Shown one piece after another: positions 1 through 43,893 of a stretch of DNA of 43,893 bases; position 1 is the stretch's first letter, and each line of letters starts with the position of its first letter. The DNA comes from Ideonella sp. (GTDB lineage: Bacteria; Pseudomonadota; Gammaproteobacteria; Burkholderiales; Burkholderiaceae_C), in contig JBDHSE010000001.1 of assembly GCA_039807955.1 (NCBI GenBank), forward strand, positions 1 through 43,893, in the 5' to 3' direction. The notes beneath the pieces were generated by a model. That model saw only the letters and a list, made by a program, of their open reading frames with translations, was not told the DNA's origin and did not search any database. Made by a program: the position numbers and the translations under genes.

Positions 1-123
1 CACCCGATCGCGCCGCCCTCGGGCACGCTGGCAGCGTTGCGAATCCTCGCGATGGCGCAGGCCATCGCTGTGGTTCGGCCTTGCAGGCCGCGTGCTCGCG
101 GCACGCTCGCACCGCTCGCCAAG

Positions 124-150
124 CGAGAACCGTCCTCAGGACGGTTCTCG
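124..150. repeat. Perfect inverted repeat (12-bp stem, 3-nt loop) in the unresolved region upstream of ubiV
   Basis: CGAGAACCGTCC-TCA-GGACGGTTCTCG read directly. There is no T-tract after it, so it is not a canonical intrinsic terminator. Function unknown. Confidence 0.6.
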
Positions 151-233
151 TCCGGGCTCGCCCTTGCCAGCCCACCCGATGTCGGCCCGTTCGGGCGCGT
201 CCAACCGCCAGATGTAGGTTGAAAGGACAAGGC

Positions 234-1247
234 GTGCGCTACACATCGAACACCAACACCGGCTGCGGGCCGGACGGCAGCCCGGCAGTCTCAGCCAACA
301 CGCAAGGCGACGACCAACCGGCGCGCATTGCGCTCACCGTAGGGCCGCTGCTCTACCACTGGCCGCGCCAGACGCTGATGGACTTCTACGCCGAGCTTGC
401 CGACTCGGCAGCCGACACCATCGTGCTCGGCGAAACGGTGTGCTCGCGTCGGCGCGAGATGAAGCCCGACGACTGGTTCGGCCTCGCCCGCGACCTCGCT
501 GCCGAGGGCAAGGAGATCGTGCTCGCGACGCAAGCGCTGATCGAGTCCGAATCCGACCTGCGCCTTGTGCGCCGGCTTGCCGAGCAGGCCGACTTCCTCG
601 TCGAGGCGGGCGACGCGTCGGCGCTGCACCGGCTCGCCGGCAAGCTGCCGTTCGTGCTCGGCCCGCACATCAACATCTACAGCCGCGAGGCGCTCGTCGA
701 GCACGCCGCGCTCGGTGCCAGGCGCTGGGCGCCGCCGGTCGAACTGAGCATCGAAGCGATCGCGCTCGTCAACCCGCCGGCCGACCCGGTGCGCGCGCTC
801 GACGGCACGCCGATCGCGACCGAGGTGTTCGCCTTCGGCCGCCTGCCGCTCGCGTTCTCGGCGCGCTGCTTCACGGCGCGCCATCACCGCCTGAACAAGG
901 ACGAATGCGAGTTCCGCTGCATGGCCGACGCCGACGGCATGCTGCTCGCGAGCAGCGAGGGCCAGCCCTTCCTCGTGCTCAACGGCACGCAGACACAATC
1001 GGCGGCGACGCAGTGCCTGATCAGCGAAGCGGCTGCGCTGCGCGCGGCCGGCGTAACAAGGCTGCGGCTGTCGCCGGCGTCGAACCGCTTCACGACCGTG
1101 CTGTCGCATTTCGAGCAGGTCATCAACCACGGCGCCGACGCCGCCGAAGCGCTGCGCGAGATCGAGTCGCTGGTGCCGGCCGGCGGCCTGTGCAACGGCT
1201 TCGCGCATCGCAAACCCGGCATGGAACTCGACCTCGAAGCCGCATGA
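234..1247 (+). CDS. ubiV: U32-family Fe-S protein UbiV (O2-independent ubiquinone hydroxylation)
   Basis: The N-terminus IALTVGPLLYHWPRQTLMDFY resembles E. coli YhbV/UbiV. The Cys pattern is ETVC...CFTARHHRLNKDECEFRC (C-X12-C-X3-C), the U32 Fe-S signature. An SCP2 gene follows immediately with an ATGA overlap. I chose GTG 234 as the start because AAGGA lies 6 nt upstream, but the frame stays open further 5', so the start is uncertain. Confidence 0.8.
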   Translation: MRYTSNTNTGCGPDGSPAVSANTQGDDQPARIALTVGPLLYHWPRQTLMDFYAELADSAADTIVLGETVCSRRREMKPDDWFGLARDLAAEGKEIVLATQALIESESDLRLVRRLAEQADFLVEAGDASALHRLAGKLPFVLGPHINIYSREALVEHAALGARRWAPPVELSIEAIALVNPPADPVRALDGTPIATEVFAFGRLPLAFSARCFTARHHRLNKDECEFRCMADADGMLLASSEGQPFLVLNGTQTQSAATQCLISEAAALRAAGVTRLRLSPASNRFTTVLSHFEQVINHGADAAEALREIESLVPAGGLCNGFAHRKPGMELDLEAA

Positions 1248-1696
1248 GGAGCCCGATGAACACGACGACCACTTCCACCCCGAAGCTGCCGCCGCTGGCG
1301 GATGCCGCCGCCGCGCGGCTGCGTGCGATCGTCGAGCGGTTGCCGGTGCAGCCGCCGTCGTTCGTCCTCGCCCGCGTGCTCGATCGCATGCTGCTGCCGA
1401 AGCTGCCGGCCGACGCGCGCGCCGCGCTCGGCAACCGCACCGTCGAGGTCGCCGTCAGCGACCTCGGTCTGCGCGTGCGGCTGCAGCTCGCGGCGGGCGG
1501 CTTTCGCGTCGCGCCGGAGCGCAGCGAGACGGCGCTGCGCATCGTCGCGCCGGCCAGGAGCTATCTGCGCCTGCTGCGCGGCGAGGACGACGCCGACCGC
1601 CTGTTCTTCGAGCGCGCGCTCGTGATGGAGGGCGACACCGAGATGGGCCTCGTGCTGAAGAACACGCTCGACGCGATCGGCCCGCTATGGCGCTGA
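1244..1696 (+). CDS. ubiT: SCP2-domain lipid-binding protein UbiT
   Basis: About 150 aa. The C-terminal ...RLFFERALVMEGDTEMGLVLKNTLD is typical of the SCP2/YhbT family. The start codon overlaps the ubiV stop (ATGA at 1244-1247). Confidence 0.75.
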   Translation: MRSPMNTTTTSTPKLPPLADAAAARLRAIVERLPVQPPSFVLARVLDRMLLPKLPADARAALGNRTVEVAVSDLGLRVRLQLAAGGFRVAPERSETALRIVAPARSYLRLLRGEDDADRLFFERALVMEGDTEMGLVLKNTLDAIGPLWR

Positions 1697-3372
1697 CCGC
1701 ACGCAAGCCGCGCGTCGCGGCCGCGAAGCGGACCAAGGCCAGCCTCACCGAGCGGCTGCTGCAGGCGCTCGCCGCGCGCGGCGCGACCGAAATCTTCGGC
1801 ATCCCGGGCGACTTCGCGCTGCCGATGTTTCGCGAGTTCGAGCGCTCGCGTGTGCTGCCGCTGTACACGCTGTCGCACGAGCCGGCGGTCGGCTTTGCTG
1901 CCGATGCGGCGTCGCGCGCGCGTGGCGGCCTCGGTGTCGCCGCGGTGACCTACGGCGCCGGCGCGTTGAACCTCGTCAACACGGTTGCCGGCGCGTATGC
2001 CGAGCGCGTGCCGCTCGTCGTGCTGTCGGGCGCGCCGGCCGCGCACGAGGCGGCGAGCGGCTACCTGCTGCACCACCAGGTCAAGACGATCGAATCGCAG
2101 TGGCGCATCTACCGCGAGATCACCGCCGACCGCGCCCGGCTCGACGATGCGCAGACCGCGCCGCAGAGAATCGCGCGCGTGCTCGACACGGCGCTGCGCC
2201 TGTCGCGCCCGGTCTACCTCGAGATCCCGCGCGACATGCCGGCCGCGCCCTGCGACGCGGTGCCGACGACCGCCGCGCCCGAGCCCGACGCCGACGCGCT
2301 CGACGCCTGCGCCGACGAACTGCTCGCGCGGCTGCGGCGCGCGAAGCACCCGCTGCTGCTGGTCGGCGTCGAGGTCCGCCGCTACGGGCTCGAGGCGCGC
2401 GTCGCCGAACTGGCGCGGCGCCTCGGCGTGCCGGTCGCGACCACCGTCATGGGCCGCGGCCTGCTCGCCAACACCGACGCACCGCTGCGCGGCACCTACC
2501 TCGGGCTCGCCGGCGACCCGGCGTTGAGCGCCGAGGTCGAGACTTCGGACGGCCTCTTCTTGCTCGGCGTGATCCTGTCCGACACCAACTTCGCCGTCTC
2601 TGCGAAGCGCATCGACGTGCGCCACGCGATCCAGGCGCTCGACGGCCGGGTCGTGATGGGGCATCACCACTACCCGGACATTCCTCTCGCGATGCTCGTC
2701 GATCGCCTGCTCGACCGGCTGCCGGCGGCGCGTGCTGCGCGCAAGACCGGCAAGCGCGCGGCGCCACCGAAAGCGGTGCCGACGACCGATGCGGCGGCCA
2801 TCCGCCCGGCCGACATCGCGGCGGCGGTCAACGAGATGATGCGCGAGCACGGCCCGCACCCGATCGCAAGCGACGTCGGCGACTGCCTGTTCACCGCGAT
2901 GGACATGGACCCGACGGCGCTCGTCGCGCCCGGCTACTACGCGACGATGGGCTACGGCGTGCCGGCCGGCCTCGGCCTGCAGGCGGCGGGCGGGCAGCGG
3001 CCGCTCGTCCTGGTCGGCGACGGCGCGTTCCAGATGACGGGCTGGGAACTCGGCAACGCACGCCGCTACGGCTGGGACCCGATCGTCCTCGTCTTCAACA
3101 ACGCATCGTGGGAGATGCTGCGCGCGTTCGAGCCGCGCGACGCGTTCAACACGCTTGGCACCTGGGACTTCGCGTCGATGGCGGCCGGCATGGGCGGCGA
3201 CGGCCACTGCGTTTGCACCTGCGGCGAGCTGCGCGCCGCGCTGCAGACGGCGGCGACCACGCGCGGGCGCTTCCAGCTGATCGACATCCGCCTCGCCCCC
3301 GGCGTTCAGTCGCCGACGCTCGAACGCTTCGTCAAGGCCGTCAAGCGGCTTTCGATGCCCGACTCAGACTGA
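1687..3372 (+). CDS. TPP-dependent 2-keto-acid decarboxylase (indolepyruvate/phenylpyruvate/pyruvate decarboxylase family)
   Basis: Motifs are FGIPGDFALPMF (N-terminal PYR domain), GYLLHHQ (the LLHHTLG-like motif of the PDC/IPDC family) and the TPP-binding motif GDGAFQMTGWELG...VFNN. The start overlaps the ubiT 3' end by 10 nt. Confidence 0.85.
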   Translation: MALTARKPRVAAAKRTKASLTERLLQALAARGATEIFGIPGDFALPMFREFERSRVLPLYTLSHEPAVGFAADAASRARGGLGVAAVTYGAGALNLVNTVAGAYAERVPLVVLSGAPAAHEAASGYLLHHQVKTIESQWRIYREITADRARLDDAQTAPQRIARVLDTALRLSRPVYLEIPRDMPAAPCDAVPTTAAPEPDADALDACADELLARLRRAKHPLLLVGVEVRRYGLEARVAELARRLGVPVATTVMGRGLLANTDAPLRGTYLGLAGDPALSAEVETSDGLFLLGVILSDTNFAVSAKRIDVRHAIQALDGRVVMGHHHYPDIPLAMLVDRLLDRLPAARAARKTGKRAAPPKAVPTTDAAAIRPADIAAAVNEMMREHGPHPIASDVGDCLFTAMDMDPTALVAPGYYATMGYGVPAGLGLQAAGGQRPLVLVGDGAFQMTGWELGNARRYGWDPIVLVFNNASWEMLRAFEPRDAFNTLGTWDFASMAAGMGGDGHCVCTCGELRAALQTAATTRGRFQLIDIRLAPGVQSPTLERFVKAVKRLSMPDSD

Positions 3373-3586
3373 ACCGGGGAGCCGACAACTCGCGTCTGCT
3401 CGGCACCTCAGCCGCAGGTGCTCGCAGCGCCGGCCGCTTGATATCGGACAGATTTCACGCCGCCGCCCGAGCTTGGCCCGGTGTCGGCGCGTCGCCAGCG
3501 TACCTTTGGGTACCATTCGCACGGTGTGGGATTCTCTACGCCGTGCTCGGTGCGCGGCGCTGAACCCAGCGCGCAGGAACTTCTCG

Positions 3587-4813
3587 ATGACGTCTTGGAA
3601 ACTGGCAACCCTGGTTGCGGTGGGGTCGGGTCTGTCGTTGCTCGCCAGTTGTGGCGGCGGCAGCGGACGCTATACCGGCACCGACCTGATCGTCACGGGC
3701 AGCGGGCCTGCCGACGTGCTGTACGGCGGCGACACGGCCGAGTTCGTGATGACGGTGCGCAACGGCGGCGACTACGACGCCAATGACGTCACGATCACGA
3801 ACCTGATCGGCAACCAGATGGCGGTCACGTCGATGACCTGCACCGCAAGCGGCGGCGCGACGTGCCCGTCGCCGGTCAGCGTCGTGACGACCGTGCCGGT
3901 CCTGCCGGCGGGCGGCAAGTTGAGTTTCCAGGTCAATGCACTGCTGGCGCAGGGTGCCAACGGGCTGCTGACCAACACGTTGACGGCGAGCTTCACGAAC
4001 GAGAACAGTCGAAGCGACAACTCGGCGACCGCGACCGTCACCGCCAGCGGCAACAACCTGAGCGTGACCGGCACGGCGCCGGCCGGACCGCTCGTCGAGC
4101 CTGCGGCGAGTTTCACGATGGTGATCGGCAACAGCGGACCGAGCGATGCGCAAAACGTCTCCCTCACGAACGTGCTGAGCGAGAACCTGAGCCTTGCCGC
4201 ACCGATCGACTGCGCATCCGCGGGCGGAGCGTCCCTGCCGGTGCTGCAATCCGATGGATCGATGATCTCGGCGCTGATTCCGGTCGATGCAACGCTGACC
4301 TGCGTTGTGCCGGTGACGGTGGCGGATGGCACCAACGGTCTCGTTGGTACGACGATGACGGTAAGCGCGCGGGGGGACGCAAGGCCCGCCGACAACGTCG
4401 CGACGGCCTATGTCCAGGCGACGCTCGTCAACAACGTGACGATCAGCGCGAATCCGGCGACCGGGAACGTTCCCGGCGGCGGTTCGACGGTGTTCACCTT
4501 CGTCATCGGAAACAACGGCCCGGCGCAGGCCAAGGACGTGGCGATCACGAACACGCTGGGCCCGAACCTGACGCTCGCCGGCGCTATCGATTGCGTCGCC
4601 GCCGGCGGGGCGGACGCGGCGACGCTGCAGCCCGATGGCAGCCTGCTGTCTGCGTCGATTCCGCTCGGCGCAACGCTGACCTGCAACGTGCCGGCGACGG
4701 TTGCCACCGGAACGACCGGCCGGGTCAGCACGACGATGACCGTCGCGGCGGCGTGGGACCAGCACAGCGGCGACAACAGCGCGACGGCATCGATCGTTGC
4801 CGTGAGGCCATGA
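3587..4813 (+). CDS. Lipoprotein with three tandem DUF11-like (conserved repeat domain) units
   Basis: Signal peptide plus lipobox LLASC. Three units of about 125 aa each share the pattern ...F.(M/F)V(I/R)(G)N.G..DA..V..TN.L...L......C.A.GGA.C/L......TL.C.VP..V. I used ATG 3587 rather than the longer ORF start at 3473. Confidence 0.75.
   Translation: MTSWKLATLVAVGSGLSLLASCGGGSGRYTGTDLIVTGSGPADVLYGGDTAEFVMTVRNGGDYDANDVTITNLIGNQMAVTSMTCTASGGATCPSPVSVVTTVPVLPAGGKLSFQVNALLAQGANGLLTNTLTASFTNENSRSDNSATATVTASGNNLSVTGTAPAGPLVEPAASFTMVIGNSGPSDAQNVSLTNVLSENLSLAAPIDCASAGGASLPVLQSDGSMISALIPVDATLTCVVPVTVADGTNGLVGTTMTVSARGDARPADNVATAYVQATLVNNVTISANPATGNVPGGGSTVFTFVIGNNGPAQAKDVAITNTLGPNLTLAGAIDCVAAGGADAATLQPDGSLLSASIPLGATLTCNVPATVATGTTGRVSTTMTVAAAWDQHSGDNSATASIVAVRP
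3683..4804 (+). repeat. Three tandem protein-level repeats (period about 375 nt) inside the lipoprotein gene
   Basis: Units begin near 3683, 4052 and 4430. Units 2 and 3 are clearly more similar to each other than to unit 1. Confidence 0.7.
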
Positions 4814-4945
4814 CATCCGACTGCGACGACGCGCGATGCGGCGCATCATCGACGGCGTCCGCTGGCCCTGCGGAACGCGCGGTGATCGGGCCGCCGTGCC
4901 TTCGCAACCATCTGCGTCGCCATCGGTGATGCGTCGGGAACCAGC

Positions 4946-5758
4946 ATGACCTGCAACCACATCGTCTTCATCGTCATGGACAGTTGCCGCTACGACAGCT
5001 TCGTCGCCGCGCGCACGCCCAACATCGACCGGCTCGGTCAAGCCGAGCGGCGCTACTCGTACGCGTCGTGGACCGCGCCGTCGCACCATGCCTTCGCGAT
5101 GGGCATGATGCCGCACGCGAGCCCGAAGGAGGTGTTCGCGTCAGAGGTCTACAAGGAGGAGTTCTCGCTGTGGACCGAGCGCACCGGACACGCCGGCATC
5201 CAGTTCAAGGAGTTCCTGCCCGACCTGTCGCTGCCGAAGGTGCTGCGCAACATCGGCTACCGCACGGTGGCCAAGGTGTCGCTGCCGGTGCTCAACAAGA
5301 ACACGCTCATCAGCCGCGACTTCGACGACTACAAGCTGATGAAGAACCACAACGACTTCGCCGGCATGATCGACGAGATGGAGTTTCCCGACGAGCCGCA
5401 CTACTACTTCCTCAACCTCGGCGAGACGCACTATCCGTACATGCTCTCGGGCGCCGACCTGCCGCACATCTCGGGCGTACACGGCGCGCTGAAGTCGATG
5501 GACGACGCGCCGGCGCGCGCCGAGAAGCAGACCTTCGACGCGGCGCAGATGCGGATGCTGCAGCAGCAGCAGGTGAAATGCGTCGAGTACATCGACGGCC
5601 AGATCGGCCGCCTGATGGCGCAGACGCCGCCGAACACGCATTTCATCGTCACCGCCGACCACGGGGAACTGTTCGGCGAGGATGGCTACTTCGGCCACGG
5701 ACCGATCATGCACGAGAAGTGCTTCGAGGTGCCGTTCGTCGAGGGCCGCCTGGCCTGA
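4946..5758 (+). CDS. Small alkaline-phosphatase-superfamily enzyme (NPP/sulfatase-like fold, probable Thr nucleophile)
   Basis: IVFIVMDSCRYD is the metal-binding Asp strand. SWTAPSHHAFAMGMMP is a T-x-P...G..P nucleophile-loop pattern like that of NPPs. TADHGELFGEDGYFGHG is the C-terminal metal ligand motif. Confidence 0.7.
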   Translation: MTCNHIVFIVMDSCRYDSFVAARTPNIDRLGQAERRYSYASWTAPSHHAFAMGMMPHASPKEVFASEVYKEEFSLWTERTGHAGIQFKEFLPDLSLPKVLRNIGYRTVAKVSLPVLNKNTLISRDFDDYKLMKNHNDFAGMIDEMEFPDEPHYYFLNLGETHYPYMLSGADLPHISGVHGALKSMDDAPARAEKQTFDAAQMRMLQQQQVKCVEYIDGQIGRLMAQTPPNTHFIVTADHGELFGEDGYFGHGPIMHEKCFEVPFVEGRLA

Positions 5759-5771
5759 CGACAGCCGCGCG

Positions 5772-6683
5772 ATGGCCGATCCGCTGTTCCTGCTGGCGCC
5801 GCCGAGGTCGTACACCTCGCTCGTCAATGCGATGCTCGGGCAGCATCCGCAGGCGTTCGGGCTGCCCGAGTTGTGCCTGTTCAACGTCGACAAGCTGATC
5901 GACCTGTGGCGCGGCTCGAAAGGCGAGATCTCGGAGAACGGCGCGCTGGTGCGCCACGGCCTGCTGCGCGCCGTCTCCGAGATCTACTGCGGCGAGCAGC
6001 GCGCGACGACCGTCAACATGGCCCTGGTCTGGCTCGCGCAGCGCGAGGAGTGGGACACCGGGCGGATCTTCCGCGAACTGGTCGACAAGATCGACCCGCT
6101 GGTCGCCGTCGAGAAGAGCCCTTCCTACGTGATGTCGGTCAAGCGCATGCAGGCGATCCTGCGCGCGTTTCCGAACGCGCGGTTCGTGCATCTGGTGCGC
6201 CACCCGATCGCGCAGGGCAAGTCGCTGATGGTGATCAACGACGGCGCCTTCTGCCTCAAGGTCGAGGGCTTCGAGCTCGGCGAGGACTATGCGCTGATCG
6301 AGCCGCAGATCGCTTGGCATGACATGAACATGAACATCCTCGACTTCCTCGACGACGTCGCGCCCGAGCGGCAGATCCGCCTGCGCGGCGAGGACGTGAT
6401 GGCCGAGCCGCAGCGCTACCTGGCCCAGATCGCGCGCTGGGCCGGATGGCGCGACGATGACGCGGCGATCGAGGCGATGATGCATCCCGAACGCTCGCCG
6501 TTCGCGTGCTTCGGTCCGATCAACGCGCTGTTCGGCAACGATCCCAACTTCCTCGCCGGGCCGACCTTCCGGCCGCACACGCCGAAGCTGCCGAAACTTT
6601 CGGGACGCCTGCCGTGGCGCACCGACGGCAAGGGCCTGTACCCCGAGGTGATTGCGCTCGCCAACGAGTTCGGCTATGTCTAG
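5772..6683 (+). CDS. PAPS-dependent sulfotransferase family protein
   Basis: 5'-PSB-like loop LLAPPRSYTSL. 3'-PB-like FVHLVRHPIAQGKS. Size about 300 aa. Confidence 0.75.
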   Translation: MADPLFLLAPPRSYTSLVNAMLGQHPQAFGLPELCLFNVDKLIDLWRGSKGEISENGALVRHGLLRAVSEIYCGEQRATTVNMALVWLAQREEWDTGRIFRELVDKIDPLVAVEKSPSYVMSVKRMQAILRAFPNARFVHLVRHPIAQGKSLMVINDGAFCLKVEGFELGEDYALIEPQIAWHDMNMNILDFLDDVAPERQIRLRGEDVMAEPQRYLAQIARWAGWRDDDAAIEAMMHPERSPFACFGPINALFGNDPNFLAGPTFRPHTPKLPKLSGRLPWRTDGKGLYPEVIALANEFGYV

Positions 6684-6713
6684 CACCAGACTCCGCAGCG
6701 GCAGGGCCACGCG

Positions 6714-7130
6714 ATGAATGCACCGCCCCCTTCCGGCAAGGCGCCGCGCAAGCGCCTGTCGCCGGTGCCCGAGGATCCGCAGACCGGCCGGCCGGATTCG
6801 GCGCTGCTGTCGCCGCAGCAGCGTGCGCTTCGCACGGCGATGATCGACGCCTACGCGGCGAAGAAGGCGCGCCGCTTCCTCGAGCGTCAGGTCGAGCACA
6901 TCAACATCAAGCGCGAACTGGCCGAGGGGATCAAGTTTCTGTTCGACGAGCACGGCCGCCCGCCGCACAACGCGCCGCTCGAGGACATCGTCGACGAGCG
7001 GCGGCGGATCGAGTATCAGATCAAGTGGTTCGAAGGCATCCTGCAGGAGCTTCACCACCGGCTGGTCCGGGTCAAGGAAGTCGAGGACTACGCATTCGAG
7101 ATGCTGTCGCGCGCATCGCCCGACGAATGA
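6714..7130 (+). CDS. Hypothetical cytoplasmic protein (disordered basic N-terminus, helical C-terminus)
   Basis: Good GC3 codon bias. The stop overlaps the start of the next gene (ATGATGA at 7127-7133). I recognised no family. Confidence 0.55.
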   Translation: MNAPPPSGKAPRKRLSPVPEDPQTGRPDSALLSPQQRALRTAMIDAYAAKKARRFLERQVEHINIKRELAEGIKFLFDEHGRPPHNAPLEDIVDERRRIEYQIKWFEGILQELHHRLVRVKEVEDYAFEMLSRASPDE

Positions 7131-8677
7131 TGAAGGCGACCGCGACGAACGACGAACCTATCCCCCCGGCCCGCGTGCGTGGGCGGCCGGGCGGGGGGCG
7201 CTGGCGCGTCGGCGTCTGCATGTTCGCGCTCGGGCTGGCGGGCTGTGTCCTGGGGCCCGACTACAAGCGTCCCGATGTCCCATTACCCAAGGCCTGGCAG
7301 GCCGAACCGAAGGACGCGGCTGACCTCGCGAATACCGACTGGTGGAAGGCGTTCAACGACGCCGACCTCGACGCGCTCATCGAAACTGCGCTCGACGCGA
7401 ACAAGGACCTGAAGCTCGCAACGCTGCGCGTCGCCGCGTTCGATGCACGACTGCAGGTGAGTCGATCGGCGAACTATCCGCAGATCGGCTACACCGCCTC
7501 GGCGCAGCGCCGGCGCTACAGCCAGGAGCAGCCGACCGGCGCCGGCGGGCTGCAGTCGGGGGTCGGACCGATCGTCAACAACTTCGCCTTGGGCGCCGTC
7601 CTCAACTGGGAGATCGACCTCTGGGGCCGCGTCAAGCGATCGAACGAGGCGGCGCTCGCCGACCTGATGGCCAGCGAGGACGCACGCCGCGGCGTGATGC
7701 TGACGGTGGCGTCGAGCGTCGCGTCGAGCTATGTCGAACTGCTCGCGCTCGATCAGGAACTCGCCATTGCCCGCAAGGCGCTTGCCAACCGCAAGGAAGC
7801 CCTTGCATTGATGCAGACGAAGTACGAGGGCGGGTCGGGGACGCGGCTGGCGATCGAACAGGCGCGTGCCGATGTCGAGAAGACAGCGTCGGAAATACCG
7901 CCGATCGAAACGAGCATCGCGCGCACCGAAGGGGCGCTCAATCTGTTGCTCGGCAGGAACCCCGGGCCGGTGCAGCGCCGCACGCTGGATGCGCTGGCCC
8001 TGCCGCGAATGCCGCAGGGTGTGCCGGCCGACGTGCTGACGCGGCGCCCGGACGTGATGGCCGCCGAACAAGATCTGATCGCGGCGAACGCCCGTATCGG
8101 CGTCGCGAAGACGGCGTACTTCCCGACCCTGTCGCTTGCTGCCGCGATCGGCCTCGCGAGCGACGACCTGCGCTGGCTGTTCGCCGAAACGGCGCGCACG
8201 GGGATCGCCGGTGCCGTCCTCGCCGGGCCGATCTACACCGGCGGCCGCGTCGAGGGCGAAATTCGCGAGGCCGAACTCAACCAGCAACAGATGGCGGTGC
8301 GCTTCGAACAGTCGGTGCAGCTCGCGCTGCAGGAGGTGGAGGACGCTCTCGTGACGCGCGCCAAGTCCGAGGAACGCGAGAACGCGATGGGGCGTCGCGT
8401 CGGCGCCTTGCGCGAGGCGGAGAAACTCGCCGGCGTGCGCTACGAAGGCGGTCAGTCGACATACATGGAGGTGCTCCAGGCGCAGTTCGAGACGATCGGG
8501 GCGCAGAGCGTGCAAACCCAGAGCCGGCGCGACACCTCGCTTGCACTGATCACCGTCTACAAGGCGATGGGTGGGGGCTGGATGGTGGAGTACGACAAGC
8601 GCAAGGCGGCCGCGACTCCTGGCGCCGACGCGCAGGCGCAGGCGCAGACCGCGGACGAAACCGGGACGCAACGATGA
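7127..8677 (+). CDS. Outer-membrane efflux lipoprotein, NodT/TolC family
   Basis: The lipobox LAGC is followed by the NodT signature GPDYKRP. Two OEP repeat halves are present. The C-terminal VYKAMGGGW is typical of the family. A later start near 7220 (MFALGLAGC) is possible. Confidence 0.9.
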   Translation: MMKATATNDEPIPPARVRGRPGGGRWRVGVCMFALGLAGCVLGPDYKRPDVPLPKAWQAEPKDAADLANTDWWKAFNDADLDALIETALDANKDLKLATLRVAAFDARLQVSRSANYPQIGYTASAQRRRYSQEQPTGAGGLQSGVGPIVNNFALGAVLNWEIDLWGRVKRSNEAALADLMASEDARRGVMLTVASSVASSYVELLALDQELAIARKALANRKEALALMQTKYEGGSGTRLAIEQARADVEKTASEIPPIETSIARTEGALNLLLGRNPGPVQRRTLDALALPRMPQGVPADVLTRRPDVMAAEQDLIAANARIGVAKTAYFPTLSLAAAIGLASDDLRWLFAETARTGIAGAVLAGPIYTGGRVEGEIREAELNQQQMAVRFEQSVQLALQEVEDALVTRAKSEERENAMGRRVGALREAEKLAGVRYEGGQSTYMEVLQAQFETIGAQSVQTQSRRDTSLALITVYKAMGGGWMVEYDKRKAAATPGADAQAQAQTADETGTQR

Positions 8678-11121
8678 CCGAGCAGACCAAGAAGATCGTT
8701 TTGCCGCCGCACCTGTCGCGGCGGCTGGAGGCGTTCCGGATCGTCAAGGACGGCGAGCAGAGCTACGTGCTGCGCGACAAGCTGCACGGCGAGAGCTACG
8801 ACTTCGAGCCCTGGCAGTTCTTCATCCTCGAAGTGCTGCCGGGCTGCGAGTCGCTGCAGCGGCTGCAGACCGCGTTCCAGGACCGCTTCGACCGCACGCT
8901 CACCGAGGAGGACGTTGGCGCGCTCTTCGCGTCGATCGCCGATCGCCAGTTATTCGACGAGAGCGCGGCGCAGCATCCGCTGCTCACGCCCTACATGCAC
9001 GTCACCTACCGCGTCGAGGATGGCAAGGCGATACCCAAGCCGTTCGGCGCCGCCGCAGGCGCACCGGCCCTGGCCGCCGCTCCGGCCGCGGCCGCGCAGG
9101 CTGCCGCGGCCGTCCCCGATCCGGAGGCCGATCTGCCGCCGGGCGTGCAGGATGCGCTCGGCCTGGACTGGCGCACGACGACGCGGATGCTTGGCCTGTT
9201 CGATCCGCGGCCGGTGTTTCGCGTCGTCGGCCCTGTGCTCAGGCCGCTGCGCTACATCACCTACGTCGTGCCGCTGCTGCTGCTCGCCGCGATCCTGATC
9301 GTGTTCCAGTATTCGGAGATCTTCTTCGCGGATCTCGCCAATCTGGCGATCGAGAAGACGCTGGTCGAACACCTGCTGTTCGTCTTCGTGACGGTTCACA
9401 TCGTGACGACGCTGACCGCAGGGCTGGTCGCCGACTCGTTCAAGGTGTCGGTCGAGAAGATCGGCATCACGCTGACGATGTGGGTCCTGCCGCGCTGGGT
9501 GCTCAAGATGAACGGTGCCGACCGGCTCAATCGCACCCAGACGATGTGGCTGCACGGTTCGACGCTGATCGCCCGCATGGTGATGTTCAGCGCCGGCGTG
9601 CTGATCTGGTTCAACTCGCGCGACAGCGACAGCGGCTTCGCGACCTTCGGCTTGCTGCTCGGCTTGGCGTGTGCCGCCGGCCTGCTGCTCGAGTCCGGCA
9701 ACCCGCTGATCAAGGCCAACGGCTACTACCTGTTGTCCGCGTACCTGGACGAACCGCATCTGCGCGGCAAGGCCTTTGCCGCGCTGCTGAACAAGTTCAA
9801 AGGCGGCGTCTACCGCGCGGCGGACAGCAATCTGCTCGCGCTCTACGCGTTGGCATCCGCGACCTACGTCGTCTTCATCCTGCTGCTGGTCGGCTGGCTG
9901 ATCACGAAGTATCTGGTCGTCGATCTGGCGCTCGGCGGTTCAGGGGTGGTCATCGTGATCGCCTTCCTCGCGCTGATGGCGTGGCGCAATTACGTCGGTC
10001 TCAAGCAGTTCGGCGAGACCTACGCGAAGAAGGCCCAGTTCGACCGCTGGCGCAGCCGGACCTTGCCGAGCGAAGTTGTCCAGGGCGAGGTCAAGCCGCG
10101 GAAGAGGCGCTACTGGACGACGGCCGCGATCGTCTGCCTGATCCTGGTGCTGTTCATCCCCTACAGCTACGAGGCGGGCGGCCCGTTCGTCATCTACCCG
10201 ACGCAAAAGCAGGTCATCTCGACCGACGAGTCGGGCCTGGTCGAGGCGGTCTACTTCGATGGCGGTGAATCGGTCAAGCAGGGCACGGTGATCGCGCGCC
10301 TGGCGCACGAGGACTACGACGCGAAGATCAAGGTGCTCGACGCGAAGATCGACGAGCAGGCGGCTGTTCTCAGGAATCTCGAGACCCTGCCCCGTCCCGA
10401 AGAGGTCAAGCTCGCGAAGGAGGCGCTCGAGGTGCAGCGCACGCGCGAGGCGTTCAGCCGCGAGAAGGCGCCGCGACTCGAGAAGATGTACAGGGCCGGC
10501 GCCGTTTCGTTCGAGGAGTACGACGCCGCGCGCAAGGAACACATGACCGACGTGCAGCAGGTCGCGCAGAAGGAGGCCGAACTCGCGCTCGTGAAGGCGC
10601 CGGTGACCGCAGCGCAGATCGAGGCCGCCGAGGCCAAGCTCGTCAGCCTGAAGGAGGAGCGTGCGACGTTCGTCGCCAAGCTCGATCGCACCGTGCTGCG
10701 AATGCCTTTCGACGGCAACATCCTGACGCTGCACCTGAAGGACAGGATCAACAGCTTCCTGGAGAAGGGCACGCCGTTCGCGGCGCTCGAGTACACCGGT
10801 GTCGTCACTGCCGAGATCGATGTCCCCGAGCCGGACATCGAGTACGTGAAGCTCGGCGCGACCGTCCGGCTGCGCCCGTCGTCGTTCTACGACGACAAGG
10901 AATTCGAAGGCAAGGTGACGACGATCGACCGCAACGTCACGGTCAAGCCGACCGGCAACGTCATCAAGGTGATCGCGACGATCGAGAACCGGGCGGGGCA
11001 GTTGAAGACCGGCATGACCGGCCGCGCGAAGATCGAGGGCGTCACGATGCCGGTCTGGCAGGCGTTCACCCGAAGCGTCGCCCGCTTTTTCAAGATCACG
11101 GTCTGGTCGTGGATCCCCTGA
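8674..11121 (+). CDS. Fusion protein: N-terminal PqqD/RRE-like domain, polytopic membrane domain (degenerate M50-like?) and HlyD-family periplasmic adaptor
   Basis: ATGA overlap with the OMP gene. Residues 1-100 follow a PqqD-like pattern (YVLRDKLHGESYDFEPWQFFILEVLPGCESLQRL...TLTEEDVGALFASIADRQLFDE), then an Ala/Pro linker. Several hydrophobic helices span about 9253-10170, including ESGNPLIKANGYY. The C-terminal third has HlyD barrel-sandwich, coiled-coil and beta-barrel regions (VKQGTVIARL...coiled coil...MPFDGNILTL...GMTGRAKI). Confidence 0.8.
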   Translation: MTEQTKKIVLPPHLSRRLEAFRIVKDGEQSYVLRDKLHGESYDFEPWQFFILEVLPGCESLQRLQTAFQDRFDRTLTEEDVGALFASIADRQLFDESAAQHPLLTPYMHVTYRVEDGKAIPKPFGAAAGAPALAAAPAAAAQAAAAVPDPEADLPPGVQDALGLDWRTTTRMLGLFDPRPVFRVVGPVLRPLRYITYVVPLLLLAAILIVFQYSEIFFADLANLAIEKTLVEHLLFVFVTVHIVTTLTAGLVADSFKVSVEKIGITLTMWVLPRWVLKMNGADRLNRTQTMWLHGSTLIARMVMFSAGVLIWFNSRDSDSGFATFGLLLGLACAAGLLLESGNPLIKANGYYLLSAYLDEPHLRGKAFAALLNKFKGGVYRAADSNLLALYALASATYVVFILLLVGWLITKYLVVDLALGGSGVVIVIAFLALMAWRNYVGLKQFGETYAKKAQFDRWRSRTLPSEVVQGEVKPRKRRYWTTAAIVCLILVLFIPYSYEAGGPFVIYPTQKQVISTDESGLVEAVYFDGGESVKQGTVIARLAHEDYDAKIKVLDAKIDEQAAVLRNLETLPRPEEVKLAKEALEVQRTREAFSREKAPRLEKMYRAGAVSFEEYDAARKEHMTDVQQVAQKEAELALVKAPVTAAQIEAAEAKLVSLKEERATFVAKLDRTVLRMPFDGNILTLHLKDRINSFLEKGTPFAALEYTGVVTAEIDVPEPDIEYVKLGATVRLRPSSFYDDKEFEGKVTTIDRNVTVKPTGNVIKVIATIENRAGQLKTGMTGRAKIEGVTMPVWQAFTRSVARFFKITVWSWIP

Positions 11122-11177
11122 TCGACCTCGTACACGAACCACGCCATCCGCAGCCCTCCCATCGACCAGGAAAGCCC

Positions 11178-12092
11178 ATGTCCGACCTTGCCGCCGTCGA
11201 CACCACCTACGACCGTTTTGCGCACGATCCTGCGTACGTCGCGGCGAACCGCGCCTTTGTCGAGCGGTTGCCGCTGGCGCGCGTCAAACGCATTCTCGAT
11301 CTCGCCTGCGGCACCGGCGCGGTCGGCCAGTTGATGCTCGCCGCCGCGCCCGAGGCGGGCCTGTACGGCATCGATCTGGACCCGGTGCAGATCGATCTCG
11401 CGATCGAGAACTACACGCAGCTCGGCTTCACGGTGCGGCGCATCGACGGGCCCGCCGGCAGCCTGCCGGTGCAGCGCGGACGGCAGGTGGACCTGGCCGT
11501 GGGTTCGGCGACCGAGCTGCCGTTCGCGCCGGATTCGTTCGACTGCGTGATGATCGCCAACGCGATCCACCTCATCGACGACAAGGTGGCGCTCGCTGCA
11601 TCGATCGCCCGCATCCTCGAGCCGGGGGGCATCTTCGCGTTCAGCTCGGGCTTCTACGCCGGCTGCTGGCCGGCGGTGACGCAGCAGGTCTATACCGAAT
11701 GGCTGAAGGAGGCGACGGCGTGGATCGCGCGCTACAGCGCCGAACGCGTCGCTGCCGGCGAGCCGCCGATTCGGCGCGTGCGAGGCAAGTCGCGGCTGTC
11801 GCCGGTGGCTTACGGCAACCGCTGGTTGACACCCGACGAGTGGCGCCAGATGCTCTTCGAGCAGGGTTTCGAGGTCAGCGACCTGAACCAGCGCGCGGTG
11901 TGGTTCAACCATCGTTCACTCGCATCGGTCGGCGCCTACAGCGGACTGGCCGAGGCGCAGCTGAGCGGCTATCCGGTCGAACTCGCATCCAGGGCACTTG
12001 CCGAGACGGCCGCGCTGGCGCTCGAAAGCGCGGGCGTGACCGAGGTCCAGCACAACTGGATCGAGATTTGTGCGCGTCGGCGTGAGGCCTGA
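11178..12092 (+). CDS. Class I SAM-dependent methyltransferase
   Basis: Motif I ILDLACGTGAVG, post-I GIDLD, motif II/III FDCVMIANAIHLI...LEPGGIF. Confidence 0.85.
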   Translation: MSDLAAVDTTYDRFAHDPAYVAANRAFVERLPLARVKRILDLACGTGAVGQLMLAAAPEAGLYGIDLDPVQIDLAIENYTQLGFTVRRIDGPAGSLPVQRGRQVDLAVGSATELPFAPDSFDCVMIANAIHLIDDKVALAASIARILEPGGIFAFSSGFYAGCWPAVTQQVYTEWLKEATAWIARYSAERVAAGEPPIRRVRGKSRLSPVAYGNRWLTPDEWRQMLFEQGFEVSDLNQRAVWFNHRSLASVGAYSGLAEAQLSGYPVELASRALAETAALALESAGVTEVQHNWIEICARRREA

Positions 12093-12140
12093 CCGACGAT
12101 ATCTTCAACCATTCCCTTTTCGAGATTCCGGCAGCAACTC

Positions 12141-12449
12141 ATGACGAACGAAACCCCCGCCCCGAAATTCACGCGCGACGAGATCGAGCGCGACATCATC
12201 GCGATCCTGACCGACATGACCGCCGACTGGGATCTGTCCTTCACCGGCGGCATCAAGCCCGACACCCGGCTGATGGCCGATCTGGCGTTCGAGTCGATCG
12301 ACGTCGTGCAGCTCGTCGTCGCGATCGAGGCCCACGTCAAGCGTCGCCATCTGCATTTCGAGAAGCTGCTGATGGCCGATGGCCGCTACGTGCAGGAACT
12401 GCAGGTCAAGCAGATCGCCGACTTCCTCGCGCAGCAGTTCGCCGAGTGA
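12141..12449 (+). CDS. Discrete acyl/peptidyl carrier protein
   Basis: 102 aa. The phosphopantetheine-site-like motif is DLAFESIDVVQLV, with the Ser codon at 12294-12296. This is an atypical E-S-I rather than D-S-L. Confidence 0.75.
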   Translation: MTNETPAPKFTRDEIERDIIAILTDMTADWDLSFTGGIKPDTRLMADLAFESIDVVQLVVAIEAHVKRRHLHFEKLLMADGRYVQELQVKQIADFLAQQFAE

Positions 12450-12489
12450 TGTCGCGAACCCGACCGTCGCGTCTCGACGTCTGACGCCG

Positions 12490-14094
12490 ATGCCCCCAAC
12501 CGGCGCGGGCGGGCAGGTCGCGATCGTCACCGGGGCGAGCAGCGGCATCGGACGGGCCACCTGCATTGCGCTGGCACGGGCCGGTGCGCAGATCGTCGCC
12601 GTCGGGCGCGACGAGGCCCGGCTCGCGGCGACCGCCGATCTGGTGCGCGAGGTGGGTCGCACGCCGGCCGTCGTGCTTGCGCTCGACGTGCGCTCCGAAG
12701 CCGACATGCAACGCATGTCGGCATGCACGCTGGAACGCTTCGGCCGCATCGACGTGCTGGTGCACGCCGCCGGCATCCTGCGCGCGCCCGGGGCGACGCT
12801 GCGCATGCTCGCGCAGCTTGCGACGCCGGAGTGGGACGAGGTGGTCGACATCAACCTGCGCGGCACCTACCTTGCCAATCGCGCGGTGCTGCCGGCGATG
12901 CTCGCTGCGCGCCGCGGCGACATCGTCAACCTCTCGTCGCGATCGGGCCGGGTCGGTATCGCGTTCGACGCGCCGTACTGTGCGTCGAAGTTCGGCGTCG
13001 TCGGGCTGAGCGAGGCGATCGCCGACGAGGTGCGCCCGTTCGGCGTGCGCGTGCAGGTGCTGGCGCCGGGCAAGTTCGACACCGAAGTGCTGCAACAGAC
13101 CGGGCCGCTGCCGCAGCCGGCGGACATCCCGCCACCGGAGCGCGTCGCCGATGCGATCGTCTGGATGCTCTCGATGCCGCCCGACACGCGCTTGCTCAAC
13201 CCTGCCATCGAGCCGACCCGACAGCCCGGGGGCGCGGGATGGGCTCAAGGCCGCGGCGAAGCCGGGCGGCGAACAGGACCGCGTTCTTCTTACCAGGAGT
13301 CAACAATGGAAGCTTCAGCATCGGGCGCCGCCAGGGATCTGCGCGGCAAGGTCGTCGTCGTCACCGGCGGCACCGGCGGCATCGGGCTGGCGACGGCGCA
13401 CGCCGTCGCCGCGCTCGGCGCGGCGGTCGTCGTGGCCGATCTCGACGCCGGGCGCGTCGCCGCCGTCGCCGCCGAAGTAGCGCAGGCGGGTGCGGCCGGC
13501 GGCCTCGGGGTCGCGATCGACGTGCGTCGCGAGGAGGATCACGAGCGGCTGGTCAAGGCGACGCTCGAGCGCTTCGGCCGCATCGATGCGCTGATCGCCT
13601 GCGCAGGCATCCTTCGCAAGCGCGGCACGCCGCCCAAGGTGCTGGTCGACGTCAGCACCGACGAGTGGGACGACGTCATCGCGATCAACCTGAAGGGGGT
13701 GTTCCTTTCGAACCGCGCCGTGCTGCCGACGATGATCGCGCAGCGCAGCGGAACGATCATCAACCTGTCGTCGGTGCAGGGGCTGCAGGGTCGCGCCTAC
13801 GACGGGCCGTACTGCGCGTCCAAGTTCGGCGTCATCGGCCTGTCGCAGGCTGCGGCCGACGAGGTGCGAAGCTACGGCGTGAAGGTGCAGGCGCTTATGC
13901 CGGCAGCCGTCGCGACGCCGATGTGGGAGCAGAACCTGCCGGCGCCGATGCCCGGCGACGCGATACCGCCGGAGCGCGTCGCCGACCTGATCGTCTTCAT
14001 GCTGCTCCAGCCCGAGGACACGATGATCGTCGCGCCGGTGATCGCGCCGCTTGGCGCGCGCAAGCGCAAGGCGGCGGCGAAGCCCGCGCAATAA
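12490..14094 (+). CDS. Tandem double short-chain dehydrogenase/reductase (two complete SDR units in one frame)
   Basis: Unit 1 has TGASSGIG, NLSS and YCASK. Unit 2 has TGGTGGIG, NLSS and YCASK. No stop codon lies between the units. An internal AGGAG-N6-ATG sits at 13295-13308. Confidence 0.8.
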   Translation: MPPTGAGGQVAIVTGASSGIGRATCIALARAGAQIVAVGRDEARLAATADLVREVGRTPAVVLALDVRSEADMQRMSACTLERFGRIDVLVHAAGILRAPGATLRMLAQLATPEWDEVVDINLRGTYLANRAVLPAMLAARRGDIVNLSSRSGRVGIAFDAPYCASKFGVVGLSEAIADEVRPFGVRVQVLAPGKFDTEVLQQTGPLPQPADIPPPERVADAIVWMLSMPPDTRLLNPAIEPTRQPGGAGWAQGRGEAGRRTGPRSSYQESTMEASASGAARDLRGKVVVVTGGTGGIGLATAHAVAALGAAVVVADLDAGRVAAVAAEVAQAGAAGGLGVAIDVRREEDHERLVKATLERFGRIDALIACAGILRKRGTPPKVLVDVSTDEWDDVIAINLKGVFLSNRAVLPTMIAQRSGTIINLSSVQGLQGRAYDGPYCASKFGVIGLSQAAADEVRSYGVKVQALMPAAVATPMWEQNLPAPMPGDAIPPERVADLIVFMLLQPEDTMIVAPVIAPLGARKRKAAAKPAQ

Positions 14095-14436
14095 CGTTCC
14101 AAGCCTGGTTCTTTACGCCATGGTGCGCGCCGCCTGCCGAAACTGATCGGCCCATCCGCGATTCCTTCTGGATTCGTGCATCGGACGAGCGTCGACACGC
14201 GTTCTGTCTGGGCGGCTGGCGCTTCACTTGGCGCTTGCTGCTGCTCGACGTGAAGTACCAAGTCGGTTTGGCCGGCGGATGTCCCGGCGAGCCGTCTCCG
14301 GGCCGGTCTACGCGCGGTTGCGAATGCAGGAACTTGCTGACAAACGCGAGGATCGACCACCCGCGGCGCAATCGGTAGCATTGCACGATGATCGGTGCGC
14401 GACCGCTGATCGAGCGGCCGGCAAGGAGTGAATTCG

Positions 14437-15459
14437 ATGGACGGAAACCTGAAGCTCGTGGCGTCGATTCTCGGGTCGACAATCGCCGTTGCCTCGTGTG
14501 GCGGCGGCTCCAGCAGCACGTCGAGCGTCGCGCCGCCGAACGAGCCGCCGACCGATGCTCAACGCGCGGCGGCGGCCACCGCGACGGCGAACACCAACGT
14601 CATGTGCAACCTGGCGACGCTGGGCCCGTACTACTGGGAGATCGGCGACGTCAATGGCGTCAAGGCATCCGGCTCGCCGTGGGGCGGGCCGACGGCGACG
14701 ACGTCGATGTGGATCTTCTCGTCGTCGAAGTGGCTGTATGCGGCCAATGTCGTGCAAAAGCGCGGCGTCGTCGAGTCGGACGTGCCGTTCCTGAACTTCA
14801 CGAGCGGATACTCGGAATTCGGCAATGCGCCGGTCTGCCCCAACGGCGACACCGTGGAGAGTTGCAAGGCCGACGGCAACGGCCAGGACCCGGCGACCAT
14901 CGGCAGGTTCTACTACGACAGCGGGCACATGCAGCACCACGCCGCGAGCGTGATGGGGCTCGGGCCTTACGATGATGCGGCGCTCGCAGCCGACCTGAAT
15001 GCAACGGTCGGCGACTTCGGCTTCAGCTACACCGTGCCGCAGCTTGCCGCAGGCGTTGTCGCGACGGCGCAGGGCTATGCCGGTTTCCTGCGCCGGGTGC
15101 TGCGCGGGGAACTCGCGATCGGCGCCGCGCTGGGCACGCACAAGGTGTGCACGAACCCGGACATGCCCGGCTGCAACGCGGCCTACTCTCCCGAGTCGGT
15201 TTCCACCGAGTACTGGAACTACTCGCTCGGGCATTGGGTCGAGGACGATCCCAACGTCGGCGACCATGCTTTCAGCAGTGCGGGCGGTGGCGGCTTCTAC
15301 CCGTGGATCGATCGCGACAAGCAGTACTACGGCATTCTGGCGCGGGAACGCGAAATGGAGTCCGAAGCCGGCTATCACTCGGCCCAGTGCGGACGCCTGA
15401 TCCGGCAGGCGTGGATGACCGGCGAGACCGTGCTGAGCACGGTGCCGACGCCCGAGTGA
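14437..15459 (+). CDS. Lipoprotein, beta-lactamase-fold serine hydrolase-like (paralogue A)
   Basis: Lipobox VASC. S-x-x-K motif SSSKW. FTSGYS motif. It is a paralogue of the gene at 19435-20442. I preferred ATG 14437 because AAGGAG lies 8 nt upstream. GTG 14428 is the alternative. Confidence 0.7.
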   Translation: MDGNLKLVASILGSTIAVASCGGGSSSTSSVAPPNEPPTDAQRAAAATATANTNVMCNLATLGPYYWEIGDVNGVKASGSPWGGPTATTSMWIFSSSKWLYAANVVQKRGVVESDVPFLNFTSGYSEFGNAPVCPNGDTVESCKADGNGQDPATIGRFYYDSGHMQHHAASVMGLGPYDDAALAADLNATVGDFGFSYTVPQLAAGVVATAQGYAGFLRRVLRGELAIGAALGTHKVCTNPDMPGCNAAYSPESVSTEYWNYSLGHWVEDDPNVGDHAFSSAGGGGFYPWIDRDKQYYGILAREREMESEAGYHSAQCGRLIRQAWMTGETVLSTVPTPE

Positions 15460-15577
15460 TTGCGTGATGGCGGACTGGGGCTTTCCACCCGGCCCATCCC
15501 GGGTGGTCGGCGCGCCGAGTTCGGGCCAAGAGGGTCGCAGGAACTCCGATTCTTTGTGCCACCGGAGGGAGATGCAT

Positions 15578-16540
15578 ATGTCGATACCGTCCAGATCCGG
15601 GGCCGTTCGCATCGGGCGGTCCGGAGTCCTTCTTCTGACCCTGCTTTGCGCAGCGGCCGCTGCTCCGCCCGTCTACTCGCAACAGCAGGAAGGGATCGGA
15701 GCGCGGCTCAAGCGGCTGCGCGACATCCGCGAGACGCAGCGCGAGAACGAGGCCGCAATCGTCAGCCAGGAGTCGCTCGGCGCGGTCTCCGCCAACAACC
15801 ATACGGATAGCTTCGAAGGGCGCAGGATCATCGTCTACACGCCGACGACGATGCCCGCCATGGGCCAGCGCTCGATGCTGGTCGCCCTACACGGCGGCGG
15901 CGGCAACGCGCAGTTCATGCTCGACCATCTGAAGATCAACGGCGTCGCCGAGAAGAACGGCTTCATCGTCGCCTATCTCGAGGGCAGCGCCGCAGCGAAC
16001 CGCCTGGGCGACCGGCTCAAGGCATGGAACGCCGGCAGCGGCTGCTGCGGCAAGCCTTATACGGACCGCGTAGACGACGTCGGCTACATCACCCGTGCCG
16101 TGCGCTACCTGCAACAGAAGTACGGCGCCGATCCGGCCAGGACCTTCGGTGTCGGGCATTCCAACGGCGCGATCATGATGCAGACGCTCTCCTGCACGAC
16201 GGATCTGTTCAAGAAGGTGGTCACCCTTGCGGGCACGCTGATGGCCGAGGTGAAGACCTGTCCCGACGCCCGCGGTCACACGATCATCAACTACCACGGC
16301 GCCGACGACATCAACCTGCCGATCGCGGGCGGCTTCGGTACGAAGGGCGTCACCAATATCAACTTCACGTCGCAGCAGCAGGCCAAGGAGCGTTTCGAGG
16401 CCGCGGGTGGAACATACATCTTGAAGGTCTTGCCGGGCTCCGATCATTCGATCGAGCACATGAGCCTCGCCGCCAAGCGGCTCGACGGGCTCACGATCGG
16501 CGAACTCGTCGCGCGCGACCTCGGGCTTGCGCCGAGCTAG
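15578..16540 (+). CDS. Secreted esterase, PHB-depolymerase/LpqC (COG3509-like) family
   Basis: Signal peptide present. Motifs LVALHGGGGN, WNAGSGCCG, VDDVGYI and the nucleophile elbow GHSNG. ATG 15572 is an alternative start. Confidence 0.75.
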   Translation: MSIPSRSGAVRIGRSGVLLLTLLCAAAAAPPVYSQQQEGIGARLKRLRDIRETQRENEAAIVSQESLGAVSANNHTDSFEGRRIIVYTPTTMPAMGQRSMLVALHGGGGNAQFMLDHLKINGVAEKNGFIVAYLEGSAAANRLGDRLKAWNAGSGCCGKPYTDRVDDVGYITRAVRYLQQKYGADPARTFGVGHSNGAIMMQTLSCTTDLFKKVVTLAGTLMAEVKTCPDARGHTIINYHGADDINLPIAGGFGTKGVTNINFTSQQQAKERFEAAGGTYILKVLPGSDHSIEHMSLAAKRLDGLTIGELVARDLGLAPS

Positions 16541-16628
16541 GCTCGCGGCGGGGCGGTCGTGGGTGTGCGCGAGCGGCGGTCGAAACGGCATCGCAATAGG
16601 CACCTTTGACGGTGGTCGCGGCAGGGCG

Positions 16629-16690
16629 CCCCCGCAGATGACACCCCCGCAGATGAGGGTTGACTGGCAAAGGCGCTTCGCGCCTACACT
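16629..16690 (+). promoter_or_regulatory. Tandem 13-nt direct repeat abutting a sigma70-like -35/-10 pair upstream of the 16736 gene
   Basis: CCCCCGCAGATGA occurs at 16629-16641 and again at 16644-16656 (15-nt period). It is followed by TTGACT (16660-16665), a 19-nt spacer and TACACT (16685-16690). A GGGAGGG RBS lies at 16722-16728. Confidence 0.35.
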
Positions 16691-16735
16691 GCGGCCGCCG
16701 GTTCGTGACTTTCGACGACAAGGGAGGGATACGTC

Positions 16736-17977
16736 ATGGTTTTGAATGGTGCGCAATGCGGATCGCTCGGGTGGCTCGCGCGGGCGGTCAGCGCTGGCGC
16801 CGTCCTGGTGTTTTGCGGCCTGACTACTACGGCGAACGCCCAGTTCGTTCCCAACGAGAAGCTGGTGTCGCCCAATCCGGCGTTGATCGACGCCGAGTTC
16901 AGCCAGTCGCGAGCCATGATCGCGTGGACGGACTCCAAGGGTGTGCTCTGGGTTGGCAACGTGAACCGGGCAACGGGTGCCTTCGAGCCAGTGAGCGGCC
17001 AGGGACGGCAGATTGCGACCGGCACGGTGAGCGGAATGAACATGTTCCTCTGGAACGGGCCGGAGTGGATATCGATGGCCAGCGGCGACCAGATCTACTA
17101 CAGCTACTACCTGCCGCGCCGCGCGCCGACCGCGCAGAACACGCGCATGGCGCTTGCGTTTCTGGACGCGAACGGCGAACTGAGTCAGATCAAGAAGCTC
17201 GGGCCGAACGCGCCGCGGATGGCGGACATCGCCAGCCAGACCGAGGGCGACAGGAACGCCCAGATCATGTACTTCGATCCGTACTACAACCACTACTGGC
17301 GCAACGCGCTCAATGCAAGCTCAGAGCAGATCATGCCGTTCCTGCCTGCGGAGGACAAGGCGTGGCGCTTCGCGACGGGAATGCGCGCCATGCTCTACAC
17401 CGCGCCGGTGGAGGGGACGCCACAGGTCTTTCGCTACATGCTCGATACCGCCGTCAGCGAGCAACTGACCTTCGACGCGGGAGACAAGGACACCGGCAGG
17501 ACGGTGCCCTGGATGTGGCCTGCGCCCGAGTTCGGCGGTGCGTTCGTCTTCTCGACCTTTGTCAACGGATCGGAGTTGCGTGTCTATCGCCAGGTGACAG
17601 CGCAGGACGGCAGCCAGTCCTGGGCGCCGATCTACAGCGCTTCGATGCCTGCGGGAAGGGCCGCCGGCTCGCCACAATGGTTCACCTACAACGGCAAGTC
17701 CTACCTGTACTGGGTCGCCTATGTCGACTCGAACGATTTCCCGACCGAGGTCTGGCTGTCCAACATCGACGCCTCGGATCCGCTGCTGCGCCGGGTCAAC
17801 GACGACAAGCTGTTTCGGGCCCGCAACGACCCGGAGCTCTTCATCACGACGAACTACGGTCCGCTCATCTACTACAACCGATACGACCCGAGCCGCGACC
17901 CGACGGGCGACCATCCGCTTTGCGCGGCCTGCTCAGAAGGCGTTTTCCGTGCCGATCCTGGGCTTCTCGGACGTTGA
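16736..17977 (+). CDS. Secreted hypothetical protein (beta-rich, possibly propeller-like)
   Basis: Signal peptide ...TTTANAQ. Strong RBS. Good codon bias. No family recognised. Confidence 0.6.
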   Translation: MVLNGAQCGSLGWLARAVSAGAVLVFCGLTTTANAQFVPNEKLVSPNPALIDAEFSQSRAMIAWTDSKGVLWVGNVNRATGAFEPVSGQGRQIATGTVSGMNMFLWNGPEWISMASGDQIYYSYYLPRRAPTAQNTRMALAFLDANGELSQIKKLGPNAPRMADIASQTEGDRNAQIMYFDPYYNHYWRNALNASSEQIMPFLPAEDKAWRFATGMRAMLYTAPVEGTPQVFRYMLDTAVSEQLTFDAGDKDTGRTVPWMWPAPEFGGAFVFSTFVNGSELRVYRQVTAQDGSQSWAPIYSASMPAGRAAGSPQWFTYNGKSYLYWVAYVDSNDFPTEVWLSNIDASDPLLRRVNDDKLFRARNDPELFITTNYGPLIYYNRYDPSRDPTGDHPLCAACSEGVFRADPGLLGR

Positions 17978-18122
17978 GGCCCGGTTGCGGGCGCCCGAAC
18001 TCGTTTGGCTCAGCGGCGCACGACTGCATGCGCATCGAAGGGGAGGTTGCGGACCCGCTGCCTCTGTTCAACGGTCGTGAGGCGCCAGCACCGCGCGTCT
18101 CGATCGGACGCCGTGCGCTGCC

Positions 18123-19163
18123 TCACGGCTTCATGAACTGCGCGATCAGATCGACCATTCTGACCTTGGCGAATTGCTCGAGCGAGGCGATCGGATGGTC
18201 GGCGTCGCTCACCACCCTGAAGCGAACGCGCGAATCGCAGGCGTTCCAGGTCGGACCCGTTGCATCGGCGACAGCGGCGTCGAGCGACGGCGTCTCGCCG
18301 CAGACCGCAAAGCCGCGGTCCTGGTGGCGTGCCCACTCCGAGGTGAGGATCGTGTCCGTGAGGCCGGCGGCGATCTGCTCTGGCGTCGGCGTTCTGTCGC
18401 CGAGCGCGAACATCGGCAGCTTGCTGTCCTTGCCGCCGATGACGAGGAAGTAGGGTGCCGGCGTCTGCGGCACGCAGGTCGGGCCGGGCTGCGGATATGT
18501 CGCCGAGGCCATCGGACCCGCCAGCGAAACGAACTCGTCGTAGGCAGACGTCGCCTCGCACCACATGCGTGCCGTCATCGCTCCACCTGACGAATGGCCC
18601 GAAAGCGCAACCTGGGAGACGCCGAACTGCGTTCTGACGTAGGTTGACAGCGCGCTCAGGAACGCCACGTCGTCCTGGCCCGAGTCGAAGACGTAGTTGT
18701 TCCAGCCCGGCAACCTCGTCCCGGGCAGGGCCTGACCCTGCGCGAAGACGGCGATGATCCCGTTGCGAGACAGCCAATCCCAGTTCACGTTCTTCGCCGA
18801 CTGCGGCGCGTTGACGCGATTGAAGCCAAGGTCGTAGGCCAGCTTCCATGTCGTTCCGCCCTGTCCGTGCAGGAAGACGATTGCCTTCGTCGCACCTGCG
18901 GGACGATACACGTCGACCTTGTGCGGATAGCCCGCAAGCTTGATGCCGACCAACAGCGTATTGGCTGTCGCTGTCGCCGGAATGGTTGCCGGCGCTCTTG
19001 CGCGCAACGGCGCTGCCCTCGCGTCGGCGCCGGCGGCAAGGCCCTGCGCCTGCTCGGTCGGTTCATCGATGCCACTGCCGCAAGCGGTGAGCCACAGGCA
19101 GGCCGCGACGGCCAACGGCAGCGCCGCGGGGCGCAGCACGGCGGGAAACTTGTGAGCTTGCAT
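18123..19163 (-). CDS. Lipoprotein esterase, alpha/beta hydrolase distantly related to the LpqC/PHB-depolymerase family
   Basis: Lipobox LTAC. Motifs IVFLHGQGG, QDDVAFL and the nucleophile elbow GHSSGG. I used ATG 19163 (MQAHKF...) rather than the longer ORF to 19382. Confidence 0.7.
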   Translation of the reverse strand: MQAHKFPAVLRPAALPLAVAACLWLTACGSGIDEPTEQAQGLAAGADARAAPLRARAPATIPATATANTLLVGIKLAGYPHKVDVYRPAGATKAIVFLHGQGGTTWKLAYDLGFNRVNAPQSAKNVNWDWLSRNGIIAVFAQGQALPGTRLPGWNNYVFDSGQDDVAFLSALSTYVRTQFGVSQVALSGHSSGGAMTARMWCEATSAYDEFVSLAGPMASATYPQPGPTCVPQTPAPYFLVIGGKDSKLPMFALGDRTPTPEQIAAGLTDTILTSEWARHQDRGFAVCGETPSLDAAVADATGPTWNACDSRVRFRVVSDADHPIASLEQFAKVRMVDLIAQFMKP

Positions 19164-19434
19164 GGACGGGAACCTCGAGGCGCTGGCCGCGGCTGCGCGG
19201 CGTACGCGATGACGGACATGACACGGAGAGGTCGCCGTCGCGCGCCCCGGGCACCGAGTCCCGGATACGCGCGCCGCGCGACTGGCTGCGTCGGGGATAT
19301 CGGCAGGATCCGTTCGTCTCGGCGTTCCGAGATGTGTCGTGCGCGCCCGGTGCGTAACCGGCGGCAACCCGGTTGCCGACAATCTCGGCTTCGAGCCAAG
19401 CCGCGGCCCGCTGGCGCGTCGCGGTGTGGGAGCG

Positions 19435-20442
19435 CTACTGCGGGACGCCGGTCTTCCAGGCGAGCCTGATCAGTCGGCCGCATTCGAGCGACGCGTAACC
19501 CTCGCCGCTCGCCTCGCTGGTCGGGGCGTCGCGTGCGATGATGCCGTACAGCTTGCGGTCGAAGTCCACCCACGGGTAGAAGCCGAACTTGCCGGCGCTG
19601 CTGTAGGCGAAATTGCTGCTCGGGGTGTGGGTCGGATCGTCCTCGACCCAGTGGCCGAGCGAGTAGTGGAAGTTTTCGGGCAGTGCCGCCGCGGTGTCGG
19701 TGGACGCGTTGCAAGTGGGGCTCGGCTGGGTGCAGACGGCGTGCGTGCCCAGTGCGCTGCCCAGGCGCAATGGCGTTGGGCTGTCGATCAGCAGCCTACG
19801 CAGAAAGGTCGCGTAATTCGCGGCGTTGGTCCTGACGCCGCCCGGCGGCAACGGTTCGATGTACTGAAGTGCAACGTCGGTACCGATCTGCGCACGCACT
19901 TCGCCGGCAAGTGCATCGTTGCGCATCGCGCCCAGGCCCAGGTTGATCGCCAACTGCTGCATGTGTCCGCCCTGGTAGTGAAACATGCCGCTGGCAGCCT
20001 CGGACGCATTGATTCCGCCGTTCATGCATTCGGCAACAGTTCCGGTCGCAGTGCAGAGATCGTTGTTCAGGTTGCTGTAGCCGCTCGTGAAGTTGAGGAA
20101 GGGGACGAGGCGCGTTGGGTCGCCGTACTTCTCGAGCACGTAGCCTGCGAACAGCCATTTCGACGCCGATGCGATGTTCATCTCGGTGTCTGCAGTGATG
20201 CCTGCCGAACCCATGCTGCCCGAAACCAGTACGCCGTCGCGATCCCCGATCTCCCAGTAGTAGGAGCCGAGCGTCGCGACGCTGCAAAGCGGATTGGACT
20301 GGGCCGTCGCCGTCGCGGCGGCCGCCTCGCGCGACGGCGCGTCGGTTTCGCCAGCCCCGCCACCCCCGCACGAAACAAGCGTCAGTCCTGCCAGCAGCAG
20401 CGAAGCGGAACCAAGCACACGAAGTCTGGAGTCGGATTGCAT
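19435..20442 (-). CDS. Lipoprotein, beta-lactamase-fold serine hydrolase-like (paralogue B)
   Basis: Lipobox LVSC. Motifs ASASKW (S-x-x-K), FTSGYSN (Y-x-N) and SLGHWVEDDP. By eye, roughly half of the aligned residues are identical to paralogue A. Confidence 0.7.
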   Translation of the reverse strand: MQSDSRLRVLGSASLLLAGLTLVSCGGGGAGETDAPSREAAAATATAQSNPLCSVATLGSYYWEIGDRDGVLVSGSMGSAGITADTEMNIASASKWLFAGYVLEKYGDPTRLVPFLNFTSGYSNLNNDLCTATGTVAECMNGGINASEAASGMFHYQGGHMQQLAINLGLGAMRNDALAGEVRAQIGTDVALQYIEPLPPGGVRTNAANYATFLRRLLIDSPTPLRLGSALGTHAVCTQPSPTCNASTDTAAALPENFHYSLGHWVEDDPTHTPSSNFAYSSAGKFGFYPWVDFDRKLYGIIARDAPTSEASGEGYASLECGRLIRLAWKTGVPQ

Positions 20443-20931
20443 GGAAGGTGGTTCGCCGCGCGGCGGGCGACGAGAGTGATGCGCCTATCGATCGCGTCGT
20501 CCGGACGCCGCTTGTCCGGCTTGTTGGTCTTGCCCCGAACCGTTCCCATCGTGCGCAGCGCTCATCGCATCGCCCGGGCCGCCCGGTTGACGTCCGGCGC
20601 GACGCGTTTGGAAGTGTGCAGGCACTAGCGCTCGAAGCCTTCTTTGTAATGGAGACCCAGTGTCTACCCCCCACGAATGAGGGGGGGTGTAACGCGCACA
20701 AAGTCCATCATGAAGGAACAGAATCGGTCCTTGCTCGGAATCAAGAGTGTGCCATTCAATCGAGCCTTTCGTTTCGGACGGCGGTCGTGTGATGTTCACG
20801 ATCGAGGCGAATGACGATGGCCGGGCAAGGATCCATCGATTCAGAATGTCAGACCGATAAGCCCGGGCCATTTCCCGACGATGACGTGCTTGTCGGCGAC
20901 GAGCCGAAAGCAGCCTACTCGCCTCAATCTC
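20443..20931. promoter_or_regulatory. Divergent intergenic region between hydrolase paralogue B (-) and the synthase operon (+)
   Basis: This is the only clearly AT-richer stretch in the window (about 20630-20880). It contains a C6/G7 hairpin at 20666-20688. I could not pin down individual promoter elements. Confidence 0.4.
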
Positions 20932-23900
20932 ATGACCGACTTCATATCGTTCGTGTTCACGCCTGCGGGCCTGGGTGATCCGACACTTGCCATCGCGGCC
21001 AGCCGCGCCGGTGCGGTCGGTATCTACAACGCCGAACTCGACGCGGATACAGGGCAGATCGTTGCCGCGCTCGAGCGGCTCGCGGTGCATGCGCACGGCG
21101 GTTTCGGTGTCAAGCTCGATGCGATCGGTGAACCTGTCGAGGCCAAACTTCGGCTGCTGGCATCGCGCGGGCTGGGATGGGTGGTCGTCGCCGTTGACCT
21201 TGTAGCGCAGCATCAGGGCTTGCTCGAGGGCCTGCGTCAACTAGGTGTGCGCGTGCTTGCGGAGGTCCGAACCGCGGCGCCGCTGCCTGCTTCGATCACC
21301 GCGCGAATCGACGGACTGCTCGTCAAGGGCAACGAAGCAGGCGGCTTCGTCGGCGAGGATGCGAGCTTCATTCTTTTGCAGAAGTGGCTGCAACGCGGCG
21401 ATCTGCCTCTGTATCTGCGCGGCGGGCTCACGCCCCACGTGGCAGCGGCGTGCAGCGCGGTCGGCATCGCCGGCGGGGTGCTCGAATCGCAGCTGCTGCT
21501 GCTGGACGAAGTGCGTCTGCCCGATGCGCTGCGCGCGCTGATCGGCAACCTCGCCGGCAGCGAGACGGTCGCAGTCGGCGACGGCGAACGCGGGGAGTAC
21601 TTCCGCCTTCTGGTGCGGCCGGCGCTCACGGCGGCGCGCCAGTTCACGACCGAAGGCGACGGGCTGAGCATGGACGACCTGCGCCCGCTGGTGCTCGGAC
21701 GATCGAACTGGCACGAGCCGGCCACCGGCCTGCTGCCGATCGGCCAGGAGGTTGCGTTTGCCGCGCCGTGGCGCAGGAAGTACGGTCATCTGGGCGCCGT
21801 GCTGGCGGCGATCGACGAGGCGGTCCGCAGCCAGCCGAGGATCGCGGCGCAGCACCCGCCGATCGCGGAAGGGGCGCCGCTGGCGCGCTCGCTCGGCATA
21901 CGCTTTCCGATCGTCCAGGGGCCGATGACGCGCGTCTCGGACACTGCCGAGTTCGCGCTCGCGATCGCCGAGGGCGGTGCCTTGCCGATGGTCGCCTTCG
22001 CGATGCTCAAGGGGCAGGCGCTGGAGTCGCTGCTCGAACGCACCAAGGAACTGCTGGGCGAACGGCCCTGGGGCATCGGCCTGCTCGGCTTTGCGCCGCA
22101 GGAGTTGCTCGACGAGCAGCTTGCGATCGCCAAGCGATTCATGCCCGACTACGCGATCATCGCCGGCGGCCGGCCCGATCAGGCGGTTCACCTCGAACAG
22201 GCCGGTGTGCCCACCTTCCTGCATGTTCCGGCGGCGAGCCTGATCGCGACGTTCCTGCACGAAGGCGCGCGCCGCTTCATCTTCGAAGGCCGCGAGTGCG
22301 GCGGGCATATCGGGCCGCTCAGTAGCTTCGTGCTCTGGAGCTCGATGGTCGATCGCCTGCTCGCCGAACTCGGGCCGGGAAAGGTAAGGGCCGACGAAGT
22401 CGAACTGCTGTTTGCCGGCGGCATTCACGACGCACTCTCGTCGGCGATGCTGCAGGTGCTCGTCGCGCCGCTCGTCGCCGCCGGGGCCAAGGTCGGCGTC
22501 CTGATGGGCAGCGCCTACCTCTTCACGCAGGAGATCGTCGCCAGCGGCTCCATCGTGCCGCAGTTCCAGCAGGAGGTGCTCGACTGCGAACACACCGTCA
22601 ACCTCGAGTCGGGGCCGGGTCACGCGAGCCGATGCGCCTACACGCCGTTCGCGCACGACTTCTTCCGCCAGCGCGCCGAGCTCAAGCGCGACGGCGTCGC
22701 GCCCGACGAAAGCCGGCGCCTGCTCGACGATCTGATTCTCGGGCGTCTGCGCACCGCGTCCAAGGGCCGCAAGCGCGACGGCATGGGCGGCAAGCTCGAA
22801 TCGCTCGCGCCCGAACAGCAACGCGCCGAGGGCATGTACATGCTCGGCCAGGTGGCGACCCTTCGCGACGCCGTGACCGACATCGAGACCTTGCACCAGG
22901 AGGTCAGCGCGGGCGCCGCGGCGCTGCTGTCGCGCCATCTCGAGATGCCCGACGCCGTCACGCGGCGTGCAACCGGGTCGCCCGCCGATATCGCCGTCGT
23001 CGGCATCGCCGCGGTGCTGCCCAAGGCCAACAGCACGAGCGAGTACTGGGAGAACATCCTCGCCAAGGTCGATGCGATCACGGAGATCCCGTCGCACCGC
23101 TGGGACTGGCGGCTCTACTTCGACGCCGACCGCACGGTGAAGGACAAGGTCTACTCGAAGTGGGGCGGTTTTCTCGACGACATGGCGTTCGACCCGACGC
23201 GCTTCGGCATGCCGCCGAAGTCGATCGAATCGGTCGATCCGATGCAGCTGATGGCGCTCGAAGTCGCGCGCCGCACGCTGGCCGACGCCGGCTATGCCGA
23301 GCGCGCCTTCGATCGTGAACGGGCGTCGGTCATCCTTGGCGCGAGCGGCGGCACGGGCGACTTCGGAATGCAGTACGGGCTGCGCTCGGAACTGCCGCGC
23401 TTCAGCGGCAACCTGCCCGACGAGGTCGCCGCGCGCCTGCCGCAGTGGACCGAGGACTCGTTCGCCGGGATCCTGCCCAACGTCGCCGCCGGCCGCATCG
23501 CGAACCGGCTCAACTTCGGCGGCATGAACCTGACGACCGACGCCGCCTGCGCGTCGTCGCTCGCGGCCGTCTACCAGGGCGTCGGCGAGTTGATGGCCGG
23601 TCGCAGCGACTTCGTGATCGCCGGCGGCATCGATACCGTCCAGGGCCCGTTCGGCTACCTGTGCTTCAGCAAGACGCAGGCCCTGTCGCCGCGAGGACGT
23701 TGCTCGACCTTCGACGCCGGGGGCGACGGCATCGTCATCAGCGAAGGCATCGCGATGGTCGCCCTCAAGCGCCTCGTCGACGCCGAGCGCGACGGCGACC
23801 GCATTTATGCCGTCATCAAGGGCGTCGGCGCGAGCAGCGACGGCAGCGCCAAGGGCATGACCGCGCCGCTGCCGGCCGGCCAGTTGCGGGCGATGCGCCG

Positions 23901-26900
23901 CGCGTACGAGATGGCGGGCTTCGGCCCGTCGACGGTGGGTCTGTTCGAGGCCCATGGCACCGGCACCGTCGCCGGCGACACCGCCGAACTCGAGAGCACG
24001 ACCCGCCTGATCCAGGAGGAGGGCGCGGCGCCGCGCTCGGCGGTGATCGGATCGGTCAAGACGAATATCGGCCACACCAAGGCGACGGCAGGCGTGGCCG
24101 GTCTCGTCAAGGCGCTGCTCGCGGTGCATCACCGCGTGCTGCCGCCGCATTGCAACGTCAGCACCCCGAACCCGGTGCTCGCGGACCCGACAGCGCCGCT
24201 CTACCTGATCGATGAACCCACCCCCTGGCTCGACGCGGGCGACGCGCCGCGGCGCGCGGCGTGCAGCGCGTTCGGCTTCGGCGGCACCAACTTCCACGTC
24301 GTGATGGAGGAGTACGGCGCCGAGTACCGCGACTGGCTGCGCCCGCCGGCGAGCGAGCACCGAAGCGCCGAACTGTTCGTCTGGAGCGCCGACGATCGCG
24401 CGGCGTTGAAGGCGCGGATCACGGCGCTCGAGACCCGGCTGGCGGGGCTGGATGCGCTCGCGCCGCGCGACCTCGCGGCAAGCCTCGCGGCGCGCTGGCG
24501 CATGCGCGGCGAGGTGCTGGCGATCGTCGCCGGCAGCGTTGCCGATCTGCGCACCAAGCTCGCGGCGGCGATCCGCTATGCGAACGGCGAAGTGAAGGCC
24601 TTGCCGCCGGGGGTGTTCTTCGGCAGCCCGAGCGCGACGCGCGGCAAGCTTGCCGTGCTGTTTCCCGGTCAGGGCTCGCAGTACCCCGGCATGGCGCGCG
24701 AAGCGGCGCTCCATTTCGACGTGGTCGGAGAAGCGTTGGGCGCGGCCGACGCGGCGCTGCGCGACGCCTTCGAATCCCGCTTCGGCGCCGCGGCGCGGCT
24801 GTCGCAGTTCATCCTGCCGCGCGGTGCCTACGGTGACGACGGCAAGGCGCTCGCACGTGAGAAGCTGACCCGCACCGACGTTGCGCAACCGGCGCTCGGC
24901 GCGGTGGAAGTCGGCCTGCTGCGCCTGATGCAGTCGCTCGGCCTCGAGCCCGACATGTACGGTGGCCACAGCTACGGCGAGTTCGTCGCGCTGCACGCTG
25001 CGGGCGCGCTCGGCTTCGACGCGCTGATGCAGCTGTCCGCGGCACGCGGGCGCTTCATCGTCGACGCCGCGTCCGCGGCGGGCGCCGAACTGGGCACGAT
25101 GGCGGCTGTCAGCGCGACACGCGACGTGGTCGAGGAAGCGATCGCGGACATCGACGACGTCCTCATCGCCAACCACAACGCGCCGCTGCAGAGCATCATC
25201 TCGGGCACCCATGAGGCCGTGAAGGCCGCCGCGGCGAAGTTACGTCAAGGCGGGGTCGAAGTGACCGACATCGCGGTCGCCGCCGCCTTCCATTCAAGCC
25301 TCGTCAAGCCGGCGCAGCAGGCCTTGTCCGAACTGATCGAGACGCTGCCGTGGTCGCCGCCGCGGGTTGCGGTCTACTCGAACAGTTCGGGCCGTCCGCA
25401 CGCGGCCGATGTGGCGCGTGTCAAGCGCCAGATGGCCGAGCATCTTGTCAGCCCGGTCGAGTTCGTCGCCGAGGTCGAGGCGATGCACAAGGATGGCGCA
25501 CGCGTCTTCGTCGAAGTCGGACCGAAGAACGTGCTGACGCGGCTCACCTCCCGCATCCTCGACGGGCAGCCGCATGTCGCCGTCGCGATCGACGACGGCA
25601 GCGGGTTGAGCGGCCTGCTCGGCGGCATCGGCCGCCTGCTGTGCGCCGGCATTGCGCTCGACCTCGCACCGTTGTTCGTGCGCCGCGACTGCCGCCTCGG
25701 CGACCCCGACGATCCCGCTGCGCTGCTGCGCGTCGAAGCAACGCCCAAGCACGCCTGGATGCTCAACGGCAGCGGCCCGCGCAGGGCCGCCGAAGCGGTG
25801 CGCCAGGTCGGCGTGACGCTCGAGCAGGCTCGGGCCGGGCAAGTTGCTGCAAGGGTGCCCGCCGCGCCGGTCGCGCCGGCCACTGCGCGCACCTCGACGG
25901 CGGAGGCAGCGCCGGTCATCTTGCCGGCCGCACCGGCACGCACAGTTACCCCACAACCCTGGAGAAGGAGTCGATCGATGGATGAACGACGATCCGTTTC
26001 GGGCATCGCGGATCCGTCCGTCATGTCCGAGTATTTCGCGACGATGCGTCAATTCCTGGAGACCCAGGAGCGGGTGATGTCGACCTTCCTCGGCGACGGC
26101 GCGCCGTCCCGGCCGATGCTGCGTGCGCGGCCGCTTCCGGCGCTGCGGCCGATCGCCGAGTTGCCCGCGGCGCCCGCGGTCGCGGTTCCGGCTCCGCCGC
26201 CGGTTGCCGCACCGTCTGTAGTCCCGGTCACGCCCGCGCCGGCAGCGAAAGCGGTCGAGCCGGCGCCGGCCGCGCCGCCCGCACCGGTGCAGGCGATCGC
26301 AGCCGAGGTTGCCGCGCCCAAGGCGGGAGCCGAGGCGTTGTCGCGCGACAAGCTGCTCGACATGCTGCTCGGCATCGTCGAGGAGAAGACCGGCTATCCG
26401 CGCGACATGGTCGGGCTCGATCAGAACCTCGAGGCCGACCTCGGCATCGATTCGATCAAGCGCGTCGAAGTCGTCGGTGCCATGCTGCAACTGCTTCCGG
26501 CCGCGCATCGCGAAGCGCTCACCGACAGCCGCAGCAAGCTCAACACGCAGCCGACGCTCAACGGCATGCTCGACTTGATTGACAAGGCCACGGTCGGAGG
26601 CAGCACCGTCCCTTTTGATTTGGCCGGGGTGGGAGAACAGACTGGCGCCGCCAGCCACCCGCCCCGGCTGGTCATGCGTCCGCGGCAAGAGCCGTTGACG
26701 CCCGCGATGGCCCGGCGCCTGACGCCGGGGCGATTCGTCCTCACGCGCGACAGCGTCGGCGTCGCCGCTGCGCTTGCCGAGTTGCTGGCGGCGCGCGGCG
26801 CCGAGGTCGTGATCGTCGAGCCCGATATCCTGTCTTCGGAGCCGGCGCTGCTCGCTTTTTGCGAGTCGCTCGGCGCTGCTCCGATCGCAGGGGTCGTGCA

Positions 26901-29154
26901 CCTCGCCGCGCTCGGTGCGCCGGCGCTCGACGGTCGAGAGACGCCGTCGCAATGGCGTGAAGCCCTGCAACTCAATGAGAAGGCCTTCTTCATCCTGCTT
27001 CGCGAGTTATCGGATCGGCTCGACCCATCGGCGCATGTGGCCGCGGCATCCGGACTCGGCGGCCTGTTCGGCCGCGAGGGGTCGGCGAGCGCGGGATTGC
27101 CGTTGCAGGCCGGCGCCGTCGGCGCGCTGAAGTCGCTGCTCGAGGAGCGGCCCGAGCTTCGCGTCAAGGCCGTCGATCTGGACCCGTCGCGCAGCGCGGA
27201 CGAGCGGGCGGCCGATCTGCTCGGCGAGATCGAACTCGACGGCGGACGCGTCGAAGTGGGCTACCCCGGCGGCGGGCGCACCGTCTTCGTTACGATCGCC
27301 GAGGATCTGGTCGTCGATCCGGAGCGCGACGCGGCGCTCGAGAACCTCGTCGTCCTGGCCACCGGCGGCGCGCGCGGCATCACCGCCGAGGTGCTGCGCG
27401 AACTGGCGCGGCCGGGGACGACATTCGTGCTCACCGGCCGCAGCCAGCTCGTCCGCAGTGAAGGCGCCGAGACCGCGACGCTGGTGGACGCCGACGCGCT
27501 GCGCGCGCACTTCGTGGCGCAGGTGCGGGCCGGGGCGTCGAAGGCGACGCCGGGCGAGATCCAGCGCCGCGTGCGCAGCCTTCTCGAGCAGCGCGAGATG
27601 CGTGCCAACGTCGCCGATTTCGAAGCGTCCGGCGCGGCGGTCGAGTATCACGTCGTCGACGTCACCGACGAGGACGCGTTGCGCGCCCTGCTGGGCGACG
27701 TTGCGGCCCGCCACGGACGCATCGACGGCGTCGTCCACGGCGCCGGCGTGATCGAGGACAAGCGGCTGGCCGACAAGGCGAGCGACAGCTGGTCGCGCGT
27801 CGTCGACACCAAGGTCATCGGCGCGCTGCTGCTGCAAAAGCATCTCGACGCGGCGGCGCTGAAGTTCTTCACCGTGTTCAGTTCGGTCGCCGGGCGCTAC
27901 GGCAACAGCGGCCAGTCCGACTATGCGACCGCCAACGAATTGATGAACCGGCTGTGTGTTGCGCTTCAGGCGCGCTGGGGCGACCGCGTCGCCGTCAGTG
28001 CGCTGTGCTGGGGCCCCTGGGGTGCGACGAAGTTCGGTACCGGCATGGTCACCGCCGAGACCGAGGCAAAGTTCGCCGAGAAGGGGGTGCAACTCGTGTC
28101 GGCCCCGCTCGGGCGGCGCTTGTTCCGGCAGGAAATTGCGCGTGCTGCGGGCACGCCGGTCGAGGTGATCTGCGGCGTGGGCCCGTGGGAAAGCCGCGAG
28201 GCGGTGCTCGGCGTGATCCGCACGGCGCAGCCTGCGCCCGGACTCGGACCGCTGCTGGGCGCGGTGTCGGCCAGCGCGCTGCCCACCGGCGAGCGGGTGC
28301 TCGCCGTGCATCTCGATCCGAAGCGCCATCTCTACCTCGACGCGCATGTCTTCGACGGCAAGATCGTTCTGCCCGCCGCCGCCGCCCTCGAGCTGATGGC
28401 CGAAGCCGCGCGGGCTCTCTGGCCCGGCTGGCAGATTGCCGAAGTGAGGGAGCACCGCTTGTTGAACGGCGTCGAGGTCGGTCGCGGCGGTCGCGAATTG
28501 CAGGTTCTCGCATCGGTCTCGACGCACTCCACCGAGGTCGGCTTCGATGTCAGCATGGCACTGCAAAGCCGCGTCGGGCCGGATCGGGCGATGACCCACT
28601 ATCGATGCGTCGTCGGCTTTGCGCGCACGCCGCCGCAACCGGACCTCGTCTCGCGCGAGGTGCATGACGAAAGAAGGCTCGCAGCCACCAAGGCGTACGG
28701 CGAGTGGCTGTCGCACGGACCGCGATTGCAGATGATCGAGCACATTGATGGCCTCTCGCCAGGCGGAGCCAGCGCACGGGTGCGCGCGAGTTCACCGGCC
28801 GATTGGCTCGCTGCGGCGAGCGACAACACACCCGGCTGGGTGTTCGATCCCGCGCTGCTCGACGCAGCGGCACAGATGGCGTGGATCTGGACGCGCGCCT
28901 ATCGCGACGAAACCGCGCTGCCGACCCGCTTCGGCCGCGTCACGCGCTATGGCGACCGCCAGCTCCCGGTCGTGTTCATGGAGTACCGGCGCCGCGAAGT
29001 CGACGACGCCCAACTCGTTCGCGGCGATGTGTTCTTCTTCGACGAAGCAGGTCAGCCCGTCATGGCGATCGAGGAACTCGACAGCGTCGCGAGCGCCGCG
29101 TTGAACCGCCTCGGCGGCGGGGCGGCGCGCTCTGCCCAGGATGCCGCGGCATGA
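20932..29154 (+). CDS. Iterative type I FAS/PKS megasynthase: ER-like / ER (NMO/PfaD type) / KS / AT / ACP / KR / DH
   Basis: Approximate domain spans and motifs:
- ER-like 1, 20932-21560: GNEAGGF.
- ER 2, 21880-22900: IVQGPMTRVSD, GRECGGH.
- KS, 22987-24315: DAACASS with Cys at 23548-23550, EAHGTGT, NIGHTKATAG.
- AT, 24649-25560: FPGQGSQ, GHSYGE with Ser at 24970-24972, AAFHS which suggests malonyl.
- Ala/Pro linker.
- ACP, 26335-26580: LGIDSIK with Ser at 26452-26454.
- KR, 26720-28060: TGGARGIT, SDYATAN.
- DH, 28240-29100: HVFDGKIVLP, HGPRLQ, LLDAAAQ.
An alternative start is ATG 20881. Confidence 0.95.
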   Translation: MTDFISFVFTPAGLGDPTLAIAASRAGAVGIYNAELDADTGQIVAALERLAVHAHGGFGVKLDAIGEPVEAKLRLLASRGLGWVVVAVDLVAQHQGLLEGLRQLGVRVLAEVRTAAPLPASITARIDGLLVKGNEAGGFVGEDASFILLQKWLQRGDLPLYLRGGLTPHVAAACSAVGIAGGVLESQLLLLDEVRLPDALRALIGNLAGSETVAVGDGERGEYFRLLVRPALTAARQFTTEGDGLSMDDLRPLVLGRSNWHEPATGLLPIGQEVAFAAPWRRKYGHLGAVLAAIDEAVRSQPRIAAQHPPIAEGAPLARSLGIRFPIVQGPMTRVSDTAEFALAIAEGGALPMVAFAMLKGQALESLLERTKELLGERPWGIGLLGFAPQELLDEQLAIAKRFMPDYAIIAGGRPDQAVHLEQAGVPTFLHVPAASLIATFLHEGARRFIFEGRECGGHIGPLSSFVLWSSMVDRLLAELGPGKVRADEVELLFAGGIHDALSSAMLQVLVAPLVAAGAKVGVLMGSAYLFTQEIVASGSIVPQFQQEVLDCEHTVNLESGPGHASRCAYTPFAHDFFRQRAELKRDGVAPDESRRLLDDLILGRLRTASKGRKRDGMGGKLESLAPEQQRAEGMYMLGQVATLRDAVTDIETLHQEVSAGAAALLSRHLEMPDAVTRRATGSPADIAVVGIAAVLPKANSTSEYWENILAKVDAITEIPSHRWDWRLYFDADRTVKDKVYSKWGGFLDDMAFDPTRFGMPPKSIESVDPMQLMALEVARRTLADAGYAERAFDRERASVILGASGGTGDFGMQYGLRSELPRFSGNLPDEVAARLPQWTEDSFAGILPNVAAGRIANRLNFGGMNLTTDAACASSLAAVYQGVGELMAGRSDFVIAGGIDTVQGPFGYLCFSKTQALSPRGRCSTFDAGGDGIVISEGIAMVALKRLVDAERDGDRIYAVIKGVGASSDGSAKGMTAPLPAGQLRAMRRAYEMAGFGPSTVGLFEAHGTGTVAGDTAELESTTRLIQEEGAAPRSAVIGSVKTNIGHTKATAGVAGLVKALLAVHHRVLPPHCNVSTPNPVLADPTAPLYLIDEPTPWLDAGDAPRRAACSAFGFGGTNFHVVMEEYGAEYRDWLRPPASEHRSAELFVWSADDRAALKARITALETRLAGLDALAPRDLAASLAARWRMRGEVLAIVAGSVADLRTKLAAAIRYANGEVKALPPGVFFGSPSATRGKLAVLFPGQGSQYPGMAREAALHFDVVGEALGAADAALRDAFESRFGAAARLSQFILPRGAYGDDGKALAREKLTRTDVAQPALGAVEVGLLRLMQSLGLEPDMYGGHSYGEFVALHAAGALGFDALMQLSAARGRFIVDAASAAGAELGTMAAVSATRDVVEEAIADIDDVLIANHNAPLQSIISGTHEAVKAAAAKLRQGGVEVTDIAVAAAFHSSLVKPAQQALSELIETLPWSPPRVAVYSNSSGRPHAADVARVKRQMAEHLVSPVEFVAEVEAMHKDGARVFVEVGPKNVLTRLTSRILDGQPHVAVAIDDGSGLSGLLGGIGRLLCAGIALDLAPLFVRRDCRLGDPDDPAALLRVEATPKHAWMLNGSGPRRAAEAVRQVGVTLEQARAGQVAARVPAAPVAPATARTSTAEAAPVILPAAPARTVTPQPWRRSRSMDERRSVSGIADPSVMSEYFATMRQFLETQERVMSTFLGDGAPSRPMLRARPLPALRPIAELPAAPAVAVPAPPPVAAPSVVPVTPAPAAKAVEPAPAAPPAPVQAIAAEVAAPKAGAEALSRDKLLDMLLGIVEEKTGYPRDMVGLDQNLEADLGIDSIKRVEVVGAMLQLLPAAHREALTDSRSKLNTQPTLNGMLDLIDKATVGGSTVPFDLAGVGEQTGAASHPPRLVMRPRQEPLTPAMARRLTPGRFVLTRDSVGVAAALAELLAARGAEVVIVEPDILSSEPALLAFCESLGAAPIAGVVHLAALGAPALDGRETPSQWREALQLNEKAFFILLRELSDRLDPSAHVAAASGLGGLFGREGSASAGLPLQAGAVGALKSLLEERPELRVKAVDLDPSRSADERAADLLGEIELDGGRVEVGYPGGGRTVFVTIAEDLVVDPERDAALENLVVLATGGARGITAEVLRELARPGTTFVLTGRSQLVRSEGAETATLVDADALRAHFVAQVRAGASKATPGEIQRRVRSLLEQREMRANVADFEASGAAVEYHVVDVTDEDALRALLGDVAARHGRIDGVVHGAGVIEDKRLADKASDSWSRVVDTKVIGALLLQKHLDAAALKFFTVFSSVAGRYGNSGQSDYATANELMNRLCVALQARWGDRVAVSALCWGPWGATKFGTGMVTAETEAKFAEKGVQLVSAPLGRRLFRQEIARAAGTPVEVICGVGPWESREAVLGVIRTAQPAPGLGPLLGAVSASALPTGERVLAVHLDPKRHLYLDAHVFDGKIVLPAAAALELMAEAARALWPGWQIAEVREHRLLNGVEVGRGGRELQVLASVSTHSTEVGFDVSMALQSRVGPDRAMTHYRCVVGFARTPPQPDLVSREVHDERRLAATKAYGEWLSHGPRLQMIEHIDGLSPGGASARVRASSPADWLAAASDNTPGWVFDPALLDAAAQMAWIWTRAYRDETALPTRFGRVTRYGDRQLPVVFMEYRRREVDDAQLVRGDVFFFDEAGQPVMAIEELDSVASAALNRLGGGAARSAQDAAA

Positions 29155-32100
29155 ACGAATCGACGCTCGACCAGCCGGCGCCGATCGCGATCATCGGCAT
29201 GGCCTGCATGTTCGCGCAGGCGCCCGATCTGCAGACGTTCTGGAACAACATCCTCGCCGGCGTCGACGCGATCGGCGAGCCGGTCGAGAACTGGGGTGCG
29301 CAGCGTTACCTCGACGCGGGCCGCATCAAGACCCAGTTCGGCGGCTATCTGAAGGACCTCTATCGCTTCGACCCGCGCGCGTTCGGGATCATGCCGAATT
29401 CGCTCGACGGCGGCGAGCCGGACCAGTTCATTGCCTTGCGCGTGGCGAGCGACGCGCTCGCCGATGCCGGCTACCTGGGCGCCGGATTCGACCATTCGGA
29501 TACCGGCATCATCCTCGGCCACAGCACCTACCTGCATCGCGGGCAGGGCACGATCATCCAGAACGACATCGGTGTCGATCAGACGATGGACGTCGTCTGC
29601 GCGATGCTGCCGCAGCTCGACGCCGACAAGCGGGCGCGGATCCGGGCCATGCTCGAGGCGACGATCCCGCCGATGACGCCCGACATCGCGCCCGGCCTCG
29701 TGCCCAACGTGATGACCGGGCGCATCGCGAACCGGCTCGATCTGCACGGGCCGAACTATCTGGTCGACGCCGCCTGCTCGTCGTCGCTGCTCGCCGTCAG
29801 CGCGGCGATCGACGAGTTGCGCGCCGGTCGCAGCCGCATGATGCTCGCCGGCGGCGTGAACGCGTCACTGCCAGCCGACGTGACGACGATCTTCACCCAG
29901 CTCGGTGCGTTGAGCGCGCGCGGCAAGGTCAGGCCATTCGAGGCCGGCAGCGACGGCACGCTGCTCGGCGAGGGCCTGGGCGTGGTCGTTCTCAAGCGGC
30001 TGGCCGACGCGCTGGCCGACGGCGACCGCGTCTACGCCGTGCTGCGCGGCGTCGGCCAGTCGAGCGACGGGCGCGGCACCGGCCTGCTCGCGCCGAGCCA
30101 GGAAGGCGAGACGCTCGCCATCCGGCGCGCCTATCAGGCTTCGGGCATCGATCCGGCGAGCGTCAGCCTCGTCGAGGCGCACGGCACCGGCATCCCGCTC
30201 GGCGACCGCACCGAGATCGCGTCGCTGAAGGCGGTGTTCGGCGAGCGCAGGACGCCGATCGGCGTCAAGGCGCTCGGCTCGGTGAAGTCGATGATCAGCC
30301 ACTGCATCCCGGCCGCCGGCGTCGCGAGCCTGATCAAGATGGCGCTGTCGCTGCATCACAGGGTCCTGCCGCCGACGCTGTGCGACGCGGTCAACCCCGA
30401 ACTCGGCATCGACGCGACGCCGTTCTACGTCAACACGCAGGCCGCGCCGTGGATCACGCACCTGGACAGCCCGCGCCGCGCGGCGGTCAACGCGTTCGGC
30501 TTCGGCGGCACGAATGCGCACGCCATCATCGAGCAGGCGCCGGCCGAGGCGCGCACCCCGCCGCGGCTCGGCGCCTGGCCGGCCGAGCTGTGCGTGCTGT
30601 CGGCCGACAGCGACGCGGCGCTCGTCGCCCGCCTTGAGGCGCTGGGTACGGCGTTGGCACGCCGTCCCGACTGGCGGCTGGCGGAAGTGGCGGCCGCGCT
30701 GGCGCGCGACGATCGCGCGCAGGCGCACCGCATCGCGATCGTCGCGACCGACACCACGGCGTTGGCCAAGCGCATCGAGCAGGTGCTGCAACGGATGCGC
30801 GAAGGCCGTGCCAGCGATCGCTGGACGGCGCGCGGCGGCGTTGCCTACGGCAGTCAGCGCGTCGACGGCAAGCTCGCCTTTCTCTTCCCCGGCGAGGGCT
30901 CGCAGTATCCGGCGATGTTCGCGGGGCTCGCGATGTGCTTCGACGTGGTCCAGCAATGGCTCGACTTCTGGCACGGCCTCTACGAACTGCCGCCCGGCCA
31001 GACGCGCACCGACATCGTCTTTCCGACATCGGAGATCGGCGCCGAGCGCCGGCGCGAACTCGAGCAGCGCATGCAGGACATGGACGTCGGCTCCGAGTCG
31101 GTGTTCATCGGCGACATGGCGATGCACGAACTGCTCGTCTCGCTCGGCGTCGAGCCCGACGCGATGCTCGGCCACAGTTCGGGCGAGTCGGCCGCGCTCG
31201 CCGCGTGCGGTGCGAATCCGGCGCTCACGCCGGCCGAGCGCGCGTACTGCATCAGCCGCCACTTCGCCGTCTATGAGGAACTGCTCGCCGCCGGCAAGAT
31301 CCCGACCGGCGCGTTGCTCGCCGTCGGCGCGCTGCCGCCGGCGACCGTCGAATCGCTCGTCGCGCAGGCCGGCGACGTGGTTGTCGCGATGGACAACTGC
31401 AGCAACCAGATGGTGCTCTACGGCAGCCACGACGGCATTGCCCGCGTCCACGCGCTGCTGACGCAGGAGGGCGGCATCTGCCTGCCGCTGCCGTTCGACC
31501 GCGGCTATCACACGTCGGTGTTCAGCGACGTGAGCGCCGCCTTCCTGCAGTACTACAAGGACGTGAAGGTCGGACGACCGGTGATTCCGCTGTATTCCTG
31601 CGCGTCGGCCGACCTGTTCCCGACGAATCCGTCAGCGGTGCGCAAGCTCGCGGCGGCGCAGTGGTCGAAGAAGGTGCGCTTTCGCGAGACGGTGCTCAAG
31701 ATGCACGACGACGGGGTGCGCCTGTTCGTCGAAGTCGGCCCGTCGGCCAAGCTCACCGCATTCGTGAACGACATCCTGATCGATCGCGATTTCATCTCGG
31801 TGTCGACCAACGTGCGGCGCAAGAACGACGTCGAGCAGTTTCTCGCCGTCCTCGGACAGCTCTACGTCGCCGGCCGCGGCCCGGCCCTGGAGCGGCTGTT
31901 CGAGTCGAGAGCGATCGCCGCGATCGACCTCGAAGGCCCGGCGCCGGCACCGCGCGGCGTGCTGCTCGACAACACGATGCCGATGCTGCGGCTCGGCGCC
32001 GCGCAGCGTGAGACCCTGCGCCAGTTGGCCGCACCGCCACCGGCGGCGCCCGCCCCGAGCAAGGATGGGGCGCAGCCGTACGTGCAGCCGATGGCCGCCG

Positions 32101-33965
32101 GCAGCGATGCAGCGGTATCCGGCAACGACGCGCGCCTGTCCGTGATGGCCGACTACTTCGACCTGATGCGCGGCTTTCTGGATCAGCAGCGGGCGCTCGT
32201 CGAGGGCCTGTCGTCTCGATCTGTCCTGTCGGCGGCCGACGCCGCCGCGACGGCGCCACAATGGGCCTCGACACATGCACGCGACAGTCTGACGCCGCTG
32301 CTCGACGAGATCGTCGAGGCCGACGATTCGCATGTCGTCGCGCGCTGCGTCGTCAGCCTTGCGAACGACAACTTCATCCGCGACCATGTGATGTCGGGCC
32401 CGGTGTCGGAGGCGGACTCCGGGTTGTTCGGTCTGTCGTGCGTGCCGTTCACTGTCAGCCTCGAGGTCATGGCCGAAGCCTGCGCGCTGCTCGCGGGGCG
32501 CACCGACGTGAAAGTGATCGAGAACGTCAAGGCGCTCGACTGGGTCGCGCTCGATGAAGGCGAGCTGGGCTTCGAGGTGCGCGCCGACGTGCTCGACCGG
32601 GCGCGCGGCCGCTATGCGGCGCGCGTGATCACGGCGCGCGGCGCGGTGCTGACGGCGGAGATCTGTTTCGAGGCCGACTGGCAGTTGCCGGCGATGGCGC
32701 CGCTTGGCGATCCGCGCGAATCCTGCCTCAACGAACCGGACCTGTACGCGACCGGCATGTTTCACGGGCCGGTCTTCCAGTCGATGGCGCACGCCCAGGC
32801 CTGGGACGACAGCGGCATCGATGTCGAGCTCTCCGAGGTCGGGCTGCGCGACTTCTTCGCCGTCGGTCACACGCCGCAACTCGTGTTGAACCCGGTGCTG
32901 CTCGACGCGATGGGGCAGATCGTGGCGCTGTGGTACGCGCAGTACATCGGCACCCAGTTCCATGCCTTCCCGTCGACTATCGCGCGCATCGAACTGCACG
33001 AGCACTGCCCGAGCGACCGTGCCGGGATCGTGATGCGCACCCGGCAGCGGCCGCTGGACGCCGACGAGATTGCACTCTCGGCGCCGCGTGCGTTCCAGTT
33101 CGAATGCGTCGACGGCGAAGGCCGTCTGCTGCTGCGTGCGCAGGACCTGGTCAACATCTTCTTCGTCGTTCCGCCGGCCTACCACGACGTTCGCACCGAT
33201 CCGCTCAATGGCTGGCTCGGCCAGCCCCTGCCGCTGCTGCCCGATGCCGGCGTCGCGCTGTGGGAAGTGCCGCTGATGTCCGAGGAGTTCTGCTCGCAGT
33301 CGGGCGGCATCTGCCTGCGCATCATGGCGCACGCCTTGCTCGCGCCGGCCGAGCGCGACGAGTGGTACGCGCTGCAGGGCAGGCTGCGGCGCCGCCGTGA
33401 ATGGCTGTTCGGGCGTGCCGCGCTGAAGGAGGCGGTGCGGCTGTGGGTCGCCGAACAGACGGGGCATCTGCTGCACCCGACCGACATCGTCGTCGAGCAC
33501 GACGCCCAGGGCGCGCCGATCGTCGGCGGTGCATGGCGCGACAGTCTGATCGCCGCGCCGCGCGTCTCGTTGGCACACAACGCGGACACCTGTCTGGCCG
33601 CGATCGCCGCGCCCGACAGACCCGTCGGCGTCGACCTCGAAGCGCTCGGGCGCATCACCCGGCCCGAGCATCTCGCCGATTCGCTTGCGCCGCAGGAACA
33701 GCCGCGCGTCCAGGGTCTGTCCGGGCCGGCTCTTGACGAGCGCCTGCTGCGCCTGTGGTGCGCGAAGGAGGCGGCGGCGAAGTATCTGGGCACCGGTCTG
33801 CAGGGAAGGCCCGGCGATTTCGTCGTCGTCGCTGCCGACGCGGACTGTGAAAAGCTCCTCGTCCGGCACGGTGTCGCCACGGTCGAGGCACACGTCGTGC
33901 GACACGACGCTAGGATCATCGCCCTTGCCGGGCATCAAAGCGTCAACATGGAAGTCCACGGATGA
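29151..33965 (+). CDS. Type I FAS/PKS megasynthase: KS / atypical AT / DH / C-terminal Sfp-type PPTase
   Basis: ATGA overlap with the upstream synthase. Approximate domain spans and motifs:
- KS, 29184-30540: DAACSSS with Cys at 29775-29777, EAHGTGI, SMISHCIPAAG.
- AT, 30872-31780: FPGEGSQ, GHSSGE, and RGYHTS where HAFH/YASH normally sits.
- DH, 32290-33180: IRDHVMSG, MFHGPVFQ, LLDAMGQ.
- PPTase, 33310-33962: FGRAALKEA, VGVDLE, WCAKEAAAK. Confidence 0.95.
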   Translation: MNESTLDQPAPIAIIGMACMFAQAPDLQTFWNNILAGVDAIGEPVENWGAQRYLDAGRIKTQFGGYLKDLYRFDPRAFGIMPNSLDGGEPDQFIALRVASDALADAGYLGAGFDHSDTGIILGHSTYLHRGQGTIIQNDIGVDQTMDVVCAMLPQLDADKRARIRAMLEATIPPMTPDIAPGLVPNVMTGRIANRLDLHGPNYLVDAACSSSLLAVSAAIDELRAGRSRMMLAGGVNASLPADVTTIFTQLGALSARGKVRPFEAGSDGTLLGEGLGVVVLKRLADALADGDRVYAVLRGVGQSSDGRGTGLLAPSQEGETLAIRRAYQASGIDPASVSLVEAHGTGIPLGDRTEIASLKAVFGERRTPIGVKALGSVKSMISHCIPAAGVASLIKMALSLHHRVLPPTLCDAVNPELGIDATPFYVNTQAAPWITHLDSPRRAAVNAFGFGGTNAHAIIEQAPAEARTPPRLGAWPAELCVLSADSDAALVARLEALGTALARRPDWRLAEVAAALARDDRAQAHRIAIVATDTTALAKRIEQVLQRMREGRASDRWTARGGVAYGSQRVDGKLAFLFPGEGSQYPAMFAGLAMCFDVVQQWLDFWHGLYELPPGQTRTDIVFPTSEIGAERRRELEQRMQDMDVGSESVFIGDMAMHELLVSLGVEPDAMLGHSSGESAALAACGANPALTPAERAYCISRHFAVYEELLAAGKIPTGALLAVGALPPATVESLVAQAGDVVVAMDNCSNQMVLYGSHDGIARVHALLTQEGGICLPLPFDRGYHTSVFSDVSAAFLQYYKDVKVGRPVIPLYSCASADLFPTNPSAVRKLAAAQWSKKVRFRETVLKMHDDGVRLFVEVGPSAKLTAFVNDILIDRDFISVSTNVRRKNDVEQFLAVLGQLYVAGRGPALERLFESRAIAAIDLEGPAPAPRGVLLDNTMPMLRLGAAQRETLRQLAAPPPAAPAPSKDGAQPYVQPMAAGSDAAVSGNDARLSVMADYFDLMRGFLDQQRALVEGLSSRSVLSAADAAATAPQWASTHARDSLTPLLDEIVEADDSHVVARCVVSLANDNFIRDHVMSGPVSEADSGLFGLSCVPFTVSLEVMAEACALLAGRTDVKVIENVKALDWVALDEGELGFEVRADVLDRARGRYAARVITARGAVLTAEICFEADWQLPAMAPLGDPRESCLNEPDLYATGMFHGPVFQSMAHAQAWDDSGIDVELSEVGLRDFFAVGHTPQLVLNPVLLDAMGQIVALWYAQYIGTQFHAFPSTIARIELHEHCPSDRAGIVMRTRQRPLDADEIALSAPRAFQFECVDGEGRLLLRAQDLVNIFFVVPPAYHDVRTDPLNGWLGQPLPLLPDAGVALWEVPLMSEEFCSQSGGICLRIMAHALLAPAERDEWYALQGRLRRRREWLFGRAALKEAVRLWVAEQTGHLLHPTDIVVEHDAQGAPIVGGAWRDSLIAAPRVSLAHNADTCLAAIAAPDRPVGVDLEALGRITRPEHLADSLAPQEQPRVQGLSGPALDERLLRLWCAKEAAAKYLGTGLQGRPGDFVVVAADADCEKLLVRHGVATVEAHVVRHDARIIALAGHQSVNMEVHG

Positions 33966-34050
33966 GCGAATCGAACCATCGCAACGTCGAACACACGGCC
34001 GCGCCGCAATGCGCAGCGGCGCGCCGGCTCCGCATCGAAGGATTCAGGTC

Positions 34051-35658
34051 ATGACCGTTCGCACCCTCTTCATCGGCATGGACGGTGCCACGTTCACCAT
34101 CCTCGACGAACTGACCAAGGCCGCACCCGACAGCGCGAGCGGCCCGGTGATGCCGTTCATGGCGCGCATCTTCAAGGAAGGCACGCGCGCCAAGCTGCGC
34201 TCGACGCCGAATCCGCTGACGCCGCCGGCGTGGGTCTCGTTGATGACCGGCCGCGGCCCCGGGCATCACGGCGTCTACGACTTCGTGCGCGCCGAGGAAC
34301 GCGGCGACAAGGTCTTCATGACGCTGTTCGACGCCCGCGACTGCCGCGTCGAGACGATCTGGTCGATCGCGAGCCGGCAAGGCAAGCGCATCGCGGCGCT
34401 CAACTTCCCGTTTACCGCGCCGCCGCCGAGCGACCTCAACGGCCTCATCGTTCCGGGCTTCGTGCCGGCGCGCCACCTGCGCCGCAACACCTATCCGCCC
34501 GAGCTGTACGACCGCCTGAAGAAGATCCCCGACTTCAATGCGACCGAGCTCGCCTGGGACTTTGACCAGGAACAGCAGGCCGGCTACGAACTCAGCGAGC
34601 AGGATCGCGAGGCGTGGGTGCGCTACCACCTGCCGCGCGAGATGCAGTGGTTCCGCGTCGCCGAGTACCTGATGCGCGAAGAGGCGCCGGACCTGATGGC
34701 GGTTCTCTTCGACGGCGTCGACAAGCTGCAGCACCAGGCCTGGCAGTACCTCGACCCGCGCCTGCCGCAGGACGGCATGGGCGAGTACCACGCCCGCATG
34801 CGCAAGCTCTCGCTCGCCTACTTCGCCCAGCTCGACAGCTTCGTCGAGCGCCTCGTCACCGCCGCCGGCCCCGATGTGCAGGTCTTCTTCGCATCGGACC
34901 ACGGCTTCACGGCGTCGACCGAGGTCGTTCGCATCAACGCCTACCTCGCCGAGAAGGGCTACGTCCACTTCAAGCCGATGCCCGAGGGCACCGAGGGCTT
35001 CAACGTCAGCAAGAGCTATTTCGCGTACCTCGACTGGACGAAGACGACGGCCTACTGCCGCACGCCGTCGTGCAACGGCATCACGATCCGCGTCGCGCGC
35101 CAGCCGGGCGAGACCGGCATCGACCCGAAGGACTACGAGAAGGTGCGCGCGCGTCTGATCCGCGACCTCGAGGAGCTGAAGGACGCCGAGACCGGCGAGC
35201 GCATCATCACCGAGATCCACATGCGCGAGGACGTGTTTCCCGGCGCGGCGATGCACGACGCGCCCGACCTGCAACTCGTGCTGCGCGACTTCGGTTTCGT
35301 TTCGGTACGCAACATCCTGCCGATCGTCCAGAAGCGCAACTACGTCGTCGGCACCCACCATCCGGAGGGCGTCTTCATGGCCTACGGCCCGGGCATCGCG
35401 GCCGGCAAGCTGATCGGCAGGCGCCACATCACCGACGTCGCGTCGACACTGCTTTACAGCGTCGGGCTGCCCGTGCCGTCGGACTTCGAGGGGGTCGTGC
35501 CGCCGGCGATGTTCACCGACGAACACAAGGCGGCGCATCCGATCGAGATCGGCGCCCCGACCCAGGGTGGCGCCAACACCAGCCTGACCGAGGCGATGGA
35601 CGAGGACGAGAAGAAGCAGATCATGGATCAGCTGCAGATGCTCGGCTACATGGAATAA
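34051..35658 (+). CDS. Type I phosphodiesterase/nucleotide pyrophosphatase (NPP) family protein, alkaline-phosphatase superfamily
   Basis: FIGMDGATF is the metal Asp strand. LTPPAWVSLMTGRGPGHHGV is the Thr nucleophile loop, matching the NPP pattern T-x-P....TG..P..HG. FFASDHGF is the C-terminal metal ligand motif. Confidence 0.8.
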   Translation: MTVRTLFIGMDGATFTILDELTKAAPDSASGPVMPFMARIFKEGTRAKLRSTPNPLTPPAWVSLMTGRGPGHHGVYDFVRAEERGDKVFMTLFDARDCRVETIWSIASRQGKRIAALNFPFTAPPPSDLNGLIVPGFVPARHLRRNTYPPELYDRLKKIPDFNATELAWDFDQEQQAGYELSEQDREAWVRYHLPREMQWFRVAEYLMREEAPDLMAVLFDGVDKLQHQAWQYLDPRLPQDGMGEYHARMRKLSLAYFAQLDSFVERLVTAAGPDVQVFFASDHGFTASTEVVRINAYLAEKGYVHFKPMPEGTEGFNVSKSYFAYLDWTKTTAYCRTPSCNGITIRVARQPGETGIDPKDYEKVRARLIRDLEELKDAETGERIITEIHMREDVFPGAAMHDAPDLQLVLRDFGFVSVRNILPIVQKRNYVVGTHHPEGVFMAYGPGIAAGKLIGRRHITDVASTLLYSVGLPVPSDFEGVVPPAMFTDEHKAAHPIEIGAPTQGGANTSLTEAMDEDEKKQIMDQLQMLGYME

Positions 35659-35672
35659 CGGAACCGCCAACG

Positions 35673-36728
35673 ATGCCGATCGCGACCATCAACGGAGTCG
35701 GACTCAACTACGTCCAGCTGGACGACGGGGGCGGGTCCGCGCGCGAAGATCTCGTCATGGTGCATGGCCTGGCCACCAACATGGCGTTCTGGTACTTCCG
35801 CTACGGCCTCGCGCTGTCCAAGCGGTTTCGCGTCACGCTGTACGACCTGCGCGGGCACGGTCGTTCGGAGATGCCGGCGTCGGGCTATTCACCGCGCGTC
35901 CTCGCCGGCGACCTGGCGGGCCTGATGGACCACCTCGGTATCGACAAGGCGCATCTGATGGCGCACAGCTTCGGTGGCGTCGTCGCGCTGAACTTCGCCT
36001 GTGCCCGGCCCGAACGGGTGCGCAGCCTGGTCCTTGCCGACAGCCATTTCTCGGCCGGCCGCGAGGCGCAGGAGCGCGAGGCGTGGAGCTTCAGCCAGAA
36101 GGTCCAACCGGTGCTCGACCGCATGGGGGCGGGGCTTTCGACCAGCGATCCGTACTTCGGCCCCAAGCTGCTGACCCGCGTTGCCGAGTGGCAGCTGCAC
36201 GGCAAGGAGGTGCCGGCCGAGCTCGTCGATCTGGTCAGCCCGCTCCTGGGCCGGAGCGGCAAGCGCAGCTCGGCCGCGTGGCTGCAACTGATGAACACGA
36301 CCTCGGCCGAAGCCGAGATGCTCAGCGACGACGGGCTATCGCTCGAGCGCCTGCGCGAGCTGCACTTCCCGATCATCGCGATGTACGGCGACCATTCGCC
36401 GGCCCGGCTCTCGGGCGCCGAGCTGCTGGCGATCTGGCCGCATGCCGAGTTCCAGCGCGTGCGCGACGCCGGCCACTTCTTCCCGACCTTGCGTCCCGAA
36501 GAAGTCCTGTCGGCGTGTCTTCGTTTCTGGGGCGGCGAGTTCGCGGCGACGCCGCGCCGCTATCGCCGCGGCGAAGCCCGGCGCAGCTACTTCCGCAGCG
36601 ACCGCATCTTCCGCGCCGACAACGGCTGGCATTTCACGACGCGCGACGAGAACCGGATTGGCCCGTTCAGCACGCGCGAGGAAGCCGGCAAGGCGCTGGA
36701 TCGCTTCATCTCGACGCTGGACGCGTGA
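35673..36728 (+). CDS. Alpha/beta-fold hydrolase with an approximately 65-aa basic/aromatic C-terminal extension
   Basis: Motifs VMVHGLA, LRGHGRS, nucleophile elbow AHSFGG and the catalytic His region DAGHFFP. The C-terminal tail is RRSYFRSDRIFRADNGWHFTTRDENRIGPFSTREEAGKAL. Confidence 0.8.
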   Translation: MPIATINGVGLNYVQLDDGGGSAREDLVMVHGLATNMAFWYFRYGLALSKRFRVTLYDLRGHGRSEMPASGYSPRVLAGDLAGLMDHLGIDKAHLMAHSFGGVVALNFACARPERVRSLVLADSHFSAGREAQEREAWSFSQKVQPVLDRMGAGLSTSDPYFGPKLLTRVAEWQLHGKEVPAELVDLVSPLLGRSGKRSSAAWLQLMNTTSAEAEMLSDDGLSLERLRELHFPIIAMYGDHSPARLSGAELLAIWPHAEFQRVRDAGHFFPTLRPEEVLSACLRFWGGEFAATPRRYRRGEARRSYFRSDRIFRADNGWHFTTRDENRIGPFSTREEAGKALDRFISTLDA

Positions 36729-38212
36729 TGGTGGCGGTGGCGAACCGGCTCGGGGTGCGCCCCGGGCTGAGCCGGGAACACTTCAAGCTGATCGCCTATG
36801 GCGGCTTCGGCGACGGCCACAACTCGTACGCGCACTCGATGGTCTGGTTCGACGGCCGCCTGTACGTGAGCACGATCCGCGGCGCGTTCGCCCTCATGCG
36901 CAAGCGCCACGCCGGCAGTCTCGGGCTGGACGTGTGGCCGGTCGAGGGGCCGGTGGACCCGTTCGACCTCGACCTGTGCGCCGAGATCTGGGCCTACGAT
37001 CCGCGCATCGACCGCTGGGAGCGCGCCTACAAGTCGCCGATGATCGTCGGCAGCGACGGCCAGCGCATCCCGCGCGAGGTCAGCTATCGCGCGATGGCGG
37101 TGCACGTCGAGCCGGCGACCGGCAAGCCCGTGCTGTACGTCTGCACCTGGTCGCCGGCAAAGGGGCCGGGGCCGATCATCCTGCGCTCCGAAGACGGACG
37201 CCGCTTCGAGCAGACCTGCGAGCCGGGCCTCGTCGGGCTGCCGGTGACGACGATCCGCTCGCTCGTCTCGTTCAAGGGCATGCTTTTCACGACGCCGGCC
37301 GGCGCGCGCGGCGGCAACCAGAACATCTCGGGCCACGTCGTGGTCTACGGCAGCCGCGACCCGGCAGCCGGCCAGTGGGAGCCGGTCACCGACTTCGCTT
37401 TCGGCGACCTGAGCAACAAGTCGGTGCACGAACTCTGCGCCTGGGGCGACCACCTCTACGCCGGCACCCTCAATCACGAGGGCTTCCAGCTCTGGCGCAG
37501 CCGCTGCGAAGGCGAGCCGCCGTACGCGTGGGAGCGCGTGCTGACGCGCGGCGCCTGGCGCGGGCCCGAGAACCAGGGCGTGCTCAGCATGGCGCCGTTC
37601 AAGGGGTCGCTCTACATCGGCACCGGCATCCAGGGCGGCGGCATCGACAAGCTCAACAAGATCGGCCCGGCCGCGGCCGAGCTGATGCGGCTCAACGCCG
37701 ACCTCAGCTGGGACCTGATCGTCGGCGAGCCGCGCGACACGCCCGATGGCCGCAAGGAGCCGCTGTCGGGCCGGCGCGCCGGATTCGACGACTTCTTCAA
37801 CGGCTACATGTGGCGCATGTGCGAGCACGAGGGATGGCTCTACGTGAGCACCTTCGAGTGGAGCGCCTGGCTCGGCTACGTCAAGCACAGCCGCTGGCCC
37901 GGCGCGTTCGCCAGGCTGCTCGCCTACGTCACGCCCAAGACCATGTTCGACAACGGCGCCGGCTTCGACCTGTACCGCAGCAACGACGGCGTCAACTGGG
38001 TGCCCGTCACGACCAACGGCATGGGCAATCCGTACAACATGGGCCTGAGGACGCTCGAATCGACGCCCTACGGGCTGTTCCTCGGCACCGCGAACCCCTG
38101 GGGGCCGAAGGTAATGCCGCTCGACGGCGACGAGTATGTCTTCAATCCGCGCGGCGGATGCGAGGTGTTCCTCGGTCGATCGCCGGATAAGGTGAGCCGG
38201 GAATCGGGCTGA
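36728..38212 (+). CDS. Conserved hypothetical protein, BNR/Asp-box-like beta-propeller
   Basis: Recurrent strand motifs are present. Asp-box-like S-x-D-G-x-x-(W/F) occurs at RSEDGRRFE and RSNDGVNWV. The start overlaps the upstream stop (GTGATG at 36725-36730). Confidence 0.65.
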   Translation: MVAVANRLGVRPGLSREHFKLIAYGGFGDGHNSYAHSMVWFDGRLYVSTIRGAFALMRKRHAGSLGLDVWPVEGPVDPFDLDLCAEIWAYDPRIDRWERAYKSPMIVGSDGQRIPREVSYRAMAVHVEPATGKPVLYVCTWSPAKGPGPIILRSEDGRRFEQTCEPGLVGLPVTTIRSLVSFKGMLFTTPAGARGGNQNISGHVVVYGSRDPAAGQWEPVTDFAFGDLSNKSVHELCAWGDHLYAGTLNHEGFQLWRSRCEGEPPYAWERVLTRGAWRGPENQGVLSMAPFKGSLYIGTGIQGGGIDKLNKIGPAAAELMRLNADLSWDLIVGEPRDTPDGRKEPLSGRRAGFDDFFNGYMWRMCEHEGWLYVSTFEWSAWLGYVKHSRWPGAFARLLAYVTPKTMFDNGAGFDLYRSNDGVNWVPVTTNGMGNPYNMGLRTLESTPYGLFLGTANPWGPKVMPLDGDEYVFNPRGGCEVFLGRSPDKVSRESG

Positions 38213-38350
38213 GCGTTGGGCAGACCGGCATGGCTCGCGGCACTCGCGGCGGCGCGATCGGCTGCCGTGAACGGGGATCGGCTGCGCGAAAACCGGCTCG
38301 ATCGCACGGCACGACCCGAGCCCGACGATCCATCGGCTCCGCGCCATCCG

Positions 38351-39148
38351 ATGACTGCAGGCGGAGCGTTCGAGTTGCCGCCCGGTGCCACCGTCGAGCG
38401 CGACGTCCGCTACGGGCCAGACCCGGCTCAGGCAATCGACATCTACCGACCGGCACAGGCCGATGGCGTGCCGGTGATGCTGATCGTCCACGGCGGCGCG
38501 TGGAGCCGCGGCGACAAGGGCCTGCTGCGCAGCGTGCGCAACAAGGTCTTGCACTGGGTCGGCCGCGGCTGCGTGCTCGTCTCGGCGAACTACCGCATGC
38601 TGCCGCAGGCCCGTCCGCTGGAGCAGGCCGACGACGTGGCGCGCGCGCTTGCTTTCGTCCAGCGCCAAGCGCGCGACTGGGGCGCCGACGGTTCGCGGGT
38701 CGTGTTGATCGGGCATTCGGCGGGCGCCCATCTGGTGTCGCTGCTCGCCGCCGATCCGCGGATCGGCGCGCGGGCCGGCGTCGAGCCCTGGCGCGCCACG
38801 ATCAGCATCGACAGCGCCGCGTTCGATCTGGTCCGGATCATGACGCGCAGGCACTTCGGCTTCTACGACCGGGCATTCGGCGCCGACCCCGCCGACTGGC
38901 GCGAGGCCTCGCCGTTTCACCGGCTGCAATCGCCGCCGGAAGCGCCGTGGCTCGTGGTGTGTTCCTCGCTGCGCGGGGATTCGTGCCCGCAGGCGCAGGC
39001 GTTTGCCGCCAAGGCCGCTGTCCTCGGTGGGAACGTTACGGTGCTCGAGGTCGCGCTGTCGCACGCCGACCTGAACGACCTGCTCGGCGCGCCCGGCGCC
39101 TACACCGACGCGGTGGATGCCTTCCTGCGGACGCAGGCCCTGCCCTGA
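38351..39148 (+). CDS. Alpha/beta hydrolase (esterase/lipase-type, HGG class)
   Basis: IVHGGAW oxyanion motif and nucleophile elbow GHSAGA. The start is uncertain. TTG 38216 and GTG 38267 are in frame upstream, but GC3 bias is weaker there. Confidence 0.7.
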   Translation: MTAGGAFELPPGATVERDVRYGPDPAQAIDIYRPAQADGVPVMLIVHGGAWSRGDKGLLRSVRNKVLHWVGRGCVLVSANYRMLPQARPLEQADDVARALAFVQRQARDWGADGSRVVLIGHSAGAHLVSLLAADPRIGARAGVEPWRATISIDSAAFDLVRIMTRRHFGFYDRAFGADPADWREASPFHRLQSPPEAPWLVVCSSLRGDSCPQAQAFAAKAAVLGGNVTVLEVALSHADLNDLLGAPGAYTDAVDAFLRTQALP

Positions 39149-39441
39149 TTCGCGTCGCCGAGCAAGCAAGCGTTCGTCCGCGGTGGGGTGCCTTCGGGCA
39201 TGGGGCACAATGGACCTTGATCCCGCCGCAAGGGATTCCAAACGCGTGGCGAAGGCCGCGGCAAGCGACCTGCCGCAGCCACCGCCGGACACGACGGGCC
39301 ATGGCCTCGTCAGCGGCCGCGACATGCCGCTTGCGGTGATCGCAGCGACGCTTGATCGACGGCCTTGCTGACCGCTGTCAAACCCTTGCCGCGGACACCC
39401 TATTAGCCTGCCCGACACACTTCAGGAGACCAGGAGACACG

Positions 39442-42399
39442 ATGACCGAAACGACCCGCAGCCGAACGCCCAAGGGCACCTTGCCCGCCCTCGCACCGCA
39501 GCTCATCACCGACGAGGTACTGCTCGAAAAATACGCCAAGGGCGACGAGAAGACCGCCGACGACATCCGGCTGCGCGTCGCGCGCGCGCTGGCGCAGGTC
39601 GAGACGCCCGAGCAGCGCGCCGCATGGGAGGCGCGCTTCCTCGACGCCCAGCAGCGCGGCTTCGTGCCGGCGGGGCGGATCAGCTCGGCGGCCGGCACGG
39701 CGCTTTCGGCAACCCTCATCAACTGCTTCGTGCAGCCGGTCGGCGATTCGATCGCGACCGACGAGGAGGGTCACCCCGGCATCTACACCGCGCTGACCGA
39801 AGCGGCGGAGACGATGCGCCGCGGCGGCGGCGTCGGCTACGACTTCTCGCGCATCCGCCCGCGCGGCGCGTGGGTCGGCAGCACGCAATCGAACGCGTCC
39901 GGGCCGGTGAGCTACATGCGTGTCTTCGACCGCAGCTGCGAGACGGTCGAGAGCGCCGGCAGCCGGCGCGGCGCGCAGATGGGCGTGCTGCGCTGTGACC
40001 ACCCCGACGTCGAGGAGTTCATCCACGCCAAGGACAGCGGCGACCTGAAGAACTTCAACATCTCGGTCGGCGTCACCGACGCTTTCATGCGCGCGGTGCG
40101 CGACGACACCGACATCGAGCTCGTCCATCGCGCCGAGCCCGGCCCGGGGCAGAAGGCCGACGGCGCCTACCAGCGCGACGACGGCATGTGGGTCTTTCGC
40201 AAGCTGCCGGCGCGCGCGCTGTGGCAGCAGATCATGCAATCGACCTACGACCACGCCGAGCCCGGCGTACTGTTCCTCGACCGCATCAACACCGACAACA
40301 ACCTGCGCTACTGCGAGACGATCTCGTCCACGAATCCTTGCGGCGAACAGCCGCTGCCCGCCTACGGCTGCTGCTGTCTCGGCTCGATCGACCTGACGCG
40401 CTTCGTTCGCGCGCCGTTCGAGGCCGACGCGGGTTTCGACGACGCGGCGTTCGCCGAGGTCGTTCGCGTCGCGGTGCGCATGCTCGACAACGTGCTCGAT
40501 GTGAGCGTGTGGCCGCTGCCGCAGCAGCTCGCCGAGGCGCGCAGCAAGCGGCGCATCGGCCTCGGCTTCACCGGCCTCGGCGACGCGCTCGTCATGCTCG
40601 GCCTGCGCTACGACGAGGCGCCGGCGCGCGCCTTCGCGGCGAAGGTCGCCGAGACGATGCGCAACCTCGCCTACGAGGCGTCGGTCGAGCTGGCGAAGGA
40701 GCGCGGCGCGTTCCCGCTCTTCAACGCCGACCTGTACCTCGCGAGCGGAAATTTCGCGTCGCGCCTGCCGGCGGCGTTGAAGGAGCGCATCCGCGCCCAC
40801 GGCCTGCGCAACTCGCATCTGCTGTCGATCGCGCCGACCGGCACCATCAGCCTTGCCTTCGCCGACAACGCGAGCAACGGCATCGAGCCGGCCTTCAGCT
40901 GGAGCTACAAGCGCAAGAAGCGCGAGCCCGACGGCACCTTCAAGGAGTACGCGGTCGAGGACCACGCGTGGCGGCTCTACCACCACCTGAAGGGCAAGGA
41001 CGCCGAACTCACGCCGGCCTTCGTCACCGCGCTCGAGATGAGCGCGCAGGCGCACGCCGAGATGGTCGCCGCGGTCGCGCCGTTCGTCGACACCGCGATC
41101 TCGAAGACCGTCAACGTCCCGGCCGACTATCCGTTCGAGGACTTCAAGAACCTCTACCTGCAGGCCTGGGAGAAGGGCCTGAAGGGCCTCGCGACCTACC
41201 GCCCGAACGCGGTGCTCGGCTCGGTGCTGAGCGTCGAGGCGCAGCCCGCGCCGCTCGTCGCACAGGGCGCCAACGAACGCCTCGCGCTCGACCGCCTGCC
41301 GGCGCCGGTGCTCGCGTCGCTGCGCTGGCCGGGCCGGCCCGACCTGGCCGCCGGCAACTCGGCCTGGACCTACATGATCCAGCATCCGCACGGCGACTTC
41401 GCGCTCTTCGTCGGCGAATTGCCGATCGAGCGGCGCGAGCCGTCCGACGCCGCGCAGGCGCGCGAGCAGGCCGCCGAGCGGCGCGAAGGCGCTAACGGCC
41501 GCAACGTGCCGATGCGCCCGTTCGAGGTCTGGGTCAACGGCGCCGAGCAGCCGCGCGGCCTGGGCGCGATGGCCAAGACGCTGTCGATGGACCTGCGCAC
41601 CAACGACGCCGCCTGGCTGCGCCTGAAGCTCGACGCGCTGGCCACCGTCGCCGAGGAGCGCGCGTTCGAGATGCCGGTGCCGCCGTTCGGCGAGAAGCGC
41701 ATGTTCCCCGGCGTCGTCGCGGCCACCGCGGCGGTGATCCGCTGGCGCTGCGAGCAACTCGGCGCGCTCGCCGAGGGCGGGCCGACGCCGGTGATGGACG
41801 CGCTCTTCAGCCTCGACGAGCCGCGCACCGGCCCGTCCGGCACGCTCGCCTGGTCGGTCGACATCGACAACCCGGCGTCGGGCGAGTCGCTGACCCTCAC
41901 GCTCAAGGAGATCACGCTGCCCGGCCCCGACGGCACCCCCGTCACGCGGCCCTGCGCGCTCGCGTTCTCGGGCAACTACCCGCGCGCGCTCGACGGCCTG
42001 GCGCGCATCCTCTCGCTCGACATGCGCGTCGTCGATCCGGCGTGGATCGGCATGAAGCTGAGGAAGCTCCTGAACTACGCCGAGCCGCTCGGCCACTTCA
42101 TGGCCTTCGTGCCGACGCTGCCCGGCAGCCCGCGCCGCCAGCAGATCTGGCCCTCGACCGTCGCCTACATGGCGCGCCTGCTGATCCACCGCTACGCGAT
42201 GCTCGGCGTGCTCAACGAAGAGGGCTTTCCGCTGCGCGAGATGGGCGTCCTCGAATCGCCCGTCGCTTCCGCGAGCGGCGCGGTCGTGACGCAGGAACTC
42301 GCCGGCAGCCGCTGCCCCGAATGCGGCAACGCGACGCTGATCCACCGCGACGGCTGCGAGTTCTGCACCGCCTGCGGGTATGTGGGGCAGTGCGGGTGA
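39442..42399 (+). CDS. nrdJ: Adenosylcobalamin-dependent ribonucleotide reductase, class II
   Basis: Motifs [29 protein letters not shown] and SIAPTGTIS. The C-terminal Cys-rich tail is CPECG...CEFCTACG. A tandem CAGGAGAC-CAGGAGAC at 39423-39438 supplies the SD 5 nt from the ATG. Confidence 0.95.
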
Positions 42400-42444
42400 G
42401 CCTGCGCAGAGGACGCGTCGTGTGCCGCGCAGCAGCCATTGCTG

Positions 42445-42465
42445 CCGGCCGACGCCGGGGTTTTC
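42445..42465 (+). terminator. Weak intrinsic-terminator-like hairpin after nrdJ
   Basis: CCGGC-CGAC-GCCGG followed by GGTTTTC. The stem is only 5 bp. Confidence 0.3.
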
Positions 42466-42513
42466 AACGAGGCGAGTAGCATCGCCGGTACATTCGGATT
42501 GTGAGGAAGCAGC

Positions 42514-42786
42514 ATGAGCCTGTTCGAAACCATGAAGGGGGTGAAGATCCCCACGACCGACGAAGAGCGCAACGAGCTCGTCATCACCGAGGGCTCCAAC
42601 AGCTTCTGGAACTACCACTTGTCGCGGCGCGTGAACCACATGCGCGCGCTGTGCGGCGCGGCGACGCTGCCGACGGCGCTGCCGGTTTCGGCCTGGGGCG
42701 CGCCGGGGGAAGCAGGGCTGCCGAAGTCGCCGACGTATTGCCAGAAGTGCGCCGACATCGCGTGGCCGCCGGCTGAAACCAAGTAG
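42514..42786 (+). CDS. Small hypothetical protein (90 aa)
   Basis: ATG is preceded by GAGGAAG. Codon bias is reasonable. No family recognised. Confidence 0.45.
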   Translation: MSLFETMKGVKIPTTDEERNELVITEGSNSFWNYHLSRRVNHMRALCGAATLPTALPVSAWGAPGEAGLPKSPTYCQKCADIAWPPAETK

Positions 42787-42807
42787 GCGCGGCACGCCGC
42801 GCTGACG

Positions 42808-42826
42808 GCCTGCCGCCGGGGCAGGC
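42808..42826. terminator. Hairpin in the convergent intergenic gap (possible bidirectional terminator)
   Basis: GCCTGCC-GCCGG-GGCAGGC, a 7-bp stem with no U-tract. Confidence 0.3.
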
Positions 42827-42841
42827 GCTCGCACGAGCGAT

Positions 42842-43893
42842 CTACCCGGTGCCCGGGGCCGGGCCTGGCGCGGCCTTCTGCCGCAGCCACTGCGCGTGGC
42901 CGCGCACGGCGTCGATCAGGATCCATGTCGCGACGAGGAACGCGACCGACCAGCACGCCGCCGCGGCGACGAACAACTCGATGGCGCGGTCGGGCCACAG
43001 CGCGGCGGCGAAGCGGGCGATCGTCGCCAGCGCGACGAGCAGCGTGCCCCAGACGAGCCTGCGCTCGTCGGCGCCGGGGCGATGCGCGCGCGTCAGCATC
43101 GTGATCGTCATCACGTTGAACGTCAGCGTGCCGAGCGCGCCGACCGTCACAAGGTGCATCGCCGCGGTGCGCAGCGCGCCTTGCGCCGCCAGCGCGATGC
43201 CGAGCAGCCCGGCGCCGAGCCAGAGGTAGCCGGCGCCCAGGCACCACAGGTCCGGCCGGCCCTTGCACGCCCACAGCCGCCAGCGCGCCAGCCGCACGAA
43301 GGCAAGCGCACCCGCGACCGCGCAGGCGAGCTGCGTCGCCGCGACGAGCGGCGTAAACGGCGCGCTGCCGACGGCCAACGCCATCGCGACGAGGATCGTG
43401 CCCTCGATGCGCGGCTGCACCCGCGCGTCGAGCGCCGCGCCCTGGCGGTAGAACTGCCCGGCCGCGGCGGGGGCGATGATGCGACCGCCCATGAACAGCA
43501 TCAGCGCCGCGAGCGCGAGGACGACGGCGAGCGCGATCTCGTGCGCCGACGCCGCACCGAGCGCGAACGCGGCGATGTCGAACGCGACCGCGGCGGCGCA
43601 CAGCGCGCTGATGATCAGCGGCAGCGCCTGGTTGCGCAGCTTCTTCGCGGCCCGAAACATCCGCGGCGTGGCGTAGAGGCCGAGCGCGGCGACGAAGGCG
43701 ATGTCGAACGCCGCCGCGGCGAGGCCGCCGAAGCCGATGAACGCGAGCCGCGCGAGCAGCCAGATCGCGAGCAACGCCCAGCGCCGCGCGGCCGACAGCG
43801 CGCCGAGCTGGTTGCCGGCGACGACCGCGAGCGCATAGCCCAGCAGCATCTCGTGCGCATGGCCGAGCGGCGTCGCCAGCGGCGCCGGCCCGG
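42842..43893 (-). CDS. nnrS: NnrS family heme/copper membrane protein (N-terminus lies beyond the window edge)
   Basis: Polytopic and rich in Ala, Leu and Gly. The frame continues upstream of the listed Met through ...LGHAHEMLLGY (the NnrS His motif) to the window end. Confidence 0.8.
   Translation of the reverse strand, partial: GPAPLATPLGHAHEMLLGYALAVVAGNQLGALSAARRWALLAIWLLARLAFIGFGGLAAAAFDIAFVAALGLYATPRMFRAAKKLRNQALPLIISALCAAAVAFDIAAFALGAASAHEIALAVVLALAALMLFMGGRIIAPAAAGQFYRQGAALDARVQPRIEGTILVAMALAVGSAPFTPLVAATQLACAVAGALAFVRLARWRLWACKGRPDLWCLGAGYLWLGAGLLGIALAAQGALRTAAMHLVTVGALGTLTFNVMTITMLTRAHRPGADERRLVWGTLLVALATIARFAAALWPDRAIELFVAAAACWSVAFLVATWILIDAVRGHAQWLRQKAAPGPAPGTG

Follow-up and report, generated by a model that had tools for sequence, protein, structure and literature searches.

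A conserved Ideonella gene cluster linking a megasynthase pair to a CurM-type sulfotransferase and an export pair: a possible pathway to a sulfated envelope lipid

Gene content of the locus

The window is the whole stretch of 43,893 nucleotides of Ideonella DNA that was analysed. GC3 frame analysis combined with ORF calls placed about 19 genes within positions 4946-39148, and domains were assigned by Pfam and NCBIfam searches. These HMM searches upheld essentially all of the PKS and accessory domain calls that had been made earlier from the letters and ORF translations (hereafter the sequence-only reading). The genes had also been described as co-directional and tightly spaced or overlapping. 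This holds only in part: two genes located just upstream of PKS1 (18123-19382 and 19435-20442) lie on the minus strand, and some of the overlaps are an artefact of over-long ORFs. All other coordinates given below refer to the plus strand.

On the left side, g3 (3473-4813), just outside the interval, encodes a DUF11-repeat lipoprotein (three Pfam DUF11 matches, lipobox LLASC). It is a frequent accessory: in 19 of 36 testable loci a g3-like gene precedes the sulfotransferase by no more than 5 kb, and loci L003-L008 also have one. The next gene, g4 (4946-5758), encodes a small cytoplasmic protein of the alkaline phosphatase superfamily, NPP/sulfatase-like (Pfam Sulfatase 7e-10, weak Phosphodiest), with the Thr-type nucleophile motif TAPSHH. 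Its score against the NCBIfam STM4013/SEN3800-like family was 78 bits, under the cutoff of 250, and its PDB matches were limited to remote sulfatases.

Three tailoring or carrier genes follow the export genes. The class I SAM methyltransferase g9 (11109-12092; Pfam Methyltransf_25/11/31) gave weak BioC/UbiE and lipid O-MT-like matches. The call of g10 (12141-12449) as a discrete acyl carrier protein of 102 residues is backed solely by weak NCBIfam matches (6e-5 and worse), together with an ESID Ser motif. Finally, g11 encodes a tandem double SDR with two FabG-like ketoreductase domains (Pfam adh_short x2, 1.8e-108; NCBIfam FabG-like); its ORF opens at 12379, with a likely start at about 12487 (12487-14094).

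Between g11 and PKS1, the analysis added genes absent from the earlier list. Two lipoproteins, g12 (14428-15459, lipobox VASC, no Pfam match, family not assigned) and g16 (19435-20442, minus strand, GC3 frame, lipobox LVSC), are paralogues with 46-48% identity. Two are secreted PHB-depolymerase-like esterases: g13 (15464-16540; NF050058 2.4e-26, weak Esterase_PHB, signal-peptide-like N-terminus) and the esterase-like g15 (18123-19382, minus strand, GC3 frame; NF050058 4e-9). The last, g14 (16736-17977), encodes a secreted protein with a signal peptide, without Pfam match or assigned family, whose homologues recur at related loci. Both minus-strand genes are syntenic in L002, and g12 is seen again in L059, L062 and L100, close to the sulfotransferase module.

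Downstream of PKS2, g19 (34051-35658, ORF opening at 34009) encodes an NPP-family enzyme (type I phosphodiesterase/nucleotide pyrophosphatase; Pfam Phosphodiest 7.5e-42) with the motifs GMDG, LTPPAW...TG...HG and SDHG, the nucleophile Thr motif being intact. It is followed by g20 (35673-36728), a syntenic alpha/beta hydrolase with a Ser-Asp-His triad and a C-terminal DUF6316 (Pfam Abhydrolase_1 and DUF6316). The cytoplasmic beta-propeller g21 (36728-38212) belongs to a highly conserved new family and had no Pfam, NCBIfam or PDB sequence match. The best 120 of its 908 homologues are 62-95% identical, and all named ones are "hypothetical"; its AF2 model (pLDDT 80.9, pTM 0.86) matched only generic propellers (TM 0.3-0.6). 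The HSL-family esterase g22 (38216-39148; BD-FAE/Abhydrolase_3 in Pfam, esterases and lipases in the PDB) is a frequent accessory, syntenic in L001, L022 and L023. It forms the downstream border of the locus, as the genes past it in Ideonella are unrelated. Thus, the methyltransferase, free ACP, double SDR, propeller, two NPP-fold proteins (g4, g19) and two alpha/beta hydrolases (g20, g22) listed in the sequence-only reading are all present.

Domain architecture of the megasynthases

PKS1 (g17, 20932-29154) contains ER-like, FabK-like ER, KS, AT, ACP, KR and DH domains, as detected with Pfam and NCBIfam; its start was placed where homologue alignments open, at residue 18 of the ORF beginning at 20881. 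Approximately residues 18-340 gave a weak NMO-like match (E 1.4e-4, under the Pfam cutoff), and residues 336-628 form an NMO/FabK-like ER. In the NCBIfam search, PKS1 scored 1026.6 bits against TIGR02813 PfaA (cutoff 1010.1), and its ER region matched only FabK TIGR03151 (90 bits), with no PfaD-family match. PKS2 (g18, 29151-33965) contains KS, AT, a PKS-type DH and an Sfp/HetI-like PPTase (Pfam, NCBIfam; motifs VGVDLE and WCAKEAAAK). The two genes overlap by ATGA and are translationally coupled.

Motif checks indicate that both KS domains keep Cys-His-His and are catalytically intact; therefore neither is a CLF. Both AT domains carry GHSxG. The dehydratases are both PKS-type, with HxxxGxxxxP, GPxxQ and DxxxQ in DH1, and HxxxG, GPxFQ and DxxxQ in DH2, where an 11-residue insert precedes the Pro. 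The domain repertoire is thus the one stated in the sequence-only reading, including the single integrated ACP (motif LGIDS), and HMM searches of the locus detected no CLF, FabA-type DH, TE, type III PKS or glycosyltransferase.

Sulfotransferase and export genes

The g5 ORF opens at 5682, with a likely start at about 5772 (5772-6683). It encodes a PAPS-type sulfotransferase (Pfam Sulfotransfer_3, 3.5e-23), as had been proposed, and more specifically one of the CurM/Ols kind: its only meaningful PDB relatives are the CurM (4gbm, 6.7e-20) and Ols (4gox, 1.1e-15) sulfotransferases. Its PSB loop, its PEL motif with the catalytic Glu and its KSPSY/LVRHP motifs can all be aligned with these. His62, in the catalytic region of the CurM enzyme, is replaced by Cys in g5, a substitution that we counted against a sulfated lipid. 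The same applies to the absence of PAPS-synthesis genes from the window. In L022, CysN/CysC (APS kinase) and TauE genes lie directly upstream of PKS1, and in L023 TauE takes this place.

The gene always found next, g6 (6714-7130), encodes a cytoplasmic, mostly helical protein of 138 residues without Pfam or NCBIfam match. It precedes g7 (7127-8677), a NodT-family outer-membrane channel lipoprotein (TIGR01845 outer_NodT, 340.9 bits for a cutoff of 210; Pfam OEP x2; lipobox LAGC). Lipoboxes or signal peptides are found in many of the cluster proteins. Three domains are fused in the 815-residue g8 (8674-11121): a cytoplasmic one at the N-terminus (beta-beta-beta/alpha-alpha-alpha), a six-TM one of the M50/S2P-like type, and a periplasmic adaptor of the HlyD type that resembles EmrA and MacA (Pfam HlyD_3/HlyD_D23; NCBIfam RND_mfp). 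Residues 173-446 gave a weak daptide_HExxH match in NCBIfam, but the HExxH motif is absent from g8 and from nine homologues. Foldseek comparison of the AF2 model retrieved EmrA (4tko, 8.8e-18) and MacA. The two genes proposed as an envelope export pair are confirmed as a channel and an adaptor, the latter carrying the M50-like membrane domain in the same protein. The locus encodes no ABC, RND or MFS inner-membrane pump to energise export, a further point against the proposed pathway.

Conservation of the cluster

Gene linkage was assayed in 80 sulfotransferase-anchored metagenome loci, using the loci testable for each gene as denominators. Downstream of the sulfotransferase were found g6 (64/64), the NodT channel (42/45) and the adaptor (30/30); g4 lay upstream in 44 of 55. 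The order g3-g11 ... PKS1-PKS2-g19-g22 is kept in Ideonella, Rubrivivax albus and Burkholderiales MAGs. In five loci (L044, L047, L048, L049, L078), the module formed by the sulfotransferase, g6, channel and adaptor is inserted within a split PKS1, and in L074, L095 and L099 it directly follows the core genes. In one MAG (L104), everything is gathered in one compact run of genes: PKS1-PKS2-ACP-NPP-hydrolase-propeller-adaptor-sulfotransferase-g6-esterase-channel.

The megaenzyme pair, the CurM-type sulfotransferase and the export pair are always linked. This co-occurrence of synthases with flanking genes strongly favours one functional unit. The conserved core also holds genes that the sequence-only reading had not singled out: g6, the secreted esterase (g13 family, with homologues in L001, L104, L074 and L095), the propeller g21 and the ACP-NPP pair, g10 being placed between PKS2 and the NPP gene in other lineages and g19 being syntenic at all PKS-anchored loci. 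The hydrolase g20 is likewise core. Conversely, the methyltransferase and double SDR, previously taken as part of the unit, are lineage-variable extras: g9 occurs in Burkholderiales-type loci and is missing from the compact L104 run, and g11 is syntenic in L002-L008, with a single-domain form in L009.

More than 120 homologues of PKS2, 60-88% identical to it, occur in Ideonella, Rubrivivax and Rhodanobacteraceae as well as in many MAGs. The cluster is thus genuine, widely conserved and uncharacterised. The term "orphan" applies to its product, as no characterised one was found in a literature search of open-access full text, where a characterised homologue may have escaped notice; it does not apply to the locus, which is common.

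Proposed pathway and product

We tentatively propose that the locus is one conserved pathway that makes a sulfated long-chain lipid and exports it to the envelope, a reading that we consider plausible and a little short of probable. PKS1 and PKS2, two iterative type I FAS/PKS proteins, would assemble malonyl units into a long and largely saturated acyl chain on the integrated ACP and/or g10, after priming of the carrier proteins by the PPTase of PKS2. With PAPS as donor, g5 would sulfonate a leftover chain hydroxyl, most simply the (3R)-hydroxyl that the B-type KR produces in the final cycle. Related loci may activate or handle sulfate with their own CysN/CysC and TauE. The candidate chain-releasing thioesterase is a cytoplasmic hydrolase, g20 or possibly g22. 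Further processing by g19 and g21 is predicted, and g4, the methyltransferase and the double SDR may also modify the chain in this lineage. The anionic lipid would cross the envelope through the g8 adaptor, with its M50-like pseudo-protease fused to the EmrA/MacA-like domain, docked to the channel g7, and g6 may be a cytoplasmic partner in export. Handling or anchoring of the lipid at the cell surface would fall to the secreted esterases, the lipoproteins and the DUF11 lipoprotein.

Linkage of synthase, sulfotransferase and export genes supports the tailored, exported envelope lipid that had been suggested, with the product itself predicted. The main alternative, also raised from the sequence, is a terminal olefin formed by a sulfate-driven route. 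Since g5 is CurM/Ols-like, a retained sulfate and olefin formation both stay live. Against retention, CurM and Ols, its closest characterised relatives, add the sulfate as a leaving group and not for permanent decoration. However, PDB searches with g20 and g22 revealed no hydrolase that is specifically CurM-TE-like; g20 matched generic esterases, lactonases and epoxide hydrolases, the CurM TE not being among its top 60 matches. Moreover, the sulfotransferase gene always adjoins the export genes, as expected if the cargo is a sulfated species. Sulfate retention thus stays our preferred, tentative reading.

Regarding known systems, g8 resembles in its periplasmic part EmrA and MacA, adaptors that dock to TolC. 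The megasynthases indeed do not fit the characterised Pfa, Hgl and Ars classes, but their architecture is not unprecedented. An uncharacterised type of "secondary lipid" synthase with fused pfaDA and pfaBC(-PPTase) and without CLF has been described before (PMC3098273; PMC13291983), and it is these fused pfaDA/pfaBC-PPTase synthases that PKS1 and PKS2 resemble.

Gene content and borders of the locus

The G+C content of the window is 65-73%, and raw ORF lists are consequently full of shadow ORFs. Genes were chosen by third-position G+C and reading frame, which gave 24 genes in the window. Nineteen of them lie within 4946-39148, all on the plus strand except for two minus-strand genes (18123-19382 and 19435-20442) located directly upstream of the first synthase gene. 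Some of the gene overlaps described in the sequence-only reading proved to be artefacts of over-long ORFs: homologue alignments place the start of the sulfotransferase gene at about 5772 and that of the double SDR gene at about 12487.

According to Pfam, both flanks are apparently unrelated to the cluster. A U32 peptidase and a TPP enzyme are encoded upstream. Downstream, the cluster is followed by a ribonucleotide reductase gene (39352-42399; 1015 residues, Ribonuc_red_lgC 1.4e-132) and by NnrS on the minus strand. No Rfam family matched anywhere in the window, so there is no cobalamin riboswitch ahead of the ribonucleotide reductase gene. Promoter and terminator scans of the window gave nothing above chance. 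In an Ideonella relative, different genes (PhaR-like, MiaB-like and others) were found beyond the homologue of the last cluster gene, g22. The downstream limit initially placed at 39148 is therefore a good border. The upstream half of the locus (window positions 4000-21000) has a G+C content of about 0.65-0.68, versus about 0.69-0.73 in the flanks and synthase genes. This slightly lower value is compatible with a separate history of the accessory and export block.

Domain organization of the two synthases

The two megasynthases, PKS1 (g17, 20932-29154) and PKS2 (g18, 29151-33965), are encoded on the plus strand and their genes overlap by an ATGA junction. Pfam and NCBIfam searches, together with a check of motifs, showed that the domain description made from sequence alone was correct. 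PKS1 comprises a weak NMO-like domain (residues ~18-340; E 1.4e-4, below the cutoff), an NMO/FabK-like ER (residues 336-628), KS, AT, one ACP, KR and a PKS-type double-hotdog DH. PKS2 comprises KS, AT, a PKS-type DH and an Sfp/HetI-like PPTase. The Cys-His-His triad is intact in both KS domains, and thus neither of them is a chain-length factor. Both AT domains contain GHSxG. The first DH displays the HxxxGxxxxP, GPxxQ and DxxxQ motifs; the second has the His, GPVFQ and DxxxQ, with an 11-residue insert ahead of the Pro. The motifs of the PPTase are also intact.

PKS1 scored narrowly above the NCBIfam cutoff for PfaA (TIGR02813 omega_3_PfaA, 1026.6 bits versus 1010.1). In its ER region (residues 1-700), the sole match was to FabK (TIGR03151, 90 bits), and the PfaD-family model gave no match at E<=0.01. 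A single PP-binding match and a single GxDS motif, near residue 1856, were detected for the ACP; no further ACP was found in residues 1561-2160, even at E<=1. By Pfam, both DH domains are of the PS-DH/PKS_DH_N type and a FabA-type DH is absent. No TE, type III PKS or glycosyltransferase was detected among the window proteins by Pfam and NCBIfam. The KR carries an IED motif resembling that of B-type domains, which is consistent with formation of a (3R)-hydroxyl. Since an ER, a KR and two DH domains are present and isomerising DH domains are absent, the product chain is expected to be largely saturated.

Other searches with PKS2 were less specific. Against PDB sequences, only generic modular-PKS matches were obtained, which are uninformative for placement. 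A tblastn search of PLSDB plasmids likewise returned generic KS-AT matches with less than 40% identity, and no syntenic cluster was found on these plasmids. In a representative search, the DH-PPTase part of PKS2 fell in a large superfamily, in which the only names were Fontimonas and Synechococcus.

The sulfotransferase and the accessory genes

The product of g5 (5772-6683, plus strand) is a stand-alone Sulfotransfer_3 protein of about 303 residues, predicted to be cytoplasmic. When it was compared to all PDB sequences, two meaningful relatives only were found: the CurM ST (4gbm, 6.7e-20) and an olefin-synthase (Ols) ST (4gox, 1.1e-15). The other three matches were RecA constructs without a scoring domain, and no tyrosylprotein sulfotransferase was among the matches. 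Over the alignment of about 260 residues, the loop binding the 5'-phosphosulfate of PAPS, the PEL motif with the catalytic Glu, KSPSY and LVRHP are conserved, while His62 of the CurM ST is replaced by Cys. Because its nearest PDB relatives are these two enzymes and the PAPS loop and Glu are conserved, g5 belongs by its sequence with the sulfotransferases acting on 3-hydroxyacyl-ACP. The CurM and Ols ST are "activating" sulfotransferases of terminal-alkene pathways.

Several other products are predicted to be cytoplasmic. On the plus strand upstream of PKS1, these are a small alkaline-phosphatase-superfamily protein with an NPP-type Thr motif (g4, 4946-5758), the g6 protein (6714-7130), a SAM methyltransferase (g9, 11109-12092), an ACP with weak matches only (g10, 12141-12449) and a double SDR (g11, 12487-14094). 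Downstream of PKS2, also on the plus strand, are an NPP-family enzyme with intact metal and nucleophile motifs (g19, 34051-35658), an alpha/beta hydrolase with a DUF6316 domain (g20, 35673-36728), a protein without known sequence family (g21, 36728-38212) and an HSL-type esterase (g22, 38216-39148). The AF2 model of g21 is a confident beta-propeller (pLDDT 80.9, pTM 0.86), with structural neighbours limited to generic fold matches and no match to PDB sequences. This propeller has 908 homologues, of which the best 120 share 62-95% identity with it; all the named ones are annotated as hypothetical.

BioC/BioH-like logic, by which a methyltransferase, an ACP and an esterase would give a dicarboxylate, was considered and rejected: the BioC and BioH matches are far below cutoff and the methyltransferase is outside the conserved core.

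In three related loci with an arrangement different from that of Burkholderiales (L022, L023 and L104), a discrete ACP gene lies directly before the NPP gene and is tightly coupled to it, in the order PKS2-ACP-NPP. This proximity raised the idea that the NPP enzyme might act on the phosphopantetheine phosphodiester of an acyl-ACP.

The remaining accessory proteins are predicted to reside in the envelope. They include a DUF11 lipoprotein (g3, 3473-4813, plus strand), two paralogous lipoproteins (g12, 14428-15459, plus strand; g16, 19435-20442, minus strand), two PHB-depolymerase-like esterases with signal peptides (g13, 15464-16540, plus strand; g15, 18123-19382, minus strand) and a secreted protein (g14, 16736-17977, plus strand). 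The g12 and g16 proteins share 46-48% identity, have no Pfam family and recur near the cluster in other genomes. The g12 protein has an S-x-x-K-like motif, FSSSKW, reminiscent of serine beta-lactamases and family VIII esterases.

The g3 gene is outside the interval first delimited. A DUF11 gene is nevertheless found within 5 kb of the sulfotransferase gene in 19 of 36 related loci, and the DUF11 protein may be part of the system, since its gene lies directly upstream of g4 in many loci and a DUF11-like match falls between g4 and the sulfotransferase gene in two others. The gap between these two genes measures about 1.3 kb in three related loci (L091, L092 and L100), and the match, a weak one, was seen in L091 and L100.

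The putative export module

The envelope proteins also include a NodT channel (g7, 7127-8677) and an adaptor (g8, 8674-11121), both encoded on the plus strand directly after g6. The channel scored well above the cutoff of the NodT family (TIGR01845, 340.9 versus 210). The adaptor is a three-part fusion, formed by an N-terminal domain, a six-TM M50-like domain and a periplasmic adaptor part. The latter contains a long alpha-hairpin and matches EmrA and MacA (Foldseek 1e-16 to 1e-18). The match of g8 to the DevB model is weak and generic (40 bits versus a cutoff of 129). No ABC, RND or MFS pump was found in the window, nor in L001, L022, L023 and L104, four related loci from other genomes.

The six-TM part resembles RiPP intramembrane HExxH proteases in NCBIfam (daptide_HExxH, 2e-6; YydH/LiaK, 0.0028). 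However, no HExxH motif (searched as H[ED]xxH) was present in g8 or in nine homologues from diverse loci, and the membrane domain is therefore predicted to be a pseudo-protease. One source names g8 homologues "putative peptide zinc metalloprotease".

In the AF2 model, the first ~100 residues of g8 form three strands followed by three helices, an order found in PqqD-like peptide-recognition domains. Pfam at E<=1 and a profile search of the PDB gave no PqqD or RRE match for this domain; hhalign against an approximate PqqD template aligned the expected helices with a probability of 2%. A PqqD/RRE identity is thus unsupported by sequence and profile tests, and remains a weak lead. The g6 protein (138 residues), which has no known family, is conserved and appears to be folded, unlike a leader-core peptide.

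Linkage of the synthase, sulfotransferase and export genes across genomes

More than 120 homologue clusters of PKS2 were found at 60-88% identity; the named sources are Ideonella sp. BN130291, Rubrivivax gelatinosus, Rubrivivax sp. and Rhodanobacteraceae. Thus, the locus described earlier as an orphan is indeed uncharacterised, but it is not singular.

With the double SDR as seed, a scan of genomes returned seven Burkholderiales loci, among them Ideonella and Rubrivivax albus ICH-3. In five of them (L003-L007), the order is DUF11-g4-ST-g6-channel-adaptor-MT-ACP-SDR, followed by a variable zone and PKS1. The other two (L002 and L008) contain the upstream block, PKS1 lying beyond the fetched range; in L002, the contig ends upstream. 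The loci anchored on PKS2 display the downstream order PKS2-(ACP)-NPP-hydrolase/DUF6316-propeller-esterase. A Ca. Sulfomarinibacteraceae MAG (L009, CAVQSQ010000021) carries a distant, rearranged version. This version contains a PKS2-like gene, an ACP, an NPP, a hydrolase, a propeller, single SDRs and an esterase, with an M50-like/HlyD gene on the opposite strand and no sulfotransferase gene within the 20.7 kb fetched. The core therefore reaches past close Burkholderiales relatives.

A metagenome scan seeded with the sulfotransferase yielded 80 loci, and neighbours were counted among the loci long enough to be tested. The sulfotransferase gene is followed by g6 in all 64 testable loci, by the channel in 42 of 45 and by the adaptor in 30 of 30; g4 precedes it in 44 of 55. 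Its neighbours are thus g4, g6, the channel and the adaptor. In five loci (L044, L047, L048, L049 and L078; for example L048:4121-20903), PKS1 is split into ER-ER-KS-AT and ACP-KR-DH, and ST-g6-channel-adaptor lies between the two halves. In three others (L074, L095 and L099), the sulfotransferase module directly follows core genes. Finally, L104, a MAG labelled Alphaproteobacteria, carries a single compact co-directional run: PKS1-PKS2-ACP-NPP-hydrolase-propeller-adaptor-ST-g6-esterase-channel. The g4 gene is missing from this run.

On the basis of the split-PKS1 loci, of L074, L095 and L099, and of L104, the conserved core consists of PKS1, PKS2, ACP, NPP, hydrolase/DUF6316, propeller, adaptor, sulfotransferase, g6, secreted esterase and channel. 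The methyltransferase, double SDR, g4, g22, DUF11 protein, g12/g16 and g14 are recurrent and lineage-variable.

The interruption of a megasynthase gene by accessory genes, as seen in the five split-PKS1 loci, is an unusual case.

Two related loci also harbour genes of sulfur metabolism. A CysN/CysC fusion (GTP_EFTU and APS_kinase) and a TauE/SafE-family transporter are encoded directly upstream of the PKS1 homologue in one (L022:1-1380), and TauE occupies this position in the other (L023:1-56). Neither CysN/CysC nor TauE genes are found in the window. Judging from the position of CysN/CysC and TauE next to PKS1, some lineages may have a PAPS supply of their own.

It had been proposed from sequence alone that the tailoring and export genes belong with the synthases, a claim exposed to a failure of these genes to co-occur in other genomes. 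The counts for g6, channel and adaptor, the split PKS1 and L104 all uphold the linkage. Altogether, the initial observation was confirmed, with domains recognised by HMM, intact motifs and linked genes. Its interpretation is partly supported: synthase, sulfotransferase and export genes do form a coherent system, but not a singular orphan. The locus is a real, coherent, widespread and uncharacterised system.

Proposed pathway and alternative explanations

The locus combines a complete and, as judged from its motifs, catalytically intact iterative FAS/PKS having its own PPTase with a CurM-family sulfotransferase, an EmrA/MacA-type adaptor and a NodT channel, in tight evolutionary linkage. In the pathway that we propose, the synthase pair would build a long saturated or hydroxylated chain held on a carrier protein, and g5 would sulfonate a hydroxyl, most simply the 3-hydroxyl of the last KR step. 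A cytoplasmic hydrolase would release the chain, and the NPP enzyme, the propeller and lineage-specific enzymes would tailor it. The sulfated lipid would exit via g8-g7, and esterases and lipoproteins would handle it outside the cell.

We favour retention of the sulfate on the exported lipid, to which we give slightly less than an even chance. Indeed, the sulfotransferase is bound genetically to export genes and not to a hydrolase, no hydrolase in the locus is CurM-TE-like, and a plain hydrocarbon would need no envelope machinery. A broader proposal is more tentative, and on balance rather doubtful. It holds that the Pfa/Ars-like synthase of the locus produces an unrecognised class of bacterial envelope lipid, namely very-long-chain acyl lipids bearing sulfate, which leave through a new pump-less conduit (an M50-derived pseudo-protease/EmrA-MacA-like adaptor docked to a NodT channel). 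The lipid would be assembled outside by surface lipoproteins and secreted esterases, and a wide range of Proteobacteria from fresh water and soil would carry the system.

The main rival is an olefin route following CurM/Ols logic in trans. A 3-hydroxyacyl chain on the ACP (g10) would be sulfonated by g5, and thioester hydrolysis by g20 or g22 with decarboxylative elimination of sulfate would give a very-long-chain 1-alkene or a derivative. The kinship of g5 with the two activating sulfotransferases argues for this route, and the discrete ACP, the sulfotransferase and the cytoplasmic alpha/beta hydrolases make up the ACP-ST-TE parts list; the IED motif of the KR and the lack of a TE domain in the synthases also fit. 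We consider it unlikely, however. The CurM TE is not among the listed PDB matches of g20 and g22, the best of which are generic esterases, lactonases and lipases, and in most arrangements the sulfotransferase is tied to export genes rather than to a hydrolase. Moreover, the channel, adaptor, secreted esterases and lipoproteins would be superfluous for a hydrocarbon, and the conserved NPP enzyme, the propeller and g4 would be left without a substrate. Ranked after it, and quite improbable, is the use of sulfate as a leaving group in some other bond-forming step, catalysed by g21, g19 or g4, giving an ether, a cyclised product or an internal alkene that is then exported. The activating branch of g5 would suit such chemistry. 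Candidate actors, counted as core genes in this argument, are the conserved new propeller and two enzymes of the alkaline-phosphatase superfamily, a fold handling sulfate and phosphate esters; one of these, g4, is translationally adjacent to the sulfotransferase in the 44 loci where it precedes it. This proposal is nevertheless inference throughout: no protein performing such chemistry was found among the homologues, the propeller has generic fold matches only, and g4 is absent from the compact run of L104.

Last among the three alternative products, and very improbable, is a lipidated or sulfated peptide or protein. In this case, g8 would descend from exporters that process peptides, and its N-terminal domain would bind g6, the ACP or the DUF11 lipoprotein, either acylated with the PKS product or sulfated on tyrosine as by RaxST, ahead of secretion. 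The protease-like membrane domain of g8, the peptidase name given to its homologues, the PqqD-like order of its first 100 residues in the AF2 model and the frequent DUF11 neighbour all point in this direction. In addition, the set formed by a sulfotransferase, a small protein, an adaptor, a channel and CysN/C is reminiscent of raxX-raxST-raxA. On the other hand, all g8 homologues examined lack HExxH and are hence predicted to have no protease activity, the PqqD comparison is not significant, and g6 does not resemble a leader-core peptide. The locus also lacks a RiPP maturase, a C39 peptidase and an ABC exporter, and g5 is nearest to acyl-ACP rather than tyrosylprotein sulfotransferases. Finally, the sulfotransferase/export genes and the synthases might be independent adjacent operons. 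In the window, two minus-strand genes and a variable zone (14.4-20.4 kb) do separate the upstream block from PKS1, and 2 of 13 long loci anchored on the sulfotransferase have no core gene or g9-g11 block within 10 kb. This explanation is essentially refuted, since the linkage outlasts extensive rearrangement across genomes labelled Beta-, Gamma- and Alphaproteobacteria, and the module is found inside the split PKS1 of five loci and within the single compact run of L104.

If the favoured reading, a retained sulfate, is true, a sulfated long-chain lipid absent from the current picture of the Gram-negative envelope would be produced by a large set of Beta-, Gamma- and Alphaproteobacteria from the environment. 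The route to this lipid would unite an iterative synthase of the Pfa/Ars type, a free-standing sulfotransferase of the CurM type and an adaptor-channel pair without a pump, which have not previously been seen together. It would also give a function to one type of "secondary lipid" synthase uncharacterised since 2011, widen the known roles of the activating sulfotransferase family and provide a pathway for the conserved new propeller family. If the olefin route were true instead, the locus would encode a new hydrocarbon pathway whose enzymes all act in trans, and this would be of interest to biotechnology. The locus is carried by cultured bacteria (Rubrivivax albus ICH-3, Ideonella sp. BN130291 and R. 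gelatinosus), which makes these predictions directly testable, and products of the predicted class would have a simple signature in mass spectrometry. For these two reasons, the locus is a good, testable lead.

Comparison with known systems

Canonical Pfa synthases (pfaABCDE) share with PKS1 and PKS2 an iterative KS-AT-ACP-KR core, an ER in trans or fused, and a dedicated PPTase. One of their five defining features, the PfaA-like KS-AT-ACP-KR protein, is present here, while the other four are absent: PKS1 has a single ACP instead of a tandem array of 4-9, its ER is FabK-like and not of the PfaD family, and neither the KS-CLF nor the FabA-type DH/isomerase of PfaC is found in the two proteins. 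Because of these differences, a polyunsaturated product is not expected. Enediyne PKSE is a single KS-AT-ACP-KR-DH-PPTase polypeptide accompanied by a cassette (E10 TE and others), whereas the present system has two proteins, two KS-AT pairs and an ER; no hot-dog TE or enediyne cassette gene was found in the window by Pfam.

With heterocyst glycolipid synthesis (hgl) and its DevBCA-HgdD/TolC export, the locus has only a concept in common, in which a Pfa-like synthase makes a long-chain hydroxylated lipid that reaches an envelope layer through an adaptor and a TolC-type channel. The glycosyltransferase, KS-CLF, thioester reductase and ABC transporter (DevC/DevA) of hgl/dev were not found here, and the adaptor g8 is fused to an M50-like pseudo-protease in place of the ABC transporter. 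With the EmrAB-TolC and MacAB-TolC tripartite efflux systems, the locus shares two parts, the periplasmic portion of g8 being an EmrA/MacA-type adaptor and g7 a NodT-family outer-membrane factor. Tripartite systems also have an energised transporter in the inner membrane; here there is no MFS, ABC or RND pump, and g8 brings its own six-TM M50-like domain, devoid of a zinc site, and a cytoplasmic N-terminal domain. M50/S2P intramembrane metalloproteases have their HExxH zinc site in a TM helix, which g8 does not. RaxST-type systems consist of a precursor peptide, a tyrosine sulfotransferase, an adaptor and a peptidase-ABC exporter; the present locus has a sulfotransferase, a small protein, an adaptor and a channel, with no ABC/C39 exporter.

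The CurM and Ols ST belong to the same family as g5, with conserved PAPS-binding loops and catalytic Glu, and PKS1 should be able to make the presumed substrate of g5, a (3R)-hydroxyacyl-ACP. In CurM/Ols, however, the sulfotransferase is a domain that follows the ACP of a modular PKS and has a dedicated TE, fused or adjacent. The g5 protein is a stand-alone enzyme, with a discrete ACP (g10) elsewhere in the locus, and is coupled to an outer-membrane export module without a CurM-TE-like hydrolase.

The Ars (Type P) FAS of Azotobacter is the functionally characterised relative. In Azotobacter vinelandii, ArsA/ArsD make the alkyl chain of cyst phenolic lipids, and C22-C26 acyl chains stay on the ACP and are passed to downstream enzymes (PMC3098273, PMC6274091, PMC4824345). 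Ars resembles PKS1 and PKS2 in being a type I FAS of the Pfa lineage that works iteratively, reduces its chain fully and has no TE. Its product is an envelope (cyst-coat) lipid, which we count as a likeness, the envelope product being only proposed for the present locus. The ars system is defined by arsB and arsC, two type III PKS genes that lie between its FAS genes. No such type III PKS genes occur in the window, and no chalcone/stilbene-synthase-type match was found in its 24 proteins or in the gene tables of the related loci. Conversely, the present locus has a sulfotransferase and an export module, neither of which is described for the Azotobacter system.

By domain order, the pair corresponds to the fused pfaDA and pfaBC(-PPTase) synthases, as these are described (PMC13291983, PMC3098273). 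As in PKS1, their ER is fused ahead of a PfaA-like KS-AT-ACP-KR(-DH) protein; as in PKS2, their second protein is a KS-AT-DH without KS-CLF, in some cases with a C-terminal PPTase. This is the Type M of Shulse & Allen 2011 (Frankia, Renibacterium and S. avermitilis), a "secondary lipid" synthase whose product is uncharacterised (PMC3098273). The fused type was noted again in 2026 among the pfa-like genes of Ottowia, Aquimarina and Flavobacterium, also with an uncharacterised product (JACS Au; PMC13291983). The genes reported in 2026 are coupled to NRPS-PKS lines; the present locus has none. Conversely, the CurM-type sulfotransferase, the NPP enzyme, the propeller and the channel/adaptor pair of the present locus are not mentioned for Type M or for the 2026 examples (PMC3098273, PMC13291983). 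In open-access text, no literature was found on a sulfotransferase-linked version of this synthase or on its product. Thus, the locus is best filed as an already known "secondary lipid" synthase architecture of the Pfa/Ars lineage, to which a new, conserved sulfation-and-export accessory set is attached.

Follow-up and report, generated by a model that had tools for sequence, protein, structure and literature searches.

An RRE-like, S2P-like and HlyD-type fusion protein translationally coupled to a NodT-family channel in an Ideonella polyketide synthase and sulfotransferase cluster

The gene at positions 8674-11121 of a 43,893-nucleotide stretch of Ideonella sp. DNA (contig JBDHSE010000001.1; the window) encodes a protein of 815 residues that joins a cytoplasmic RRE-like domain, a polytopic S2P-type domain lacking the catalytic motifs of the proteases and a periplasmic HlyD-type adaptor. 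The gene is coupled to a NodT-family channel gene, is linked to a biosynthetic cluster and has no pump gene near it. With no more than even confidence, we interpret this protein as one half, spanning the inner membrane and periplasm, of a dedicated envelope exporter encoded by two genes, in which the NodT-family protein is the other half and the dead S2P domain replaces the pump. The fusion family comprises 2,577 clusters at 50% identity, and no paper describing an architecture of RRE, dead S2P and HlyD adaptor was found in the literature.

Domain architecture of the fusion protein

The open reading frame is a real gene: its GC content is 0.92 at codon position 3 versus 0.41 at position 2, and the start MTEQTKKIVLP is common to the protein and 120 full-length homologues with identities of 49-96%. 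The earlier note on this DNA had read from the raw sequence an N-terminus of roughly 100 residues resembling PqqD/RRE folds, a multi-helix membrane block at 9253-10170 that is M50/S2P-like but protease-dead, and a complete HlyD-type adaptor; all three domain calls hold on profile, AlphaFold/Foldseek and hydropathy evidence (Table 1).

Table 1. Features of the fusion gene and its surroundings in the window.
Feature	Position	Strand	Evidence
Fusion of RRE, dead S2P-like membrane domain (as predicted) and HlyD-type adaptor, 815 aa	8674..11121	+	ORF, GC3, 120 full-length homologues
Residues 1-112, cytoplasmic PqqD/RRE-like domain	8674..9009	+	AlphaFold, Foldseek, Pfam PqqD in 2/37 relatives
Residues 113-164, linker with Ala/Pro-rich centre	9010..9165	+	Conservation plot, homologue lengths
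Residues 165-444, six-helix S2P-like pseudoprotease domain (as predicted), beta-hairpin after TM2	9166..10005	+	AlphaFold, Foldseek, NF041824/NF058609 matches, hydropathy
Residues 240-246, TVHIVTT, within TM2	9391..9411	+	Alignments
Residues 340-352, ESGNPLIKANGYY, remnant of S2P NxxPxxxxDG motif	9691..9729	+	Alignments
Residues 445-504, basic cytoplasmic loop and TM7	10006..10185	+	Hydropathy/charge, conservation
Residues 505-815, periplasmic HlyD-type adaptor (lipoyl, helical hairpin, beta-barrel)	10186..11118	+	Pfam, sub-threshold NCBIfam
DUF11-repeat predicted lipoprotein	3587-4813	+	Burkholderiales only, upstream of core
Sulfatase-like STM4013-family hydrolase	4946-5758	+	Burkholderiales only, upstream of core
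Sulfotransferase (Sulfotransfer_3), first gene of four-gene core	5682..6683	+	Pfam, conserved position
138-aa cytoplasmic protein, conserved	6714..7130	+	No family or PDB match; conservation
NodT-family outer-membrane factor, predicted lipoprotein	7157..8677	+	Pfam OEP, TIGR01845, ATGA overlap
Methyltransferase, acyl carrier protein, double short-chain dehydrogenase (downstream of the fusion gene)	11178..14094	+	Profile matches, neighbourhood comparison
Two PUFA-synthase-like PKS genes	20881..33965	+	Pfam

In the AlphaFold model of the N-terminal domain (pLDDT 88.9), a beta-sheet precedes three main helices. Its top PDB matches in Foldseek are complexes of the lasso peptide RRE TbiB1 with a leader (probability 1.00, TM-score 0.65-0.67), and another lasso B1 protein and CteB are also among the matches. 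Pfam PqqD is matched directly by two of 37 family members, with a best E of 6.8e-9. The linker that follows is weakly conserved and differs in length between homologues.

The hydropathy scan places seven helices at approximately residues 192-210, 231-252, 295-313, 321-339, 388-406, 418-440 and 484-502, in agreement with the membrane block of the earlier note, and the charge distribution is consistent with an N-in, C-out topology. The first six helices make up the S2P-like block, for which the model (pLDDT 83.5, pTM 0.76) predicts a beta-hairpin directly after TM2 and for which the top Foldseek match is SpoIVFB (8vjl_A, probability 0.99), a match that is weak by TM-score (0.30-0.34, E 0.054). 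NCBIfam NF041824, the daptide intramembrane metalloprotease model, is matched by 32 of 35 family members (best E 1.7e-16) and the YydH/LiaK model by 11 of 35; the match of the query to NF041824 spans model positions 101-375 of 379, with a score of 26.7 bits versus a curated cutoff of 300. Pfam Peptidase_M50 gave no match and hhalign against one single SpoIVFB sequence gave no signal. The membrane domain is related to RRE-dependent S2P leader peptidases such as daptide MpaP and YydH/LiaK, and its S2P kinship is one of remote homology.

The catalytic residues are missing. HExxH is absent from the protein and from all 345 relatives (120 close homologues, 149 distant cluster representatives and 76 metagenomic relatives). 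Residues 240-246 lie in the helix that bears HExxH in S2P proteases; the family consensus there is T-V-N-L, and position 242 is His in 69, Asn in 37 and Arg in 14 members of the close clade and Asn in 90 of 109 representatives. The sequence that the earlier note likened to the NxxPxxxLDG motif of M50 proteases lies at residues 340-352, where P344 is near-invariant (one exception among 300 aligned sequences) and the position of the zinc-binding Asp, 349, is occupied by Asn. None of the 120 close homologues has Asp at 349; among more distant sequences, 47 of 109 representatives and 49 of 71 metagenomic relatives retain it. Family-wide, the near-invariant residues of the membrane domain are P273, W312 and P344, and no conserved set of His, Glu, Asp or Cys occurs anywhere in it. 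Judged from these alignments, the domain is a dead S2P protease from which the zinc ligands have been lost.

Residues 445-504 comprise a basic cytoplasmic loop with 11 Lys/Arg residues and TM7, which directly precedes the adaptor, and the segment is closed at the periplasmic face by a family-wide P-Y-x-Y-E-x-G-G motif. The adaptor exceeds the cutoffs of Pfam HlyD_3 and HlyD_D23 at residues 514-781 and gives sub-threshold NCBIfam matches to RND_mfp, EmrA, YbhG-type and DevB models.

Coupling to the channel gene and the conserved cluster

The translational coupling to a NodT channel gene claimed in the earlier note was borne out: the stop codon of the channel gene overlaps the start codon of the fusion gene in ATGA at 8674-8677, the same 4-nt overlap occurs in loci L001-L004, and the channel protein scores 341 bits against TIGR01845 (cutoff 210). 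In 13 of 55 distant loci (22-37% identity), the homologue has an OEP gene no more than 3.5 kb away, and one adjoins the distant relative P0204. The lipoprotein assignments of the NodT-family and DUF11-repeat proteins are readings of lipobox-like sequences (N-terminal GLAGC and LLASC, respectively) without a predictor score.

Wherever the upstream flank of a close locus is long enough to show it, the core order of sulfotransferase, 138-residue protein, OEP and fusion protein is found, in Burkholderiales, Xanthomonadales, Steroidobacteraceae and Salinisphaerales alike; the sole exception is a Myxococcota locus (L026) in which the channel gene was not detected. The true start of the sulfotransferase is probably slightly downstream of 5682. 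The core is embedded in, or lies beside, PUFA-synthase-like PKS genes, and in Xanthomonadales it is inserted between homologous PKS genes. In the window, Pfam assigns ER-KS-AT-KR-DH domains to the first PKS gene and KS-AT and PPTase domains to the second. The earlier note had proposed checking for an association with sulfotransferases or FAS-PKS genes; such co-occurrence is real and strong and recurs among the 55 distant loci, in which a sulfotransferase occurs in 23, an ACP in 17, a phosphodiesterase-family protein in 14 and a Pfa-like PKS in 12.

The absence of a local pump and the competing explanations

From position 1 to 42.6 kb, the window contains no polytopic membrane protein besides the fusion protein and no ORF with Walker A plus a LSGGQ-type signature. 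The same picture, already described for this locus in the earlier note, extends to 29 close loci, in which neither an ABC-ATPase motif nor another conserved polytopic membrane protein was found within 10 kb; in 50 of the 55 distant loci, no ABC motif was found. Since the search was limited to 10 kb on each side, a pump elsewhere in the genome is not excluded. Adaptor genes normally adjoin their pump genes in one operon, while channel genes are frequently encoded apart; this locus shows the opposite arrangement, with the channel gene adjacent and the pump gene absent. This operon logic favours the membrane domain itself as the translocator over a pump recruited from elsewhere.

In the exporter that we propose, the dead S2P domain would keep a substrate-binding scaffold, composed of the beta-hairpin after TM2 and the near-invariant proline kink, and would act as the gate for entry at the inner membrane, taking the role of an ABC, RND or MFS pump, while TM7 and the adaptor would oligomerise, dock the NodT-family protein and form a conduit across the envelope; both the oligomerisation and the docking are inferred. 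The cargo, likewise inferred, is most likely the compound made by the surrounding cluster of PUFA-synthase-like PKS and sulfotransferase genes, which would be amphiphilic and probably sulfated. The sulfotransferase may instead introduce a leaving group, as happens when CurM/OLS form olefins, so that the cargo need not be sulfated. The RRE domain would dock a protein or peptide partner and thereby tie the last biosynthetic step to export; the conserved N-terminal motif of the 138-residue protein, the carrier protein and the sulfotransferase are candidates, and any choice among them is a guess. Against this model, the presence of an RRE domain implies a peptide ligand, and the core contains no precursor-like short ORF. 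No energy source was identified for such an exporter, so that any energization is a matter of inference, and to our knowledge no S2P fold translocates anything.

It is possible, though doubtful in our view, that the protein is instead a conventional periplasmic adaptor working with a housekeeping ABC, MFS or RND pump encoded elsewhere, with the RRE and dead S2P domains as a peripheral substrate receptor or regulatory add-on. The EmrA, YbhG-type and DevB adaptors that it resembles are all pump-dependent, TM7 occupies the place of their single anchor helix, the fusion protein showed no energy-coupling motif, and an ABC-type ORF occurs within 10 kb in five of the 55 distant loci, directly upstream on the same strand in two of them (L053 and L055). 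However, a pump gene is missing from all the other loci surveyed despite a tightly conserved neighbourhood and a coupled channel gene, and the six-helix domain is conserved family-wide more than would be expected of a decorative add-on.

A further reading, which we consider improbable, is that the substrate to be exported or processed is a peptide or lipopeptide. The RRE and S2P scaffold would then still bind a leader-like peptide (perhaps the 138-residue protein or an unrecognised precursor) to which the PKS product is attached. Both N-terminal modules derive from peptide-binding leader-peptidase machinery, and two distant relatives adjoin NRPS genes. The 138-residue protein is found in every close locus that includes the region upstream of the fusion gene, between the sulfotransferase and channel genes wherever the locus covers both flanks, and it carries an extended conserved N-terminal motif (RKRLSPxPxxPxTGRPD) and an acidic EDY site. 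Yet it is conserved along its entire length, as a folded subunit would be and not as a leader with a variable core, and four loci have Ala or Gln in place of the EDY tyrosine. Moreover, it was detected in only three of the 55 distant loci, whereas the RRE is kept in 48 of 76 distant relatives. The intergenic gaps of the conserved core, at 26-56 nt, leave no room for a hidden precursor, and with a dead protease no leader could be removed.

That the protein spans the envelope as a sensor or tether and not as an exporter, for example controlling expression of the cluster or anchoring outer-membrane material, is scarcely tenable: S2P proteases are classically signalling enzymes, pseudoenzymes often become regulators and no energy source is apparent, but the translational coupling to a TolC-type channel and the complete adaptor suggest a conduit, and the core lacks any conserved gene for a transcription factor or a sigma/anti-sigma factor.

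Comparison with known systems

The fusion protein shares with SpoIVFB, RseP and mjS2P the order of motif helix, beta-hairpin, two helices and N-P kink motif, the two motif positions being separated by 107 residues versus 94 in SpoIVFB (verified on the SpoIVFB sequence), but it lacks their zinc ligands. For the proposed pump-free exporter, the envelope lipid conduits PqiABC and LetAB offer a parallel, as they combine a polytopic inner-membrane protein with a periplasm-spanning tunnel without a dedicated ATPase. In the rhomboid pseudoproteases Derlin and iRhom, an inactive intramembrane protease has taken on the task of binding and moving membrane clients (PMC8641752, PMC6451368). The folds of PqiABC, LetAB, Derlin and iRhom are unrelated to that of the fusion protein and there is no sequence relationship, so the parallels are analogies only and not evidence.

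The fusion protein has the layout of the HlyD, EmrA, YbhG and DevB adaptors of tripartite efflux and type 1 secretion systems, in which lipoyl, hairpin and beta-barrel modules come after a helix anchor, and its partner is likewise a TolC/NodT-family channel. A canonical adaptor is anchored by a single helix or by a lipid, and its gene lies beside that of an ABC, MFS or RND pump (PMC4446572, PMC8277102), whereas the fusion protein is longer by 500 N-terminal residues that include six further helices, and its gene has no pump gene close by. The adaptor also has a weak match to the DevB family (40 bits versus a cutoff of 129). In cyanobacteria, the DevBCA-HgdD (TolC) system uses an adaptor and a TolC-like channel to export the heterocyst glycolipid made by a nearby-encoded PKS/FAS-like synthase. 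The present locus likewise combines a dedicated adaptor, a TolC-like channel and a PKS/FAS-like synthase, but neither a DevC permease nor a DevA ATPase was found at it.

A known counterpart of the N-terminal half is the daptide peptidase MpaP, an intramembrane S2P leader peptidase with an RRE fused to its N-terminus (PMC10028931). The fusion protein, like MpaP/DapP, has an N-terminal RRE followed by an S2P-type polytopic domain. MpaP, however, has HExxH, cleaves a leader peptide, has no HlyD domain and belongs to Gram-positive RiPP clusters with short precursor genes, whereas the fusion protein has neither HExxH nor the Asp ligand, ends in an adaptor domain and is encoded with a channel gene in a PKS/sulfotransferase cluster of Gram-negative bacteria. 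We propose that the fusion protein descends from an RRE-dependent intramembrane S2P leader peptidase of the MpaP type, through loss of the zinc site and addition of a HlyD-type adaptor at the C-terminus.

Domain architecture of the fusion protein

The gene for the fusion protein is open over 815 codons with no internal stop on translation, and its GC content by codon position (0.92 at position 3, 0.41 at position 2) is typical of true genes, the window GC being 67–71%. Its ATG at position 8674 overlaps the TGA of the upstream channel gene (caacgATGAcc), which matches Pfam OEP and, with 341 bits against a cutoff of 210, the NodT-subfamily model TIGR01845. A database search returned 120 full-length homologues with 49–96% identity, and those with a named source are all from Burkholderiales (Rubrivivax, Ideonella, Comamonadaceae). 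Their annotations go no further than 'HlyD/efflux RND adaptor' or the JGI name 'putative peptide zinc metalloprotease protein'. The earlier note had read the protein as a HlyD-type adaptor, translationally coupled through an ATGA overlap to the adjoining NodT gene and fused to a PqqD/RRE-like N-terminus and an M50-like, protease-dead membrane domain. The overlap is read directly in the sequence, and each part of the domain reading is supported by the evidence below, with differing strength.

The adaptor is recognized through family profiles of its lipoyl, hairpin and β-barrel modules. Within the C-terminal region (residues 505–815), Pfam HlyD_3 (39.9 bits, cutoff 22.2) and HlyD_D23 (38.4 bits, cutoff 30) match residues 514–781 above their cutoffs, and the Pfam matches in the protein are confined to this part; the NCBIfam models of RND_mfp, EmrA, YbhG-type and DevB adaptors match below threshold. 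Seven transmembrane helices were predicted from a hydropathy scan at about residues 192–210, 231–252, 295–313, 321–339, 388–406, 418–440 and 484–502, and the Lys/Arg-rich loops lie on alternating sides, with 11 Lys/Arg within the loop 444–483. On this charge pattern the first 190 residues are assigned to the cytoplasm and residues 505–815 to the periplasm.

The N-terminal domain (residues 1–112) was modelled with AlphaFold on a 37-sequence alignment (pLDDT 88.9). The predicted fold is of the winged-helix type, in which a β-sheet (strands 4–8, 18–25, 28–35 and 41–44) is followed by three main helices (46–57, 61–72 and 78–90) and then by two short C-terminal helices. The top PDB matches of the model are the lasso-peptide RRE TbiB1 with leader peptides (PDB entries 5v1u and 5v1v; probability 1.00, TM-score 0.65–0.67 on the target, r.m.s.d. 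3.6–3.8 Å), followed by another lasso B1 protein and the RRE-containing sactisynthase CteB (PDB entries 6jx3 and 5why). Pfam PqqD does not match the query itself; it matches two of the 37 aligned relatives (best E 6.8e-9), and a weak precomputed PqqD match exists on one distant relative. Strong conservation is found around D43-F-x-x-W-Q-F-F-x-L-E and F68-x-D-R-F-x-R, and a profile of the query domain detects it in 48 of 76 metagenomic relatives. Variants of about 940 residues carry a tandem double RRE ahead of the membrane domain (homologues P0055, P0073, P0079, P0088, P0099, P0104 and P0118, the last at locus L004), and one of these double-RRE members is a Rubrivivax gelatinosus protein.

The relationship of the membrane domain to site-2 proteases (S2Ps) is remote, and rests on NCBIfam family matches, a single Foldseek match and the order of structural elements. 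A model of residues 165–504, built from 35 diverse sequences (pLDDT 83.5, pTM 0.76), has a β-hairpin directly after TM2, and its top and sole high-probability Foldseek match is SpoIVFB (8vjl_A; probability 0.99 over 239 aligned columns), the match being weak in its E value (0.054) and TM-score (0.30–0.34). The query matches the NCBIfam model NF041824 (daptide biosynthesis intramembrane metalloprotease) weakly, with E 2e-6 over model positions 101–375 of 379, and also weakly matches the YydH/LiaK epipeptide protease model. When the members were scanned singly, NF041824 was found in 32 of the 35 (best E 1.7e-16, sub-threshold) and YydH/LiaK in 11 of the 35, which argues that the homology belongs to the family as a whole and did not arise by chance in one member. 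Pfam Peptidase_M50 (PF02163) matched none of the 35 membrane-domain fragments, profiles of residues 1–500 and 165–504 found no S2P or PqqD entry among the PDB sequences, and hhalign of the family profile against the single SpoIVFB sequence (verified against 8vjl_A) gave a probability of 0.1, a single-sequence template being too weak for this test.

The loss of the active site is read from the sequences. No HExxH motif occurs in the query or in 345 relatives (120 close homologues, 149 distant-cluster representatives and 76 metagenomic relatives); in TM2, the presumed equivalent of the HExxH helix of S2Ps, the family consensus is T-V-N-L, that of the query clade T-V-H-[IV]-V, and the query reads TVHIVTT. 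The second S2P motif, NxxPxxxxDG, survives as a remnant, N343-P344-L, in which P344 is nearly invariant (one exception in 300 aligned sequences). The position of the zinc-ligand Asp, 349, is Asn in the query and Asn, Ser or His in all 120 close homologues, and Asp is retained there in about half of the distant members. Across the 300 aligned sequences the only near-invariant residues of the membrane domain are P273, W312, P344, G350/Y351 and a P-Y-x-Y-E-x-G-G motif placed at the boundary of TM7 and the periplasm, and there is no conserved set of His, Glu, Asp or Cys able to make another metal site. We conclude that the membrane domain is most likely a pseudoprotease that retains the S2P scaffold. 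Two literature leads concerned other proteins: the protease of the TMcin preprint is a different (DUF3267) protease, and a sulfotransferase paper in which the name 'putative peptide zinc metalloprotease' occurs deals with ASST genes that are unrelated.

Distribution of the family and its gene neighbourhood

A family profile of residues 1–500 retrieved 2,577 cluster representatives (50% identity) at E ≤ 1e-3 and 670 at E ≤ 1e-10. Most of the best 150 of the 2,577 are 750–850 residues long, so that fusion to HlyD is the norm. A tblastn comparison with the window covered 29 close loci, 25 taken from species-representative genomes and four reached through protein look-ups. They come from Burkholderiales, Xanthomonadales (Thermomonas, Lysobacter, Rhodanobacteraceae, Cognatiluteimonas), Steroidobacteraceae, Salinisphaerales and a Myxococcota MAG, and Ideonella sp. 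BN130291, Rubrivivax albus ICH-3 and Cognatiluteimonas sedimenti are among the carriers in culture. The order Sulfotransfer_3, protein of about 138 residues, OEP and fusion is kept in all close loci with enough upstream flank, the sole exception being the Myxococcota locus (L026), in which no OEP was detected.

Coordinates of the features discussed (positions of the window unless stated otherwise)
Feature	Positions	Remarks
PAPS-supply genes (CysN/C-like, CysD-like PAPS_reduct family, CysQ-like inositol phosphatase)	1–2453 of L001/L002	Directly upstream of the cluster
DUF11-repeat (Pfam 'CLIPPER') protein	3587–4813	Lipobox-like N-terminus LLASC
Short sulfatase-like STM4013/SEN3800-family hydrolase	4946–5758	
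Sulfotransferase	5682–6683	Four-gene core
138-aa protein	6714–7130	Four-gene core; cytoplasmic
NodT/OEP channel	About 7157–8677	Four-gene core
Fusion protein	8674–11121 (+)	Four-gene core
PUFA-synthase-like PKS genes	20881–33965	ER-KS-AT-KR-DH, then KS-AT + PPTase (domains detected)
Large PKS gene	20881–29154	
Accessory set	33685–39148	Type I phosphodiesterase-family protein, three α/β-hydrolases, soluble 490-aa protein
Mechanical ORFs of 704 and 709 aa	34614–38212	Each with a long low-GC3 spurious 5' extension
α/β-Hydrolase	About 35706–36728	Small conserved C-terminal extension
Soluble 490-aa protein	36740–38212	No predicted membrane helices
BD-FAE/Abhydrolase_3 esterase	38216–39148	
Class II-like ribonucleotide reductase large subunit	39352–42399	
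NnrS membrane protein	42842–43849	

In most Burkholderiales the core is followed by a methyltransferase, an ACP, a double SDR and two large PKS genes; this downstream set is absent from L003/L013, L007 and L019. The PKS gene of Burkholderiales is unsplit, and the core is found some 10 kb upstream of it. In Xanthomonadales (L015, L017, L021, L022, L024 and L028) the large PKS gene is split and the four-gene core stands between its halves. Only in Burkholderiales do the DUF11-repeat protein, a predicted lipoprotein, and the sulfatase-like hydrolase stand ahead of the core, and the repeat protein varies in length from 408 to about 1,200 residues between genomes. The PAPS-supply genes, seen in one relative, fit a heavy demand for sulfation. 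The ribonucleotide reductase and NnrS genes, at the window's right end, seem to have no connection with the cluster, and PADLOC gave no defence-system match.

A more distant set comprised 80 metagenomic loci with 22–37% identity to P0204, a distant family member, of which 55 offer 3 kb of flank or more. Among these 55, the partners are a sulfotransferase (23), an ACP (17), a type I phosphodiesterase-family protein (14), a Pfa-like PKS (12), hydrolases (11–18) and OEP (13, always within 3.5 kb). The co-occurrence with sulfotransferase and FAS–PKS genes, which the earlier note proposed to test, is met with in the close and the distant loci alike, and the recurrence of these partners ties the whole superfamily to a single type of lipid or polyketide gene cluster. 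The accessory set of the window likewise recurs beside very distant relatives of the fusion. Neighbours of the NRPS and BD-FAE/Abhydrolase_3 esterase types were seen at three distant loci (L030, L035 and L036), and homologues of this esterase lie in the window and, in the Myxococcota locus, immediately ahead of the core. No description of a cluster combining a PUFA-synthase-like PKS with a sulfotransferase, or of its product, was found in the literature searched.

The 138-aa protein has homologues in L001–L028, and in each case with both flanks present its gene separates the sulfotransferase gene from the channel gene; it was detected in only three of the 55 distant loci. It has no Pfam, NCBIfam or PDB relative. 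It is conserved from end to end and carries an extended N-terminal motif, RKRLSPxPxxPxTGRPD. It is our best guess at the partner of the RRE in the close clade, no ligand having been identified. At the double-RRE locus L004 the motif is present in it once only. An acidic EDY site near its C-terminus suggested a RaxX-like tyrosine-sulfated cargo; this is unlikely, since the Tyr is replaced by Ala or Gln in four loci and conservation extends over the whole length.

Absence of a local pump and the proposed function

The earlier note had found no inner-membrane pump gene near the fusion, and a wider scan agrees with it. ORFs with a Walker A motif and an LSGGQ-type signature, or with at least six hydrophobic helices, were sought in the window and within 10 kb on each side in the 29 close loci, and within this local range neither an ABC ATPase nor a conserved polytopic protein other than the fusion was found. 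Gene by gene, the fusion is the only polytopic membrane protein in the window before the NnrS gene at 42.8 kb. An ABC-type ORF lies within 10 kb in five of the 55 distant loci, directly upstream in two of the five. One candidate for a hidden pump, 'unk709', resolves to the α/β-hydrolase and the soluble 490-aa protein.

Taken together, the fusion and the NodT channel most likely form a dedicated envelope exporter of the amphiphilic product of the cluster. This product is probably sulfated; sulfate could alternatively be a leaving group, as in CurM/OLS chemistry. In such an exporter the dead S2P domain would occupy the position of the pump as the inner-membrane entry, a role that may be served by the retained hairpin and Pro-kink scaffold, which S2Ps use for substrate engagement within the membrane, and the RRE domain would dock a conserved partner. 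Oligomerization, docking to NodT, the cargo, the energy source and leader-peptide binding by the RRE are all inferred.

We tentatively propose, without placing much confidence in it, a two-gene trans-envelope exporter without a pump, in which a ring of dead S2P domains, one per adaptor subunit, is the inner-membrane translocon. A sulfated polyketide lipid or lipopeptide would pass from a biosynthetic complex held on the RREs through the fused adaptor to the NodT channel, and the energy might come, without a dedicated ATPase, from the proton-motive force, from coupled biosynthesis or from partitioning into the outer membrane. It is also possible, though doubtful, that a pump is encoded elsewhere in the genome: the scans covered the neighbourhood alone, and the fusion itself shows no feature that would couple it to energy.

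That the cargo is instead a peptide or lipopeptide seems improbable to us. Both N-terminal modules are of peptide-binding ancestry and NRPS genes, together with a BD-FAE-type esterase, adjoin two of the distant representatives, but no precursor-like ORF is present, the intergenic gaps of the core are tiny, and the 138-aa protein shows the whole-length conservation and unconserved EDY tyrosine already described. A role as a sensor or tether can scarcely be entertained, as it would hardly explain why a complete adaptor is coupled to a TolC-type channel.

Comparison with known systems

The modules of the fusion are individually known, RRE–S2P fusions having been described in 2023 and HlyD adaptors being textbook components. 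What is novel is their combination, in which an RRE, a zinc-less S2P and an adaptor are coupled to a channel, lack a local pump and presumably serve a PKS/sulfotransferase cluster. Full-text literature searches found no description of an S2P–HlyD or RRE–HlyD fusion, and a keyword check of two adaptor reviews gave no mention of any adaptor that carries a protease domain. The RRE domain, otherwise typical of ribosomal-peptide pathways, is here extended to a PKS-lipid context, and attention is drawn to a conserved, phylogenetically broad and uncharacterized cluster with a PUFA-synthase-like PKS and a sulfotransferase.

We class the fusion with TolC-dependent envelope export, which is thought to need three parts: an energized ABC, RND or MFS transporter, an adaptor and a channel. 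Here, at least 2,577 clusters at 50% identity represent an adaptor fused to an RRE and a dead site-2 protease, with the channel gene next to it and no transporter gene detected in the vicinity. Should the fusion work without a pump, it would be a fourth kind of inner-membrane component and a new class for TolC-dependent systems, serving a widespread, uncharacterized lipid gene cluster. In tripartite systems the adaptor genes almost always lie beside transporter genes and the channel gene is often unlinked, whereas here the channel gene is coupled to the fusion and the transporter gene is locally absent. Canonical HlyD adaptors have one N-terminal anchor helix or a lipid anchor (PMC4446572; PMC8277102), whereas the fusion has seven predicted helices and about 480 residues ahead of TM7, the equivalent of the anchor.

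The daptide RRE–S2P leader peptidase NF041824, to which the query scores 26.7 bits against a curated cutoff of 300, has an active HExxH that the fusion lacks, and daptide peptidases sit by daptide precursors and tailoring genes, whereas the neighbours of the fusion are PKS, sulfotransferase and channel genes. Type 1 secretion systems and the RaxABC-type exporter of sulfated peptides have an ABC transporter, with or without a C39 peptidase, and a secreted peptide substrate. The present locus does not fit this type: there is no ABC gene in the window or within 10 kb in the 29 close loci, TIGR01843 reaches 41.7 bits where the cutoff is 208.65, and the candidate Tyr sulfation site in the 138-aa protein is unconserved. 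Derlin pseudoproteases, which are used in membrane extraction, and the ATPase-less PqiABC and LetAB conduits are comparable solutions elsewhere, by analogy only. If export by the fusion is indeed pump-less, it would be a bacterial counterpart of the former, an intramembrane pseudoprotease reused for transport.
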